Shown here piece by piece: positions 1 to 62,005 of a stretch of 62,005 nucleotides of DNA. The DNA is from a virus (lineage: Duplodnaviria > Caudoviricetes), in the IMG/VR virus record IMGVR_UViG_3300026848_000008, positions 1 through 62,005 of that record. One strand, 5' to 3'. Position numbers and translations under genes: made by a program. The stretch's first letter is position 1. Each line of letters opens with the position of its first letter. The notes under the pieces are model-generated. The model did not search any database. It saw nothing but the letters and a program-made list of their open reading frames with translations, and was not told the DNA's origin.

Positions 1-3000
1 TTAGAAGCCTCCGCTTCCGAAGCCGTCTCCGCCGAACCCGTCGCCGCCGAAGCCACCACTCCCAAAGCCGCTACTTCCACCCTTCTGGGGCGTGCCGTCG
101 TCCCGCAGGCCCTTCTCACCAGCGATGCTGTCCACAAGACCCTCGCGCACGCCACCCATGCCACCGACGAACGGCACGCGGCGGATGGCTTCTCGCCAAG
201 CGGCGCGCTCCTTGCCGTTAGTGTCCGTCTTGTCGGTCACGCCGCCGAGCACGGTGACGCCCGAGCCGACCGTGCCGACCGTCGGGCCAGCGAGAGCGGA
301 GAGCACGCGGGTCTGACCGAAGGCCCCGTTCTCCGCGCCTTCGACGGTGGTGTGGAGGATGTCGGCCAGCAGCCCAAGGCCGCCAAGGGCCATCATGCCT
401 TCGGCGAACCACCCGGCAAAGTCGTTCTCATTGCCGTGGATGCGCTCGTTGTAACCAAGGAACTTCTGCCAGTTGCGGACGCGAAGCTGGGCCTCGCGCT
501 GGTCCTCACCGCCACGGAACTGGACGATGTCCTTGGCTGCAAGGGTGGCGGCACCCGCCGCCGGGCCGAGCGTGAAGAGATAGAGGAGACTCTTCATGTT
601 GTCGGGGTCGAGTTCCGACAAGTCCTTGCTCTTCCAAGCGCGCCGCACGTCTTGGCCGTTCTTCCCGATGATGTCGGCGGACATGCGCCCGAGCATCACG
701 GGATAAGATTTAAGCTGCCAGATGATCGAACCCCAAGGCGTCTGGGTCCAGAGCGGCATGTCGTCCGGGTTCGGCGCGAAGATGCTTTCGTTGGCGAACT
801 GCACGATGGCGTTCTTCACCAGCGGGTCTTCCATGTCCGCCTTGCCCATGGCGCGCCCCTCATGCACGAGGTGGCCAATGCCGTAGTGATTGAGGCGGCG
901 CATGATCCGGCGGTATTCGGGGGTCTGCTGGCTCATGTCGAGGCCGTCGCCGACCTTGGCCCGGATCGCCTTGGACACGTCCACGCTGAACGCCTCGAAG
1001 CCGGTTGCCCCGGCAATCTGGCGGACCATGTCGGTCCAAGGCGTGAGCAGCGTTGCGTTGAAGAAGGCGTTGTTCGCCTTACCCAACTTGCCCGAGATGT
1101 CGGTCGCAAACAGGCCAGCCATGCGCTGGTGGACAATGCTCTCGATGGCCACGCCAGTATTGCGGATGCCACGCGCGTAGTCGGGATCGCTGGCCATCTT
1201 GGCCATTGCCTTGATCTGCGCACTCGCCTTGCCCGAGCGGATCACCGGCAGGACGAGGTCGGTCATGGAGGTCAGCGTCGTGAACGACAGGAGCGTGACG
1301 GCATTGAAGGTGCGGATACCACGCGAGGCATCGCGCATGGACTTCGTGTGCAGCGGGCCATGGCCGACTTGCTTGCGGAGGGCGGCCTGCATGGCCGACT
1401 CGGCGAACATGATTTCCTCCACCTCGGCTGCGCCGCGCAGCCCGCCGCCGTCACGAAGTCCATCGACAATGGCATCCACGCGGTGCTCGTAGGTGCTCTT
1501 GGTGGGGGCCTCGTAGCCGACCGGGGTCTTCTTGGTCCGGGCGGGGTCGAGGGCCATCAGGAAGTCCTTGGCCGCCGCAGCCCCGCTGGTGTTGAAGATT
1601 TCGTGGACACGGCGCGCGGCCTGCCGCGCGCCGAAGTCGTCGCCTTGGAAGGGCATCACGGTCTCGTCGCGGAACTCCAAGGTGGACAGGTATCCATCTT
1701 CGGCAATGGCCCGGATGTCCCGGCGGGACACGCGGTTGGTCGAGAGCAGGTCGGCAATGCCGTCCAGCCCTTGGTCCATGACCTTGAGGTAGTCGTAGTA
1801 GCCATGGTTCATCGTGCCCCAGCGGCGGCCTTGCAGCGTGGAGCGCACGCTGCCGTCGAGGTATTTGATGAGCGTGCCCTCAAGGTCGTTCAGGAGGAAC
1901 TTGTTGAGGGCCTTGGCGTTCGCCTCGAACTCGGGGTTTTCGAGGTGAATGAGGCGCTGGTAGCGCAGGTGATCGCTATCCGCCGTGCGCGAGGAGCCAA
2001 CCGGGGGCGGCAGGTATTGCCCCTCGTCATCCACAAGGCGCGACCAGACGCCTTGGGCGCGCTTGGACGCCTCGGCCTTGTCGATGGGGCGGCCTTCGCT
2101 GCTGCCTTCGGCCATGAAGTAGTTGCCGAGTTCGTCGATGAACTCGTCCTTGTCCCGCTGGAGGCTTTCGACATCCCAGATTTGCGGGAAGTAGTTTTCG
2201 ATCCGCCCGACAATCACGCCCGCCTTGCGCAGTTGGGACAGTTCGCCGCCGAGCAAGTCTTGGATGTGGATCACCACGTCCTTCTCGGCCTGCGAGAGCC
2301 GCGAGAACTCGATGGACGGGATGCCACCCATGCGCAGGGCCGTGAGGATGCGCGAGTGGGAGTCCGGTTGCTTGCCCGGCTTGATGTTGTTGAGCCAGCG
2401 CCCGAAACTTCCGGGCGAGTCCGGCAGCTTATCGAGCATATCGCGCAGCTTGAAGACGCGGTCGCCGAGTTCCGTGGCGTGATCGACGTAGTGCTGGCGG
2501 TGCCAAGTGGCGACGGTCTTGAGGCCAGCCTCGTCCATCCGCTTGGAGTTCGCGCTGAACGCGGCGGTAAAGAACTTCTTGGCCGTCGAGAACGTCTTGC
2601 CAGCGTCCATCCGGCGCTGGCGCGCAGCCGAGAGAAGCATCTGGGTGAAGTCCGTCGGCGCAGCGACGGAGTCCATGTAGTTCACCACATCGGCCAGATC
2701 GCTCGGGCCGAGGGTCTCGTTGTTGAGGGCCTTGGCCATGATCGCGTTGTTCGGCGCAGCCACCTCGGAGACGAGCGAGTGGTAGAGGATCGGGTCGGCG
2801 TTATCGAAGGCGGTCGCCTCGATGGACTTGACGTTGTTGCTCGCCGAGACCTGCTTGCCCGAGGAGGGGTCGATGTGGTCGAGCAGGATCAGGCCTTCGT
2901 GGAAAACCTGCTTTCCGCCGGGGACGGTGTTCGGGAACGTGGCGCGAACAGAGTCGTAGCCAAGACGCCCAAAGCTGTCGGCGAGGATGTCAGTGGCATA

Positions 3001-6000
3001 CTGGTAGGCACCGGCGGAGCGGTCGCCCAGCACGAGCTTGGTCAGCAGGCCATGGAACTCGACAGCATCCATGTGGCTGGGGAGCGAGGGCTGCCATTTG
3101 GCAGCGTCGCGGTAGTCGATGTGCCCATTGGCTTCGAGGTCTTCGAGGAGGCGCGCGACGAGCGCGCTGTCGCGCTGGATCGTGACGCCTTGCCGCAGGT
3201 CGAGCGGGTTCTTGGCGCGCACCACGACGCCCAAGACCTTGGGCGCATTGGTGAGGCCCATGTCCTCCAGCTCGGCGAGGAACATACGCTCGAAGCGGCG
3301 GAGACCGTCGATGTCTCCGTCCAGCTTCTCGGTGTTGGCATCAGGCATGGCGCGCTTGCGCGTGAGCACGCCGATTTCGCGGCGGATGTCGGCGATGGAG
3401 GCGACGGTATCAGCGACCTCGTCGAAGTCTTCGGGGGCGATCTTGCCTTCGTCGCGCAGGCCCTCGGCGCGCGTCAGCATCGCGTCGTAGGTCGAGTTCT
3501 GTGCATAGACCTTGTCGGCCACCATCTGGTTCTTGGTCAGGTGGATGCCGCGCGCGAAGTCGCTGCGGCCCGAGCGCATCACGGCGTCGGGCGAGGAGAG
3601 CGCATCGCCGGAGGGCGTGCCGTGGTAATAGACGACCACTCCATCCTCGTCGCGGCCAACGCCGTTCTCGACGAAATCGAGCATCCGTTGGATGCGCTGC
3701 CCGCTCATGCTGGCCATGAGGTCGGCGTAGTAGGAGGCGGCGTATTCGGGGGCGATGCCGCCCGTGCGCGGGTCGGCATCCACCACCCGCCGGGTGGTGG
3801 CGAACATGTCGCCGTAGCCGTCGATCCGACGGAACATCTGCTTGATCGTCTTGCGGCCAATGAGGCCGTTGACCATGTAGGCGACCGCCTCGACCATCCG
3901 GTTCGCGAAGGCCACGAGGCTGGAGCGTGCGGAGAGTTCGCGCATGTCGCGCCCTTCGCGGATTGCGAACATGTCGCCCTTGGCCACCTTGCCCATGGAG
4001 TAGAGCGCGCCGCTTTCGGCGAACCATTCCTCGGCCAGCGTGTCGATGGTGGCGTCTTCGAGGTCATCGACGCTCTTGTTGGCCGGGGCGTAGAGTTCAA
4101 TGCGCTTCTTGGCCACGGGGTCGCCGCCCTTGGCGGCCTCGATGAACTGGTCGCGGACCACCCGGAGGTCGTCTTGGTTGAAGATGCCGGTGCGCAGGGC
4201 GAGGTGATAGACCTCGTGCATCACGTCGAAGGGATCGGAGACATCGTTGGTCAGGCCGATGGCCATCTTGCGGAGGCTGCTGCGCAGCGCCGAGAAGCCT
4301 TCGCCCCGGAAGTCGGCGAAGACCCCGGTGGCCCCGGCGGGCTGTTGGCGGTTGGCCAGTCGGTAGATGTCGGCAGTGGACGTGACATGCGTGTTGTTCA
4401 GCGCGTCCGTGGTCGTCTTGCCCATCAGGTTGAGCGCGCGATAGACGAGCGTCCGCATGGTCGCCTGCACCTCGGGGTCACGGTGCGACATGAAGCTCTG
4501 GATTTCGCGGACGACGGTCGGCGCACCCTGCATGATGCCGTCGCCGACATCGCCCATGTGCTGCTTGACTTCGGTGTTGACAGCCGCACTCACCAAGCGG
4601 GAGACGCGCGGGCGGATGGGCGGCTGCCCGCTCTTCTTGCGCCGGGTGTTCTCGCCGCGCCGATACGCCTCATACATGATCTGCTCGACGAGCGGCCAGT
4701 CGCCATCATCAATGGCGTCCTGCATCATGGCATGAAGGTCGGCGGCCCCGGCATTTCGCACTTCGATGGGGACGGAGAATTTAGCGGTGCTCCAGACAGC
4801 ATCCGGCTCCACCTTCTGGCGGCGCAGGATTTCGGTTGCACTCGCATCGCGGTCGAGATCACCTCCCTTCTTGAAGTGAGCGATCAGCTCTTCGAGACTC
4901 ATGTCGCGAAGGCTGCGCTGTTTGGTGGAAGCCGTCTGGGACTCACGCGGCTGACGCTTGGAGCTGGGCGTCTTGGCAGTCTCGACGGCGGTCTTCTTGG
5001 TTTTCTCCTTGGCAGCCTCGGCACGCTTTTCCTTGTTGCGCGCACGAACCTCCGTTTTCGGAGTGTTCCGCATCTCCTTGGAGACACGGTAGGCGTTCGG
5101 GAGTTCGGTAGCGGAGAAGGCCGCGCCGCGACCCTCGGCCACTTGGAGGGCGCGGTTGAGCGTGTAGCTCGTATAAGCGACGGTGGTGTCGATGGAGGTG
5201 TCCGTCCCATCGTCCCAGATTTTCCGCAGGGCATCGAAGACGACGGTCGGATCGGTCGTGACCGTGCCCGCTTCCGGGTCGTTGCCGCGCAGCCAGATGT
5301 CGGCGGCATCGGGGCCGTCTTGGGCCTCGGGATCGAACTCGTCGCCCCATTTGACGAGGAAATCCTCGTCAGGTTTGATGTGAAGGGTGTCCGCGATCTT
5401 GTAAGCGGCGTCACGGACAAGCTTGGCCATGTCGCCCTGCTGGGCCTCAAGCCACTTCCGCCCCCGCATGGGGGCGAAGGTGTTGCGGATGGCCGTGAGT
5501 TTGAACAGGAACTCGGCGATGTCGCGCGCGGTCGCGATGGCGGTCTCGACCTGCTCGCTGTTCAGCGCGCGCGCGAGGTCGTCGTGCATCAGGTTGATCG
5601 TGTTGATGTGCGAGACGATGAAGCGCCCCTGCGGCGTCTTGAGTTCGCCGCGCGGCTTGACCATCTGGAACTTGGCCGCATCCTCCGGGTCGGGGATGAT
5701 CTTGGCGAAGAGGGGTTCGAGGCTCTCGTCGATGAAGTCCCTCGACGCGAAGCGGTCGAAGACGGCCTTCATGTAATTCCACATCTTCGTCCAGAACGGC
5801 ACGTCATCCCAGACGAGCTTGTCGCGGGAGCGCATCATGAAGGCCACGAACTGGTTGGCGAAGTATTCCTGCGGCGACAGGGTGGCATTGCCCACCGCTT
5901 CGACCGGGACGCTGCCAAGGTCGCGGGCGTTCACGTCGAGGGTGCCGTCAGCGTAGAAGCGGTCGCGGATGCCACCCCAGAACTCAAGGCGTTCTGCGGG

Positions 6001-9000
6001 CGTGAGGATGTTCTCGTAGGCCCAATGCGCCACCTCGTGGTAGAGCGCGAAGAGGCGGGGGGCGAACTTGTTTTCCGGGTCGTTCTTGAGCGTGATCTTA
6101 CTGGCGGAGCCAGTGACGTTCATGTCCACAGCTCCACGCTCGATGACCGGCTTTTGGGTGCCATTCAGGCGCTCAAGGAAGGACTTCGCAGCGGCAACCT
6201 CCTTGGGGGAGCGGCCAGCGAAGATGTCGTCGATAGCCTTGTTCGCTTCGGCCAGAGTGGCAGTTTCGCTGGCGATGCCTTCGGGGGCGTAGCGCGTCTG
6301 GAGCGCATAGAGCGTTTCGAGCGAGCGCGTGAGCTTGTCGAGATACTCGGTGTTTTTCAGCCACGGAAAAGTTTCGAGATGCTGCGCGGCAAGTTTGATG
6401 TCGGCGAGAGTGACGCGGCTATCGCGAGCAAGACGGGTGCCCTTGTAGGCACCCTTGGTGCGAAGGAACTCATAGGCGAGCTGGAGTTCCTCGAACTCCG
6501 GGCCAGTGAGGCGGGAGAGGTCGATGAGGGTGGCTTTCGCCTCCGTCTTCGACATCGGGGCGTTTTCCAGCGGATCGGCGTCCGCATCGGCGGCCTCGTT
6601 GATTTCATCGGCGGACGACTCGGCAAAGCCGTCGCGGGCTGCCTTCGTCTTGGACGAAGTGCCAGCGGGAACGCTGCCCACGATGAAGTCGTCGGGATCG
6701 CCCTTGCCGATCAGGACTTCGGCACCGAAGCCAGCATCGGCCTGACGCTGGGACAAAACGCGAACATCGTCGGGATTGGTGCGGCTGCGCACAGCCACGA
6801 CGCGATCTCCGGCCACCTTGGGCGTGACGACCTCGGCGCGGGCCTGCGCCTTCGGGTCGGGAGACGACTTGGCCTCCCGCTTGCTGGCTCCCTGCACGAG
6901 CGCAAGGAACTCGTCACCGGACAGTTCGCCATTGCGCAGGGCTTCTGCCCAAGACGCCAGATCATCGGCGCGCGGCGGAGCGCCGGGGGTTTCGGCTTCG
7001 GGGGTGGGAGCTTCTTCTTCGCGGGTAAGGCCGCGTTCTTCGAGGGTCTTGAGGGAGAGCTTTTGCTTGCTGCCGCGACCGGAGGCCGCGAGCGCATACT
7101 CGCGGTTGGTGTAGTATTTGCCGGTGTGCGGCGAGTAGAAGAGCGGGGTGCCCTTGGGCACATAGCCCTTCTGCCGCTTGGTCTTCCCGGCCTTGGTTTC
7201 ATAGGTGCGCGAGGAGCCGCCGATGACCCCGGTCATGGGTTCGGTGGCGGTCCACTCGGCCACGGGCTGGGCTTCGGTCTGGTAGCTGCCGCTCTCCTTG
7301 CCGTTCTCGTCGAACTGGCGAACGGTGCGGGACTTGCTGTTACGAAGCGCTTCAAGCTCGAAGGCCTCTTGGGACAGCGCGCCGCGCCGGGGAGCGGAGC
7401 CATCGGTGATGGTCCGGGTTGCTCGGCCATCGGCATCGCGTTCGGTGACTTGGCCAGCACGGAGGATGGCCTGCGGGCGGCCATTGCCGCCGACGCCGGA
7501 GGTGCTGTAGCCCTGCCCGAGTTCGTCCATTGCCCGGCCAGTGGCGGAGCGCTTGCGGCCTTCCTTGCGCGCGGCATCGGCTGCCGCCTTGGCGGCGGAC
7601 TGATCGGCCTCGCGGGTGGTCGCCTTGGCGGCGGTTCGTTCGGCGAAGGCCTCACTGGCCCCACGGATTTGGGCGTCGCGCTTCACCAGATTGCCAAGGA
7701 AGGGCGTAAGCTGCTCGCTCATGCTCTTCCTCGGGCCAGCCATTTTGGAGGTAACGTCGGCAATGGCATCGCTCATATCGAGCGGATCGCTGGCTGCCGT
7801 CTTGGTCTTGGCCTTCGTGGCCCCCTTGGTTTTCGTGGTTCCCTTGGCCTTCGCGGCCCGACGCTTCTGGGCGCGCTTGGGGGTGGCGGGGGCCTCTTCG
7901 GCAGCTACGACCTTGGCGAAGGCGTCGGGCGGCAGGCCATTGGGGTTGCCGTAGCGCTCGTCGTAGAGCTTGGTGACGGCCTCGGCCTGATCGGGGAACT
8001 TCTCCTGCGCGATCTTGGTGAAGGTCTCGCGGAACAAAGCGTGACCACGCATGGGTTCGAGGCTGTCGTCGAGGATGTCGAAGACTTCTTCGAGTTCCTC
8101 GTCCATCTCGAAGAGGCGCGCGGCGAGGTCTTCACCCGGAGGGAAGTAGGGCTTCGCGCCGGGAACGGCGGGGACTTCCGGCGGCTTGGCCTTGGGCGAC
8201 TGCACGAACTCGACCGGGCCGCGCGGCTCGGTCGGGAGCGGGGTGGGCCCGGTGGCTTCGGTGGGTTCGACCTCGCCTTCTCCCTCGGCCTTTGCCGGGG
8301 TGACTTCGAGTTCGGCAGCGATCTCTTCGCCTTCGGCGGTGATCTGCTTGAGTTCGGCGATGCTCGGGTCTTCGCGCAGGCGGCGCGCGAGGGACTCAAG
8401 ACGGACGATGCGGGCAAGGTTCTGGTCCGCCTTCGCGCGCGTTGCGGCGTCATCGCTCTCGATCAGAGAGGAGGTATTCTGCTCGTAGCTCCGGCGCAGC
8501 TCGTTGATCTTCTGGAGCTGCATCATGGTGGCCACGTTGCGCTCGGCAGCCCGGATTTCCTTCTTCGGGGCACCTTCGCGGTGCATCCGGTCCAGTTCGT
8601 CTTGGGCGCGGCGCTGGGCATCCGCCAGCATCTCGGGATCGTAGAGGTCTTCGGGGGCTTCGGGTTCCGGCGTCGCCGAAGGCTGGGCACCGGGTTCGGA
8701 GGGCAGCGCGTTGATCGGCGACTGCTCCTGACTCCCCGACTCGGAGAAGAGGCGGGCGAACTCACGCGCCTGCGCGTAGTCCATCTTGGCCAGTTCTTCT
8801 TCGTTGGCCCCGGCAGCCCGGAGGCGGGCGACAACGTCGGTCATCCCGCGCGCGCTCGCGCCAGCGACAGCACCGCCCAGAGCGCCGCCGATACCAACGC
8901 CGAAGAGGCCGCCGACACCGGCAGCCACGGCACCGCGTCCAACATCGTAGCCGTCTTGCAGGCCAACGTCGGACATGCGCCCCTGATTGATGGCGTCGAT

Positions 9001-9531
9001 AGTGCCTTCGGTCACGGCGTTTTCGATGGCCCCGGCGACAGCACCGGACTTCGCGCCCTGCACGGCGACGCCAAGAGCGCCCTTGCCCGCGCGCGCGGCG
9101 GCGAACGCGCCGCGCGCGCCAATGCCGACGCCAAAGGCGTTCAGCGGATCGAGCAGGGTCGCCCCGGCCCAATCCTGCCATGCGTCCACGTTGGTAATTC
9201 CTCGCGTCGGCGCGAGTTCGTAGGCGCGCTGGATGCGCGCCATGCGTTCCTTCTGGGCGGCGTCGGCAAACTTGCCGCGCCCGAACTCGATGGAACCGGC
9301 GACAGTGTTGTTGTTCACCCACGTCTGGTGGGTGTAGAAATCCTCGATAAGCTGGTCTTCGGTCCAGTCGTCGGCTCCCGTGCCGTCGAACTGGCGCTTC
9401 CGCATCTCGCGGTATTCTTGCTGGAACCGGGGGTCACGCAGGAGCGTGCTCGGGTCTGCATCAGTGAGGTAATCGCTCTGCGACTGACCGAGGTCGCCTC
9501 CGCGATTTCCATAGACAGGCTTGTAAGCCAC
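1..9531 (-). CDS. Giant internal virion (ejected) polyvalent protein, 3176 aa
   Basis: Last gene of the ejection cluster; HEVAH (6025-6039) and HEVYH (4204-4218) zincin-like motifs; ART-like motifs YYHGT...GIHLT...VRAKNPLDL...GYDSV...NVKSI; Gly-rich hydrophobic N- and C-terminal regions. Confidence 0.8.
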   Translation of the reverse strand: MAYKPVYGNRGGDLGQSQSDYLTDADPSTLLRDPRFQQEYREMRKRQFDGTGADDWTEDQLIEDFYTHQTWVNNNTVAGSIEFGRGKFADAAQKERMARIQRAYELAPTRGITNVDAWQDWAGATLLDPLNAFGVGIGARGAFAAARAGKGALGVAVQGAKSGAVAGAIENAVTEGTIDAINQGRMSDVGLQDGYDVGRGAVAAGVGGLFGVGIGGALGGAVAGASARGMTDVVARLRAAGANEEELAKMDYAQAREFARLFSESGSQEQSPINALPSEPGAQPSATPEPEAPEDLYDPEMLADAQRRAQDELDRMHREGAPKKEIRAAERNVATMMQLQKINELRRSYEQNTSSLIESDDAATRAKADQNLARIVRLESLARRLREDPSIAELKQITAEGEEIAAELEVTPAKAEGEGEVEPTEATGPTPLPTEPRGPVEFVQSPKAKPPEVPAVPGAKPYFPPGEDLAARLFEMDEELEEVFDILDDSLEPMRGHALFRETFTKIAQEKFPDQAEAVTKLYDERYGNPNGLPPDAFAKVVAAEEAPATPKRAQKRRAAKAKGTTKTKGATKAKTKTAASDPLDMSDAIADVTSKMAGPRKSMSEQLTPFLGNLVKRDAQIRGASEAFAERTAAKATTREADQSAAKAAADAARKEGRKRSATGRAMDELGQGYSTSGVGGNGRPQAILRAGQVTERDADGRATRTITDGSAPRRGALSQEAFELEALRNSKSRTVRQFDENGKESGSYQTEAQPVAEWTATEPMTGVIGGSSRTYETKAGKTKRQKGYVPKGTPLFYSPHTGKYYTNREYALAASGRGSKQKLSLKTLEERGLTREEEAPTPEAETPGAPPRADDLASWAEALRNGELSGDEFLALVQGASKREAKSSPDPKAQARAEVVTPKVAGDRVVAVRSRTNPDDVRVLSQRQADAGFGAEVLIGKGDPDDFIVGSVPAGTSSKTKAARDGFAESSADEINEAADADADPLENAPMSKTEAKATLIDLSRLTGPEFEELQLAYEFLRTKGAYKGTRLARDSRVTLADIKLAAQHLETFPWLKNTEYLDKLTRSLETLYALQTRYAPEGIASETATLAEANKAIDDIFAGRSPKEVAAAKSFLERLNGTQKPVIERGAVDMNVTGSASKITLKNDPENKFAPRLFALYHEVAHWAYENILTPAERLEFWGGIRDRFYADGTLDVNARDLGSVPVEAVGNATLSPQEYFANQFVAFMMRSRDKLVWDDVPFWTKMWNYMKAVFDRFASRDFIDESLEPLFAKIIPDPEDAAKFQMVKPRGELKTPQGRFIVSHINTINLMHDDLARALNSEQVETAIATARDIAEFLFKLTAIRNTFAPMRGRKWLEAQQGDMAKLVRDAAYKIADTLHIKPDEDFLVKWGDEFDPEAQDGPDAADIWLRGNDPEAGTVTTDPTVVFDALRKIWDDGTDTSIDTTVAYTSYTLNRALQVAEGRGAAFSATELPNAYRVSKEMRNTPKTEVRARNKEKRAEAAKEKTKKTAVETAKTPSSKRQPRESQTASTKQRSLRDMSLEELIAHFKKGGDLDRDASATEILRRQKVEPDAVWSTAKFSVPIEVRNAGAADLHAMMQDAIDDGDWPLVEQIMYEAYRRGENTRRKKSGQPPIRPRVSRLVSAAVNTEVKQHMGDVGDGIMQGAPTVVREIQSFMSHRDPEVQATMRTLVYRALNLMGKTTTDALNNTHVTSTADIYRLANRQQPAGATGVFADFRGEGFSALRSSLRKMAIGLTNDVSDPFDVMHEVYHLALRTGIFNQDDLRVVRDQFIEAAKGGDPVAKKRIELYAPANKSVDDLEDATIDTLAEEWFAESGALYSMGKVAKGDMFAIREGRDMRELSARSSLVAFANRMVEAVAYMVNGLIGRKTIKQMFRRIDGYGDMFATTRRVVDADPRTGGIAPEYAASYYADLMASMSGQRIQRMLDFVENGVGRDEDGVVVYYHGTPSGDALSSPDAVMRSGRSDFARGIHLTKNQMVADKVYAQNSTYDAMLTRAEGLRDEGKIAPEDFDEVADTVASIADIRREIGVLTRKRAMPDANTEKLDGDIDGLRRFERMFLAELEDMGLTNAPKVLGVVVRAKNPLDLRQGVTIQRDSALVARLLEDLEANGHIDYRDAAKWQPSLPSHMDAVEFHGLLTKLVLGDRSAGAYQYATDILADSFGRLGYDSVRATFPNTVPGGKQVFHEGLILLDHIDPSSGKQVSASNNVKSIEATAFDNADPILYHSLVSEVAAPNNAIMAKALNNETLGPSDLADVVNYMDSVAAPTDFTQMLLSAARQRRMDAGKTFSTAKKFFTAAFSANSKRMDEAGLKTVATWHRQHYVDHATELGDRVFKLRDMLDKLPDSPGSFGRWLNNIKPGKQPDSHSRILTALRMGGIPSIEFSRLSQAEKDVVIHIQDLLGGELSQLRKAGVIVGRIENYFPQIWDVESLQRDKDEFIDELGNYFMAEGSSEGRPIDKAEASKRAQGVWSRLVDDEGQYLPPPVGSSRTADSDHLRYQRLIHLENPEFEANAKALNKFLLNDLEGTLIKYLDGSVRSTLQGRRWGTMNHGYYDYLKVMDQGLDGIADLLSTNRVSRRDIRAIAEDGYLSTLEFRDETVMPFQGDDFGARQAARRVHEIFNTSGAAAAKDFLMALDPARTKKTPVGYEAPTKSTYEHRVDAIVDGLRDGGGLRGAAEVEEIMFAESAMQAALRKQVGHGPLHTKSMRDASRGIRTFNAVTLLSFTTLTSMTDLVLPVIRSGKASAQIKAMAKMASDPDYARGIRNTGVAIESIVHQRMAGLFATDISGKLGKANNAFFNATLLTPWTDMVRQIAGATGFEAFSVDVSKAIRAKVGDGLDMSQQTPEYRRIMRRLNHYGIGHLVHEGRAMGKADMEDPLVKNAIVQFANESIFAPNPDDMPLWTQTPWGSIIWQLKSYPVMLGRMSADIIGKNGQDVRRAWKSKDLSELDPDNMKSLLYLFTLGPAAGAATLAAKDIVQFRGGEDQREAQLRVRNWQKFLGYNERIHGNENDFAGWFAEGMMALGGLGLLADILHTTVEGAENGAFGQTRVLSALAGPTVGTVGSGVTVLGGVTDKTDTNGKERAAWREAIRRVPFVGGMGGVREGLVDSIAGEKGLRDDGTPQKGGSSGFGSGGFGGDGFGGDGFGSGGF

Positions 9532-9594
9532 TCCGGTTCTCCAGTTTCCGTTTGTGCCGGAACGTCTTGGAGCACCTTGGAGTGGGCGGTCGTC

Positions 9595-10134
9595 CTACTT
9601 GCCGTTGAAGAGGTTCGACCAGTAGCCGCTGTCTCGGGTGGGACTGGATTTGCCGGGGCTGGTCGAATTGCCGTTGAAGAGGTTCGACCAATAATTGCCG
9701 TCGCGCCGCGTCTGGCTCCGGCTCCGGCTCTGGCTGGGGGCGGGCAGGTCCACGGCGTCGCCAAGGGCGCGCATGTTCTTCGCGACGTAGTTGCGGGTCT
9801 CTTCGGGAGCGCGAGCGAGCCAGTTGGAGCCGTGGCTCTTGATGGCCCTGTCGAGATTGCCCGGCCCCCAATTGTATGCGCCCCACGCCTTGGCCATGTC
9901 GCCGCCGTAGCGCTTGGCCATGGCGTCGAGGTAGTCGCGGCCCACGCGCGCCAGTTCTTCGGGGGAGTTGTCCTTGGCGGGTTTCACGCCGAAGCCGGGG
10001 TCGGTGATCGTGCCCGGCATGACCTGCATCCGCCCCTTCGCGCCGACCGGGGACGTGACCCACGAGCCGTCCTTGTTGAAGTCGCGGTTGCCGCTCTCGG
10101 TATTGGCGGTGATGTCGTAGATGTTGCGGGGCAT
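9595..10134 (-). CDS. Lytic transglycosylase (SLT domain), probably virion-associated
   Basis: NTES catalytic Glu, GAKGRMQVMP and AYNWGPG motifs. Confidence 0.9.
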   Translation of the reverse strand: MPRNIYDITANTESGNRDFNKDGSWVTSPVGAKGRMQVMPGTITDPGFGVKPAKDNSPEELARVGRDYLDAMAKRYGGDMAKAWGAYNWGPGNLDRAIKSHGSNWLARAPEETRNYVAKNMRALGDAVDLPAPSQSRSRSQTRRDGNYWSNLFNGNSTSPGKSSPTRDSGYWSNLFNGK

Positions 10135-11990
10135 TACGGCCTCTGCGACCCGCGACCGGGGGCAGGCGGAGTGGGGGGCGCTGCGGGGCGGCGCTGGATC
10201 GGCGCGCGACCGGGGGCTACGTCGGAGCGGGGGAGGGGGCGCTCATCCATGGGCGGGACAAGGCTCTCGATGTAGGCCCGCTGCCGGGCGATGGCTTCGA
10301 GGAGCGGACGGATGGACCTGTCGCGCTCGCGCCGCAGGGATTCCAGACCCTCCTTGAAGGCGGCGGGGTCGATGGCGGAGTCCACGCGGCTCCACGCGAG
10401 GTCGGAGGCGAGCCGCTCGTATTCCGCGCTGCTCGCGGCGATGTCCGCCTCGATGCCTCGTTCGAGATTGTCCAGCTCTTGGAGCTGGAGGCGCGGGTCT
10501 CCGCCGCCAAGACGGGTAGCCTGCTCGATGGCGTCCAGTTCCTCGTAGCCATTGGCGGTAATCATGCGCGTGTTGCCCTGCTCCTCCGCGAGCGCGTCTT
10601 CGAGACGGCGCGGCTTGGATGCCCCCATGGCCTCCAGCATGGCAGCGCCGCGAGCCTCGGAGGACATGACGACCGTGGGGTAGTTCTCGGTGATGTGCTG
10701 GGCCAGTGCGGAGGCCGGGGCATCGGCGAGATCGGACTTGCTGACGATGTCGTCGATGATCGCCGAGACCGCGCCCGGATTGATGTAGTTGCCCTGCGAG
10801 AGAACGGTCATGAAAGCCGTCTTGAGGTTCGCGGGGACGGCATCGGTCATGTATTTGCCGACGGCATCGAAGTTGGCTTCGGCGTCCTTCTGGATCAGCG
10901 AGGGGACATTCTTGCGCATCTCCTCGTATTGCCCGGCCTGCGTCGAACCGATGGCAGTCTGCATCTCCTTGAAGAGGCTGTCGGTCGCCAAGGCGATGTC
11001 CGCCTCGTCGTCGAGGTAGATGCTGACTTGGCGACGAATGAGTTCCTTCGCGTTCTCCGGCGCGTATTGAACGGCCTTGGCGATAGCCGGATCACTCTTG
11101 ATCGACTGGACCAACTGCGTGTCGCGGGCGACGCGATACTGGTCGAGGCGCATCCCGTGGTTCTCGGCCTCGCGCTGGCGCTCGATGCTGGCGCGGTCCC
11201 ACAGTTCCTTGGCCAGAGGTTCGAGGATTTCGGTGGGGGCGTTGGCCCCATAGAAGTCGCGGACGATCCCCATCACGGTTTCGGGGGTCGCGTCGTCAGC
11301 CAGACTGACCACGTCTTGGAGGCCCTCGCGCATGAGCGCGCGCTTCTTGGACGAGAGCTGCTGGTCCAGAGCATTGCCAAGCTGGTTGGACAGCAGGCCT
11401 TCGTAGCGAGTGCCCTTGAGGGAGGGCGAGGCGAAGTCGGCGAGGGCGCTCTGGTCGTAGTAGAGGCCAGCGTTGATGTTGGCCACGCCTTTGGACAGGA
11501 GGCTGTCGAACTCCTCGCGGTCGAGGCGGTCCAAGACGCCCTGCGGGTTGGCGTTGAGGATCATCGAGCGGAACTGCTGCTCCTGATCGGCGTCCTTGAT
11601 CCCGGCGTCCTTGACGAGAAAGTCCACGATCTGCCCGACATCGCGCGTGCCATTGGAGCGGGCCTTGCCGATGAGGCCAGAGAGCGCTTCACCCTGCCGG
11701 GTCTGTTCGATCAGCGCCTCGGTCTGGCGCTTGCGCAGGGAGTCCGCCTTGTTGCGCTCGCCCTGACGGCCAAGCTCTTGGAGGAGTTGGTCGGCGGGCA
11801 GCGCGCCGCGCAGGTAGTTGGAGCCGTCCGACATGTTATCGACGAAGGCCCGGAAGTCGCCATAGGTGGCCTCCGGGTTCTGCGCCTTGAACTGCTGGAA
11901 GGCGTCCGCGATCTTCTGGCGTTCGCCGCGAAGCCGCTGGCTCTCGTCGCGCGTGCCTTGCAGGAAGTCGGAGGTGTAGATGCCGAACAC
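10134..11990 (-). CDS. Internal virion/DNA-ejection protein
   Basis: 618-aa helical protein between ejection genes; TAATG overlap with the SLT gene. Confidence 0.6.
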   Translation of the reverse strand: MFGIYTSDFLQGTRDESQRLRGERQKIADAFQQFKAQNPEATYGDFRAFVDNMSDGSNYLRGALPADQLLQELGRQGERNKADSLRKRQTEALIEQTRQGEALSGLIGKARSNGTRDVGQIVDFLVKDAGIKDADQEQQFRSMILNANPQGVLDRLDREEFDSLLSKGVANINAGLYYDQSALADFASPSLKGTRYEGLLSNQLGNALDQQLSSKKRALMREGLQDVVSLADDATPETVMGIVRDFYGANAPTEILEPLAKELWDRASIERQREAENHGMRLDQYRVARDTQLVQSIKSDPAIAKAVQYAPENAKELIRRQVSIYLDDEADIALATDSLFKEMQTAIGSTQAGQYEEMRKNVPSLIQKDAEANFDAVGKYMTDAVPANLKTAFMTVLSQGNYINPGAVSAIIDDIVSKSDLADAPASALAQHITENYPTVVMSSEARGAAMLEAMGASKPRRLEDALAEEQGNTRMITANGYEELDAIEQATRLGGGDPRLQLQELDNLERGIEADIAASSAEYERLASDLAWSRVDSAIDPAAFKEGLESLRRERDRSIRPLLEAIARQRAYIESLVPPMDERPLPRSDVAPGRAPIQRRPAAPPTPPAPGRGSQRP

Positions 11991-12002
11991 TCTGCTGCTC
12001 CC

Positions 12003-13916
12003 TTAGAAGTATCCCGCGTTGCGCGGATCATACATGGCCCCCGTGACCATGTAGGGGTTGGCGCTCCCCCCGTTCCAGCCCGCCGCGTAATAGGGGTCGA
12101 GCGAGGTGCCACCCGCGCTGGAGCCGGAGCCGGAGTTGTCGAGGAAGGCCCCGAACTCCTTCATGAAGTTGGTGAAGCCAGCGCCCGCCTGCGCGGCGGC
12201 CTGCCCGGCGCGGGCGTCCGACTGGTAGGCCTGCTGCGAGCGGCTGTTCAGGACGCTGCCGAAGCCGCTGTTTGCGCCGCTGAAAAGCGAAGACGCGCTG
12301 GAGATGTTCGGGAGCTGCCAGCCGTAGATGCCATCGTAGGACGCCGCGCCGGGGCCGATGCCGCTGGCGAAGTCATAGACGCCCGACATGTTCGAGCCGA
12401 GGCTGGCGTCCGACGGCGCATAGACGCCGGACCCGACGGCCAGAGGCGAGGAGTAGTCGTTGGCCGAACCAAAGTCGCGCGAGAGCATCGACGAATTGAC
12501 GGAGAGCGGGCTGCCATAGTTGGTCGCCGAGCCGACGCCCATGTTGAAATTGCCCGAGCCGACCGAGATGGGCGCGCTGTAGTCGTTGCCCGAGACGAGC
12601 GCGCGGTCATAGACCGCGCTGCCGACATCGGTGAACTGCGGCCCGCCCAGCGCGCTGCGCACATCGGGAGACTGCATGAGCATCTGGACCGGGACGCCGT
12701 AAGCCTGCGCCACCTCCTCGATGCCGGACTGGCGGCGGAGCCGCTCCATCTCGTCGGAGAGGCGGATTTGGTCGTTGATCCCGGCGACGTATTGGACGGC
12801 CTCGGAGCGCGCGGCGGTGCGCGCCTTGGCCATCTCTTCGCCAAGACGGGCGGCCACGTCGGAGCGCTCGGCGGTCGCGCGGGTCGAGGCATCCATGCCG
12901 CCACGAATGAGGTTCGCCTCGTTGATCGAGGCGACGCGGTCGGCCATGGAGTTGATGTCATCGACGGCGACCTGCTCGCGGCGCGCGCTCTCGGCAGCCA
13001 CGTCCGCCTCGCCGAGATACTCGACGGGGGCCATGGGGCCGAAGCGGCTGATCGTCTGTTCGAGGGCCTGCCCGTAGCGGTTGGTCGCATCGTCCAGCAT
13101 GTTGCGGCGCTGGATGTCGTAGTTCCGTTCGGCCATGGCCTGCGCGCGGGCCTGCCGGTATTCGGCTTCTTGGAAGGCGCGCTCGGACATGCGCTGCGTG
13201 GCGGCGCGCTCGAACTGGCCAACGTCTTGGGCGCGCTCGGACTCGGCGGTCTGGCGCGACTGTTCGAGAAGGCCAAGGGCCTGCTCGCGTTCGCTGGCGG
13301 CGGTCTGCTGACCACGGCGCAGTTCGCCGATGTCGAAGGTGCGCTCGCTGGCCGCGAGGTCGCGGTTGTAGTCGAGGTAGGAGAGCGCCTGATCGCGCTC
13401 CTGCTCAAGACGCCCGATGTCCTGCTGATACCAGAGCATCTGCTGCTGGCGTTCCTGCTGGGCGATCTGCTGGGCACGCTCCATCTCTTGGAGCGCGCGG
13501 TTGCGCTCGGAGGTGGTGATCTGCGTGTTGTTCTGGAGCGACGCGAGGCGGCGCTGGTATTCTTGGTTGGCCGCGTAGTCGAGTTGCTGGACGCGCTGGA
13601 GCTGGTAGTTGCGTTCGAGGAGCGCGCGGGCGCGATCCTGCTCGACGAGCGTGCGCGCGTAATCGCGCTGGTCGATGGCAAGCTGCTGGCCCTGCCGGTT
13701 CTGGTCGTAGGCGTAGTCGAGGAGGCCGTTCTCGCGCCCGAGCAGGTCCATCCCGATACCCATCTGCTGGCGCGACAGGTTAAGGATGTCGTTCTCGGTT
13801 TCACGGCGAAGCGAGGCGTCATACATCGCCGCCTCGGCAGCCGCGTTGGCCCCGAACATGCCGCCGACCGCTCCGAGGAGGGAGCCGCCGAGACTAAGAG
13901 CAGCAGAGAAAGCCAT
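12003..13916 (-). CDS. Internal virion/DNA-ejection (pilot-like) protein
   Basis: Gly/Ala hydrophobic N-terminus, Gln/Arg coiled coil, Ser/Gly-rich repeats; position in the late operon. Confidence 0.6.
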   Translation of the reverse strand: MAFSAALSLGGSLLGAVGGMFGANAAAEAAMYDASLRRETENDILNLSRQQMGIGMDLLGRENGLLDYAYDQNRQGQQLAIDQRDYARTLVEQDRARALLERNYQLQRVQQLDYAANQEYQRRLASLQNNTQITTSERNRALQEMERAQQIAQQERQQQMLWYQQDIGRLEQERDQALSYLDYNRDLAASERTFDIGELRRGQQTAASEREQALGLLEQSRQTAESERAQDVGQFERAATQRMSERAFQEAEYRQARAQAMAERNYDIQRRNMLDDATNRYGQALEQTISRFGPMAPVEYLGEADVAAESARREQVAVDDINSMADRVASINEANLIRGGMDASTRATAERSDVAARLGEEMAKARTAARSEAVQYVAGINDQIRLSDEMERLRRQSGIEEVAQAYGVPVQMLMQSPDVRSALGGPQFTDVGSAVYDRALVSGNDYSAPISVGSGNFNMGVGSATNYGSPLSVNSSMLSRDFGSANDYSSPLAVGSGVYAPSDASLGSNMSGVYDFASGIGPGAASYDGIYGWQLPNISSASSLFSGANSGFGSVLNSRSQQAYQSDARAGQAAAQAGAGFTNFMKEFGAFLDNSGSGSSAGGTSLDPYYAAGWNGGSANPYMVTGAMYDPRNAGYF

Positions 13917-13930
13917 GGTCGGTGTGCTCC

Positions 13931-16444
13931 TTACAGGCCAAGACTGCGGGAGAAGGCGGACTGCACGCCGCCGCTGTTCAGCAGTTGCAGCAGTTCGCGG
14001 TAGTCCACGTTCTGGATGGGCGAGTAGCGCAGGTTGTTGAAGAAGCGCTCCATGTTGTTGCTGGCGATCTGTTCGTATCCGGCTTGGGCGTCGGCGGCGT
14101 TCACATCGGCCAGCGTGGCGCGGTCGGTAGCGATCCGGCCCTGCTCGTCTTCGACACGGCCCCAGAGCGAGGAGAGTTCGTCGCTGGCCTGCGAGGCCCC
14201 GTATTGGTTGCTCTCCAGTTCGAGCGCCTTGAGGGCCTCGATCTGGGCGTTGAGGTCTTCGTCGCCGAAGAAGGTGGTGCCCTTGAGGTTGGTCAGCATG
14301 TCCTTCGCCTGCTTCTCGATACCCGTGCGATAGGTATTGAGTTCGCTGGTGCGGTCGTCCGCGAGGCCGAGGGCGTCGGAGAAGGCTTGGCGCACGCTGT
14401 TCACGTCGTTGCCGGTGAACATGGAGAGTTCGTTGAGGCGCTGGGTGATGTCGTTGCGGGCATCGCCGATGGTTCCGGTATCCCAGAGATCGGCGTTGCT
14501 GATGGTGTCGGCGAAGCCGGAGGCGTCGAAGCCGCCGAGGGCTTCGGCCCGGTCGGCGAGAAGCTGCTCGATCTGCGTCTTGGCTTGGCCCAGCACGTCG
14601 TTGGCCCCCGAGAAGTCGGAGGAGAGCAGGCTGGCGAACCCGGCGTTGCTGGCCTGCGCGTCGTTGATGCTGGTGAGCATTTGTTCGAGCGAGCCACGGT
14701 CGTAGATGTTCGCGAGATTGGCCGAGTTCAGGAGGGCGTTCGCGCTGCCGAGCGAGGAGTTCTGCGCGGCATTGACGCGCGCCTCCTCGGCGGCGCGGTC
14801 GCTGTAGAGCTGGGCGATCTGGCTATCGAGGCTGCTGTATTCGTCGAAGAGATCGCCGAAATCGAACTGGAGATCGGACGAGAAGCCCCGGCTCGTGCGG
14901 TCGAGGTTGGAGAGCGCCGTGTCGAGGCCCTTGATGCCGTCGAGGTCGGCGATAGTCAGCCCACCAGCCTGATCTTTCAGGGCCGCAAGCTGGCCCGCGA
15001 GGTCGCCCTTGAAGGCGTCGATGCGGTCGAGTTCCGTCTGGCGCTGGCCGCGCTTGTCGGCGAGCATCTGGGCCATGGCGTCGAGGGGGTTGAGTTCCTG
15101 CGAAAGGTCGAAGCCCATCTGCGACTGGAAGGCAGCAGCCTCGTCGCGCAGTTTCTTGGCCCGGAAATCGAGCGCGTCGAAGGCGGAGGCGTCACCGATG
15201 CCGAGGCCGAAGGCATCCGCTTCGAGCGCGTTCGCGCGCTGGAGCAGGCTGCTCTCGAAGTTCGAGATGCGCTGCTCCTCGGCGGCCCGCTTGTTGTAGA
15301 GGGCGTCGATCTTGGAATTGACGTTGTTGTAGGCGGCCATCGCGCCGGAGAAGTCGAAGGGGACTTCGCCGTCGTAGGTCTGCATCCCGAGGGCGGCGGC
15401 GTCGATCTGGTCGTCCAGCGACTTGATCTGGTCGTAATCGCCGATGTTCAGGCCGGAGAGCTGGTTCAGCACGTTGCTGAACAGGCCCATGTTGGTGAGC
15501 TTGGTCGCGTTCGCGCTGTCGAGCGCCGTGTTCCGCTGGGTGCGCAGGTCGGCGAGGCCGGAAGCCACGTCTTGGAAGTCCTGCTCGGTCGAATTGTAAC
15601 CGAAGTAATCTCCGAACTCGGGGAGCAGGCTCGACGTGAAGCCACGGCGCTGGGTTTCGAGGCGGCTAAGATCGCCTTGGAGGGTGTTGATCCCGGCGAG
15701 ATCGGCGGCGGTCAGGCCAGCAAGACGCGACTCCAGATCGGCAAGGCCGGTCTGGTAGGTGGTCTGGTAGTTCTTGACCCGGTCGAGTTCCTCTTGGCGC
15801 TGCGTGCGAAGGTTGCCGATGTTGGCGAGGGCCTGATTGACCTGATTGAGATAGTTCTGGCCCGTCGTGATGTCGGGCGAGAGCAGCGAGGGCGCGTTCA
15901 GGCTGACGGTCTCGCCGCCATAGGGGGTGGTGACGACCGACTGGAAGGTGGGAGCCGCGAGGTTGAAGCCGAGCAGCCCGCTGAAATCATAGGAAGTCGG
16001 CGAGGTCTGCTGCTGGCTCGAAGTCTGTGTCGTAGTCGGAAAGGTGTCCGCCCCAAGGAGCGCACCAGTCGCGAGTGCCATTTTGCCCTGCCACGAGTCC
16101 CACCCGCTGGTATCCCCGAAGGAGGTGTTGGTCGTCGAGGTCGTGGGCGTCGTAGTCGGGGAGTATTGGAACGTCCAAGGGTTGGAAGCCTCCGTCTTGA
16201 GGTTGGACCAGAAGTTGTAGGCGTCGTCGAGCTTGTCCGGGCTGGTGATATTCAGGTTGCCGTAGTCGGCGAGGCCTTGGTTCACCTTCGAGCCGAAGTC
16301 GGCGATGTTGTTGTTGAAGGCCGTGGCAGCCGCGTTGTATTGCGACGCCTGCTTATCGTAGGCGCTCTGCTGCTGCTTCTGGAACGCAGACTTCTGCGTG
16401 CTGTAGTCCGGCGGGGGCGGGGGTGCTTTCGGGCTGCCGCACAT
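13931..16444 (-). CDS. Internal virion protein, coiled-coil repeats
   Basis: MCGSPKAPPPPPDY start typical of podovirus ejection proteins; repeated helical units. Confidence 0.6.
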   Translation of the reverse strand: MCGSPKAPPPPPDYSTQKSAFQKQQQSAYDKQASQYNAAATAFNNNIADFGSKVNQGLADYGNLNITSPDKLDDAYNFWSNLKTEASNPWTFQYSPTTTPTTSTTNTSFGDTSGWDSWQGKMALATGALLGADTFPTTTQTSSQQQTSPTSYDFSGLLGFNLAAPTFQSVVTTPYGGETVSLNAPSLLSPDITTGQNYLNQVNQALANIGNLRTQRQEELDRVKNYQTTYQTGLADLESRLAGLTAADLAGINTLQGDLSRLETQRRGFTSSLLPEFGDYFGYNSTEQDFQDVASGLADLRTQRNTALDSANATKLTNMGLFSNVLNQLSGLNIGDYDQIKSLDDQIDAAALGMQTYDGEVPFDFSGAMAAYNNVNSKIDALYNKRAAEEQRISNFESSLLQRANALEADAFGLGIGDASAFDALDFRAKKLRDEAAAFQSQMGFDLSQELNPLDAMAQMLADKRGQRQTELDRIDAFKGDLAGQLAALKDQAGGLTIADLDGIKGLDTALSNLDRTSRGFSSDLQFDFGDLFDEYSSLDSQIAQLYSDRAAEEARVNAAQNSSLGSANALLNSANLANIYDRGSLEQMLTSINDAQASNAGFASLLSSDFSGANDVLGQAKTQIEQLLADRAEALGGFDASGFADTISNADLWDTGTIGDARNDITQRLNELSMFTGNDVNSVRQAFSDALGLADDRTSELNTYRTGIEKQAKDMLTNLKGTTFFGDEDLNAQIEALKALELESNQYGASQASDELSSLWGRVEDEQGRIATDRATLADVNAADAQAGYEQIASNNMERFFNNLRYSPIQNVDYRELLQLLNSGGVQSAFSRSLGL

Positions 16445-16445
16445 C

Positions 16446-16922
16446 TCAAATCACCTTCTTCAAGATCGGGCCGCGATATTCGTAGCCAAGACGTTGATAG
16501 ACTGCGGAGGTCAGGTCGTTGTCGATGTTGGCGGCAACGCCGATGACAACTTCCATGGCTCCCGCCTCTTCTTTGGCCCACCGCTCGAACGCCTTGATGA
16601 GCGCCGCGCAGGTAAAGCCACCTCGAAATTCAGGGGCGACATACATCGCCATCTCGTGAGCGACGCGCGCCTTGGAGAAGTAGAACTCGTGGGCGACGCC
16701 GAACTTGAAACCCTTGAGGGTTCCGTCTTCGTTCTGCGCCATGAGAACGACGCCGTCGTCCGGGTTGCCGATGCAGCCGAGGAGGGTCTGCGTGAGCTGG
16801 TCTTCGTCGAAGGGGATGTGCGCGAAGACGGACTCGGCGTGCATACGCCGAGCCAGTTCCATTACTTTCCAAGCGTCTTCAAAAGTGGCGGCTTTGCGGA
16901 TCACGACGGGGTCACGGAACAT
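16446..16922 (-). CDS. GNAT-family acetyltransferase
   Basis: IRKAATFED start, MYVAPEFRGG acetyl-CoA motif, YQRLGY end. Confidence 0.85.
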   Translation of the reverse strand: MFRDPVVIRKAATFEDAWKVMELARRMHAESVFAHIPFDEDQLTQTLLGCIGNPDDGVVLMAQNEDGTLKGFKFGVAHEFYFSKARVAHEMAMYVAPEFRGGFTCAALIKAFERWAKEEAGAMEVVIGVAANIDNDLTSAVYQRLGYEYRGPILKKVI

Positions 16923-18481
16923 CCAATGGCCACGTCGAGGTCGGAGGCCCCGGCAGCGGCGGTGATGATGACGCCGATGGTCTTCGACGCGCCAGTGGCA
17001 TCGACATCCTGCGGCACATCGGGGTTCCCGCCTTGGCCCAGCTTGACCTCGGTGGGGGTGACGGAGACGGAGAAGACCGTGCCGACGCCGACGCCATTGA
17101 TGGCGAGCTGGGCCGAGCAGGTGCCTGCCGAGAGGCGGAGCGCGATGCTGTCCACCTCGACGCGCTCGTTCCAGATGCGGCGGACGGCCTTGGTGCCATT
17201 GGCCAGCGCGCCGGAGTAAACCTCGGCGATGGTCTTGCGGCTGATGCTGTCGGGAAGCTGGGCGACCGGCAGCTTGGCCGAGCCGTCGAGGGTGGCCACG
17301 CCGGAGGCGGAGCCTTTCTGGGACAGCGGAATCACGCTGGAGAGGTCGATCTCGGAGAACTCAAGGCCGGTGCCCGTGCCGTTGACGCGCAAGACGCGCA
17401 GCGCGCTCGCCGCGTTGAAGGACGGAATGGCGGAGACGGGCGTGGTTTCGAGCCACTGGATGCCGTCGTAGAACTTGAGGGCGTTCGGGGTGGCCGTGGT
17501 GTCGAGCCAGAGATCGCCGACCACCGGGCCAGCGGGGGTTCCGGCGGAGACGGTGAGCTTGGCGCTCTCGGCGGCCAGCGAGACGAGGCCGCTCACCTTG
17601 GCCTGCGGGATGGCCTCGTCTTCGATGTTGATCTTCTCGAAATGGATCAGGCCCGAGGTGAGATCAACGAAGTTCTCTTCGAGCATGAGGCCGGTGACGG
17701 CGGTCGTCAGCGCGTTCTCGACGGTCATGATCGTGACGATGTTGCCCGAGGGAACGGGCGTCAGGAAGGTGACGGTGTCGGTGGTTGCCGAGGTGGTGTA
17801 GTCATAGGCACCGCCCTCGCGCTGGAGCACGCCGTTGAGGAAGACGAGGAGGCGCGAGGTCTCGTCGTGGACAAAGGGGAAGACGGCCTGCGTGGCGACC
17901 GTCTCGGTGTCGGCGCGGGTGTAGCCGGTGATGAGTTCGGAGCGCACCTTGAAGAGCGAGACGCTCTCGGTCCCGACGAAGGCCACGTTGAAGACGACGG
18001 CAGAGGTGCCGCCGGTGCCGCCGGTGGGCGCAAGCTGGTAGTCCGCGCCGATGCCCTCGGTCTGGAGGACGCCATCGACGAAGGCGAGGATCGCGTCGGT
18101 CGCTTCGTAGGCGTAGTCGAGCGTGGTCGCGAGGGCGGCGGGAGCGTAGTCCTGACGGCCATAGAGGAGCGGAGCGCCGATCTCGCCGACGTTCGCACCC
18201 GGTTCGCCGCGCACGTCATCGAGGGCCAGCAGGGGCAGCCATCCATCGTCTTCTTCGAGGAAGGTGCCGATGCGGTATTCGATGCCGCCTTCGCTGTCCT
18301 TGCGGAACTCGATGGGGCCAGCGAAGTTGCCGTCGATGTCGAAGATTTGCGCCAGCAGTTCGCCGACGGTCTTGTTGCCGAGTTCGGCGGAGTTCAGGTA
18401 ACGGACGAGGCTCTCGATCTCCGTGTGGATGTTCGAGGACGAACCGTAGTTCTGCGGATAGAGTTGGCGAAGACGGCCCAT
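16901..18481 (-). CDS. Tail/fibre-associated structural protein
   Basis: Two repeats with VFL/FVDGVLQ..G..DY; PVVGDLWLDT...LKFYDGIQW fibre motif; N-terminus resembles that of the 24376-27627 fibre. Confidence 0.65.
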   Translation of the reverse strand: MGRLRQLYPQNYGSSSNIHTEIESLVRYLNSAELGNKTVGELLAQIFDIDGNFAGPIEFRKDSEGGIEYRIGTFLEEDDGWLPLLALDDVRGEPGANVGEIGAPLLYGRQDYAPAALATTLDYAYEATDAILAFVDGVLQTEGIGADYQLAPTGGTGGTSAVVFNVAFVGTESVSLFKVRSELITGYTRADTETVATQAVFPFVHDETSRLLVFLNGVLQREGGAYDYTTSATTDTVTFLTPVPSGNIVTIMTVENALTTAVTGLMLEENFVDLTSGLIHFEKINIEDEAIPQAKVSGLVSLAAESAKLTVSAGTPAGPVVGDLWLDTTATPNALKFYDGIQWLETTPVSAIPSFNAASALRVLRVNGTGTGLEFSEIDLSSVIPLSQKGSASGVATLDGSAKLPVAQLPDSISRKTIAEVYSGALANGTKAVRRIWNERVEVDSIALRLSAGTCSAQLAINGVGVGTVFSVSVTPTEVKLGQGGNPDVPQDVDATGASKTIGVIITAAAGASDLDVAIGCSVTPS

Positions 18482-18482
18482 T

Positions 18483-20000
18483 TTACTTCCTCAAGACGAC
18501 TGCGAAACCCGAGAGTCGGAAGAGGCCCTTGCTCTTGATGGTGAAGCGGAGCTGGAGGCCTCGGTAGCGACGCTCGAATTTGAGCTGGTATTGACGGCGC
18601 AACGCTACGTCGGGGAACTTGTTGTCGTCGTCCGTCTCGTCCACTTCGAGGTAGATCGAGCCAAGGTCGCGCCCGTCCTCGCTGTAGGCGTTGATGGTCA
18701 TCTCGGCCTTCCCGCTCGCTTGCACGATCAGGGCCGAAACTTCCTTGGTATCGTCGAGCGCGCCGTGCCAGAGGATGGGGGTCTCGAAGGTGATCTCGGG
18801 GGAGACGCCGTCTTCGGACTCCTGCTCCAAGACATCGTAGGTGCCGCCCTTGGTCCCCACGGCCATCACGCCGCCGAGCGAGGCGGCGGTGATGGTATTC
18901 AGGCCGGAGGCCGTGCTCCACTTGGGGATCGGCTCGCCGCGCCCGGACTGGAGCATCTCGTCGGTGGGCGTGAGGGTCATGACGAGCGCGCGGACTTCGC
19001 CGTTCTTGAGGGGGAAATAGACGCGATACTGGCGCGCGTCGCGGTCCCAGACGCCCGTGATCTGCTGGTAGTCATCGACGGAGGCCAGCAGGCTCCGGTA
19101 GGTGACGGAGACCTTGTCGGACATGGAGTGCGAGAAGACGGTGATGCCGTTTTCGGCGCTGCGGCGGATCGAGTGGATGCCCGAGCGCGAGCAGAAGAGG
19201 AGGTCGGTCCCGGCCTGCACGATGGAGTTGTGCGAGACGCAGCCGATCTGGATGTTGGTCCGGTCCTCGATCTGCCAGTTGTTGATGTCGGGGTCGATCT
19301 GATAGACGAGGCAGCGGTCCTGCGTGAAGATCGCGATGCGGTTCTGCTCGAAGGAGCCGAGGCCGGTGATGCGGTCGGCGGTGCCCAGCAGATTGCCCAC
19401 GTCGATGTAACCGGCACGCAAGACGTTCTCGCTGTCGGAAGGTTCTTCGTCGGAGAAAATCTGGTCGTTATCGACGCGCGAAATGTCCACGATAGTATCG
19501 CGCCCGGCGGCCCCGGCGACGCAGAGGCGGCGCTGGACGGCCACGGCGTAGGCGGGGCGGAAGAGCGTGAGGCTGTTGCTCTGCGCGGCCTCCCACTTGG
19601 ACCCGTCATAGACATAGGGTTGCAGGCCAGCGGCAAGGAAGAAGGCCTTGCGGTTGAAGATCACCGAGCTGGGGATCGCCGTCGTGGGCCAGCCGGGGTC
19701 CACTTCGTGGCCCTCGTCGTTGTTGAACCACACGCCGTCGCCGCGCTTCTCCGCCCAGCACAGGAGGGTCGGTGCGAACCAGCGCATGTGGTGGACCGGA
19801 AAGTCGCCCGCACGCTTCTGGATCGAGGGTTCGTTCACGATCTGGCCGCGCCAGTCGCAATAGGCATTGTTGATCGCGGCGAGATGCTGCTGCTGCCCGG
19901 TCTCCATGGCCGTGCGGGCACGGCTGTCGTCGAGGCCCATGAAGCCATCGTAGGAGGAGGGCTTCTCGGGGAAGCCGCGCGGGGAACGGGTCGAACTCAA
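18483..20000 (-). CDS. Tail nozzle / packaged-DNA stabilisation protein (P22 gp10-like)
   Basis: 505 aa, beta-rich, IGCVSHNSIVQAG motif; follows the adaptor. Confidence 0.7.
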   Translation of the reverse strand: MSSTRSPRGFPEKPSSYDGFMGLDDSRARTAMETGQQQHLAAINNAYCDWRGQIVNEPSIQKRAGDFPVHHMRWFAPTLLCWAEKRGDGVWFNNDEGHEVDPGWPTTAIPSSVIFNRKAFFLAAGLQPYVYDGSKWEAAQSNSLTLFRPAYAVAVQRRLCVAGAAGRDTIVDISRVDNDQIFSDEEPSDSENVLRAGYIDVGNLLGTADRITGLGSFEQNRIAIFTQDRCLVYQIDPDINNWQIEDRTNIQIGCVSHNSIVQAGTDLLFCSRSGIHSIRRSAENGITVFSHSMSDKVSVTYRSLLASVDDYQQITGVWDRDARQYRVYFPLKNGEVRALVMTLTPTDEMLQSGRGEPIPKWSTASGLNTITAASLGGVMAVGTKGGTYDVLEQESEDGVSPEITFETPILWHGALDDTKEVSALIVQASGKAEMTINAYSEDGRDLGSIYLEVDETDDDNKFPDVALRRQYQLKFERRYRGLQLRFTIKSKGLFRLSGFAVVLRK

Positions 20001-20437
20001 GAGCGGCCTCCGCGACTGCCGCCATCCATCACTTCGAGGGTGATCGGGCCATGGCCGCGCAGGATGCCGAGGAGCCGCTGGTTCATGGTGCGCGCATACT
20101 GGCCCATGTAGGTCTGGGCCTTCTGGCTCATCTGCTGGACCGCGTAGTGGTAGAGCAGGCCTTGGATGATGATGGCGTCCGGCAGGGGCCGGATGTCGGT
20201 CTGGGACGTGTAGTAGTCCAGATCGGTCATGAGGCCCTTGGTGTAGGCGTCTTCGTAGTAGGGGTGGGCGCGGACTTCGTCGAGGATGAGGTTGGCGAAC
20301 TCAAGGAACATGAGGATGGTGTCGCCACCCACGGAGCCGGGGACGAAGTCGCCGTAGCGGCGCAGCGCTTGGCGAGCCAGCGTCTCCAAGGGAGAGTTGG
20401 GTTCGCTGATCTGCGGATTATGGACGCTGCTGGCCAT
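19997..20437 (-). CDS. Head-tail adaptor protein
   Basis: 146 aa helical protein between capsid and nozzle genes; LPDAIIIQGLLYHY. Confidence 0.6.
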   Translation of the reverse strand: MASSVHNPQISEPNSPLETLARQALRRYGDFVPGSVGGDTILMFLEFANLILDEVRAHPYYEDAYTKGLMTDLDYYTSQTDIRPLPDAIIIQGLLYHYAVQQMSQKAQTYMGQYARTMNQRLLGILRGHGPITLEVMDGGSRGGRS

Positions 20438-20455
20438 GAGGCGACTCCGTCTTGG

Positions 20456-20755
20456 TTAGATGCTCACCTGCTCGCGGCGCACCCGGCCAGAGACCACGAA
20501 GTGGTGCGCGTCGTAGCGCCCGGCCTTGTCGGCGGGGATACGCCACGCAAGGCGCTCGCCTTCCCAGCGGAAGGACGGGAAGGGGCCGATATTGAAGCTG
20601 ACGCTTTCCTTGTCGGTCGAGACGAACAGAACCCAATCGCTCTGCTTGGGAGCCGAGGGAGACTCGTCCTTGGGAAGCTTGGTGCCGACCGGGCCGGTGT
20701 CTTCCGTCTTGGCTTCGGGGGTGGTAGCGGGGGCTGCCTTCTTGGCGGGAGGCAT
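20456..20755 (-). CDS. Hypothetical protein after capsid gene
   Basis: GGAG SD upstream; 99-aa ORF in operon. Confidence 0.6.
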   Translation of the reverse strand: MPPAKKAAPATTPEAKTEDTGPVGTKLPKDESPSAPKQSDWVLFVSTDKESVSFNIGPFPSFRWEGERLAWRIPADKAGRYDAHHFVVSGRVRREQVSI

Positions 20756-20834
20756 AGATATTCTCCAGAAAATGAAAGGGCCGGAGCGTTGGCTCCGGCC
20801 CAGACATTGCCCAGAAGGCTGGGAGGCGTCGTCC

Positions 20835-22025
20835 TTAGACGACGTTCCAGTTCTTGATGAGGGTGTGGACCTTGCTCTGGGTCAGCTCCAGACCGCACTC
20901 GGTCTGGTAAGCGTGCTTCGAGATGTCCTCACCGGGCGTCTCGATGTTTTCGAGCAGCTTGGTATCCCGGTTCTCCATGTAGCGATACTTGAGATACGGG
21001 AAGTCGATGATGACCATGGCGTTCGCCATGCCGGTCATCTGACGGAACTGCGGGTGCAGGTGGACCATGAGGTCGCCCGCAAACGTCTTGTAGTTCGTCA
21101 GGTTGACGCCGTAGGCACCCTGCACGCTTTCCGGCGACCAGCGGGCCTTGGCAATCTTCTGGAGATTGGCGGCCACGGTGGCACCGCAGAAGGCGATCTT
21201 CTGCGAGGAGCCGTAGGCGAAGACATCACCGATGAGGGCCGCATCGAACTCGGCCTCGGTCATCGTGCCGGCCACGGCGGTATCCGTGGTCACGTCGATG
21301 ACGTTGGTCATTTCGTTGATGAGGCCGCCCGTGGTGCGGGTCGGCTGCGCGGTCGTGCCATTGATTTCGGACTTGCGACCGAAGAACATGGCGCGCTCGA
21401 TGTCCTGCATGTGCAGCTTGAGCGCCTTGGTCATGGCCTCCTGCATCTTGTCGCCAGTGCGCAGATAGGTTTCCTTCTGGGTTCCGGTGACGGAGAAGGT
21501 CGTCTTGAAAATCTGCGTGTAGTTGCTGGCAACTTCCGCGTCGAAGGACAGGGCGGTCGGCACGTTCGAGCCTTCCGAAGCGGCGTAGCCGATGACGTAG
21601 AGTTCGTCAGCGTCGTTGATAGCCGCGCCGGTGGCCTGACCGACAGCGCGCGTCACCGCGAGCGTGACGCCCGTGGTATCGGCGGTCACACGAAACACTT
21701 CGCCAGTGCGCAGGTTGGTCACGAGGGAACCAGCGACAGCGTAGATGTTCATGTTGGACGCCGTGAGCGTGATGTTGGCGGCAGTGCCAGTGGCCGGAGT
21801 GCCAGCGATGGCACCCGAGACAATCAGCTTCCGGTCCGGCAGTTCGTCGCGGAAGTTCTTGTATTCGGGGTCGTCGGTGGACTCGGACGAGGTCATCGAC
21901 AGGAGCGCGTTGAGAGGCGCATTGCCGTTGGGTTCGAGCAGGGTGAACAGTTCGCGGTAGTTCTTCGGACGGAAGTCGGTATCGAACTCGCCGGTGCCGC
22001 GAAGGCCAAGAACAGCAGTGGACAT
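20835..22025 (-). CDS. Major capsid protein
   Basis: 396 aa after scaffold; SNYTQIFKT, LHMQDIERAMFFG, RTTGGL and TECGLE motifs seen in SU10/DUF5309-like capsids. Confidence 0.85.
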   Translation of the reverse strand: MSTAVLGLRGTGEFDTDFRPKNYRELFTLLEPNGNAPLNALLSMTSSESTDDPEYKNFRDELPDRKLIVSGAIAGTPATGTAANITLTASNMNIYAVAGSLVTNLRTGEVFRVTADTTGVTLAVTRAVGQATGAAINDADELYVIGYAASEGSNVPTALSFDAEVASNYTQIFKTTFSVTGTQKETYLRTGDKMQEAMTKALKLHMQDIERAMFFGRKSEINGTTAQPTRTTGGLINEMTNVIDVTTDTAVAGTMTEAEFDAALIGDVFAYGSSQKIAFCGATVAANLQKIAKARWSPESVQGAYGVNLTNYKTFAGDLMVHLHPQFRQMTGMANAMVIIDFPYLKYRYMENRDTKLLENIETPGEDISKHAYQTECGLELTQSKVHTLIKNWNVV

Positions 22026-22240
22026 TTGGTGTCTCCAAAGGACGGTGCGCGCAGAGGCGCAAAGGGAAAAGGGTTTGTTTTCCGCGTCTTAGGGGAGATT
22101 GCCGTCCCTAAATCTGACACTTGAAGCGTTGTCGCAGCGGCTTTTGGCGGCCCGTCTTGCTTCCGAGTGGGATGTATAAGGGGAGATCGAGGGCGCTATC
22201 GTCCCTCTTTGTTCTCTTTTTTGTTCTTTTTTTGGAGGTG

Positions 22241-22280
22241 GGTGAACCACCACCACCCGGCGGGTGGTGGTGGCTGTGGT
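22241..22280 (-). repeat. 40-bp palindromic element after scaffold stop
   Basis: CCACCACCACCCG-N-CGGGTGGTGGTGG hairpin core. Confidence 0.9.
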
Positions 22281-22281
22281 C

Positions 22282-23292
22282 TTAGCGCTGGCGCTTCGCG
22301 AGAGCCGTCTTGGTCAGAGCGTCGAAGGCGGCATTGCCGGTGCCCTCGACGGGCGGAGTCCCGGCGGCGCTGGGCGTGCCACCCATGGCTCCGCCGGTCC
22401 ACGCTTGGCGGCGCTTGTTGATCTGCGCAAGACGCTCGAACTCGGGCGAGTTCATGTTGTTCTTGTAGTCGCGCATGACCGCAAGGGTGAGCGAGGGGTC
22501 CACGAAGTCTTCGAGGGAGTAGCCACGCTCGGCGGCGAAGGTCATGAAGTTCTCGGCTTCGCTGTCGGGAAGCTGGAGAGCCGACTGCGCACGATCCACG
22601 TTGTTGGCGATGGAGCGCTGGATCGAGGCGATCTGGTTCTGGCGCGCATCCGTCTGGCCAGCGCGGGCGGCGTCGGCGACGCCCTGCGAAGACGCGAGGA
22701 CTTGACCGAGCATCTGCTTGAGTTGCGCGATCTCGTTCATGACGCCGTTGTTGCCCTGCATCATCTCGCGGTAGCCCGGCGGCAGCGTGGCCGAGTTGTC
22801 CTCCTCCCACTTGGCGAAGGGGTCCACGTCGGGCGGCTGCTGCTGGTTCTGCTGGGGCTGCTGGGGCTGGCCCATGGTCGGGCTTTTCTCGCCAGCCTTC
22901 ATCATGCTCATCATGAATTGGGCGACGTGCTCGGGCTTCGCGTTGGGATTGTTCTTGAGCATCGCATCGACGATGTCCAAGACGGGCTTCATCTGCGCGT
23001 GCTTGTAGTTGAGCGAGCTGTAGCGGTCGGTCATCCCCTTGATCTGTTCGGGGGTCAGCTTGCGCTTCTTGCCGTCGCCCATCTCGATTTCGTAGATGAC
23101 CGGATCGGCGGTCATCTTGGCGGCCTCGTCGTTGGGCGAGCCAGCTTCGATTGCCTTGTCCGTCGGGGTGTCTTTTTCGGCGGGGGCCGCCGGGGCCACA
23201 GGGGCTTGCGGAGCGGCGGGGGCGGGGGCTTGGGGTTCAACGCCCATCACCTTCGAGGCGATGGCGTCCACCATGGACTGGTCGTTGGGCAT
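22282..23292 (-). CDS. Capsid scaffolding protein
   Basis: Pro/Ala/Gln-rich, acidic, coiled-coil; directly upstream of the capsid gene. Confidence 0.7.
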   Translation of the reverse strand: MPNDQSMVDAIASKVMGVEPQAPAPAAPQAPVAPAAPAEKDTPTDKAIEAGSPNDEAAKMTADPVIYEIEMGDGKKRKLTPEQIKGMTDRYSSLNYKHAQMKPVLDIVDAMLKNNPNAKPEHVAQFMMSMMKAGEKSPTMGQPQQPQQNQQQPPDVDPFAKWEEDNSATLPPGYREMMQGNNGVMNEIAQLKQMLGQVLASSQGVADAARAGQTDARQNQIASIQRSIANNVDRAQSALQLPDSEAENFMTFAAERGYSLEDFVDPSLTLAVMRDYKNNMNSPEFERLAQINKRRQAWTGGAMGGTPSAAGTPPVEGTGNAAFDALTKTALAKRQR

Positions 23293-23294
23293 TT

Positions 23295-23600
23295 CTATTC
23301 ACTCCCTTCCCCGGCCTTGGCGGGGGTTGGCTTGAGGGCCTCCTTGGATGCCGCGATGAGGATGTCTCCTTCGAGACGAGCCAGCATCAACTCCGGCATG
23401 TTCAGGAGTTGTTGAGCGGCCCAGATTGCGCCGCGTCGGAAGTTCACTTCGTCGAGGTCCATCTTCCGGTTCTCTGCGATCTGGGAGGCCGCGAGGACCA
23501 TCTCGTTCCGCATGGTTTCGGTGAGGATGGCCCATCCGCGCGAGGTGGTGAGCTTCTCGATTTCGCGTTTTTGGGCCGTGAGCTTGGCGCTGTCGTCCAT
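23295..23600 (-). CDS. Small head-assembly-region protein
   Basis: LTTSRGWAIL...FRRGAIWAA pattern typical of small genes preceding podovirus scaffolds; start chosen at MDDSAK. Confidence 0.55.
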   Translation of the reverse strand: MDDSAKLTAQKREIEKLTTSRGWAILTETMRNEMVLAASQIAENRKMDLDEVNFRRGAIWAAQQLLNMPELMLARLEGDILIAASKEALKPTPAKAGEGSE

Positions 23601-23614
23601 GTGGTGGAGTTTTC

Positions 23615-23848
23615 TTAGTTGATGGGCGGGGTGAAGTGCGTGGAAAACCAGTTGACGATGTGGGAGAAGGCCGCGCCGATCCCGGCGAAAGCGCCGCCGA
23701 TGAGGAGCAGGATGCGCCACCCGCCCTTGGCCTCGGAGAGCGTCTTGGAGATGGTATGCGTCTCGGATTTGAGGCTGGATACGGCTTCGGCCAAGGCTTC
23801 GACCTTGGCTTCGAGTTGTCCGATGGTGCGAGCGATTTCAGGGTCCAT
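23615..23848 (-). CDS. Small coiled-coil + single-TM protein (holin/XhlA-like)
   Basis: Coiled-coil N-terminus then KGGWRILLLIGGAFAGIGAAF hydrophobic segment. Confidence 0.5.
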   Translation of the reverse strand: MDPEIARTIGQLEAKVEALAEAVSSLKSETHTISKTLSEAKGGWRILLLIGGAFAGIGAAFSHIVNWFSTHFTPPIN

Positions 23849-23965
23849 GAGGGCGTTCTTCTTGGGGGAGGGCAGGGGCACGATGATCTTGCTGGGTTAG
23901 CGTTTTGTTCCTGTTGGCGTCGTCCCCCTCCACCCGCCGGGTGGAGGCTGTGGAGGCTGTGGAGG

Positions 23966-24376
23966 CTAGGCTTCGACCTCGGCGTTGAAGGTGATCGTCG
24001 CGGATGCGAGGATGGTGGCGGTGCCGGTTCGGCGGATTTGGACGGTGATCTGCGTGGTCTGGGGTCCGAAGGAGGAGTTCGTGAGGCTCCAGACGCGCGA
24101 GGTTCCGAGGTTGAGCCACGAGCCAGTGGTGCCGGTGGTGAGGGAGCCGGAGTCGAGGGTGGCGAAGACTTCGTAGTTGGAGGCGTTCACGCCGGGCACG
24201 AGCCAGTCGCCGAGGCCGGTGACGACGCCGTTGATCTCGCGCTGGATGGTCCCGTCGTTGTTGAGGTAATAGACGGTGCTCGCCGTGGCCGGAGAGGCCA
24301 CGACGCTGGTGATGGTCTGGTTCGAGAGGGAGAGCGTGTCCCCGGCGGAGCCGAGGAGCATCTGCATCATGGCCAT
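23966..24376 (-). CDS. Fibre-tip/partner protein
   Basis: TGATG-coupled to the fibre gene; Thr/Ser-rich beta protein starting MAMMQMLLGS. Confidence 0.6.
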   Translation of the reverse strand: MAMMQMLLGSAGDTLSLSNQTITSVVASPATASTVYYLNNDGTIQREINGVVTGLGDWLVPGVNASNYEVFATLDSGSLTTGTTGSWLNLGTSRVWSLTNSSFGPQTTQITVQIRRTGTATILASATITFNAEVEA

Positions 24377-27300
24377 CAGGAAACTCCCGCGCCCGAGATG
24401 ATCGCCTCGTTGGAAGCGTTGAACCAGATGGTGGCCATGCCGCGCGGGGCCAGCGTGCGGCTGCCGGTGGTGGTCGTCCCGGCGAGGCGCAGGGTGAGGG
24501 ACGCGCCCTGCGTGATCGTGATGGAGGACGCGCTGTTGTTGTAGATGGAGACGGCGTCGCCAGCGGCGAAGACGGCGTTGGGCACGGTGATGCCGCCGGT
24601 GGCGGGCAGGCAGTATCCGACGTGGCTGGCGGTGAGGGTGCCGGAGACGGTGCCGGACTTGGGGATTTTGCGGTAGCCCACTTCGATCCCGCCCTCGACC
24701 GTGGCCGTCCCGGCCACGTCGAGGTCTGCGGAGCCATGGAGGGTGGTGTCCGAGGTGCCGTAGCCCACGCGGATGGAGGCGGCCACGGTGAGTTGGCCGC
24801 TCATGTTGAGGGCCATGACGCCTTGGGCAGTGGTGTGCGTGCTCGCACCCCACCAGAAGCCACGGGCAGCGCCCGTGTTGTTCTGGAAGGTGATCGCGTA
24901 GTCGCCGTTGAGGGAGCCGAAGGTCCACCCCGTTTCCATGCCGACACCGTAGGTATCACCGGCCCAGAGCCGGAGCTTGGTGCGCCCGGCGACGGAGGTC
25001 ATCTTGATGACGCCGCTGGTCTGGATATTGCCGGTCACGTCGAGCGGCTCGGTCGGCACGTCCTTGGCGATACCGACATAGCCAGAGGGCAGGATGGTGA
25101 GGCGGCGGGCATTGTTCGTGACGAGCGACAGGTTGGCAGCGATGGAGGTGCCGACCCACATCTGGTTCGGATCGCTGGCGACGGTGGTGCCGCGCCACTG
25201 GACCATGCCCGTGTTGCCGCTGACTTCTTGGAGGATGAGTTCCGAGCGGCGCGCGGTATTGAGGGTGTTGATGAACACGTCGGCATGGCCGCCGTTGAGC
25301 ACTTCGAGGAGCGCGTCGGGCGCGCTGGTGCCGATGCCCACGCGGCCAGTGGACATCACGGAGAGGCGCTCGAAGCCGTTGGCCCAGAAGCCGATGGAGT
25401 TCGCGCCGAGGGCCGCGACGCGCATCTGGCTGGACGCGAACTGGATCATGCCGGAGGCGGTGTCGTTGAGGTAGATGCGGCTGTCCGCGCCGTTGGCAAC
25501 GAGGGCGTCGCCCGCGACGTGGAGCTTCTGGGTGGGCACGGAGGCATTGATGCCCACGTTGCCCGCGCTGTCGATGAAGAGACGCCCGGTGTTGGAGGTG
25601 CGCAAGACGAGCTTGTCGCCGTCCGAGCCGATGCCGACATCATAGTTGCCGCCGGTCGCGGCGCTGTCCTTGAAGGCCAGTTGGGACTTGGTCCCGGTGC
25701 CCTCGAAGAGGGCGTGGGTCCAAGACGAGGAGACCGTGTGGATCGGGTTGGTCGGGACGATGTGGCCGATGGCGAGGCCATCGTTGTTCCAGAGGCCCTT
25801 GTTGGTTCCGGCGCGGTTGAAGATCAGCGCGTCGTTGGCTCGCAGGACCATGGCGTCGGAGGCGTGGTCGTATTGAACACGGCCCACCGTCGAGTTCTCC
25901 GGGTCGCCGAAGGCAACCATGGCGGATTGCGTGTTGTTCGCGGTGAGGATCGAGATACCGACAGAGCCGTCGCTCTCGACCACAAGGTTCCCGGTGAAGC
26001 CTGCGGCGCTGAAACCTGCCCCGCCGCCCTCGGTGAAGGTGGAGAAGCCTTGGACGTTCAGGCCGGAGCCGACCGACAGGCTGCCCGTCAGCGAGCCGCC
26101 GGTCAGCGGCAGGTAGTCGTGAGTGTGCCCGGTGAGTTCGACAGGGGTTCCGTTGACTCTCGGGACCATGTTGAAGGAGATGTGTCGCCCGCCTTCGGCG
26201 TTCAGGGCGACGCTGCTTCCGTCCCCGTAGCCGATATAGCCAGCGCGGGTTCCCGTGGCGTCGTGGAAGCCGACGTATCCGGTGTTGGTGACGGTGCCCG
26301 AGACGAGCCGGACGGAGCCGGTGGAGCCACTGGTGCTGACTTCGATGTTGCCCGTGACGGTGCCGCCGGTAAGCGAGAGCTTGCCGTCGATATTGGTCTG
26401 GAGCGTGTCGAGGCTGGTCTGGAGGCCAGTGGTGTCGGCGATGGCGTGGGTATGGCCTTGCAGGGAGATGGGGTCTCCATCCCAGCGCAGGGTGCCCGCG
26501 ACGTTGTCGAGCGCCTTGGCGTTGCTGTCGGCGACCGGGTTGAGGCCGCCGGTGTGGATGAAGATATTTCCGGTGCGCATGAAGCCATTGACTTGCAGCG
26601 CGGCGTTGCTGGTGGTGATCGAGCCGTTGATGTAGAGCTGACCCGAGCTGTTGAGGGTCATCTTGGAGTTGCCGCCGATCTTGAAGTCGAGGTCGGCGGC
26701 GTTGATGGCGAGGCTCTGGTAGGTGCTGCCGTCGTGGCCCTTGAGGTCGCCGGAGAGCACGATGTCGCCCGCGACATCGAGGAGTCCGAAGGGGGCCGTC
26801 TTGCCGATGGACACGCCGAGGTGCGAGATGCGCATACGCTCGACAGGCTGCGCCGCAGGCGCGCTGGTGCCGAAGGTGAGGGCGTGCTCCTTGGCTGCGC
26901 CGGACTGGATGTTAAGGCCGCCGATGTAGCCGGAGCGGGTCAGGGTGTCGCTGGCCGACAGGTAGATGCGGGCCTCGTCGCCATTGGCGGTGCCAGTGGT
27001 GGAGAAGAGCGCGAGGTCTTGCGGGCCAGCGTTGGGGTCGCGGACCGTCAGGAGCGGGAGTGCGCTGGTCGCCTCGATGGTCAGCGGGCCAGTGAAGGAG
27101 GGGGTGGCCGGGTCGGCGGGGACGTAGCCGAGGACGCCCGTCAGGTCGCCGAGGGTGAGCGTGACGCTGCCGGTGCGCCCGTTGAAGGAGGACACGCCGG
27201 AGGCGGAGAGGTCCACGACGGGCGAGAAGAAGGTGCCGTTGGGGATCGCGCCAGCGGAGGTGTGCGCCGTGTTGCAGAGGTAGATCGTGTCGTTGTAGCT

Positions 27301-27627
27301 GACGAGATCGAGCCGCAGGTAGTCGGTCGCGGCGGCGTGCTCGCCGCGCGTGTTGAAGAAGGAGGCGTTCTCGACGGCGAACCACCCGTCTTCGGGGTCG
27401 AGGTAGTCACCGATGCGCTGCTGGAGCGTGTTGTCCGTGGGATCGAGGCGGAGACTCCAGAGATCGGCGCGGAGCGCCCCGGTCGAGGAGTCCCAGAGGT
27501 CTTGGATCATGTCGCCGAGCGTGCGGCTGCCCTGCTCAACGTTCTCCATGTAGGCGTCGAGGATGTGCTCGCCGGTCTTGGCCGACAGGAAGCGGAGTTG
27601 CTCCCCGGTGGGGCGCGTCTGGGCCAT
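24376..27627 (-). CDS. Tail fibre / receptor-binding protein
   Basis: VSSFNGRTGSVTL, KLSLTGGTVTG, YLPLTGGSLTG and five (V/L)GIG..P...L(D/H)V repeats. Confidence 0.85.
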   Translation of the reverse strand: MAQTRPTGEQLRFLSAKTGEHILDAYMENVEQGSRTLGDMIQDLWDSSTGALRADLWSLRLDPTDNTLQQRIGDYLDPEDGWFAVENASFFNTRGEHAAATDYLRLDLVSYNDTIYLCNTAHTSAGAIPNGTFFSPVVDLSASGVSSFNGRTGSVTLTLGDLTGVLGYVPADPATPSFTGPLTIEATSALPLLTVRDPNAGPQDLALFSTTGTANGDEARIYLSASDTLTRSGYIGGLNIQSGAAKEHALTFGTSAPAAQPVERMRISHLGVSIGKTAPFGLLDVAGDIVLSGDLKGHDGSTYQSLAINAADLDFKIGGNSKMTLNSSGQLYINGSITTSNAALQVNGFMRTGNIFIHTGGLNPVADSNAKALDNVAGTLRWDGDPISLQGHTHAIADTTGLQTSLDTLQTNIDGKLSLTGGTVTGNIEVSTSGSTGSVRLVSGTVTNTGYVGFHDATGTRAGYIGYGDGSSVALNAEGGRHISFNMVPRVNGTPVELTGHTHDYLPLTGGSLTGSLSVGSGLNVQGFSTFTEGGGAGFSAAGFTGNLVVESDGSVGISILTANNTQSAMVAFGDPENSTVGRVQYDHASDAMVLRANDALIFNRAGTNKGLWNNDGLAIGHIVPTNPIHTVSSSWTHALFEGTGTKSQLAFKDSAATGGNYDVGIGSDGDKLVLRTSNTGRLFIDSAGNVGINASVPTQKLHVAGDALVANGADSRIYLNDTASGMIQFASSQMRVAALGANSIGFWANGFERLSVMSTGRVGIGTSAPDALLEVLNGGHADVFINTLNTARRSELILQEVSGNTGMVQWRGTTVASDPNQMWVGTSIAANLSLVTNNARRLTILPSGYVGIAKDVPTEPLDVTGNIQTSGVIKMTSVAGRTKLRLWAGDTYGVGMETGWTFGSLNGDYAITFQNNTGAARGFWWGASTHTTAQGVMALNMSGQLTVAASIRVGYGTSDTTLHGSADLDVAGTATVEGGIEVGYRKIPKSGTVSGTLTASHVGYCLPATGGITVPNAVFAAGDAVSIYNNSASSITITQGASLTLRLAGTTTTGSRTLAPRGMATIWFNASNEAIISGAGVS

Positions 27628-27628
27628 C

Positions 27629-28036
27629 TTACTTGGCTCCGATCTTGGTCTGGACGGACAAGGCCTTGGCGATCTTGGCTTGGGTCACTTCTTCGCGGGT
27701 CCGGCGGCGCAGGTCTTCGATGGCGACAGCGTTTTCGCTGTGGTTGTGGGCGATCTGGGCGTCGATGCGGGCCAGATGGGCCATGATCGCGTCCATTTCG
27801 TCGCGGATGGGGGCCAGCAGGCGGTTCATGACGGGCATGAGGGCGGCTTCGACCTTCTCGGCGGCCAGCATGGTCGCGTCTTGGGCGAGCTTGTCGCGGA
27901 TTTTGGCGGTGTCGGAGGCGCCCATGGCGTCGATGCGCGTCTCGGCGTTGCCGAGCGCGCTCTGGAGGGCTTGGAGGCGGACGTTGATGTTGGTGATCTG
28001 CTCCGCCATGCGTTTCTGGAAGTGGTCTTCGCGCAT
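27629..28036 (-). CDS. Hypothetical coiled-coil protein
   Basis: TGATG-coupled to portal stop; start at MREDHF. Confidence 0.6.
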   Translation of the reverse strand: MREDHFQKRMAEQITNINVRLQALQSALGNAETRIDAMGASDTAKIRDKLAQDATMLAAEKVEAALMPVMNRLLAPIRDEMDAIMAHLARIDAQIAHNHSENAVAIEDLRRRTREEVTQAKIAKALSVQTKIGAK

Positions 28037-29976
28037 CAGCGGCCTCCGTTCTGCATTTGCTGGCGGGCAGGAACCAGATTGCCCTTCTGGACCTCGTTCT
28101 GGAGTTGTTCTTGGGGCATGACGGACGCGCCTCGGGCCTTCTCCATGAGCGCGAACTGCTGCGAGGGCGACATGCCCTGCTGGCGCTCCTCGGGAGAGAT
28201 GCGGAAGCGGTCGAGATCGGCCACGCCGAGGGCGCGGATGCCTTCTTCGGCGATCTTGCCCACCTTGTATTCCATGTTGAGGCCGGTCTGGGACATGATC
28301 TGGAGCATGTTCATCCACGTCTCGGCGTTCCGCGTGGGTTCGATGGGGAGCGTGCCGTCGATGACGAGGTAATCGACTTCGCCTTGCAGGTCTTTGGAGA
28401 CATCGAAGTCGATGTAGCCGTCATCGACGAGGTCGGAGAGCTGGCTCGGCATGGTGTCCGGGTCGATCTTGACGGAGCCGGAGTAGGCGAGGGCGTCTTG
28501 GATGTTGCCGATCATCATGTTGACGAGCGGGCGCATGGTCGTGGCCGAGATGATGCGGGAGAGCACGCCGAGGCGCTGGCTGCCGAGCTGGGTGAGGCGC
28601 TGGATTTCGGTGGCGGTGCGGATACCGTCGGCGGTCGGCATACCCTGCTGCGCGTCCGAGGCGGCAGAGACGCGCTGCTTGAGTTCGGACATCGCTTGGA
28701 TGTCGTTCCAGTGGCCACGGGTCACGTCGGGGATTTGCGAGATGAAGACGCCGTCGCCCGGCTTGGAGCCGGGCAGGGTGCGCACGACGCCCCACGGGTT
28801 GCGGTCGATGAGGTCGCTGATGGCGACCTGCGTCGGGTCCGCGAAGATGAGGTTGTTGAGGGACGCTTGGACGTTGTCGATGCGCGAGCGCAGGAGCCAA
28901 GTGGCGATGTCGTGCATCGGCAGGAGGATGTCGTAGAGCGACTGGCTGTAGGTCTTGTGGCTGTCGTTGTGGAGGCCGCCGATCACGGTGGGAAACTGCT
29001 GGCCATAGGGGTTGAGCTGGAGGCGGATCACCACGGATTCGTCGAGGATGGTGATGACGAGCCAGATCATGTCGATCTGGGGGATGCCGATCTCGTAGCC
29101 CGCGAGGCGCACCCAAGACTCGTCGATGACGCGGTTGTCGCCGAGGGAGAAATGGCTCTGACCGCCAGTGGGGCGGGTGTTCGTGGAGGCCGGGTCGATG
29201 GAGAGACCTCGGCCTTCCTCCTTGTAGTGGCGGTGTCCGGCCCAGCCATTGACGGGCGCGCTCTGGCGCATCGCGAGGGCCGGGAAGTGCTTGAGCTTGG
29301 GATACATGCCCGAGGCCGCGATGGAGGAGTAGGGCAGGAAGTCGGAGAAGATGATGAAGTTCATGTTCTCCCAATCGCCCCAAGTGACGCGTGGGTCGGG
29401 GAAGGCGCGGCGCGGGTCGAAGTTGACGATCTTGTTCTGGTTGGCCTTGGCGTCCCAGATGCACTTGGTCGGCGCGAAGCCGTAGCGGATCGAGTCGAGC
29501 AGGAGTTGGGCGATGCGGGCCTCGGCCCCGGTGCGGCGCATCTGCATGTGCAGGACGCGCTCCAAGACGGGCGCGACCTTGCGCGACTTGCGGTTCATGC
29601 CTTCAAGCTGGAACATCGGATTGCGGCCCGTGAGGGCCGCCATCATGTAGGTGAGCACGGTGTCGGCGATGGCGCGGGTGTCGGCGATCACGGCCTTTTC
29701 GCGGAAGGCGGTGGCTTCGGGGGGAACCCACACGTCGTGGGCGCGGTCCGCTTCGAGCCAGTGGTCGTAGCGCCGCGAGATGCGGCTGTGCGACATGTCG
29801 TGGCACGCCTTGATGTAGGCCACGAGCTTCTGCTCTTCGTCTTCGGAGAGGAGGTGGGAGATGTCCTCGTAGTTGACGAGCTGGTCGGCAAAGCGCGAGA
29901 GGTCAACCACGACGGCATCGTGGTTGACGGTTTCAGCGGGGATCGAGCGGTAGCTGGTGGAGGAGACGGCGTTCAT
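28036..29976 (-). CDS. Portal protein
   Basis: 646 aa immediately after terL; DSIRYGFA and RTATEIQRL motifs of P22-like portals. Confidence 0.85.
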   Translation of the reverse strand: MNAVSSTSYRSIPAETVNHDAVVVDLSRFADQLVNYEDISHLLSEDEEQKLVAYIKACHDMSHSRISRRYDHWLEADRAHDVWVPPEATAFREKAVIADTRAIADTVLTYMMAALTGRNPMFQLEGMNRKSRKVAPVLERVLHMQMRRTGAEARIAQLLLDSIRYGFAPTKCIWDAKANQNKIVNFDPRRAFPDPRVTWGDWENMNFIIFSDFLPYSSIAASGMYPKLKHFPALAMRQSAPVNGWAGHRHYKEEGRGLSIDPASTNTRPTGGQSHFSLGDNRVIDESWVRLAGYEIGIPQIDMIWLVITILDESVVIRLQLNPYGQQFPTVIGGLHNDSHKTYSQSLYDILLPMHDIATWLLRSRIDNVQASLNNLIFADPTQVAISDLIDRNPWGVVRTLPGSKPGDGVFISQIPDVTRGHWNDIQAMSELKQRVSAASDAQQGMPTADGIRTATEIQRLTQLGSQRLGVLSRIISATTMRPLVNMMIGNIQDALAYSGSVKIDPDTMPSQLSDLVDDGYIDFDVSKDLQGEVDYLVIDGTLPIEPTRNAETWMNMLQIMSQTGLNMEYKVGKIAEEGIRALGVADLDRFRISPEERQQGMSPSQQFALMEKARGASVMPQEQLQNEVQKGNLVPARQQMQNGGR

Positions 29977-30012
29977 GCGCGAGTTGTGCCGTGCTTGGTG
30001 GGCGTGGTCGTC

Positions 30013-31590
30013 CTACTCGCCCCACCCGCGCCAGAGGGAGGCCGCAAGCTTCTTGGGCCGCCCGAGGTGAGCGAGGGATTGCGAGGCGGTTTCGGTGAGG
30101 GAGGAGAAGGAGGGGGCGTTGAAGGCCGCGCTTTCGGGGGAGAGCGACATGCGCGAGAGGATGTCGAGGCCCATGGTGAGCGTGTCCACTTGGTCGTCGT
30201 TCGCGCCCGAGGGGAAGTGCAGGGTTTCTTCGAGGAATGGATCGAGCCAGTGGGCGGTCTGGGGGATGAAGACGCGCCCGCCTTCGATGAGGGGCGTAAC
30301 GGCGTTCGCGCGGGCCACCTTGTCGTTGACGACGCGGTAGGGGATCACCGACATGCCGGACTCGCGCTTGAGTTCTTGGATGAGCGATTGGCCGGAGGCC
30401 TTGTCCTCGATGTAGAGGCCCCGCAGGCCGCGCCCGCGCCAGCGGGCGCAGAGGTTGACGGCCTTCTGCTTGAGTTCGGGGAAGGTGAACTTGTCGCGGA
30501 TCACGTCGAGGACATAGATGTCGCCGTGGCTGTCGAGGCCGAGCACCATGAAGACGGAGTAGTCGGCCTGCTCGGTCTTCTTGAAGGCGGTGTCAGCGCA
30601 GATCACGACGAGGGGCAGGGCCTCGATGCGCGTGTCGTAGGTCTGCCACCAGTTGGAGCGGAAGAGGTTGCCGCCCGCGATGTAGGGCGACTGGAGGTAG
30701 AGGGCCGCGAACTCGCGCTCGTTGAGGCGCTTGCGCCGATAGAGTTCTTCGAGGGGGAAGCGCTCGGGCCAGAGGGCGGCCTCGGGGGTGGTCTCGGTCT
30801 CGGGGGTGATGGCCGGGAAGGAGATGTGGCCCCAGCCGCCGTTCTTCCATTCGTCGGTTTCCATGAGGCGGCCAGCGAGGTCGTCGGGGTGCCAGCGGGT
30901 GAGGATCACGAGTTGCTTGTGGGGCGTCAGGTCGTCTTCGGGCTGGAGGCGCATCGCGAGGGCGGAGGTGTAGAAGGACCAGACCTTGTTGCGCATGGTC
31001 GCGCTGTCGGCGTCCTCGCGGGACTTGATGGGGTCGTCGATGATGAGGAGGGTGGCCGGACGGCCAGAGGTGGTGCCGCCGAGGCCGAGGCCGAAGTAAG
31101 CGCCGCCTTGGGTGGTGCGCCATTCGTCGGCGGCTTGGCTGTCCTTGCGGACGTTGAAGTCGGGGAAGGCTTTCCGGGTGGCGTCGTCTTGCGCGATGTC
31201 GCGCACGTTGCGCCCGAACTCCTTGCCCAGCTCGCTGTTGTAGGAGGTGGACATGACGAAGCGCGTGGGCCGACGGGCCATGTAGTAGGCGGGGAAGAGC
31301 TTGGTGCAGAACTCCGTCTTGGCGTGGCGCGGAGGCATGTTGACGACGAGGCGCTCGACGACGGTGTCGAGGGAGACGGTGGGGTCGCAGCCTTCGGGGA
31401 GGCCGCCGAGATCGCGGAAGGTGAGGGTGCCCTTCTCGAACTTGTCGAGGATATGGACGAGGTGCTTCTGGAAGGGCGCGAGCTTCCAGTTGGGGCGGTG
31501 GAGGGCCACGAAGCCGGGGAAGGAGGTGGCTGCGCGCTTGAGGCGCAGGAGTTGCTCGGCGGCTTTGAGGAGGGTCTCGGGGTTGCTCAC
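30013..31590 (-). CDS. terL: Terminase large subunit
   Basis: Walker A VNMPPRHAKT, Walker B LIIDDPIK, LTRWHPDDLAG, nuclease CADTA...IEDKASG...DDQVD. Confidence 0.96.
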   Translation of the reverse strand: MSNPETLLKAAEQLLRLKRAATSFPGFVALHRPNWKLAPFQKHLVHILDKFEKGTLTFRDLGGLPEGCDPTVSLDTVVERLVVNMPPRHAKTEFCTKLFPAYYMARRPTRFVMSTSYNSELGKEFGRNVRDIAQDDATRKAFPDFNVRKDSQAADEWRTTQGGAYFGLGLGGTTSGRPATLLIIDDPIKSREDADSATMRNKVWSFYTSALAMRLQPEDDLTPHKQLVILTRWHPDDLAGRLMETDEWKNGGWGHISFPAITPETETTPEAALWPERFPLEELYRRKRLNEREFAALYLQSPYIAGGNLFRSNWWQTYDTRIEALPLVVICADTAFKKTEQADYSVFMVLGLDSHGDIYVLDVIRDKFTFPELKQKAVNLCARWRGRGLRGLYIEDKASGQSLIQELKRESGMSVIPYRVVNDKVARANAVTPLIEGGRVFIPQTAHWLDPFLEETLHFPSGANDDQVDTLTMGLDILSRMSLSPESAAFNAPSFSSLTETASQSLAHLGRPKKLAASLWRGWGE

Positions 31591-31832
31591 CGGGAGCGGC
31601 CACGCATGGCCGCGTTCATGCGGCTCTCCATGATGTCGTGGCGGGTCTCGGGGTCGCGGACGGTGCCGATCATGAGGCGCGTGAGCACGTCCATGAAGGC
31701 GCGGGCGCGCTGATCGGGGTCTTCGATGGACTGGAGGTTGGCGGCGGCCATGGCCTCGCCGAGTTGGGCGGGCGTGCAGTTACTCGGGATCGGCGGGCGG
31801 GGCGGGGAGCGCAGGACGTTCGTGTTCTTCAT
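31587..31832 (-). CDS. Hypothetical protein upstream of terL
   Basis: Overlaps terL start; preceded by a GGACGAC motif. Confidence 0.55.
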   Translation of the reverse strand: MKNTNVLRSPPRPPIPSNCTPAQLGEAMAAANLQSIEDPDQRARAFMDVLTRLMIGTVRDPETRHDIMESRMNAAMRGRSR

Positions 31833-32541
31833 GCGAGACGTGTGCGTCGGAGGGTGGGGGCGGGTCGTCCCCTTCGATCAGCGTGGCCTCGCCTTCGATG
31901 GTGCTCTTGGCGTTGGCGATGAGTTGTTCGAGTTCAGAGATGCTCATCTCGTCCGGGCGGACGTTGATGTTCTCTTGGACGACGTGGGCTGCGGTGAGGT
32001 CCGGCATGACCTTGTTCATGAGCATACCGAAGACGCGCGCTTGGGTTGGCGTCCACTTCTTGCCGCCGAGCACGACATCGACGGCGTCGTTGACGACATC
32101 CTCCATTGCGGAGCCGACACGCGCGCGCAAGCGCGCGGTTTGTTCAGGGGACAGGGTTTCGGGGCTTTTCAAGGCTCGCAGTGCCATCATCACTTTGACG
32201 TGGGGAGGGGTCTTGTAGCGGTTATGGTAGTTCTTGCCCTGCGGCGTCGTCCTGCTTTCTCCGGGGGGCGGCATCCAACCTGCGGCACGGCGACATTCCT
32301 TGCTGCAATGCGCGCGGTATTCGACGTGCGCGCGGTCCACCTCGAAGGTCTTTCCGCACCCGCCGCAGACCACCTTCCCCCTGCCGTAGAGGGTGCCTCC
32401 GCCCTCCTTGGGCGTAATCATGAGGAGAGTGCTCTGGCGCAGGAGGTCAAGGCGCTCCGGGTTGCCACCCTTGAGGCGCATCCCGTTCTTGCGAGAGCCT
32501 AGTTTTCTGGGCTTTTTGGGCGGGATCGGATCATCTTCCAT
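31780..32541 (-). CDS. Putative terminase small subunit with Zn-finger
   Basis: CGGC...CSKEC motif; C-terminal LMNKVMPDL...DEMSISELEQLI typical of terS-like proteins; position before terL. Confidence 0.55.
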   Translation of the reverse strand: MEDDPIPPKKPRKLGSRKNGMRLKGGNPERLDLLRQSTLLMITPKEGGGTLYGRGKVVCGGCGKTFEVDRAHVEYRAHCSKECRRAAGWMPPPGESRTTPQGKNYHNRYKTPPHVKVMMALRALKSPETLSPEQTARLRARVGSAMEDVVNDAVDVVLGGKKWTPTQARVFGMLMNKVMPDLTAAHVVQENINVRPDEMSISELEQLIANAKSTIEGEATLIEGDDPPPPSDAHVSHEEHERPALPAPPADPE

Positions 32542-32752
32542 ACACCCGTTCTATAGCCTTTGGACGTTTTTGAAAATTGCTCGCGTAAATCGGGGTGCCG
32601 GGTGACTCCGGTCACGCGCGAAGTGAACGGCGGGGCCTAGGCCCCGCCCCCCCCTGTTTCTCAACGGTTCTGGCAGGTTTTGGTCATTCCCGAAGGGAAT
32701 TTCGTTTGTTTTCAACGGGGTATTTTCCCCCTTTAGGGGAAAAATCGAGACG

Positions 32753-32767
32753 GAACAAAACGTGAAC
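32753..32767 (+). promoter_or_regulatory. LexA (SOS) box, alphaproteobacterial type
   Basis: GAAC-aaaacgt-GAAC = GAAC-N7-GAAC upstream of the early operon. Confidence 0.7.
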
Positions 32768-32845
32768 AAACAGGGTAAAACCCTGTTTTCCGGCCGAAAA
32801 ATGCCGTTTCGTATGTGTAGCTCAAAACATGCACGCACGCAAGCC

Positions 32846-32873
32846 CCCGCGCGGTCCCAAAGGGATTTTTCCG
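32846..32873 (+). repeat. 28-bp early promoter-like repeat, copy 1
   Basis: CCCGCGCGGTCCCAAAGGGATTTTTCCG; 27/28 identical to 35715-35742. Confidence 0.85.
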
Positions 32874-32947
32874 GTCGGCGGCGACCATCGCATTCAGCGG
32901 GTCGCTCGCCGGGGGATTCTCCCCCGCACATCACAGGAGCACGCACG

Positions 32948-33415
32948 ATGACCGATTTCACCCTCATGACCGCTCGCGAAATCCGTGACGAAGTCACGGC
33001 CAACCCCGAGCTGCTCGCCGACGCCTTGCGCGTCTTGGCCCTTCGGGCCATGCGCCCGAAGCCCCGGACCCCGAGCGTTGACGCGCTCGCGGAGCTGATT
33101 CCGGGCACGACGCGCTACGCGGACATCCGGTCCAAAGGACCGGAGCGCTACAAGGAATGGCTCGCCGAGGTGCAGGCCATCGCGGCCCCGCTGGCGGGCG
33201 TGGCGAAGCCGAAGGCTTCGGCCAAGGCGAAGTCCGCTGCGAAGCCGAAGGCTTCGACCAAGGCGAAGGCTGCCGCGAAGCCGAAGGCTTCGGCGAAGCC
33301 CGCTGCGAAGCCGAAGGCTTCGGGCGGCATCGACCACGCCGAACTCGCGAAGGCCATGGGCGTGGAGCCGGAGGCTCTCGGCGCGATGGTCAAGTTCTTC
33401 GCGGCGCTCGCGTAA
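32948..33415 (+). CDS. Protein with histone-H1-like AKPKA repeats
   Basis: CAGGAG SD; Lys/Ala-rich segment with four AKPKAS units. Confidence 0.75.
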   Translation: MTDFTLMTAREIRDEVTANPELLADALRVLALRAMRPKPRTPSVDALAELIPGTTRYADIRSKGPERYKEWLAEVQAIAAPLAGVAKPKASAKAKSAAKPKASTKAKAAAKPKASAKPAAKPKASGGIDHAELAKAMGVEPEALGAMVKFFAALA

Positions 33416-33429
33416 ACGCACCCTCGCGA

Positions 33430-33470
33430 GACTGGCGCGGCCCCTTCGGGGGTCGCGCCTTTTCGTGTTG
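33430..33470 (+). terminator. Hairpin/terminator repeat, copy 1
   Basis: GGCGCGGCCCC-TTCG-GGGGTCGCGCC-TTTTCGTGTTG; near-identical to 34481-34520. Confidence 0.75.
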
Positions 33471-33497
33471 CTGGAACCCACGAAAGGACACGCACAC

Positions 33498-33863
33498 ATG
33501 GAAACACAACGTGAACAAATGCTCAACGCACGTCGCCGGGCAACGCAGCAGCGTCGCGCGGCCCGCGCGTTGGAGGACGCGCTCGCCGAACTCGAACTGC
33601 GCAAGGCCACGCGTGACCGCGCTTGGCGTCGCTACGACCGCTACATGGCGTTCCTCGCGTCGCCCGTTGGCGGCCTGCTGGCCAACCACGGCCCGTCTTG
33701 GCTCGGGCATTGGCTCGCCTGCGAGTTGGTTGACCGCCTGATGAACCGGGCGCTCCACGCGGAGCGCAAGGTGCGTCGTCAGGACGACCGGGCCTCGCGG
33801 GCGTTGGCCCGCAGCCTCGGCGTAGCCGAGGACAACGTCGTGCCGCTCAAGGCCGCGTCGTGA
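33498..33863 (+). CDS. Hypothetical early protein
   Basis: AAAGGA SD then METQREQ. Confidence 0.65.
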   Translation: METQREQMLNARRRATQQRRAARALEDALAELELRKATRDRAWRRYDRYMAFLASPVGGLLANHGPSWLGHWLACELVDRLMNRALHAERKVRRQDDRASRALARSLGVAEDNVVPLKAAS

Positions 33864-33976
33864 CCGAGCGCGTCGTCACGGCGTCGCTCGCCGCCATGCT
33901 GGGCGTCGGCTTTGCCGTCGCCTGCATCACCTCGTTCGTGCTTGGCTTCGCCATCGGCACGGGCGTTCCCTGCTGA
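33860..33976 (+). CDS. 38-aa membrane peptide (not in ORF track)
   Basis: GTGA overlap; MTERVVTASLAAMLGVGFAVACITSFVLGFAIGTGVPC. Confidence 0.5.
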   Translation: MTERVVTASLAAMLGVGFAVACITSFVLGFAIGTGVPC

Positions 33977-34003
33977 CCCAACCCACCGCAAGGAGCAACA
34001 CAC

Positions 34004-34273
34004 ATGCGTAACCTCATTCGCCCCGACCACGCCCTCGACCTGCTCGACAGCCTGCCGCACAAGCAACGCCTGCGCGTCTGCGAGGAGCAGGTGCATCGCT
34101 GGAGCGTCGTCGCTCACGAGCATCCCACGCATCGCTCACAAGACGCCCACGCCTTCTGGCTGGAAACCTTGGCCATGGAGGAAGGCGACCCGCACATTGC
34201 CGACGTGGTCATGGACGTGGTCGGTTCCCACCGGAAGCTCACGCCGCGTCAGGCACGGAGGATCGTGCGTTGA
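34004..34273 (+). CDS. Hypothetical early protein
   Basis: AAGGAG SD, phage codon usage. Confidence 0.65.
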   Translation: MRNLIRPDHALDLLDSLPHKQRLRVCEEQVHRWSVVAHEHPTHRSQDAHAFWLETLAMEEGDPHIADVVMDVVGSHRKLTPRQARRIVR

Positions 34274-34464
34274 GCGCCGGGCAGCCGAGCCTCGACGAAG
34301 GCGTCTTCGTGTTCGACACGATCACGGGCCAGTATTGGAGCCGGGAGCATGGCTGGGCCGATCTGGCTCACGCCGACGCCCGCTGGCCCCACGAGGTGCG
34401 TGACCTCGCGGAAGGCTTCGTGACCGTGAAGCCCGGCGACGTGCTGCTGCAAACGTCCGCCTAA
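34270..34464 (+). CDS. Hypothetical early protein
   Basis: TTGA overlap with previous gene. Confidence 0.55.
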   Translation: MSAGQPSLDEGVFVFDTITGQYWSREHGWADLAHADARWPHEVRDLAEGFVTVKPGDVLLQTSA

Positions 34465-34480
34465 CCACTCGCACCACGAC

Positions 34481-34520
34481 GACTGGCGCGGCCCCACAGG
34501 GGTCGCGCCTTTTCGTGTTG
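34481..34520 (+). terminator. Hairpin/terminator repeat, copy 2
   Basis: GACTGGCGCGGCCCC-ACA-GGGGTCGCGCC-TTTTCGTGTTG. Confidence 0.75.
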
Positions 34521-34554
34521 GTGCAAACCAATCCACCACACAGGAGACAACGCA

Positions 34555-34983
34555 ATGACGGATGAACACAGCGCCGACACAGGCATGGCGGAAATCACCG
34601 CACGCCTGATGCGGCATCACGCGGGAGCAGTCGTGTTTCCCATGGCGGGCATGATGTATGTCTTCCTCGTTGAAGGCGAGGACGGCGCTCCCGACCCCGA
34701 GTGGCTCGGGGCAATCCCGTCCTTCCTGAACGCCCACGACTCGCGTCCAATGGCCGAGCAAATCCACGAAAACTACGCTCACGGCGGGGGCTGGCGTCCG
34801 CAGGGCGGCTTCACGCTGGACGTGAACGAGGAAGGCCGCGTCGTGCTGTCCGGGTCCGACCCGCGCCCGTATCGGGCCATCTGCTTCACGCAGTTGCGCA
34901 ACGAGACCCTCGTGCTCTTCGAGAGCGCGTGGACCGCCATCATCCAGCCCGACGGGAGCATGGAGGTCTCGCGTCTGGACTGA
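34555..34983 (+). CDS. Hypothetical phage protein
   Basis: CAGGAG SD; NYAHGGGW...IIQPDGSMEVSRLD pattern. Confidence 0.7.
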   Translation: MTDEHSADTGMAEITARLMRHHAGAVVFPMAGMMYVFLVEGEDGAPDPEWLGAIPSFLNAHDSRPMAEQIHENYAHGGGWRPQGGFTLDVNEEGRVVLSGSDPRPYRAICFTQLRNETLVLFESAWTAIIQPDGSMEVSRLD

Positions 34984-34989
34984 ATCCGC

Positions 34990-35028
34990 TTGACACCCAA
35001 AGGTGGGTGTCGCACACCTGCGACACCC
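34990..35028 (+). promoter_or_regulatory. Sigma70-type promoter with overlapping operator-like palindromes
   Basis: TTGACA at 34990; ACACC-CAAA-GGTGG; GGGTGTCGCA-N4-TGCGACACCC. Confidence 0.6.
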
Positions 35029-35060
35029 ACCACACACCTCACCACCACAGGAGAATTACC

Positions 35061-35453
35061 GTGACCCATCCCACCTACAATATTGACGACGCTTTCAGCG
35101 TGCTCGCAGCGGACGCCGAAGAGCTGACGCAGGAGCGCTGCGAAGCCGTGCTGCGCGAGCACACCGACATTCCCGAAGACCGCATCCCCGTGGCCGCATC
35201 GGAAATCATGGCGACCGCCCACCAAACACTCCGCGCCTACAAGGAAGCGTTCCTCGTGGTCCAGCAAGTTGCCGAAATCCTCGGGCACGACGCACCCACC
35301 TGCGAGGTCTCTCGGGGGAGCGTCTGGAAGGATGACGGCAAGACGCACACCGACCTGTTCGTGACCCTTCAGACCACGGGGGCTGACGGCCATACCATCG
35401 GCAAGACCACGCACCACCTGCGCCGCTTCGAGGGGGAGCAGGACGATGTTTGA
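35061..35453 (+). CDS. Hypothetical early protein
   Basis: CCACCACAGGAG then GTG start. Confidence 0.65.
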   Translation: MTHPTYNIDDAFSVLAADAEELTQERCEAVLREHTDIPEDRIPVAASEIMATAHQTLRAYKEAFLVVQQVAEILGHDAPTCEVSRGSVWKDDGKTHTDLFVTLQTTGADGHTIGKTTHHLRRFEGEQDDV

Positions 35454-35691
35454 GGCCGCCATCACCACGCTCGTCGTCACTGCTGGCCTACTGGCCATCG
35501 GTGTGATCGTATCCAGCCTCTCGACCGCCCTCCGGCGGTCGAGAACCCTGCGGCAAGACGCGATCCTCTCGCGAGACAGCCAGCTCTATGTGCGTGGCAC
35601 GCACAATCGCCACGGCCTCTGGCTTCGGGAGAACGGCTCGCTCGGCTCTCGCGTGAGCGCCGCCAGCCAGCCCTCTCCTCGCGTGAAATAA
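35446..35691 (+). CDS. Small membrane-anchored protein
   Basis: N-terminal hydrophobic helix. Confidence 0.55.
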   Translation: MFEAAITTLVVTAGLLAIGVIVSSLSTALRRSRTLRQDAILSRDSQLYVRGTHNRHGLWLRENGSLGSRVSAASQPSPRVK

Positions 35692-35714
35692 CAGGCACGC
35701 AGGAAACAGGCAGG

Positions 35715-35742
35715 CCCGCGCAGTCCCAAAGGGATTTTTCCG
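35715..35742 (+). repeat. 28-bp early promoter-like repeat, copy 2
   Basis: CCCGCGCAGTCCCAAAGGGATTTTTCCG upstream of the SPFH-AAA-vWA genes. Confidence 0.85.
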
Positions 35743-35782
35743 TGCGGGGCAATCCCACCAAACCGAAGGAGAACCAGCCATC

Positions 35783-36028
35783 ATGGCAAAGACCCTGTTC
35801 CTTGTGATCGTCCTGTTGATCGTCGGCTTCGGCGTGATCGGCGGGCTGTTGTGGATCGCCTCTCTCTTCGAGAGGCTCGACGACGAGGACTACCAGATTC
35901 GCAGGCGAGCCGCCCGCGAATATCGTGATGCACGGGATGACCTGCGACACGAGAAGACCATGGCCGAAGTCCGCGAGGACGAGAAGGCCAAGGCCAAGGC
36001 TGCTGCGCGTCGCAGCCGCCGCAAGTGA
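35783..36028 (+). CDS. Small membrane-anchored protein
   Basis: AAGGAG SD; TM helix then charged tail. Confidence 0.65.
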   Translation: MAKTLFLVIVLLIVGFGVIGGLLWIASLFERLDDEDYQIRRRAAREYRDARDDLRHEKTMAEVREDEKAKAKAAARRSRRK

Positions 36029-36051
36029 ACACCACCACAAGGAGAAACAAC

Positions 36052-36822
36052 GTGTTCAAATACGCAATCCTCGGCGTCGCCGGGATCATGACGCTCGGCC
36101 TCGCCACCTGCTCCATGGAAACCGTTGACACGGGCCATCGGGGCGTCTTCGTGACCTACGGCAAGCCGACTTCGCAGGTGTCGGAAGGGCTGCACTTCTA
36201 CAACCCGCTCACCACGGACCTCGTGGAAATGGACGTGCGCCAACTCAAGTCCACCAAACAGACCTCGGCCTACACGCAAGACGTGCAGCAAGCGGCCATC
36301 CGCTACTCGCTGACGTTCTCGCTCGACCCCGACCAAGCCATGCGTGTGTATCAGACGGTCGGCACTGATTGGCCGAGCCAACTGGTCCCGCAGGTGGTCG
36401 AGCAGACCATCAAGGACGTGTTCGGCAAGAGCGAGGCAGTCAAGGACACGATCAACAATCGCGGCGCTGTCCAGCAGGCCATCGTGGCCGAGTTGGCGGC
36501 GGCTCTCGCCAAGCGCAGCGTGATCCTGCACGGCTTCGAGTTGCGTGACATCGCCTTCTCGGAAGCCTTCGAGCAGGCCGTCGAGGCCAAGCAGGTGGCT
36601 GTCGAGAACGCCAACGCAGCCCGCAACAGGACGGTCGAAATCGAGGAGCGCGCGAAGCAGCGCATCATCGCCGCCAAGGCCGAAGCCGAGGCGATGCGCA
36701 TCAAGACGGAGGCCCTCGCCGGGTCTCCCAAGCTCGTCGAATACGAGGCTGTCCAGAAGTGGAATGGCGAGTTGCCGAAACAGATGCTCGGCGGTGCCGT
36801 CCCGTTCATCAACATCGACTGA
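36052..36822 (+). CDS. SPFH/band-7 (prohibitin-like) protein
   Basis: N-terminal TM, VDTGHRGV..TYGK, EGLHF, AVEAKQVA, AKAEAEA, KWNGELP. Confidence 0.92.
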   Translation: MFKYAILGVAGIMTLGLATCSMETVDTGHRGVFVTYGKPTSQVSEGLHFYNPLTTDLVEMDVRQLKSTKQTSAYTQDVQQAAIRYSLTFSLDPDQAMRVYQTVGTDWPSQLVPQVVEQTIKDVFGKSEAVKDTINNRGAVQQAIVAELAAALAKRSVILHGFELRDIAFSEAFEQAVEAKQVAVENANAARNRTVEIEERAKQRIIAAKAEAEAMRIKTEALAGSPKLVEYEAVQKWNGELPKQMLGGAVPFINID

Positions 36823-36879
36823 TTACCCGCCCGGCCCGAAGGGCCGGGCACCCCACCACGACGTAAAGGAGAATGGCCA

Positions 36880-39051
36880 ATGGCCCCCACAAAAACCGAC
36901 GTGCTCATGGTCGCCATGCTGGCAGGAGAGCAGGTGAAATTCGATGACAAGCGCAGGCTCCTGCGCATCGCCTTCGACATGTGGCAGGACTCGTCCGAGC
37001 GCATCGACCCGACGGCAATCGGGGAGATCATGCGCCGCTCGCCCCTGTTCTCGGCGACCGGCACTCCGACCACGGTGAAGGTGCGCTGCACGGCAGCCGG
37101 ACTGCGTGACGTGCTCACGAACGACGCCATCTACCAGCTTTGCACCGGGTTTGTCGCGAGCATCCAACTGATGCAAGCCCTCCAAGACCCCTCCACTTAC
37201 GGCGTGACGAACCCGAAAACGAGCACCGGCTACAACATCGGCGAAGTGGAGCGTTCCCATTGGGTTCCTCGCTCCGTCCACGACCACTCCAAGGCGAACC
37301 GCGTCGCCTTCAATAACTTCCTCAAAGACGAGGCGCATATCGCCAAGATGCTCGCCCGCATCCCCTCGGCGAAGTCGCGCGACTTCGTGGCGGGGATGCT
37401 CTCCGCAGAAATCGTGAGGCGCGGCCTCGCTACCGTAATCCCCATTCCCACCGCCAGCAAAGGAGCAACCAGCATGGCAACCAAGACCGCACTCAAGACC
37501 CTTCCCGCAATCGACGCGCTCGAAGCGGCCAACATCTTCCTCATTCGTCTCGGCCTTGCCGAGCACTCCTACGCACCCCTCGAAGAACAGGTCGCCAGCT
37601 TCATCGAATGGCTCGAAGCGAACACCGAAACCACGGGCGCGAAGGCCATGGTCAAGGCGGTTCTCGCCGTGCTCATGGCGCGTGAAAGCCTGCCCGCTCA
37701 CGGCACCGAAATGGACGGCGTCATCAGCGGCCTTCGCGCAGAAGCCGTGACAGTCCTCCGCGCCTTCCTCGCACACATCGAGGACGCGGCGAGCGGCGAA
37801 GACGCGGAAGGTGGTGCGCCCGTGGCCTCGGGCCTGCCGTCCCCGCTCGACCTGACCATCGACCCGTCCGCGCAGGCCATGCTCGATGCCGTGCTGGCTT
37901 CGGCCAAGATGCCGGGTATCGGGGCCATCAAGGACTACGTCGATACGCTGTCCAAGTTTGCGTCCGACGTGGATGCCGAGCTGGTCGATCTGCGCAACAT
38001 GGCCAAGCGCGCCAAGACGATGGCGGCCATGACCCCGAAGGTTGAAGGCGCAGCCACTGCCTCTGGCAAGCCGGGCGAACTGCCGGAAGGCAAGGTGGTC
38101 ATGCGCAAGGCAGCCGACCTCTTCGGCATCACCGGGGCTTCGGCCAAGGCGTTCTCGTTCGAGGTGCCCTCGTTCGAGTGGGCCTTCCCGCACCCCGACG
38201 TGCCCAGCGTGGACGCCGAGTATATCTTCCGGCCCGAAGCGCTGCTCACCGTCCTCTTGTCGCTGCTCAAGAGCGACAAGACGTGGATCAAGGGGCACAC
38301 CGGCACCGGCAAGTCCACGTTGATCGAGCAGGTTGCTGCGCGTCTCAACTGGCCCTGCCTGCGCATCAACTTCGACAGCGACATCACGCGCATGGACCTC
38401 GTCGGCAAGCAGGACTTGGTCGTTGACGCCACGAGCGGAAAGACCGTGACCAAGTGGGTGGACGGCGTGCTGCCGCACGCCCTCCGCAACGGGTTCATCC
38501 TGCTGCTCGACGAAATCGACTTCGTTCGCCCGGACATTGCCTACGTCTTGCAGAGCGTCCTCGAAGACCGGGGCATGACGCTCAACGAGAACGGCGGCGA
38601 AGTCATCAGGCCGCAGCCCATGTTCCGCCTCTTCGCCACCGCCAACACGACGGGGCAGGGCGACGAGTTCGGCATGTATCAGGGCGCACGTCCGCAGAGC
38701 CTCGCCTTCCTCGACCGCTTCACCGTGTGGATCGACGTGGACTACCTGCCGAAGGACCGGGAGAAGGCGTTGCTCTGCAAGCGAGTGCCGGAACTCGACA
38801 GCGGCGCTGCTGATACGATCATGCGCTACGTTGCCGAGCATCGGCAAGCCTTCACCGGGGCGCAGGTTCTTCAACCTATCTCGCCGCGCGGCATCACCAC
38901 CTTGGCCGAACGCTACGTTGCCTTCCTCGACATTTATGGGGGCGACCGGAAGCGGGCGTTCAAGACTGCCTTCCAGCAGACGATGACCGCAAGGGCCAGT
39001 TCGCAAGACGCGGTCGTGCTGAACGGCCTCGTGAACAAGCTGCTCAAGTAA
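36880..39051 (+). CDS. CobS-like MoxR-family AAA+ ATPase with N-terminal extension
   Basis: GHTGTGKS, LLLDEIDF, FRLFATANT.GQGD, FLDRF, ISPR. Confidence 0.9.
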   Translation: MAPTKTDVLMVAMLAGEQVKFDDKRRLLRIAFDMWQDSSERIDPTAIGEIMRRSPLFSATGTPTTVKVRCTAAGLRDVLTNDAIYQLCTGFVASIQLMQALQDPSTYGVTNPKTSTGYNIGEVERSHWVPRSVHDHSKANRVAFNNFLKDEAHIAKMLARIPSAKSRDFVAGMLSAEIVRRGLATVIPIPTASKGATSMATKTALKTLPAIDALEAANIFLIRLGLAEHSYAPLEEQVASFIEWLEANTETTGAKAMVKAVLAVLMARESLPAHGTEMDGVISGLRAEAVTVLRAFLAHIEDAASGEDAEGGAPVASGLPSPLDLTIDPSAQAMLDAVLASAKMPGIGAIKDYVDTLSKFASDVDAELVDLRNMAKRAKTMAAMTPKVEGAATASGKPGELPEGKVVMRKAADLFGITGASAKAFSFEVPSFEWAFPHPDVPSVDAEYIFRPEALLTVLLSLLKSDKTWIKGHTGTGKSTLIEQVAARLNWPCLRINFDSDITRMDLVGKQDLVVDATSGKTVTKWVDGVLPHALRNGFILLLDEIDFVRPDIAYVLQSVLEDRGMTLNENGGEVIRPQPMFRLFATANTTGQGDEFGMYQGARPQSLAFLDRFTVWIDVDYLPKDREKALLCKRVPELDSGAADTIMRYVAEHRQAFTGAQVLQPISPRGITTLAERYVAFLDIYGGDRKRAFKTAFQQTMTARASSQDAVVLNGLVNKLLK

Positions 39052-39151
39052 CTCGCCTCATGCGTGGGGGGTTGCTCCTTTCCCCTCACGCAGCGCGCCG
39101 GGGTGCCGCGCAACCAAGCACCCCACCCATCACACTCACATGGAGAACACC

Positions 39152-41227
39152 ATGACCGCTCCCACCAAGCCCTCCGAACCCGGCGCTATCAGCACCAACC
39201 TGTTCACCCACGAAGTCAGCCACGTCGCCCGCACTATCGGACGTTCCCACGAAATCGACGTTGTGTTCGAGGGCAGCGAAGCCAAGACCAATGGCTCGAA
39301 GATCATCATGCCTGCCCTGCCAGACGACCGTGAACTGTCGAGCCAGCAGGCGCGGGCTATGCGTGGCTACGCCGACCACGAAACCTTCCACGTTCGCAAG
39401 ACGGACATGGAAGCGTGGCAGCACTTCGGCGTCACCGACAGCAAGGCACCCCACGAAACGTGGGAAGCCTTCGCCAACTGCGTCGAAGACCTGCGCATCG
39501 AGCGCCATGGCTACGCCGACTACCCCGGTGCGCAGCGCAACATCGCAGCGCTCGTGGAAATCCAGTCGGCCCAGCACTTGGACATGATCGACAAAGACCC
39601 GACGCTGCTCGACGACGAGGTCAAGGCCAGCGCCGCAGCGCTGGCCTACGAGGGTCGTCGGCGCATGGGCACGGCGGTCGATGCCTGTGAAGCCATGCTT
39701 GCGAAGCTGCCGCCCAAGGCGGTCGAGCAGGCCAAGCGATGGGCGGACGCAACCGAGTCCCTGCCCGATGGCAAGGAAGGCACCCGCCAGTCCATCAATC
39801 TGGCCCGCATGATCCTCGGCGACCTCGGCTTGGTGGACAAGCCCAAGAGCGACGAAGGCGAGGGCGAGGGCGAAGGCGAGGGCCATGGCCGTGGCCGGGG
39901 GAGCGCCGGAGCAGGCGAAGGCGGAGGCGAAGGCGAAGCCGGATGCGAAGGTGAAGGCGCGTCCGGCGAAGCCGGGGGCACCGGCGAGGGTGACAGCCTC
40001 CGCCATGGCCGTGATGGCGAGGGACGCGAGAGCAGCTTCGGCGAAGGCGGCGGCAAGGGTGCCGGGACCGGCGTGACCAAGCACGATGGGCACTTCCCCG
40101 AACCCGATGCCGAAGAGTTTCGCAAGATGCTGGCCGATCTGAAAAAGGCGCGGACCAAGACGAAGAGCGCGGGCCTCGAAACGGAACTCGGCGGCGTGGT
40201 CGAAGCCGAAGCCAAGGAAGTGGTTGGTGCCCTGTCGAGGGAGAACCTGCCCTATCTCGTGGCCAACCCGCAGAACGACGAGTGGCACACCAAGACGAAC
40301 GGCTATTTCAGTGGCCGGTTGTCCAAACCGTCCAACCTCCGCTCCTACGAGGCAAGCGTGAGGTCGGCAGCCTCCACGCTTGGCGTGATGCGGCGCAAGC
40401 TGGAGCGCATGATCCTCGCCAAGCAACGGCGCGATTGGGATGTTGCCCGTGAGGTCGGCTCGCTCGATCCCAAGCGTCTCGTGCAGGCGGCCATGGGGCA
40501 GCGCAATGTCTATCGCACCCGTGCCGACCGCGCCGAACTCGACACGGCAGTCTGCATCCTCGTCGATCTTTCCGGCTCCATGAGCGGCCACAAGGCCATA
40601 CTGGCGCAGCAGGTGGCCATTGCACTGGCGACCTGCCTCAACACCATCGGCGCTGACTTCGCCATCTATGGGTTCAGCAACACCCACGGCAAGGGCCTTG
40701 GCCGTGGGTCCGCCAAACACGTCTTGGACACCGCAGGAAATGCCATTCCGTGGGGCCGGGTCGAGCCGCTCGACATGTTTGTCTTCAAGGAATTTGGTGA
40801 AACCATGCGCGAAGCCAAGTTGTCGCTCGGGGCCATCAGCTCCACCATCGGTGGAAACAACTCGGACGCCGACGCGATCATCGAGGCATGGGGGAAACTG
40901 CGGGATCGCCCGGCCCGGCGCAAAGTGTTCATCACCCTGTCCGATGGCGAGCCTGCATGGCGCTGTCCCTTGGCGGACGTGAGTGGGAAGCCGGGGTCTT
41001 ACGGCAAGAGAACCTACATCAACGACCTCACGAAGCGGGCGGTCGAGCGCGTCATCGCAGAGGGCGGCGACATTGCCGGGGTCGGCATCCTCGACGACAG
41101 CGTCAAGGAATTTTACCCGATCTGGGCCGTGGCCCACAACCTCGACGAGTTCGCCGGGCTGGCCATGGACACGCTGGCCCGCCTGATGCTCGGAGAGCGT
41201 GCCCGCGTCTCGAAGGCGGCGGCATGA
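39152..41227 (+). CDS. CobT-like protein: HExxH domain, acidic Gly linker, vWA domain
   Basis: GYADHETFH...NCVEDLRIE; EG-rich linker; GSLDPKRL; MIDAS DLSGSM and LSDGEP. Confidence 0.88.
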   Translation: MTAPTKPSEPGAISTNLFTHEVSHVARTIGRSHEIDVVFEGSEAKTNGSKIIMPALPDDRELSSQQARAMRGYADHETFHVRKTDMEAWQHFGVTDSKAPHETWEAFANCVEDLRIERHGYADYPGAQRNIAALVEIQSAQHLDMIDKDPTLLDDEVKASAAALAYEGRRRMGTAVDACEAMLAKLPPKAVEQAKRWADATESLPDGKEGTRQSINLARMILGDLGLVDKPKSDEGEGEGEGEGHGRGRGSAGAGEGGGEGEAGCEGEGASGEAGGTGEGDSLRHGRDGEGRESSFGEGGGKGAGTGVTKHDGHFPEPDAEEFRKMLADLKKARTKTKSAGLETELGGVVEAEAKEVVGALSRENLPYLVANPQNDEWHTKTNGYFSGRLSKPSNLRSYEASVRSAASTLGVMRRKLERMILAKQRRDWDVAREVGSLDPKRLVQAAMGQRNVYRTRADRAELDTAVCILVDLSGSMSGHKAILAQQVAIALATCLNTIGADFAIYGFSNTHGKGLGRGSAKHVLDTAGNAIPWGRVEPLDMFVFKEFGETMREAKLSLGAISSTIGGNNSDADAIIEAWGKLRDRPARRKVFITLSDGEPAWRCPLADVSGKPGSYGKRTYINDLTKRAVERVIAEGGDIAGVGILDDSVKEFYPIWAVAHNLDEFAGLAMDTLARLMLGERARVSKAAA

Positions 41228-41439
41228 CCGGGGCGCAGCGAAGGGCAAGACGTGCCCCGCTGCGTCCCGAGTGGCATCGCCTCGTCGGCTACCGCCCCAT
41301 GCGGTGGTGGCTGGCCTTCGGCGCAGCCGTGAAGAGCCAGCGCATAAGGCATCGGGACACGAGGGCGCTGCGCGCCCTCGTTCCCATCATCGACGCCCGC
41401 TTCGGGCGACCCACCACAGCCAGACACAAGGAGATTTAG
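41224..41439 (+). CDS. Small basic hypothetical protein
   Basis: ATGA overlap with the vWA gene. Confidence 0.45.
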   Translation: MTGAQRRARRAPLRPEWHRLVGYRPMRWWLAFGAAVKSQRIRHRDTRALRALVPIIDARFGRPTTARHKEI

Positions 41440-41440
41440 C

Positions 41441-41968
41441 ATGGCTGACGACAACCCCTTCCGCAAAACGAACAAGAGCGAATACGAGAAACGCATGAGC
41501 GCTCTCCACGCCTCGCTCAAGAAGCTGTCCGACCACATCGAAAAGGCCGCGAATAGCGAGGGGCAGGCATTGGAACTCAAGCACGAGTTCGCCCGCGAGG
41601 CAGCCTCCTTCATGTATGGCAGCACCATGGTCGGGGACGCGCTCGATCTGCTCCACGAAATTTCGGGGCTGGCCGTCGTGAAGGGGCGCACCTGCGTCCT
41701 CCTCGTGGACCCGCAATCTCACGGCCAGCGGGAGGGCGATGATGGCCAAGCCATATCCGCAACCTGCACTATCGCCATGACCCATAGCGGCGTGGAGGAC
41801 AAGCACATCGCCGAACTCGTGGCCGACATGCGCGACCGCGTCATGGAGTGCAGCAACGACGACACCGGAAGCACCCACGCGGCCAAGGTCAGGGACGCCG
41901 AGGACGCCGTGACCAACCTCATGGCCCGCATCAAGGCGGGCGACACCACCGAAGGAGACGACAAGTGA
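41441..41968 (+). CDS. Hypothetical protein
   Basis: AAGGAG SD. Confidence 0.65.
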   Translation: MADDNPFRKTNKSEYEKRMSALHASLKKLSDHIEKAANSEGQALELKHEFAREAASFMYGSTMVGDALDLLHEISGLAVVKGRTCVLLVDPQSHGQREGDDGQAISATCTIAMTHSGVEDKHIAELVADMRDRVMECSNDDTGSTHAAKVRDAEDAVTNLMARIKAGDTTEGDDK

Positions 41969-42606
41969 ACAGCACCCCCATCTTCCCCACGTTCGAGTAT
42001 CCCGTCTCGGACCGTGAGAGCTACATGTGCAGGGCGAGCGGCCTGTGGTGGAAGGCCACCATCGTTCACCGCAACGGCAGCGTCGAGAGCGGCGACTACG
42101 GCGTGATCGTCACGGCCAAGGCGGAGGACGGACGCCTCGTGGCCTACGAGGTCAGCCCCTACATCTACCCGAGGGGGCACACCTCCACGGCCTCCCTGCT
42201 CTCCCGGCAGGCCAACAGCATGGCGTCCCGAGCGGCAGCCGCCGCCCTTCGGCGGGCCGAGGAAGGCTCCTACCTGCGCATCCGGCAGGATGCCCTCGGC
42301 TTTGTGGGGGACCGCCCCACCTACGAGGACACGCAGAGGCCGGGCTTCGGCGCACCGCAGCAGCAGCACCGCTCCGTCTTCGGGCGTCCCCGCACCCCCG
42401 AACGGAGCGTGTTTAGCCGTGGCCCCGGCCCGTCGCACGGGGCCGACCAGCCCCGCCGGTCCATCTTCAACCGTAGCCGCAGCGGCTACGGTGGCTACAC
42501 GGCAGCCCCGGCCAAGCCGAAGGCCACGCTCGACACGGACGCAGGCAAGACCATCGAGCGCGAAGCGGCCACCATCAAGACCACCACCAAAGGAGACGAC
42601 AAGTGA
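41965..42606 (+). CDS. Hypothetical protein with low-complexity C-terminal RS(V/I)F repeats
   Basis: GTGA overlap, AAGGAG SD. Confidence 0.65.
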   Translation: MNSTPIFPTFEYPVSDRESYMCRASGLWWKATIVHRNGSVESGDYGVIVTAKAEDGRLVAYEVSPYIYPRGHTSTASLLSRQANSMASRAAAAALRRAEEGSYLRIRQDALGFVGDRPTYEDTQRPGFGAPQQQHRSVFGRPRTPERSVFSRGPGPSHGADQPRRSIFNRSRSGYGGYTAAPAKPKATLDTDAGKTIEREAATIKTTTKGDDK

Positions 42607-43118
42607 GTAATGAACGCAACGCAGCCCCCGAAATCAAGCCGGGCGTCGGCTACGCCCACTTCTCGGAGGGAACCAGCCAAGACGACGGCCTGATCCGCCG
42701 TGCCAAGGCCATGCTGGCCAAGGTGGAGGGAGAAGTGCCGGGCGTGGCCAAGGTTGTCGAGGGGCTGGGCGAAATGCCCAGCGAAATGGTCCCTGACTTC
42801 GTCGAACTGCTGGCCCTCATTGGCAACAGCTCGGTCCGCCAGAACATGCAAATCATGCGCCTTAACGAGAGGGCCTGCGAGGAAAGCGGCAGGGCGACCG
42901 CCATCCTCATGGTCCCGGCGGGCAGATTTGGCGGGCACGAGGGCGTGGTCATGATGGGCGTCGGGATTCAGGGCGAACCCGTCACCGAGGGGGATCGCGT
43001 CTTGGCGGACGAAATCACCGCCTGCAACGAGGCGCTGCTTGCCGTCGCCTTGAAGGCCCGTGATGCGGCCCTCAACAAAGACAACGAGGGCAACGAAGGC
43101 AAGGGAGACGAAGCATGA
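42603..43118 (+). CDS. Hypothetical protein
   Basis: GTGA overlap, AAGGAG SD. Confidence 0.65.
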   Translation: MSNERNAAPEIKPGVGYAHFSEGTSQDDGLIRRAKAMLAKVEGEVPGVAKVVEGLGEMPSEMVPDFVELLALIGNSSVRQNMQIMRLNERACEESGRATAILMVPAGRFGGHEGVVMMGVGIQGEPVTEGDRVLADEITACNEALLAVALKARDAALNKDNEGNEGKGDEA

Positions 43119-43888
43119 GCAAGTGGGACAAGGACTTGGACGACGCGGACAGGGGCACCGTTGTTGCCCTTCTCGCTCGCCTCAACGGCAACCGGGCCAA
43201 CGGGGATGACATGATTACGCCGCTGTGCGCCATCGACCTCAACCTGCGTGAATGGCTGGACGAGGACGACGCCAGACAGGCTGCCACCGACGCCCTTCCC
43301 GCCACCCGCTACGCCACCGAAATTCTCGCGCGGACCATGTGGGAGGGAGTCGGCATGGCCCTGCTTGGCAGGGACATGACCTGCGGACAGCCGGGCTGCA
43401 CGTCTTGCAGCAACCCGAGGGGGATGCTCGAACGTATCTCCTATGCCCGCGCCTTGTGGCGCAGGTGGCGGCAGGCCAAGGCCATGCAGAAGGCCATTGC
43501 GCTGGCGCATAATGGCCAATCCGAACTGCAAAACCTGCTGCTGCTCAACAGCGCCGTGGCGACGCTGACTTCGCCGATCCTCATGCCCCTCCTGCATGGC
43601 GGCGCGATCTTCCAGCACTTGCAGCACGAGGTGGCGCAGCGTGAGGCGAGGACGGGCAAGAAGGAGGCGATGGTTTCTGTCGTCGCAAAACATGGCTTGA
43701 GCGCACTCAAGTCTATCGCGTGGGAAGACGTTGAGGCCGAGGCCAAGGCGAACCCCAAGGGTATCTGCGCGACCATGGTGAAGGCGTGCGAGGAAATGGG
43801 CGGCCCGCGCGAAGCAAGCGGGGAACCGCAGCAAACCGACCGGGATGCGCGCCTGTCCGCAAGCATGACGGTCGCCGGACGCGCCTGA
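43115..43888 (+). CDS. Hypothetical protein with Cys cluster (CGQPGCTSC)
   Basis: ATGA overlap, GGGAG SD. Confidence 0.65.
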   Translation: MSKWDKDLDDADRGTVVALLARLNGNRANGDDMITPLCAIDLNLREWLDEDDARQAATDALPATRYATEILARTMWEGVGMALLGRDMTCGQPGCTSCSNPRGMLERISYARALWRRWRQAKAMQKAIALAHNGQSELQNLLLLNSAVATLTSPILMPLLHGGAIFQHLQHEVAQREARTGKKEAMVSVVAKHGLSALKSIAWEDVEAEAKANPKGICATMVKACEEMGGPREASGEPQQTDRDARLSASMTVAGRA

Positions 43889-43890
43889 CA

Positions 43891-43930
43891 ACCACAGCCA
43901 CCACCACCCGGCGGGTGGTGGTGGTTCACC
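43891..43930 (+). repeat. 40-bp palindromic element (also at 22241-22280, minus strand)
   Basis: 39/40 identity to the reverse complement of 22241-22280. Confidence 0.9.
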
Positions 43931-43944
43931 ACAGGAGAATGAAC

Positions 43945-44133
43945 ATGAGCACGAACATAGGCAAGCCCAAGCCCAAGACCAAGACGAGGAAGCCCCGCAA
44001 CATCACGGTGGATGCGGAGGTGCAGGAACTTGTCTCGCGGCAGCAGGACAAGCTCGAAGGGGTCTTCGGGTTTCGCCCGACTATCTCGCAGACGCTCCGC
44101 TACATGCTGAAAAACACGGGAGACAAGGCGTGA
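43945..44133 (+). CDS. Small ribbon-helix-helix-like DNA-binding protein
   Basis: KPRNITVDAEVQELV...PTISQTLRYML pattern. Confidence 0.5.
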   Translation: MSTNIGKPKPKTKTRKPRNITVDAEVQELVSRQQDKLEGVFGFRPTISQTLRYMLKNTGDKA

Positions 44134-44813
44134 CGCACATGGAGACTTGGCACGAGGACGGGCGCGTCTTCGTGGTCGGTGACGTGCATGGCTGTTACGA
44201 CATGCTCATGGAACAACTGGATGCGGCGGGGTTCGACCCCGCCGCAGGCGACCACCTGTATTCGCTGGGCGATCTGGTGGACCGGGGGCCGGACAGTCGG
44301 CGCGTCTTGGAGTTGCTCGACGAGCCATGGTTCGATGCAGTCATGGGCAACCACGAGCACATGATGATCGAGGCGTGGCAGGGCGATCCCGAGGCGGGCC
44401 GGTTGCACGTTCGCAACGGCGGTCAGTGGTTCGGGGACGAAACGGATGACCAACGCCGTAGGCTGGCCATGCTGGCGCTGCACCTGCCGATTGCCCGGAC
44501 CGTCCACTCGCCGAGTGGACGCAGCTACGGCTTGGTCCATGCCGACCTGTGGGGTCTCGACTGGCGACGCTTCATTCGCGATCTGGAGGGTGGTGGCCGG
44601 GAGGCCAAGGCCATCCGTAATTTTGCCATGTGGAGCAGGGACACCTTCGGGGCCATGACGCGGGGCGACAGCATCCTGCCGGTTGCTGGCGTGGACACGG
44701 TCATGATGGGGCACAACGCCCTCAAGACGCCGGTGAGCCGGGCCAATCTGGTGTGGATGGACACGGGCGCAGGGTTCAGAGGCGGAAAGCTGACGATAGT
44801 CGAGTTGGACTAG
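44130..44813 (+). CDS. Ser/Thr protein phosphatase (lambda NinI/PrpA-like metallophosphoesterase)
   Basis: GDVHG, GDLVDRGP, GNHE, GH and DTG motifs. Confidence 0.93.
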   Translation: MTHMETWHEDGRVFVVGDVHGCYDMLMEQLDAAGFDPAAGDHLYSLGDLVDRGPDSRRVLELLDEPWFDAVMGNHEHMMIEAWQGDPEAGRLHVRNGGQWFGDETDDQRRRLAMLALHLPIARTVHSPSGRSYGLVHADLWGLDWRRFIRDLEGGGREAKAIRNFAMWSRDTFGAMTRGDSILPVAGVDTVMMGHNALKTPVSRANLVWMDTGAGFRGGKLTIVELD

Positions 44814-44886
44814 GGTCTGTTCTAGGATGGCTCAAGGGTGTATCACTAATGTTACAGGAGATAGGTGACTCACGGAGGATTATGGC

Positions 44887-45348
44887 ATGAACAATACGGA
44901 AACTATCACGGAACTGCGCGTCGATTTCGCGCGTCTTGAGGGGCGCGTCGATGCGATGGAGCGCATCCTCGGCAATGTCTGCGAGGTCGTGGCAAAGGCT
45001 GGCAACCACGGGCCATTGCCGCGCATGACCACGAAGCAACACGCCGCACTCCAGATGTTGTTGAGGGGTGCGAGCAACGCCGAGATTGCCGAGCGGTTCG
45101 GCGTGACCATCAACACGGCCAAGGTCTATGTGCGGAGCCTCTTCTCCAAGTTTGGTGTGAACAACCGGGCCAGCGTCGTGGCCAAAGCCAAGATGGCCTT
45201 CGAGGCCATGCCCGCCAGCGAGTATATACGGTGGAGCGGGGGCCTGCCCAAGACTTGGGATCGGGACTGGAGCGCGCCCGACGCATACAAGGCGCTCTAC
45301 CACCACAGCTTGAACGCAGACGATGGAGAATGTGAGGATGGGACTTAA
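44887..45348 (+). CDS. LuxR-type HTH regulator
   Basis: MTTKQHAALQMLLRGASNAEIAERFGVTINTAKVYVRSLFSKFGV. Confidence 0.88.
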   Translation: MNNTETITELRVDFARLEGRVDAMERILGNVCEVVAKAGNHGPLPRMTTKQHAALQMLLRGASNAEIAERFGVTINTAKVYVRSLFSKFGVNNRASVVAKAKMAFEAMPASEYIRWSGGLPKTWDRDWSAPDAYKALYHHSLNADDGECEDGT

Positions 45349-46354
45349 TCTCAAGAGGGACAAACGCGGCGTCTGGCACGCCGACGGCTACCTGCGGGGC
45401 CAGCGGGTGCGGCGAAGCATGATGACCAAGGTGAAGGCCGTTGCCGCCGAGAAGGCGGAGGCCATGGAAATGTCGGTGGCGCGTGGCCTGCCCCTGTTCT
45501 CCAAGTTTCCGAGGGCCACGGTGGAGGCAGCCTGCGATCTGTATGAGCGCCACAAGAACTTGAGTTGGGGCAGCCTGTCTGACGTGCGGTTGTTCAGCCG
45601 CAGTCTTGGGGCTGTGCGCCTGCGCGATCTGACGGGAGCCATGCTGCTCGACTTCGTGGACCGGGAGAAGGCAGGCTGCAAGGACAGCACCAAGCGCAAG
45701 GCGCTCACCATGGCCATGGCGGTGGTGAACCATGCGGCGGAGCGTGGCTGGTGCGATCCCATTGCCGTGCGTAAGCCTGCTGACAACGGGAGCCGGAGCC
45801 GGTGGCTGACCACGGCGGAGCTTGATGCGTTCCTGCTCAAGGCCCCCGAGTATCTGTGGCCCGCCTTCGTGTTTCTGGCCATGACCGGGGCGCGGGCAGG
45901 CGAGTGCGTGGCGCTCGACTGGAGCCATCTGTGGCAGGATACGGACGGCCAGTGGCACGCGCGCCTGTGGACCCGGAAGGGGAAGGGCATCATGCGGGAG
46001 CGGAGTGTTCCGCTCAATCCGAGGGCGGTCGGCGCGCTGGCCGAGGCCGCGCGCCTCAACCGGCAGGGCGGTGTGCCCATGGAGAAGCGCCGGGGGCCGG
46101 TGTTTCGGAATGTGTATGGAAGCAGGCTGCGCGTGGGCATCCTGTCGTCCAAGGTGAAGGGCATTGCCGAGGCGGCGGGCCTCGAAGACGTGAGGCTGCA
46201 CGATCTGCGGCGCACCTTTGCGAGCACCCTTGTCCAGAGGGGTGTCCCGCTCAACCTCGTGGCCGAACTGCTGGGTCATAGCGGGTTGGGGCAGGTATCT
46301 GCCTATGCGCACCTTGCGCCGAGCGCGAAAAGCACGGCTGTCCTCGCCATTTGA
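45338..46354 (+). CDS. Tyrosine recombinase (second, internal)
   Basis: TGARAGE, HDLRR, LLGH, SAYAH catalytic motifs intact. Confidence 0.92.
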   Translation: MGLNLKRDKRGVWHADGYLRGQRVRRSMMTKVKAVAAEKAEAMEMSVARGLPLFSKFPRATVEAACDLYERHKNLSWGSLSDVRLFSRSLGAVRLRDLTGAMLLDFVDREKAGCKDSTKRKALTMAMAVVNHAAERGWCDPIAVRKPADNGSRSRWLTTAELDAFLLKAPEYLWPAFVFLAMTGARAGECVALDWSHLWQDTDGQWHARLWTRKGKGIMRERSVPLNPRAVGALAEAARLNRQGGVPMEKRRGPVFRNVYGSRLRVGILSSKVKGIAEAAGLEDVRLHDLRRTFASTLVQRGVPLNLVAELLGHSGLGQVSAYAHLAPSAKSTAVLAI

Positions 46355-46473
46355 GGTGAGGGGCTTGACGATTTGCAAATAATTTTTGGGCAGGGGTCTT
46401 GTCTCACTTGTGCGACTCGGGCATGGGTGTTGTTCGGGTGTTGGAGAGACACCCCCGGCTTGAAAGGGGTGCA

Positions 46474-46680
46474 ATGAACGAGGATTATCGCAGGATCGTG
46501 GATGAACTGGCGGCCATGAGCGGGCGCATCGCGGCGCTGGCCGGGACCGTGCCGGTCGGCACGTTCATTGGGGATGCGCTGGTCGATCTGGCTGACAGTG
46601 TGCGGTCGCAGGTCGAGGAAATGCAGGTGGCGCTTGCGGCCATCGACTGGTCGGCGGTCACGGGCTGGGCCGAAGAGTAA
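46474..46680 (+). CDS. Hypothetical protein
   Basis: AAAGGGG SD; TTGACG upstream near 46365. Confidence 0.55.
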   Translation: MNEDYRRIVDELAAMSGRIAALAGTVPVGTFIGDALVDLADSVRSQVEEMQVALAAIDWSAVTGWAEE

Positions 46681-46684
46681 GTTG

Positions 46685-46699
46685 GAACACAAGGAGAAC
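46685..46699 (+). promoter_or_regulatory. LexA box overlapping RBS
   Basis: GAAC-acaagga-GAAC. Confidence 0.55.
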
Positions 46700-46703
46700 G
46701 AAG

Positions 46704-47009
46704 GTGAGTGACGCGAGTAACGTGATTGTCGATGAAGAGGCTATTGCCGATGTTGTGCAGGATGGTGAGGCGTTCGAGGCAGCGCCCGTGAAGGTGACGG
46801 AAGGCGAGCCGAAGGTGCAGGCCGTGCCGCTCTTGCAGGTCTTTGCGCTGGTCGGCGAAGATCAGCAGGTGCTCGACCTGCGCTTCGAGTGGGGCAGCGC
46901 CGTGCCGGGTCCGGCTGTGGGCGCGCGGACGCTCAACGAAATCAGGACGCGCCTCGATGATGTTGCCGTGACCAGCGAAATGGTTGCCCGCCTGATGGTG
47001 CGCGGCTGA
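46704..47009 (+). CDS. Hypothetical acidic protein
   Basis: AAGGAG SD. Confidence 0.6.
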   Translation: MSDASNVIVDEEAIADVVQDGEAFEAAPVKVTEGEPKVQAVPLLQVFALVGEDQQVLDLRFEWGSAVPGPAVGARTLNEIRTRLDDVAVTSEMVARLMVRG

Positions 47010-47047
47010 CAGTTTTCCCGACGGGTATCAGTGACCGTTGGGTAGGG

Positions 47048-47080
47048 GCGGGGTCGGCTGAAAGGTCGGCCCCGTTTTCG
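47048..47080 (+). terminator. Intrinsic terminator-like hairpin
   Basis: GCGGGGTCGGCT-GAA-AGGTCGGCCCCGT followed by TTTCG. Confidence 0.55.
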
Positions 47081-47101
47081 TTCCACCACAGGAGATTTGG
47101 C

Positions 47102-47347
47102 ATGGGCCATTGGAATTACAGGGTGTTGCACCACCACTCGGCGAGTGGTGCCTTCGAGCCGTATTATGCGTTGCACGAGGTGTTCTATGGGGATGATGGG
47201 AAGCCCAACGGGTTTACCGAGCATCCGATTGATTTTGTTGCGGACGATAGCGAGGGGGCCGACAGGATCGAGAGGGGTCTTGGCTTGGCCTTGAGTGATG
47301 TGAAGCATCGCAGCGTCTTGAAGGTGGTCGATGGGAGGTTCGTATGA
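47102..47347 (+). CDS. Hypothetical phage protein
   Basis: CCACCACAGGAG RBS; WNYRV...LHEVFY pattern. Confidence 0.7.
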   Translation: MGHWNYRVLHHHSASGAFEPYYALHEVFYGDDGKPNGFTEHPIDFVADDSEGADRIERGLGLALSDVKHRSVLKVVDGRFV

Positions 47348-47757
47348 CGAACATCGTGCCGCCGCCCAAGGGCGTCTGGGGTGAGCGCGAGGGAATCATG
47401 GAAGACCACCGGAAGTGGGAGCGTCAGCAGGCGGAAGAGGCCCAGCGCATCTTTGATATGTATCTGGAAAGCGCGAAGACGGGAAAGCCTTTGGAGTGGG
47501 CCAAGGCACCTTTCGGCGGCGAGCCGCCTGAACACCTCGACTCCTATCCCGTGGACGACCGGGAGCGTCGTGGCAGGGGGCTGAACAAGGAGGAAGCCGA
47601 GGGCCTTGAGGTTGTGCTGGAGGCCGAGAAGAGGGTCGCGGAGGCCGAGGCGCAGCGCGACGAACTGGCGGTCAAGTTGGGGGAGGCGCTCGCCCGGATT
47701 GCCGTCTTGGAGAAGGCCGTCTTGGAGAAGGAGCTGGGGGAGAAGGACCATGATTGA
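47344..47757 (+). CDS. Hypothetical coiled-coil protein
   Basis: ATGA overlap, GGAGG SD. Confidence 0.6.
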   Translation: MTNIVPPPKGVWGEREGIMEDHRKWERQQAEEAQRIFDMYLESAKTGKPLEWAKAPFGGEPPEHLDSYPVDDRERRGRGLNKEEAEGLEVVLEAEKRVAEAEAQRDELAVKLGEALARIAVLEKAVLEKELGEKDHD

Positions 47758-48301
47758 GGTGGAGCGAAAGAAATTTGCGGAGGCAGATTGGAGGGGTTCC
47801 GGCGGGCCATGGGATAGTGAGCCGGACCTCGTCTCGTGGATCAGCGGGGAGGGGTATTGGTGCCTTGCCCGCCGAGACCCCATGTCGGGCGTCTGGCTGG
47901 GCTACATCGCCGTCCCCAAGGGCCATCCGTGGGATGGGGCGGAGGACGAGTATGACCCCCGGCTGCGGGACATCTGTATTCATGGCGGCGTGACCTATAT
48001 GAGCAGACGGATGCCTGCGGCAGAGGGAAACGCATGGCCCGTCGATTTGGAGGGGACTGTGCTCGGGTTCGATTGTTCCCATGCGGCGGACATGGTCCCT
48101 GCGTGGCACGAGGGTATGCGTAAAATTTTTGGGGGGGCGACGTATCGAAACATCGAATTTGTTGAGGGGCAATTGAAGGAATTGTCCCGGCAGGCCGGGG
48201 AGGCGGCTGTTGCGGCGAGGCGCGCGCGCCTGTTGGAGTTGCTGGATCGGAGGACGTTTGACCTGCTCGGCGGGGTGTTGGCCGGAGTGAGCGGGAAGTA
48301 G
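47750..48301 (+). CDS. Hypothetical phage protein
   Basis: GYIAVPKGHPW, HGGVTY, GFDCSH motifs. Confidence 0.7.
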   Translation: MIEVERKKFAEADWRGSGGPWDSEPDLVSWISGEGYWCLARRDPMSGVWLGYIAVPKGHPWDGAEDEYDPRLRDICIHGGVTYMSRRMPAAEGNAWPVDLEGTVLGFDCSHAADMVPAWHEGMRKIFGGATYRNIEFVEGQLKELSRQAGEAAVAARRARLLELLDRRTFDLLGGVLAGVSGK

Positions 48302-48331
48302 GTTTTTGTTTTTTCACCACAGGAGAATGAA

Positions 48332-48733
48332 ATGAGTGAAGGTCATGAAGGTCATGAAGGTCATGAAGGCCATGAAGGTGGCGGCGTCGTGGTTGGCCGG
48401 TTTGGTGGGCGTCCCGTGGAGGTGCGGGCGGAGGGCCAGCGGATGACCAACGCCGAGGACTTTGCGGATGCGCCCATGAGCGTCGGGGAGCATCGCGCTG
48501 CGCGCGATGCGGACTCGCGTTCGTGGACGCCGAGGGATGCGCTGGTTGACGTGTTGCGGCGGGTTGACCGGGGCGAACTGAACATGTCGGACGTGCTGAT
48601 TATCGAGGTGGTCGATGAAACGGAGGATGACGGCCTGCCGGGATTTTCGTTCAACTATACGATGGCTGGCAAGCATGGCTCGACGTTTATGATTGGGGCG
48701 CTGGAGCGAGCCAAGACGACGATGCTCGACTGA
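48332..48733 (+). CDS. Hypothetical protein with N-terminal (EGH)x4 repeat
   Basis: CACCACAGGAG RBS; 9-bp tandem repeat at 48337-48379. Confidence 0.65.
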   Translation: MSEGHEGHEGHEGHEGGGVVVGRFGGRPVEVRAEGQRMTNAEDFADAPMSVGEHRAARDADSRSWTPRDALVDVLRRVDRGELNMSDVLIIEVVDETEDDGLPGFSFNYTMAGKHGSTFMIGALERAKTTMLD

Positions 48734-48819
48734 AAGAGTTGTCTTGCCACAAGGAGAGGGCCGCGCTATGCGCGGCCCTGCCATGATCGTTGATCTGTGG
48801 TTCTCCTGTGGTGGGAGAG

Positions 48820-48852
48820 AAAGGCGCGGACCCGAAGGGGTTCGCGCCTTTC
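48820..48852. terminator. Bidirectional terminator between convergent operons
   Basis: AAAGGCGCGGACCC-GAAG-GGGTTCGCGCCTTT. Confidence 0.75.
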
Positions 48853-48864
48853 ATCGTTTCTGCG

Positions 48865-49422
48865 CTATTTTTTGGCGTCTTGGTTGGCCTGCTGGACTTG
48901 CCGGACTTGCTGCCACCACGCCTGCCAGCCGGTGGCGGTGACGTAGGCTACCGCGCAGGCGTCGAGGTCGGCGGCGGGGACAGGAACGAGGGCATCGGAA
49001 GGGGTTCGATGAGGGCCGGAGGCGGGACCGGCAGGGGCCGGGTCGGCAGGGTCGCCGGGACCACTTCCACCCGGCGGGTGGAAGTCGATGCGCAGGCGCT
49101 CAAGGCGAGCGCGGTAGTCGCGAGCAGAAGCAAGGGCCATGGAGAGGCGGTCTTCGAGGGCATTGGTGTTCTCCGTCTGGATGCGTTCGTAGGCGAGGCG
49201 GTCCTGCTCGGCCTTGAGGGTTGCGGCGGCGGTGGCCTCCGCCGTCTTGATGGCGATGTCGGCTTCGAGGTTGGAGTTGAGGACGATCTGGGCCTCGTAG
49301 GAGGATTTGTAGTGGGCCGTCTGGGCTTTCTGGGCCATGAGGAGGGCGGTGAGCGTGAGGATGGAGGCGGCGGCGAAGGCCGCGCCGATCTTGAGGAGGA
49401 TCGAGGAGGGCAGGGGGATCAT
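48865..49422 (-). CDS. Rz: Rz-like inner-membrane spanin
   Basis: N-terminal TM, coiled coil, Pro-rich C-terminus; contains a nested lipoprotein gene. Confidence 0.75.
   Translation of the reverse strand: MIPLPSSILLKIGAAFAAASILTLTALLMAQKAQTAHYKSSYEAQIVLNSNLEADIAIKTAEATAAATLKAEQDRLAYERIQTENTNALEDRLSMALASARDYRARLERLRIDFHPPGGSGPGDPADPAPAGPASGPHRTPSDALVPVPAADLDACAVAYVTATGWQAWWQQVRQVQQANQDAKK
48948..49163 (-). CDS. Rz1: Rz1-like outer-membrane lipoprotein spanin (embedded)
   Basis: Signal peptide with lipobox LSAC, Pro-rich mature part, alternate frame inside Rz. Confidence 0.75.
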   Translation of the reverse strand: MPSKTASPWPLLLLATTALALSACASTSTRRVEVVPATLPTRPLPVPPPALIEPLPMPSFLSPPPTSTPAR

Positions 49423-49751
49423 CGGGGGGTGGAGTCCTCTTCGGTTTCGAGGAGTTTGTGGCCGTCGTCTTGGGCTTCGAGGGTGACGAGCTTGCCGATG
49501 GAACCTTTGATGCGGCCCACGGGGCCGCCGATGGCCAGCGAGACGAGCACGATGCCGATGCCGCCGAGCGCGCAGTAGAGCGAGACGCCGAGGTAGGTGA
49601 GGCGGCGCGGCTCCATGGCGGGCGTCCACTCGCCGAGCCACACGATGGCGATCAGGAGGATGGCGATGGCCGTGCAGGCCACGCCGCCGCCGAAGAGTGC
49701 CCACGACATCATGGCGCGAACGGTGCGGGTCGTCTGGAAGGGGATGCGCAT
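49419..49751 (-). CDS. Putative holin (two TM helices)
   Basis: Two hydrophobic segments, charged C-terminus, ATGA-coupled to Rz. Confidence 0.55.
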   Translation of the reverse strand: MRIPFQTTRTVRAMMSWALFGGGVACTAIAILLIAIVWLGEWTPAMEPRRLTYLGVSLYCALGGIGIVLVSLAIGGPVGRIKGSIGKLVTLEAQDDGHKLLETEEDSTPR

Positions 49752-49817
49752 GATGGGTGTGTGCGCGCTGTGGCGCGCGCGGTCGTCCCCGCCCGCCTGC
49801 TGGCCTGCTGGGGCCGT

Positions 49818-50129
49818 CTAGTTGGGGCCGGGGTCGGTGGCCACGGTGACGTGTTCGATGGTGCGCTCGCCAACGAAGAGGATCGGGGCGTCGAAGTAGA
49901 TGGTCGTGGGTCCGCCGAACTTGAGGTGGCGGGAGCCGGAGACGAGGTCGATGGTGATCGTGCCGCCGCTCTTCATGCGCAGCTCGAAGACCTTGCTGTC
50001 CTCGGTGAACTGGTAGTGTTCGGAGGGGGTGAGGTCGAGTTCGTAGTGTTCGGGGAGGGCGCGCGGGTGCGGCGCGTCTTCGAGGTGGTCGGAGGGTTCG
50101 AGGTAGTCGCGGCCATACATGGTGGTCAC
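49818..50129 (-). CDS. Hypothetical protein
   Basis: Coupled to the resolvase gene. Confidence 0.55.
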   Translation of the reverse strand: MTTMYGRDYLEPSDHLEDAPHPRALPEHYELDLTPSEHYQFTEDSKVFELRMKSGGTITIDLVSGSRHLKFGGPTTIYFDAPILFVGERTIEHVTVATDPGPN

Positions 50130-50542
50130 TCCGTCTTGGTGGTGGGTCGGAAGGGTCGGGCGAGGAAGGCCTCGTAGAAATCGAGGAAGGCGTCGAGGCG
50201 CATGAGGACGAAGGCGGAGCCAAGGGGTTGGTGGTTGCGGCGGTTGATGACCACGGGAATGTCGGGTGCGCCGGACTTGAGGAGGGAGCTCTCGGCTTGG
50301 CGCATGGCGTCGGGGAAGGAGAGTTTCTCGACGCGCTTGGCCTCGACGTGGAGCGAGGGTGTGCCGGAGAGGTCAGCGCCGCCCGAAAGGCCATGGATGA
50401 CGCCGCCGCCCGAAAGGGGCGCGCGGCGAATGTCGAGGTTGAGGCGAGCGGCCATGTAGGCGGCGAGTTCGCGCTCGAAGAGGTCGCCCCGCGCTTTCAT
50501 GGAGCGGCCATTGGTGCGGCGCTTCTTGGGGGCGTCAGTCAT
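50126..50542 (-). CDS. PD-(D/E)XK nuclease, probable Holliday-junction resolvase
   Basis: KARGDLFERELA...GADL...LHVEAKR...PVVINRRN. Confidence 0.8.
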   Translation of the reverse strand: MTDAPKKRRTNGRSMKARGDLFERELAAYMAARLNLDIRRAPLSGGGVIHGLSGGADLSGTPSLHVEAKRVEKLSFPDAMRQAESSLLKSGAPDIPVVINRRNHQPLGSAFVLMRLDAFLDFYEAFLARPFRPTTKTE

Positions 50543-50702
50543 CGAGGATGGCCAGCGTGGTCTGGAGGGCGGTGGTGGATTGGAGGTGGGCGCGCAGGGC
50601 CAGCGGGTAGTTCTGCTGGATGAGGGTTGCGTGGTCGGCCAGCAGGGCCAGCAGGCGGTGGAGAGCAGGGCTGCCGGAGGGGAAGGGGGCGGATTCAGTC
50701 AT
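50535..50702 (-). CDS. Small hypothetical protein
   Basis: Overlaps both neighbours; start MTESAPF. Confidence 0.45.
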   Translation of the reverse strand: MTESAPFPSGSPALHRLLALLADHATLIQQNYPLALRAHLQSTTALQTTLAILDD

Positions 50703-50994
50703 CGTTGTCGTATCCTCGCTTGAGGCGGCAGGAGCGGCAGAAGAACCAGCCCTTGGGGCGAGTGCTCTTGTCGCCGCAGGTGAGGCAGGGCCGGTTCCAC
50801 GTCTTGACGAGGTGGGTCTGGGCCACGGCGTATTTTGCGCCGGGGAAGTTCTGGAGGCCGAGGCGGGCCAAGATGCGCTTGGCGGTGTCCGTGCAGACGC
50901 CGAGGCGGGCGGCGATGTCTTTGTGGGAGGTGCGGGAGTGATTGGCGTGGAGCCACTCAAGGTCGTCTTGGGAGAGTTCGACTTTGCGTGGCAT
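50695..50994 (-). CDS. HTH + C4 Zn-finger regulator (GcrA-like architecture)
   Basis: LSQDDLEWL...SHKDIAARLGVCTDTAKRILARLGL then CLTC...FCRSC. Confidence 0.6.
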   Translation of the reverse strand: MPRKVELSQDDLEWLHANHSRTSHKDIAARLGVCTDTAKRILARLGLQNFPGAKYAVAQTHLVKTWNRPCLTCGDKSTRPKGWFFCRSCRLKRGYDNDD

Positions 50995-51002
50995 GAGTGC
51001 GC

Positions 51003-51017
51003 GTTCCCGTCCTGTTC
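51003..51017 (-). promoter_or_regulatory. LexA box 8 nt upstream of the GcrA-like gene
   Basis: GTTC-ccgtcct-GTTC; TTGACA on minus strand at 51049-51054. Confidence 0.72.
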
Positions 51018-51033
51018 TTGGGACACCCAGAAC

Positions 51034-51047
51034 ACACCGTGAGGTGT
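51034..51047. promoter_or_regulatory. Operator-like palindrome ACACC-N4-GGTGT
   Basis: Immediately downstream of the -35 hexamer; same palindrome at 54445-54458. Confidence 0.6.
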
Positions 51048-51068
51048 ATGTCAAGATGTGGGGAGCAA

Positions 51069-51144
51069 GCGCCCGTCCGGGGGACGGGCGCGCAGCGCTC
51101 GGCGGTTGGGCGGAGCAGCGAAGGCCCGTCCGGGGGACGGGCCT
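51069..51144. repeat. Two CCGTCC-GGG-GGACGG palindromes
   Basis: 51069-51091 and 51122-51144; inverted third copy at 51752-51772. Confidence 0.85.
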
Positions 51145-51207
51145 GTAGCGTTGGCCGGAGGTCATGGTCGTCGGCCCGCCGCCCCACGGGCGGGCCGCCT
51201 CTTGAGG

Positions 51208-51507
51208 TTAGGCGGTGGGCGTCTTGCGGTGTCGCCCTTGGAGGCAGCCGCAGGATTTCTTGTGTCCGTCGATCATGAGTTGGACGTTGGCGACCGCCTC
51301 TTTTCCGCAGTCGCAGAGCACGAGACATTCCGTGATATGGAAGTAGTTGGGCGCGATCACGGTGAGCATCCCGTAGCGCTCGCCCTTGGTCACACGCGGG
51401 CGCGGGGTGGTCGGGAGGCCGACCCGCTCGCGGTGGTTGGGAGGGAGTTGGCGGCGTCGGAAAAGGTTGCGTTTCTTGCGGAGCTTTGCGCGTTCATCGT
51501 TGGTCAT
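51208..51507 (-). CDS. Zn-binding domain like the N-terminus of HNH/AP2 homing endonucleases (no nuclease domain)
   Basis: GERYGMLTVI...CLVLCDCG...KSCGCL. Confidence 0.65.
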   Translation of the reverse strand: MTNDERAKLRKKRNLFRRRQLPPNHRERVGLPTTPRPRVTKGERYGMLTVIAPNYFHITECLVLCDCGKEAVANVQLMIDGHKKSCGCLQGRHRKTPTA

Positions 51508-51569
51508 CGGGCTTTCCTGTGGGCTGTGGTGGTTCTTTTTTTTAGGGTGTCTCGCGGGTGTTGACAATC

Positions 51570-51900
51570 GCTAAAGGATCAATCATGAGTTTGAACTCTG
51601 AATTGATCCCAAGAAATTCGTGGCGGCTTCGCCGCACGGTCGATCCGACCGGGCGGTGGCCCCTCTCCGAGGGGCCGGGGCCACCGGCAAGGTGGCCGAA
51701 GGTGCCCCAGCGTAGATTTTTTTGGATTTGTAGAATTGACGGTTAACGCTTGGACCGTCCCCCGGACGGTCCCGCGCTACTCTCGAATTTGTTCATGTTC
51801 TTTGGAAACTTAAGGCTTTGAGGCTTGAGCGTTCAAACTCATGAATTTTGGTTTGTTCTTTTTTTGTTCTTTGAACTACCCGCCCACACTCTCCCACGAG
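51570..51900. other. AT-rich non-coding region, candidate replication origin/control region
   Basis: T-tracts, palindromes and a LexA box near the PrimPol-helicase gene. Confidence 0.4.
51855..51869. promoter_or_regulatory. LexA box
   Basis: GTTC-ttttttt-GTTC. Confidence 0.6.
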
Positions 51901-51997
51901 TTCGACTTCGTCAGCGATCTCGGAATGGTCAGTCACCGGAAGGAACAAGCGGCTGTGGGGCCGGGGCATGTCATCGCAAGGCCGCGAATGACTGGCA

Positions 51998-52255
51998 ATG
52001 ACGAACCTATTGGAGGCCCTGATGGCCAAGGCGAAGCACGACGACCGGACGCTGATCGACTACGCGAAGACGCTCCTTGAGCGCGGTCGCCCCATCCCTC
52101 CCTCGCTGGCCCATGTGATGGACGAGGCGCAGCGCGAGTTCGCTGCGGAGGAGAACCGCCGGAAGCATCCGCGCGCCGCAGCCATGGTGGATGCAGCGCG
52201 CGAACTGTTCGGCGGGGACGTGAAGGTGATCCGTATGTTCGGGCCTACGGAGTAA
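51998..52255 (+). CDS. Hypothetical protein
   Basis: 85 aa, ends VDAARELFGGDV; convergent with primase. Confidence 0.55.
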   Translation: MTNLLEALMAKAKHDDRTLIDYAKTLLERGRPIPPSLAHVMDEAQREFAAEENRRKHPRAAAMVDAARELFGGDVKVIRMFGPTE

Positions 52256-54179
52256 GGCCCAGCCACTTCTCGATGGTGCGCGCCGGGCGGTGCAGGGTCG
52301 CCGCGATACTCGCGACAGGCTCGCCCCTCAACGCCAGCGCCTTGGCCTTCTGCTTCGTGCTGGAACTGCTCACGACATAGCGGTCGTCCGTCACGTTGGA
52401 CGTGCCCCACCCGATCCACTGCGTCCGGTCGTGCAGGTCGGTCCATTCGCGGACCTTACCGTAGCGGACCTCGACGACCATGTTGAGGGTGCAGTCCGTG
52501 GGCAGTTTGGCTTCAAGCTCGGGCCAGACGGGCCAGTCGTAGTCGCCGTCGTAACGCCCGGCGTTCTGGTGGGCTGTGTCTTTGTCGAGGAAGACCTGCG
52601 TGATGCGGAGCTGGGTCTCCAAGACGGTGAGCTGGTTGGTGCTGCCAGCCTCCCTGCCGAAGCCGTCGTCGCCCGGCTTGTTGGAGTGGTGGACGAGGAT
52701 CACGGCGTAGCCTGCGTTGCGCAGGGTGATCGCCAGCTTGTTGACGTTTCCCCATTCACTGGCGTCGTTCTCGCTCATGCCCGGCCATGCGGAGCGGATC
52801 GTGTCGATCACGACAACATCGGGCTTATACCACTTCACCCAGCCCTCAAGCGTCTGGAGGCCATCGCTGGAGCGCAGGCTCATTTCCTCGCCCTCTTGCA
52901 GAAACGGAGTCCAGACGGCGAACCTGTCGTCCGTCTTGCCGAACATGTTGGTGAGTCCCTCAAGGCGCACACCGATGGTGCCCGGCCCGTTCTCGTAGTC
53001 GAGGTAGAGCACCCGAGCCGCGCCGGACGGGAGTTCCCACGGCCCAAAGTTCGGACGGCCAGAGGCGAGCGCGAAGAGCGCGTTCTGGAGCAGCATGGAC
53101 TTGCCGTGCCCGGAGTAGGCATAGACCTGCACAATCGTCCCTTTCCGCAGCCATGGCTCGATGAGATAGCTGCGGGCATCCGCCTCCTTGATGAGCGCTG
53201 CTGCGTCGTGGGCGTAGATCAGCTTGCGCTCATGGGAGACATGGCGCTCGACTACCTCGGCCATGGGGCGGAAGACGTAGTTGCCTTCGGCGTCGAAGCG
53301 CTCGGGATGATTGCGCCGCTCCATCTGCTCGACGCTGGCGCAGGTTGCCTCGAACTCCCGGTCGCCCAAGTTCTCGACGAAGAACTCCTTCATGAACTCG
53401 AAGCCGCGAAGGCGAAGCTGCGCACCCCAATCGCCTTGGAGGAGGCGCTCGGACAGGTGGCGCATCAGGCGCTCGTTGCGCGCGTTGCCTTGGCCACTCG
53501 GGATTTTGAGGGAGGACGGGAAGTTCTCGCGGACGAACTGCGCGGTGCGCTCCCACTCGCTGATCTTGCTATCGCTCGAAGGGACGCTCGACAGGTCGAG
53601 CCGGGAGAAATCGAACTGGCCGTCGATGGGTTCGGCGGCGGGAGGAACCCAATCGTTCCACGTCGGCAGGTCGTCTTGGATGTCGATGCCGGGCTGGACC
53701 TCCCACATGTAGCTCTTCGAGGGAGGCAGCAGCGCATAGGAACCGTCGCCCCGGAAGTCGAGGCCGGGAACCTTGGGCCAGTCGGGGGCGTGCTGGCGCA
53801 CATTCACGCCAGCCCTCGGGCCACGGCGCACCCCGTCCATCGGGTGCGCGAAGTAGAAGTGACGGCCATGCTTGGTCTTCACGGAGATAGGCGTGGAGGC
53901 CAGTCCGTTCGCCTTGGCGTAGGCTTCGGCGTCGGCGTTGTCCGTATCGACAATGACGATACCGGAGACCGCCCCTGTGACCACCGCCAGCATGGCACCG
54001 GGGCACTGGCTGAACCACTCGTCCACCTCTTCGGGGCGAGCAAGGCGCTCCTGATACTCGGCCCACTTGATGATCGGACGTTTGGTATCGGGGCTGATCG
54101 GGATGATCGACCACCCCCGTTCAAGATACTCAAGCGCTGCGTCGTGCGCTCCGGCCTCCAAGGTGTCCGTCATCGTCAT
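52245..54179 (-). CDS. Bifunctional primase-polymerase fused to RecA-type (AAA_25) helicase
   Basis: GWSIIPI..KRP, VTGAVSGIVIVDTD, GRHFYF, DFRGDGSYALLPPS; AYSGHGKS, YLDYEN, VVIDT, LVHH. Confidence 0.9.
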   Translation of the reverse strand: MTMTDTLEAGAHDAALEYLERGWSIIPISPDTKRPIIKWAEYQERLARPEEVDEWFSQCPGAMLAVVTGAVSGIVIVDTDNADAEAYAKANGLASTPISVKTKHGRHFYFAHPMDGVRRGPRAGVNVRQHAPDWPKVPGLDFRGDGSYALLPPSKSYMWEVQPGIDIQDDLPTWNDWVPPAAEPIDGQFDFSRLDLSSVPSSDSKISEWERTAQFVRENFPSSLKIPSGQGNARNERLMRHLSERLLQGDWGAQLRLRGFEFMKEFFVENLGDREFEATCASVEQMERRNHPERFDAEGNYVFRPMAEVVERHVSHERKLIYAHDAAALIKEADARSYLIEPWLRKGTIVQVYAYSGHGKSMLLQNALFALASGRPNFGPWELPSGAARVLYLDYENGPGTIGVRLEGLTNMFGKTDDRFAVWTPFLQEGEEMSLRSSDGLQTLEGWVKWYKPDVVVIDTIRSAWPGMSENDASEWGNVNKLAITLRNAGYAVILVHHSNKPGDDGFGREAGSTNQLTVLETQLRITQVFLDKDTAHQNAGRYDGDYDWPVWPELEAKLPTDCTLNMVVEVRYGKVREWTDLHDRTQWIGWGTSNVTDDRYVVSSSSTKQKAKALALRGEPVASIAATLHRPARTIEKWLGLTP

Positions 54180-54384
54180 TGTCTCCAGTGGTGGTGAAGT
54201 AGGGGTCGAGATTCAGGGTGGGGAAGGCGTCCTTGATCCGTTCCATCACGGGGGACGACAGATAGCTGCGGTTGATCCAGCGGTAGGGCGTGGTTCGAGA
54301 CACCCCGATAACGCGCGCAAGGTATGCCGGACCACCGAGGTCCGCCACCAGTTTTGCCACGTCAAAGCGATGAGAGGGCAGCAT
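54130..54384 (-). CDS. Cro-like HTH regulator
   Basis: LVADLGGPAYLARVIGVSRTTPYRW. Confidence 0.75.
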   Translation of the reverse strand: MLPSHRFDVAKLVADLGGPAYLARVIGVSRTTPYRWINRSYLSSPVMERIKDAFPTLNLDPYFTTTGDNDDDGHLGGRSARRSA

Positions 54385-54399
54385 TTTCTTTTCTTCCTG

Positions 54400-54495
54400 A
54401 AAAATGTTGAGCAGGCATATTGACCTGCCTGTCTCACCTACGATACACCTTTGGGTGTCATCAAGACCCCCACCACAAAATCTTTCACAGGAACG
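54400..54495. promoter_or_regulatory. Divergent promoter region with ACACC-N4-GGTGT operator
   Basis: TTGACC at 54420; 15-mer at 54446-54460 is the exact reverse complement of 34991-35005. Confidence 0.6.
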
Positions 54496-54499
54496 TCAG

Positions 54500-54997
54500 A
54501 TGAGCGATACGAAAGATGATTGGGACAGCTTCGGAGCGTCCCTCGAAACTCCCGCCACCGTCCAATCCGCCTTGCCGCTTCTCGGCGGAAGCGCTCCTCC
54601 CCCGGTCGCGATGTCTGCGGCCCTCAAGAGCATGGTCGCAGCCCTCCTTGGTGTGGAAGACGAGATCGCAGCCCTCAAGGAGGCGCGGGAAGACCTGTGC
54701 GAACGTATCGCATCGGAAGCCCGGATGCCTACCGATGCGGTCGGCGAGGAAATCCGCATCCCCTATGATGGCGACAGCGATCTGGTCGTGGCCAAGGGCG
54801 AGAGGTGGAGCTGGGATCAGGACGCCCTCAAGGAAATGCTCTCGCTCGCCGAAGACCCGGCGGAAATCATCGACACCAGCGCGACCATCAAGCGCAAGAC
54901 CTACGAGGCTTTGTCCGAGAGCCAGCAGGACCACTACCGGCACGCCCTCACGCGCAAGTCCGGTGCCCTCAAGATCAGCATCGAGAAAAGGAAGTAA
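54500..54997 (+). CDS. Hypothetical recombination-module protein
   Basis: Coiled coil, WSWDQDAL motif; first gene of the Sak4/SSB cluster. Confidence 0.6.
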   Translation: MSDTKDDWDSFGASLETPATVQSALPLLGGSAPPPVAMSAALKSMVAALLGVEDEIAALKEAREDLCERIASEARMPTDAVGEEIRIPYDGDSDLVVAKGERWSWDQDALKEMLSLAEDPAEIIDTSATIKRKTYEALSESQQDHYRHALTRKSGALKISIEKRK

Positions 54998-54998
54998 G

Positions 54999-55874
54999 AT
55001 GTTCAAGACGCTGAACACCTCCAGCGCCGAGGCCCATGCTCACAAGACCCTGCTCTACGCTCACCACGGTTTCGGGAAGACCTACCAGTTCCGTTACTAC
55101 CGCGAGCTTTACGGGCGCGGCCTGATTATCTCGGGTGAGAGCGGGCTGTCGTCGGTGTCCGACTGCGACATCGACTTCCTGCCTTTTACGTCTTGGGATG
55201 GTCCGCACAACCCGGATGACGGCGTCTATTCGTTCATGGGCATCATTCGTATGCTCAAGGACGTGGACCTCAAGGCTGCCGGGTTCAACTGGATCGGCAT
55301 CGACAGCGTCACCGAAATGTCCGAGCGCTGCCTCCAGCATTTCCAGAAGCTCCACGAAGACCTCGCCGCCTCGTCGGGAAAGAAGATGGACGGCTTCGCC
55401 GTGTGGGGCGACTACGAACGGGCCATGATCGGCGCGCTCAAGTGGGTGCGCGACCTTCCGGTCCATGTCCTCGTCACCGCTCTGGCGATGGAGGAAGACG
55501 ACGACAACGGCCAGACCCACTATTGGCCGATGGTCAAGATGAAGAAGGTGGCGAAGCACATTCCCGCCCTCTTCGATCATGTCTTCTGCGGCATCCGCAA
55601 GACTGTTGAACTTGAGCAGCCGGGGGGCGGACTGGATGCTCGCGTTGCGCGCTTCATCATCACCGAGGAAGTGAAGGGCTGGCACGGCAAGACGCGCGAT
55701 CCGCGTCGCCGCCTCAAGCCCATCGAGCGCGGCGCGAGCATCCTTAACCTGCACCAGCGCATCGCCATGAGCGATGCTGACTTCGCGGCCTACTCGGACA
55801 CCATGAAGGGTGCGCCGAAGGAAGAAGAGAAGTCTCCCGAAGCGCCGAAAGAACCCTCCGGCGAACCCTTTTAA
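54999..55874 (+). CDS. Sak4-like/AAA_24 ATPase
   Basis: LLYAHHGFGKT, ISGESGL, IGIDSVTE, PALFDHV. Confidence 0.85.
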   Translation: MFKTLNTSSAEAHAHKTLLYAHHGFGKTYQFRYYRELYGRGLIISGESGLSSVSDCDIDFLPFTSWDGPHNPDDGVYSFMGIIRMLKDVDLKAAGFNWIGIDSVTEMSERCLQHFQKLHEDLAASSGKKMDGFAVWGDYERAMIGALKWVRDLPVHVLVTALAMEEDDDNGQTHYWPMVKMKKVAKHIPALFDHVFCGIRKTVELEQPGGGLDARVARFIITEEVKGWHGKTRDPRRRLKPIERGASILNLHQRIAMSDADFAAYSDTMKGAPKEEEKSPEAPKEPSGEPF

Positions 55875-55899
55875 TCCCACCTGAACTAGGAGAATATCA

Positions 55900-56412
55900 A
55901 TGAGTTGGAATGGATTTGGCGGCCTGAACCTGTCGGGCGTCGAAGCGGAGAACGGGCGCTCTACCCTCAAGCCCGGCAGCTACACCTGCAAGATCGTCGA
56001 GGCCGAGGTCAAGGCGACCAAGGACAAGACGGGCCATGGCCTCGTGGTGGTGCTCGAAGCCGAAAGCGGCGAAGGCAAGGTGGACGACTTCATCAACCTG
56101 CACAACCGCAACGCCGACGCCGAACGCATCGGCAAGAGCCGCCTCAAGAGCCTGCTGGTCAACAGCGGCCACCCGAACCCGGATCATCCGGGCGACGTGA
56201 AGAGCCTGATCGGACGCCGGGTTGGCGTTCATGTCGAGCAAGGCCCCGATTGGACCGACAAGAACGGACAGACCCGTCCGGGCGGCGGGCAGCCGCGCCG
56301 CTCCGGTGCCTACTACAAGGTCGAGGCGCAGACCGGCTACGCCTCCAACCCCTCTGCTGGCTCGACGAGCGGCGGCTACAACGACGATCTGAACGACGAC
56401 ATTCCGTTCTAA
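55900..56412 (+). CDS. Single-stranded DNA-binding protein (DUF669-like)
   Basis: LKPGSYTCKIVEAEVK; acidic C-terminus DDIPF. Confidence 0.8.
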   Translation: MSWNGFGGLNLSGVEAENGRSTLKPGSYTCKIVEAEVKATKDKTGHGLVVVLEAESGEGKVDDFINLHNRNADAERIGKSRLKSLLVNSGHPNPDHPGDVKSLIGRRVGVHVEQGPDWTDKNGQTRPGGGQPRRSGAYYKVEAQTGYASNPSAGSTSGGYNDDLNDDIPF

Positions 56413-56436
56413 GCGATAGCCCATCGGGTCGCACCG

Positions 56437-57324
56437 ATGGCTAGTCCCGGTCGGGGGCGCGTCTCCTCCACAGACCTCGACCGGGACACCCTTTTCTCCC
56501 TCAAGGAACCCGTCTTGTCCGAAGCCGCTGACATCGTTGCCGCTATCAACGACGGGTATGGTCCCCGAGACCAGAAGCCTCGTCGCTACATCGGCGCGTC
56601 TGGCATCGGCAACAAGTGCGAGGCCGCGCTGGCCTTCGCGCTTCGCGGCTTCCCCGACGACAGCCCGGACCCCCAACTCCAGCGCATCTTCAACCTCGGC
56701 AACGTCGTGGAAGACATCGTGGTCCGCGACCTCACGAAGCGGGCCAAGCTCGACGTGATGGAGAACGACCCGCTCACCGGCAAGCAATGGCACTACGACT
56801 ACATGAACGGCCATATCCGGTGCAATCTCGACGGCCTGATCGAGCTTCCCTCGGGCCGTCTGCGCAACCTCGAAATCAAGTCGATGAACGATGCGTCTTG
56901 GACGAAGTTCATGGACCGGGGTGTCAGGTTCAGTCACCCCCACTACTTCGACCAGATGCAGATGCAGATGGCCATGAGCCGCACGGCGGACACGCTGTTC
57001 ATCGCATACAACAAGAACAACTCGAAGTATCACGCTGAAATCGTTGAGTTCGACGAGATTGAGTGGGCCTTCCTCAAGACGCGGATCGAGAGCGCGCTCC
57101 TGAACACGGCCCGGCGCATCGCCGGAGACGAAAGCGACTGGCGCTGCCGGGGCTGTTTCAAACGCACGTCGTGCTGGGGAAGTCCTGTCCTCGAACGCGA
57201 GTGCTACCACTGCCAGCACGCCTCTGCGGAGCCGGACGGTGGCTGGCACTGCCACCTTCACAACATGCCTGCGACTGCGACCTGCGGCTCGTTCGAGCGC
57301 TATCGCCCGCTGGCCAAGGAGTAA
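56437..57324 (+). CDS. Cas4-like PD-(D/E)XK exonuclease
   Basis: YIGASGIGNKC, LDG...LEIKS, YFDQMQ, CRGC...C Fe-S-type cysteines. Confidence 0.85.
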   Translation: MASPGRGRVSSTDLDRDTLFSLKEPVLSEAADIVAAINDGYGPRDQKPRRYIGASGIGNKCEAALAFALRGFPDDSPDPQLQRIFNLGNVVEDIVVRDLTKRAKLDVMENDPLTGKQWHYDYMNGHIRCNLDGLIELPSGRLRNLEIKSMNDASWTKFMDRGVRFSHPHYFDQMQMQMAMSRTADTLFIAYNKNNSKYHAEIVEFDEIEWAFLKTRIESALLNTARRIAGDESDWRCRGCFKRTSCWGSPVLERECYHCQHASAEPDGGWHCHLHNMPATATCGSFERYRPLAKE

Positions 57325-57330
57325 CCATCA

Positions 57331-57600
57331 GTGCTCGCCGACCTCCTCAAGAAATACCGGGCTGAATACGAAATCGTCGCCGAGACGCGCGACGAACTGT
57401 TCTCGATCAACCGTCGCATCGCCGACCTCTACGGCGACGAGGGGGGCAACCACGACGCTATCCGCCGGGCCAAGGACAAGGCGCACCATGTGACCAATAG
57501 CCTGTGCGCAGCCGAGAAGCGGCTGCGCCTGCTCCTGATCGACATCGAAGCCGCTCGGATCGAAGAGGGCTACGACTTCGCGCTGGCTCTTCCGCAATGA
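57331..57600 (+). CDS. Hypothetical coiled-coil protein
   Basis: AAGGAG SD, GTG start. Confidence 0.6.
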   Translation: MLADLLKKYRAEYEIVAETRDELFSINRRIADLYGDEGGNHDAIRRAKDKAHHVTNSLCAAEKRLRLLLIDIEAARIEEGYDFALALPQ

Positions 57601-57965
57601 AGGCCGACCGCAAGAACGCAGGGAAGGCCCGGCTCGACCTTATCGCGCTCCCGTCGCTGGAGGGGGCTGCGCGCGTCTTGGAATTTGGTTCGGGCAAATA
57701 CTCGGACTGGAATTGGGCGAAGGGGGCTGACTGGTCCGTCCCCATCGCCAGCCTGCTCCGGCACCTGTCGGCCATGCAGATGGGTGAACTTACCGATCCC
57801 GAGAGCGGCGAGCTTCATGCCGATCACATTCTCTGCAACGCCATCTATCTGGCTCATTATGCTCGGTTTTTCCCCGAGTTGAATGACCTCCCCAACCTTC
57901 AATCTCACCTCACCACCACAGGAGAAAGTCATGGGAAAGAGAGGACGCCACCCGGTCGCCGCTAG
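57597..57965 (+). CDS. dATP/dGTP diphosphohydrolase-like protein (DUF5664-like)
   Basis: GKARLDL...VLEFGSGKYSDWNWAKG...SLLRH...DPESGELHADH. Confidence 0.8.
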   Translation: MKADRKNAGKARLDLIALPSLEGAARVLEFGSGKYSDWNWAKGADWSVPIASLLRHLSAMQMGELTDPESGELHADHILCNAIYLAHYARFFPELNDLPNLQSHLTTTGESHGKERTPPGRR

Positions 57966-58581
57966 CCACATCTTCAATGCGCCAAACCACGGGCGGCGCA
58001 TCAGGAAGGACATGGTCGGCGGGCAATTCCGCAACATGAGCGAAATCCGCTGCTCAAGGTGCAGCGCGGTCGGAAGCATCATGATGAAGATGGTCCTGCC
58101 GGAACAGGTGATTGCCAAGAAGTTCGCCCAGAAGGGGTGGCTTCTCGACCCGGACATTTGCCCTGATTGCCAGATCACGACCACCACCACCACGGAGAAC
58201 GATATGACCACGAATACCAAGGAGGCGGTTCCCTCGACCGCCGCTATCAGGGCGCAGGCGCGGATGATGCGCCTGATTAGCGAGCACTTCGACGAAGACG
58301 CGGGGGAGTATCTCAACGGCTACTCCGACCAGAAGATTTCCGACGAGGTCGGGATCGCGCTGGCGTCGGTGCAGAACTTCCGGCGCGAAGGCTTCGGCGA
58401 ACTCAAGACGCCGGATGAACTGTCGTCCCTGCGGGACGACGTGGTCCTCTTCGAGATGCAAGTAGAGGAGATGCGCAAGTCCCTCGACAACACGATCAAC
58501 GAGGGCCTCGCCAAACTCGCCAAGGAACACAAGGCGCTCGCCGCCAAGGTCGAAGAACTCGCTCGGAAGGTCACACGATGA
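57931..58581 (+). CDS. Zn-ribbon + HTH-like hypothetical protein
   Basis: CSRC...CPDC then YLNGYSDQKISDEVG; CCACCACAGGAG RBS. Confidence 0.65.
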   Translation: MGKRGRHPVAASHIFNAPNHGRRIRKDMVGGQFRNMSEIRCSRCSAVGSIMMKMVLPEQVIAKKFAQKGWLLDPDICPDCQITTTTTTENDMTTNTKEAVPSTAAIRAQARMMRLISEHFDEDAGEYLNGYSDQKISDEVGIALASVQNFRREGFGELKTPDELSSLRDDVVLFEMQVEEMRKSLDNTINEGLAKLAKEHKALAAKVEELARKVTR

Positions 58582-59102
58582 TTACGCCCCCGATCACCAT
58601 CCTGCCCGGTGGCCTCAAGGAAGCCAAGGCGGCAGGCTACAACGCTCGCTGGAACGTTCTCGGGATCAAGATGTTCCGAGGCGTCCGGCACCCTGCGGCG
58701 ACCCTCATGCAGGAGGTCAGGGAGTGGCGGATCGTAGCCTCCGTCGTGGCGTTCTTCTGGGCCGCCGCCATCGCCTTGTCGATCTTCGTGACTCCCGCCG
58801 CCGTCGTGCTCGCCATGGCCCCCATCGGTGCCTTCCTGTTCCCGCCTGCCATGCGGGCGCTGGAGGCGCGGGGCCACGCTGTCGAGGTCTTGGTCGCCGC
58901 CGAATACTATGGCTACGATATGCCCCTGCTTCTCGAAAAAGAGGCGCGGGTCATGTCGGGCTATAAGTGCTTCAAGGGCTGGAGCAGGAATGAATGTTTC
59001 GCCCTTCTCGTCAAGGCTGGACCCGGCGCGGAGCGCTGGGTTTCCCGCAACCGGAAGCTGGTCCAGAAGTGGGCGCTCGCTCTGCCGGAGTCCTTCATGT
59101 GA
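58578..59102 (+). CDS. Membrane protein
   Basis: Central hydrophobic hairpin; ATGA overlap. Confidence 0.6.
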   Translation: MITPPITILPGGLKEAKAAGYNARWNVLGIKMFRGVRHPAATLMQEVREWRIVASVVAFFWAAAIALSIFVTPAAVVLAMAPIGAFLFPPAMRALEARGHAVEVLVAAEYYGYDMPLLLEKEARVMSGYKCFKGWSRNECFALLVKAGPGAERWVSRNRKLVQKWALALPESFM

Positions 59103-59365
59103 TGGAGGCTGGCCCCTACTGGCTTCGCATCGGCGAGGCATCGCGATACCTGCGGATCGCGGAGTCCACCTTCCGCAAGTATATGCAGAGTGGCATCATC
59201 CCGCCCGCCGGGAAGGTGATCGGGAAGGTCAGGCTGTGGTCCCGACCGGAACTTGACCTCTGCGCGGCGAACCCCCACAGACACGCTGGCAAGCCTGTGG
59301 AGGACGTGCTTAGTGCCTACGAGCGTGAAGCTCAAGAACGTCGTGAGGATCGACAGCCGGGGTAA
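59102..59365 (+). CDS. xis: Excisionase/AlpA-like HTH
   Basis: WLRIGEASRYLRIAESTFRKYM...PPAG...RLWSRPELD directly before int. Confidence 0.8.
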   Translation: MEAGPYWLRIGEASRYLRIAESTFRKYMQSGIIPPAGKVIGKVRLWSRPELDLCAANPHRHAGKPVEDVLSAYEREAQERREDRQPG

Positions 59366-60362
59366 CGCCTACTGGTATTACCGGAAGCGCGGACGACCGC
59401 TCGTTCGCCTTCCGGGGGTGCCCGGAGACCCTGCCTTCATGGCCAAGTGGGCGGAACTACAGGAGGAGGTCGAGCGCAAGGCTCCCGCCTCCGGCACCAT
59501 GGCCCACCTCATCGCTACATACAAAGCCTCTCCAGCCTATCTCGACTTAAAGCCGCTAACGCGGAAGGAGTATGACCGCGTCTTGGATCACATCGTGGAG
59601 AAGTTCGGCGCGGTGTCTGTGACGGACATCACGCACGGATTCGTTGCTCGGGTCAGGGATGCGAACATCGACCGGCGCAGGTTCGCCAACTACATTGTTC
59701 AGATAATGAACAGACTCATGAATTTTGCCGTCGAGCGAGGGGTCATAGGGCACAACCCCATTGGCCGCATTGCGCTCCTCAAGTTGGGTGATGGCCACCA
59801 ACCTTGGGATCAAATATCCATCAAAAAAGCCAAGACGGGAAAGTTGAGCTACCCCTATAATGTGTCATTTTTGATCGCAATCATGACCGGACAGCGCCGC
59901 GCGAACGTCTTGGGTCTGCGGTGGTCGGACTACGATGGCGAGTCACTCACGTTCCCGCCCCAGAAGCGAGGCCGTCCGGTTGTTATCCCGCTTTTTGGAG
60001 AGTTGAAGGAACTGCTGGATAAATTGTGCCCGGAGGATCGGGAGGGCTTCATCCTTGGCCGGGAGTTCTCGGGCCGCACCTTCTCGCGTGGCTTCCGGGC
60101 AGCCTGCGACAAGGTCGGCATCCCAAAGCACTTGACGTTCCATGGGCTGCGCTACACAGCCGCCGCGCTCTACGCGGACGCGGGCGCATCAGACGAGGAA
60201 ATCATGTCGATCACCGGGCATCGCTCGCTGGAAATGGTGTCCCGCTACGCCTCGAAGAGCCGGGGGAAAGTCCGTGCGACCAACGCCGTCTCGAAACTGA
60301 AAGTGCAAAACATTTTTGGAGAGTTGCAAAACAACGAGGATGACCAAGACGTAAGTGACTGA
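59313..60362 (+). CDS. int: Phage integrase (tyrosine recombinase)
   Basis: Arm-binding N-terminus YWYYRKRG...RLPG; TGQRR, FHGLR, ITGH, VSRY; ends 10 nt before the tRNA. Confidence 0.94.
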   Translation: MPTSVKLKNVVRIDSRGNAYWYYRKRGRPLVRLPGVPGDPAFMAKWAELQEEVERKAPASGTMAHLIATYKASPAYLDLKPLTRKEYDRVLDHIVEKFGAVSVTDITHGFVARVRDANIDRRRFANYIVQIMNRLMNFAVERGVIGHNPIGRIALLKLGDGHQPWDQISIKKAKTGKLSYPYNVSFLIAIMTGQRRANVLGLRWSDYDGESLTFPPQKRGRPVVIPLFGELKELLDKLCPEDREGFILGREFSGRTFSRGFRAACDKVGIPKHLTFHGLRYTAAALYADAGASDEEIMSITGHRSLEMVSRYASKSRGKVRATNAVSKLKVQNIFGELQNNEDDQDVSD

Positions 60363-60372
60363 TTTTCAAGGC

Positions 60373-60449
60373 GCGCCCGTAGCTCAGCAGGATAGAGCAC
60401 CAGATTCCTAATCTGGGGGCCACAGGTTCGAATCCTGTCGGGCGCACCA
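60373..60449 (+). tRNA. tRNA-Arg (anticodon CCT)
   Basis: GCGCCCG/CGGGCGC acceptor stem, CCAGA-TTCCTAA-TCTGG anticodon arm, GGTTCGAATCC T arm, encoded CCA. Confidence 0.97.
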
Positions 60450-60460
60450 TATCCACTAAA

Positions 60461-60660
60461 TTAGTCCCCACTTTCAATCACTTGCTGGTGGTTAGCCCAA
60501 TCGGGATTTGAGCCGTTAGCCAAATACCCGGCAGCGATCTCTGCCATGCGCTCCTGATCGGCCTCCCTGGTATAGCGGCTGACTTCGCTGTCGCAGCTGT
60601 GCCCCGTGATTGATTTGATGAGCTGGTTTGAGAGGCCGAGTTCAGCCCTGCGCCACTTTA
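60461..60660 (-). pseudogene. C-terminal remnant of a tyrosine integrase
   Basis: AELGLSNQLIKSITGHSCDSEVSRYTREADQ motif with no upstream catalytic region. Confidence 0.8.
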
Positions 60661-60775
60661 GCCGTGCGGTGAGGCAGAATTCCCCATAATTCCGCGCCTG
60701 GCGCTTGAGCATTGCGGCGAATTCGGCTTCAACTTTCGGTTGAAACCACATCGCCGGCATCGGCAGGGGACCCAA

Positions 60776-62005
60776 ATGCTCATCAACCTCGCCGGCATCG
60801 CCGCGATTCTGGCCGTGGCCTTTGCCATTTCGACCGGCCGCAAACGGATCAAGTTGAGGGTGGTCGCGGCAGCCTTTGCGCTGCAGGCGCTGATGGCGCT
60901 GTTCATCCTCGCCACACCCTGGGGCGTGGCCACCATGCAGGCGCTGACCTATGGCGTCTCCCAGTTGCTCGGCTATTCCGCTGAGGGAACCCGCTTCATC
61001 TTCGGCAATATCGCCAGTCCCGAAATAGGCGGCGGCGCCTTTGCGCTGCAGGCGCTTACCGTGATCATCTTTTTCGCTTCGCTGGTGGCGGTGCTCGATT
61101 ATCTCGGCATCATCGGCCTGATCGTGCGCTGGATCGGCGGGGCGATCCGGGTGATTACCGGGATCAGCCGGGTCGAATCCCTGACCGCAGCAGCCAATAT
61201 CTTCATCGGCCAGGGCGAGGCGCCGCTGGTGGTGAAGCACTATCTCGCCAATATGAGCCGCTCGCAGCTGTTCACTGTTATGACTGTGGGCATGACCAGC
61301 GTCGCCGGCTCGGTCATGGCCGCTTATATTGCCATGCTCGGTTCCGAGATCGCGCCCTATCTGCTCGCCGCGGCACTGATGTCGGCGCCGGCTGGCGTGC
61401 TGATGTCCAAGATGATCATGCCCGACGAGGAGGAGGAGATCGTCGAGCCCAAGCGCCTCCAATTCGACGAGGGCGGCGACGAAGCCCCGGCCAACGTCAT
61501 CATGGCCGCGGCCGATGGCGCGGCGACGGGGCTCAAGCTTGCCGCTGGCGTCGGTGCGATGTTGCTGGCGTTCGTCTCGCTTGTGGCCATGGCCAACGGT
61601 CTCCTCGGCGGGGGCGGCGCCCTGTTCGGACTGCCCGAACTGAGCTTCCAGCAATTGCTCGGCTATGTCTTCTCACCGATCATGTACCTGCTCGGAATTC
61701 CCTGGAACGAGGCGATCCAGGCGGGCGGGTTGTTTGGCGAAAAGGTCGTGCTCAATGAATTTGTCGCCTTCCTCGACCTTCAGGCGCAGCAGGACGATTT
61801 GAGTCCGCGTACAGTCCAGGTCCTCAGCTTCGCCTTGTGCGGCTTCGCCAATTTCAGCTCGATCGCGATCCAGATGGCGGCTTTCGGCAGCCTCGCGCCC
61901 AACCAGCGCGCCAATGTAGCCCGGCTGGGCGTGCGGGCGCTGGCGGCCGCTTCGCTCGCCAATCTGATGAGTGCGGCGCTGGCAGGCCTGTTCATAACCG
62001 TCTGA
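60776..62005 (+). CDS. nupC: Host CNT-family nucleoside transporter
   Basis: AANIFIGQGEAPL, SVAGSV, LMSAPA, NEFVAF, ALCGFANFSSIAIQ motifs. Confidence 0.93.
   Translation: MLINLAGIAAILAVAFAISTGRKRIKLRVVAAAFALQALMALFILATPWGVATMQALTYGVSQLLGYSAEGTRFIFGNIASPEIGGGAFALQALTVIIFFASLVAVLDYLGIIGLIVRWIGGAIRVITGISRVESLTAAANIFIGQGEAPLVVKHYLANMSRSQLFTVMTVGMTSVAGSVMAAYIAMLGSEIAPYLLAAALMSAPAGVLMSKMIMPDEEEEIVEPKRLQFDEGGDEAPANVIMAAADGAATGLKLAAGVGAMLLAFVSLVAMANGLLGGGGALFGLPELSFQQLLGYVFSPIMYLLGIPWNEAIQAGGLFGEKVVLNEFVAFLDLQAQQDDLSPRTVQVLSFALCGFANFSSIAIQMAAFGSLAPNQRANVARLGVRALAAASLANLMSAALAGLFITV

Follow-up and report, generated by a model that had tools for sequence, protein, structure and literature searches.

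The window, by which we mean the whole stretch of 62,005 nucleotides that was analysed, holds a tailed podophage genome whose right end meets a host tRNA gene. The following features lie at or near this junction or serve integration.

45323..46354, plus strand, tyrosine integrase 1, the phage family's own
59253..60362, plus strand, tyrosine integrase 2, at the right prophage end
60373..60449, plus strand, tRNA-Arg(CCT), the integration site
60740-62005, host nucleoside transporter gene, after the tRNA-Arg

As one part of the joint explanation developed below, which we hold with moderate confidence, the window appears to contain a CRP-810-type temperate podophage residing as a provirus at the tRNA-Arg(CCT) of a Sphingomonadales-like alphaproteobacterium. 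The host's probable family was taken as that of the best nupC match; the phage family is of marine type. The genome is collinear with that of Roseobacter phage CRP-810 (OR671924.1; PMC11288001), whose host is also an alphaproteobacterium. The two have in common an early block with CobS/CobT, the LuxR-integrase pair, RusA, the primase-polymerase, the Cro-like HTH protein, the Sak4/SSB/exonuclease block, the giant virion protein, the SU10-type capsid and portal, and the terminase, with 53% identity in the terminase and 59% in the primase. Unlike CRP-810, the window prophage carries an HNH gene between the primase and HTH/zinc-ribbon genes, and whereas CRP-810 is described as integrating at tRNA-Thr via its LuxR-linked integrase (PMC11288001), the window prophage lies at tRNA-Arg beside a second integrase. 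Integrase 1 does not adjoin the junction here; the record of a related provirus, G428, ends beside its integrase 1 gene. Integrase 2 found weak matches only in relatives, at ~25% identity.

The candidate regulators and their neighbours are as follows.

44887..45348, plus strand, LuxR/GerE-type HTH protein (PF00196, E 3.8e-10)
50695..50994, minus strand, 99-aa protein with an HTH and a CxxC...CxxC zinc ribbon, weak HTH Pfam matches only
51576..51850, no strand, 275-nt structured element, 14-bp closing stem, flanked by the HNH gene and box 4
51998..52255, plus strand, ORF85, small protein, candidate SOS-controlled gene downstream of box 4
52245..54179, minus strand, primase-polymerase/helicase gene, 59% identical to CRP-810 gp23
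54130..54384, minus strand, 84-aa Cro/YdaS-like HTH protein, weak YdaS, HTH and P22_Cro matches

The HTH/zinc-ribbon gene heads a leftward unit containing RusA and has homologs in 105 fetched loci. An Atlas lead connected its product to viral clusters, GcrA making up 53% of one, and the protein had no match to GcrA PF07750 at E <= 5; of the initial annotation's claim of a box at a 'GcrA-like' gene, the box at the promoter stands, but the name is a language-model lead only. The Cro-like gene heads the leftward primase operon, with homologs in 143 loci, and its product is a candidate binder of the palindrome described below. A second candidate lysogeny regulator is the LuxR-type protein, whose gene is paired with integrase 1, a pairing conserved as CRP-810 gp13-gp14; it is what the authors of the CRP-810 paper put forward as the switch (PMC11288001). 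ORF85 is convergent with the primase gene, has a GC3 of 0.84 and ends in a C-terminal motif conserved at the same place in relatives; it received no family assignment, and neither it nor the HTH/zinc-ribbon protein resembles known antirepressor families. The 275-nt element folds with z = -7.6 (0 of 200 shuffles fold as well) and has no Rfam match; relatives have a long closing stem at its position. A six-frame search of the window for Peptidase_S24 gave no match at E <= 1, which bears out the earlier statement that no HTH+S24 repressor is encoded, and no maintenance repressor recognisable by homology was found in the window.

Four exact LexA-type boxes (GAAC-N7-GAAC) lie between genes.

32753..32767, plus strand, box 1, GAACAAAACGTGAAC
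46685..46699, plus strand, box 2, GAACACAAGGAGAAC
51003..51017, minus strand, box 3, GAACAGGACGGGAAC
51855..51869, minus strand, box 4, GAACAAAAAAAGAAC

The initial annotation had listed all four, and we found each at its coordinates and in the context it described. That list was right for the intergenic sites but missed 7 additional exact sites, all coding (2935, 16720, 18191, 26136, 28096, 28327 and 37253). The one-mismatch copies it named (23896-23910 and 44819-44833) exist; the one-mismatch class itself is not enriched (47 sites, exact ones included, against 49 expected, with 63 of 100 shuffles reaching 47). Over the whole window, 11 exact sites compare with 1.73 in dinucleotide shuffles, 0 of 100 of which reach 11, and with 3.3 expected from the actual tetramer counts. 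This excess is modest, because spacers that keep codon phase give comparable counts (14 at N26, 9 at N38). In intergenic DNA, 4783 nt by our own gene map, four sites occur at N7 against 0-2 at each other spacer from 0 to 30, and first-order Markov simulation gave a mean of 0.19, with none of 1000 simulations reaching four, in agreement with the earlier view that four intergenic sites are unlikely by chance. The boxes are real, spacing-specific and intergenic.

The same motif stands upstream of lexA in 29 of 30 genomes of the host's probable family, of recA in 26 and of uvrA in 27, which confirms its earlier assignment to the alphaproteobacterial LexA-box type. GTTC-N7-GTTC is given as the host SOS box of Alphaproteobacteria (Erill et al. 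2004, cited in PMC6473078). The phage boxes have the same core, the same spacing and the same flanking preferences (GAACA...gGAACA) as the host boxes, but the latter precede repair genes, whereas the phage copies sit on a mobile element. We scored both strands of the window with a class-balanced matrix from 83 host-family lexA, recA and uvrA operators, in which host sites score 16.3-30.0; since it comes from three operators of one bacterial family, its non-core columns partly mirror shared descent. The top five scores belong to site 4 (27.4), site 1 (21.1), a coding site (19.8), site 2 (19.0) and site 3 (15.8), so that the phage boxes are four of the five best among 124,000 positions. Site 4 exceeds the host medians, site 1 falls inside the host range, and site 3 is slightly below the host minimum. 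Box 4 resembles host uvrA operators (GAACAAATCTGGAACAAAC), and box 3, read as GTTCCCGTCCTGTTCT, resembles recA operators (GTTCCnCTCTTGTTCT). The second GAAC of box 1 follows a T, a base seldom met there in host operators (1 of 56 lexA/recA sites).

A different reading, which we regard as unlikely, is that the sites do not serve as LexA operators in vivo but are a mix of chance and other roles. Box 1, flanked by two hairpins in a 407-nt divergent intergenic region that separates the leftward packaging/late operon (start 32541) from the first rightward early unit (ATG 32948), might on this reading be an element near the end of the genome that has to do with the terminus or with packaging: the contig of L003, the sole close relative, stops 39 nt past it, and three large contigs of the family stop at 0.7-1.5 kb from the terminase gene, on its upstream side. 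Box 2, in a 23-nt gap between two genes inside an operon, covers the AAGGAG ribosome-binding site 5 nt 5' of GTG 46704 (gene 46704-47009) and is the most likely of the four to be fortuitous. Box 3, which ends 8 nt upstream of ATG 50994, might be part of a 5'-leader. Box 4, in a 54% GC stretch ~10 nt past the 3' arm of the 275-nt element and beside the primase gene, with GTTC recurring nearby, might belong to an origin-like or structured AT-rich element. GAACAAA words, A-rich and with an 8-nt spacer, also occur upstream of the capsid gene, and the wider family is without the boxes. Against this mix of roles stand the restriction of the intergenic excess to the 7-nt spacing, the matrix ranking, and the GAACAAA...GAACAAAC form, which is that of the host uvrA operator. 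L003, with a terminase 80% identical, also argues against it: the spacer around box 1 is otherwise diverged (about half identical), but the box is kept as GAACAAAACCTGAAC, with 15 of 16 columns identical, whereas the A-rich variants with N8 spacing or with one mismatch have not been kept. This close-relative comparison covers site 1 only; primase, CobS and CobT queries of viral, metagenome and genome collections returned no close relative covering sites 2-4.

In the wider family the boxes are not conserved. CRP-810 has 4 exact sites against 4.1 expected, all coding, and no intergenic LexA-type box, compared with four in the window prophage; provirus G428, 99% complete, has none in 57 kb. Counts against expectation were 20 versus 37 in terminase loci, 42 versus 37.8 in primase loci and 10 versus 24 in CobS loci, and matrix matches scoring >=19 numbered 4 in the 62 kb window versus 13 in 2.54 Mb of family loci. 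The boxes, as putative LexA sites, look like a lineage-specific SOS input and not the sole hold on lysogeny.

The family does appear to have an operator of its own, the palindrome ACACC-N4-GGTGT.

34993..35006, no strand, operator-like palindrome ACACCCAAAGGTGG with one mismatch, overlapping TTGACA at 34990-34995
51034..51047, no strand, palindrome ACACCGTGAGGTGT in the HTH/zinc-ribbon gene promoter, within the spacer that follows TTGACA
54445..54458, no strand, palindrome ACACCTTTGGGTGT covering -10/+1 of a promoter with TTGACC at 54420-54425

Each is on a putative early promoter of the TTGAC(A/C) type, with small HTH proteins alongside. The first precedes gene 35061-35453, which is followed by the SPFH/CobS/CobT genes; the third, in a 115-nt divergent region (54385-54499) adjoining the Cro-like gene, is on a promoter that reads rightward into the DUF7173-Sak4-SSB-exonuclease operon. 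The window has 2 exact copies against 0.04 expected, the primase loci (n=151) 52 against 1.7, and the CobS loci (n=37) 15 against 0.5; CRP-810 carries a copy at 1725. Among the 52 exact primase-locus copies, 47 are upstream of the Cro-like or HTH/zinc-ribbon gene, and 37 lie <=250 nt upstream of the former. With <=1 mismatch, the palindrome occurs in 39 of 93 distinct regions upstream of the Cro-like gene, and exactly in 10 of 72 upstream of HTH/zinc-ribbon homologs, in both cases at N4 only. At the CobS loci of relatives, a TTGACC-17-TTATAC promoter upstream of CobS is flanked by one exact copy or by two. An N4-specific palindrome at the same places across the family therefore points to a phage-encoded repressor/operator system, that is, to the phage having its own repressor-type switch, and we infer that an HTH protein encoded by the phage uses the palindrome as its operator.

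The palindrome bears directly on the initial annotation's central proposal, a CI-less prophage whose lysogeny is held by host LexA at several promoters. This arrangement, with no phage repressor and much as in GIL01, would account for the missing S24-type repressor, for the lack of a maintenance repressor recognisable by homology, for four operator-grade boxes, and for a box ahead of the first early unit (32948-34983), itself without the phage palindrome; the word 'repressor' occurs 0 times in the main text of the CRP-810 paper (PMC11288001). We nevertheless consider it very unlikely. It conflicts with the conserved palindrome on three early promoters and the conserved small HTH proteins, and with the divergent replication/recombination region at 54.4 kb, where the palindrome is present and a LexA box absent. 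Relatives are shown or inferred to lysogenise without such boxes (CRP-810 according to PMC11288001, and provirus G428), and therefore the phage family can hold lysogeny without LexA sites. In Bacillus phage GIL01, LexA and the co-repressor gp7 are described as forming the lysogeny repressor (Fornelos 2011, 2015, cited in PMC9437464). GIL01 likewise lacks a CI-type repressor and has host LexA boxes at its promoters, but it depends on LexA as the DNA-binding repressor, whereas the family studied here has its own conserved early-promoter operator and relatives that lysogenise without the boxes.

The account we prefer, somewhat likelier than its contrary when taken jointly with the provirus assignment, is that LexA operators add an SOS input to a phage with its own operator system. 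Early units of the phage and its relatives would start at TTGAC(A/C) promoters bearing ACACC-N4-GGTGT, for which the candidate binders are the 84-aa Cro-like protein, the LuxR-type protein beside integrase 1 and the 99-aa HTH/zinc-ribbon protein; all three lack an S24 self-cleavage domain and so would not sense RecA* alone. This lineage would have gained host-type LexA operators at three or four sites between genes. As long as a lysogen is undamaged, LexA would occupy the +1 region of the HTH/zinc-ribbon promoter, whose -10 is poor and where box 3 lies downstream of TTGACA (51054-51049) and of the adjoining phage operator, and this gene, operator-controlled across the family, would thereby be under double control. 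LexA would also sit 129 nt upstream of ORF85 (ATG 51998), with a geometry as at host recA, and in the region that separates the packaging operon from the first early unit, although a consensus scan found no sigma-70-type promoter near sites 1 or 4. On DNA damage, LexA would be cleaved and these promoters would open. The boxes thus probably let DNA damage wake the prophage, and LexA is unlikely to be its sole brake. The sequence itself shows the sites, their excess over chance, their likeness to host operators and the phage operator system; LexA binding, the promoter assignments and the gene product that would execute induction are what we infer from it. The SOS input might act by co-repression, as at CTXphi PrstA, or by release of a small protein that acts as activator or antirepressor, as in 186 (Tum) and the Gifsy phages.

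At CTXphi PrstA, the phage repressor RstR and host LexA are reported to act together as co-repressors (Kimsey and Waldor 2009, cited in PMC9437464). The likeness is a LexA operator beside a phage-repressor operator at one key early promoter, so that a phage whose repressor does not cleave itself gains its SOS input from LexA cleavage; the promoter at site 3, with its TTGACA, phage palindrome and putative LexA box, appears to have the same layout. CTXphi differs in being filamentous, in its gammaproteobacterial host and in its palindromic LexA box, whereas the window phage is a tailed podophage with a direct-repeat alphaproteobacterial box at three or four places. PMC9437464 describes phages as placing LexA sites at antirepressor, co-repressor or lytic genes. 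LexA-repressed antirepressor modules are described for 186 Tum, Salmonella Gifsy and SPC32H (PMC3121763; Shearwin 1998 and Kim and Ryu 2013, cited in PMC9437464). These are alike in a repressor without an S24 domain and in a small gene behind a LexA box (ORF85 at site 4, the 99-aa protein at site 3), but differ in that neither of our small proteins is similar to known antirepressor families.

LexA could also bind for a purpose other than induction, driving SOS-dependent accessory genes or early transcription in damaged cells on infection; ORF85 and the orphan genes at 46474-47009 are examples of such accessory genes. The genes flanking box 2 have no homolog in any fetched locus, as is often the case with morons, and site 1 adjoins the genome's probable first-entering end. 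We judge this decidedly improbable: site 3 adjoins the phage operator on the promoter of an HTH gene that is core and regulated throughout the family, and is hard to see as accessory.

The record is classed in IMG/VR as a provirus with a CheckV completeness of 100. Gene calls, made across the window from GC3 together with Pfam and PHROG scans, gave the following layout.

1-32541, leftward: structural block, with a 3176-aa virion protein, an SLT lysozyme, tail fibres, SU10-type capsid and portal, large terminase and a zinc-ribbon protein
32948-46354, rightward: early block, with orphan genes, SPFH, CobS-like and CobT-like genes, a phosphatase, a LuxR/GerE regulator and a tyrosine integrase
to 52 kb: mixed stretch, with RusA, a 99-aa HTH/zinc-ribbon protein (50695-50994, minus strand) and an HNH endonuclease
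leftward: primase-polymerase/helicase gene, preceded by an 84-aa Cro/YdaS-like HTH gene (54130-54384, minus strand)
rightward: DUF7173-Sak4-SSB-exonuclease block, with a second integrase (59253-60362) at its end
60373-60449: tRNA-Arg(CCT), followed by a host nucleoside transporter gene

The top matches of the host transporter were from Erythrobacteraceae (72% identity). The nearest isolated phage is Roseobacter phage CRP-810 (terminase 53% and primase 59% identical), and the two genomes are collinear; gene order, terminase, SU10-type capsid and portal, primase-polymerase, CobS/CobT and the LuxR-integrase pair are common to both, which places the prophage among the CRP-810-type phages. Synteny with CRP-810 indicates that the prophage goes on beyond the left end of the window, where a gp34-like gene and the lysis genes would lie, and the window thus holds part of the element and not all of it. 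The integrase paired with the LuxR gene (45323-46354) is the family's own; it corresponds to CRP-810 gp14, and the related provirus G428 ends beside the same gene. The tRNA-Arg junction of the prophage adjoins the second integrase, which relatives match at only ∼25% identity. The 3176-aa virion protein (1-9531) gave no match in the Pfam scan and a weak PHROG match to internal virion proteins; its counterpart in CRP-810 is the 2016-aa gp35. The same phage is present in a second sample: contigs from a DNA sequencing run labelled marine metagenome (X2) cover 32400-52100 with a single base difference (47054 T>G). A further DNA run (X1) matched the same stretch only as pieces of 18-25 nt, and no RNA run was listed as containing it; the two DNA runs do not count as independent evidence on evolution or expression.

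Four exact intergenic GAAC-N7-GAAC boxes had been reported in the initial annotation, and all were recovered with the same coordinates and contexts.

32753-32767, plus strand: site 1, between the packaging operon and the first early unit
46685-46699, plus strand: site 2, overlapping a ribosome-binding site within an orphan-gene operon
51003-51017, minus strand: site 3, before the 99-aa gene (ATG at 50994)
51855-51869, minus strand: site 4, upstream of ORF85 (51998-52255, plus strand), a small conserved gene

The window contains 11 exact boxes in total, these four and seven in coding sequence. Dinucleotide shuffles predicted 1.73, and none of 100 shuffles reached 11. The expectation from the real GAAC and GTTC counts was higher (3.3 boxes over the whole window) and in-phase spacers gave similar whole-window counts (14 at N26), so the excess over the whole window is modest. 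The intergenic DNA (4783 nt) was more telling. It holds four same-strand pairs at N7 and 0-2 at each other spacer from 0 to 30, and intergenic simulations averaged 0.19 boxes, with none of 1000 reaching four. Scanned against randomised intergenic DNA, the box was thus in excess, as had been proposed, and at the 7-nt spacing only. This test is conservative, because our gene map scores some coding DNA as intergenic, including the gene at 35061-35453 (130 aa, with a GTG start at 35061 and an AGGAGA ribosome-binding site upstream). One-mismatch copies of the box showed no enrichment in a scan of the window. Site 2 may be fortuitous; with ∼0.2 boxes expected, one chance box among the four would be unsurprising. 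A scan for consensus promoters found none near sites 1, 3 and 4; site 3 lies ∼32 nt downstream of a TTGACA.

We compared the boxes with LexA operators from 41 genomes of the family of the best transporter match, Erythrobacteraceae, the probable family of the host. In this family 29 of 30 lexA loci have GTTC-N7-GTTC upstream of the gene. The same holds for 26 of 30 recA loci, with 25 of the boxes placed between about -120 and -155, and for 27 of 30 uvrA loci, where -37 is the usual position. The sequence of the uvrA operators is GAACAAATCTGGAACAAAC, and their extended form is common to site 1 (GAACAAAACGTGAACAAAC) and site 4 (GAACAAAAAAAGAACAAAC), while site 3 is closer to the recA form. A class-balanced matrix built from 83 lexA, recA and uvrA operators of the family gave scores of 27.4 for site 4, 21.1 for site 1, 19.0 for site 2 and 15.8 for site 3; the last is borderline relative to the host range of 16.3-30.0. 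The four sites are among the top five matrix positions of the window on both strands, and the leave-one-class-out medians of the host operators themselves were 15.3-19.7. Matches scoring at least 19 numbered four in the 62 kb of the window and 13 in 2.54 Mb of family loci, a rough comparison since these loci include duplicates. In their direct repeat, exact 7-nt spacing and host-like flanks, the boxes thus fit the alphaproteobacterial LexA operator, and on this sequence evidence we regard them as putative LexA operators. An earlier matrix, limited to the lexA and recA operators, fitted these two too closely and marked site 3 down; it has been superseded.

The only close relative in the collections is a contig with an 80% identical terminase (L003), which spans site 1 only. 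It keeps this site as GAACAAAACCTGAAC, matching the window in 15 of 16 columns, while the rest of the spacer is about half identical. Single-protein scans with primase, terminase (genomes), CobS and CobT yielded no close relative spanning sites 2-4, nor did primase profile scans of viral and metagenome contigs, where matches were at most 61% identical; a primase search of 401 Sphingomonadales genomes returned distant matches only. In the wider family the boxes were counted as follows.

Exact LexA-type boxes in related phages
CRP-810: 4 observed, 4.1 expected, all in coding sequence
81 terminase loci: 20 observed, 37 expected
80 primase loci: 42 observed, 37.8 expected
37 CobS loci: 10 observed, 24 expected
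G428 (related provirus, 57 kb, 99% complete): 0 observed

Site 1 is kept in L003; beyond the lineage of the window and L003, the boxes are not a trait of the wider family in the sequences compared.

L003 keeps neither of two A-rich look-alikes, one with N8 spacing at 22208 and one with a single mismatch at 23896. The former, a pair with an 8-nt spacer (22208-22232, minus strand; GAACAAAAAAGAGAACAAAG), belongs to the 256-nt leader of the capsid gene; L003 has its A-run and lacks its GAAC words. We had considered GAACAAA as a phage-specific promoter word, as 8 of its 12 copies are intergenic. We abandoned it, since neither look-alike is kept in L003 and the host uvrA operators share the GAACAAA...GAACAAAC form.

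Site 1 is itself flanked by two hairpins (region 32686-32790; 1-130 in L003), whose positions are kept in L003 and whose sequences are not; the hairpin that follows the box resembles a terminator in either direction. In L003 the contig stops 39 nt past the box, and three large family contigs stop 0.7-1.5 kb upstream of the terminase gene, which hints at a virion DNA end near site 1.

Alignment of the regions upstream of homologs of the 99-aa gene revealed a second motif, the palindrome ACACC-N4-GGTGT. The window has two exact copies, compared with 0.04 expected, and one copy with a single mismatch.

34993: one mismatch, overlapping the TTGACA before the gene at 35061 and the CobS/CobT genes
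51034: exact, in the spacer after the TTGACA of the 99-aa gene promoter
54445: exact, over the -10/+1 of a TTGACC promoter toward the Sak4 operon, in a 115-nt divergent region

At site 3 the order is therefore TTGACA, palindrome, LexA box, 8 nt and ATG. Across 151 primase loci we found 52 exact palindromes versus 1.7 expected, and enrichment was confined to the N4 spacing. Of the 52, 37 precede the Cro-like gene by at most 250 nt and 10 precede the 99-aa homolog. Allowing up to one mismatch, 39 of 93 distinct regions before the Cro-like gene and 11 of 72 before the 99-aa gene contain the palindrome, compared with none of 65 regions before RusA and none of 19 before LuxR. The 37 CobS loci carry 15 palindromes (0.5 expected), often paired around TTGACC-17-TTATAC. 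This distribution suggests that the palindrome is the signature of a phage-encoded repressor/operator system. The small regulators in the window are the Cro-like, LuxR-type and HTH/zinc-ribbon proteins. A six-frame search of the 62-kb record with PF00717 gave nothing at E ≤ 1, in agreement with the initial annotation; no lambda-type CI, combining an HTH with Peptidase_S24, was found within the record. With no S24 domain encoded, the phage repressor could not sense DNA damage by self-cleavage.

The initial annotation went on to propose a CI-less prophage whose lysogeny is held by host LexA at several promoters. We consider a lysogeny switch run by LexA only to be unlikely, because the main divergent early promoter region (54385-54499), before the primase and Sak4 operons, has neither a box nor a matrix match of at least 15.5, and because relatives lacking boxes are still shown or inferred to lysogenise. 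Moreover, three early promoters carry the palindrome, and its conservation extends across the family. In the GIL01-type switch LexA is the DNA-binding repressor; the phage in the window differs in having an operator of its own and a main divergent early promoter region that no box covers. Thus, LexA as the holder of lysogeny is not borne out.

What best fits the sequence data is a layered switch, in which the family operator is combined with putative LexA operators. The palindrome system would control the early promoters, and in this lineage the added LexA operators would supply an SOS input. The clearest such input would be the doubly controlled promoter of the 99-aa regulator at site 3, the second would lie upstream of ORF85 at site 4, and the third at site 1, in the spacer that separates the packaging operon from the first early unit. 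A stronger role for LexA, as both damage sensor and principal maintenance repressor acting through three or four promoters in a Sphingomonadales-infecting branch, with the palindrome system merely a Cro-like lytic regulator, seems to us improbable. Were it true, no earlier tailed phage of Alphaproteobacteria would have a lysogeny held by LexA, and the change would amount to a recent, datable rewiring in an abundant marine family whose other members are without it.

The layered switch resembles the antirepressor modules of 186 Tum and Gifsy in having small genes behind its boxes (the 99-aa gene at site 3 and ORF85 at site 4) and no S24 domain. It differs in that the small proteins of the window have no Pfam, PHROG or Atlas link to antirepressors. 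As described in PMC9437464, LexA sites of phages occur at genes for antirepressors, co-repressors or lytic functions, so an arrangement of this kind is already known; LexA use by mobile elements is an established theme, and the principle is not new. The CRP-810-type phages are reported to be a globally distributed and mostly integrase-bearing family without a repressor or induction signal described in the main text of PMC11288001, from which the words "LexA" and "repressor" are absent. Among the titles inspected in a literature search, none dealt with LexA control in this family or in a tailed prophage of Alphaproteobacteria. The present analysis adds that a conserved palindromic operator marks the early promoters of the CRP-810-type family, and that one high-GC prophage lineage appears to have gained putative host-type LexA operators. 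These would explain a DNA-damage response in a phage without a self-cleaving repressor, and would be a clear recent recruitment of a host regulator within a phage family, through the unusual direct-repeat alphaproteobacterial LexA site.

The product of the gene behind site 3 (99 residues) had been called GcrA-like. This name did not survive the Pfam search, in which PF07750 gave no match at E ≤ 5; its only link to GcrA is an Atlas feature match at rank 6, to a cluster with 53% GcrA members. CRP-810 encodes an unannotated homolog of this HTH/zinc-ribbon protein at 14026-14316 of its record, in an 800-nt annotation gap between gp22 and gp23. For ORF85 the Atlas gave no usable lead.

Between the 99-aa gene and ORF85 of the window, at 51576-51850, lies a 275-nt element with a 14-bp closing stem that folds far better than shuffles (z = -7.6). 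An Rfam search of 50900-52300 returned no match. In relatives a long closing stem, differing in sequence, occupies the corresponding position between the 99-aa and ORF85 homologs. The element may be a structured RNA or a replication origin. The HNH endonuclease gene (51208-51510), between the primase gene and the 99-aa gene, has its own TTGTCA-17-TAAAAA promoter and looks like a lineage-specific insertion, because only one fetched locus has a homolog. After the HNH gene a GC hairpin occurs twice (51071-51089 and 51124-51142), and an inverted copy of it lies at 51755-51778.
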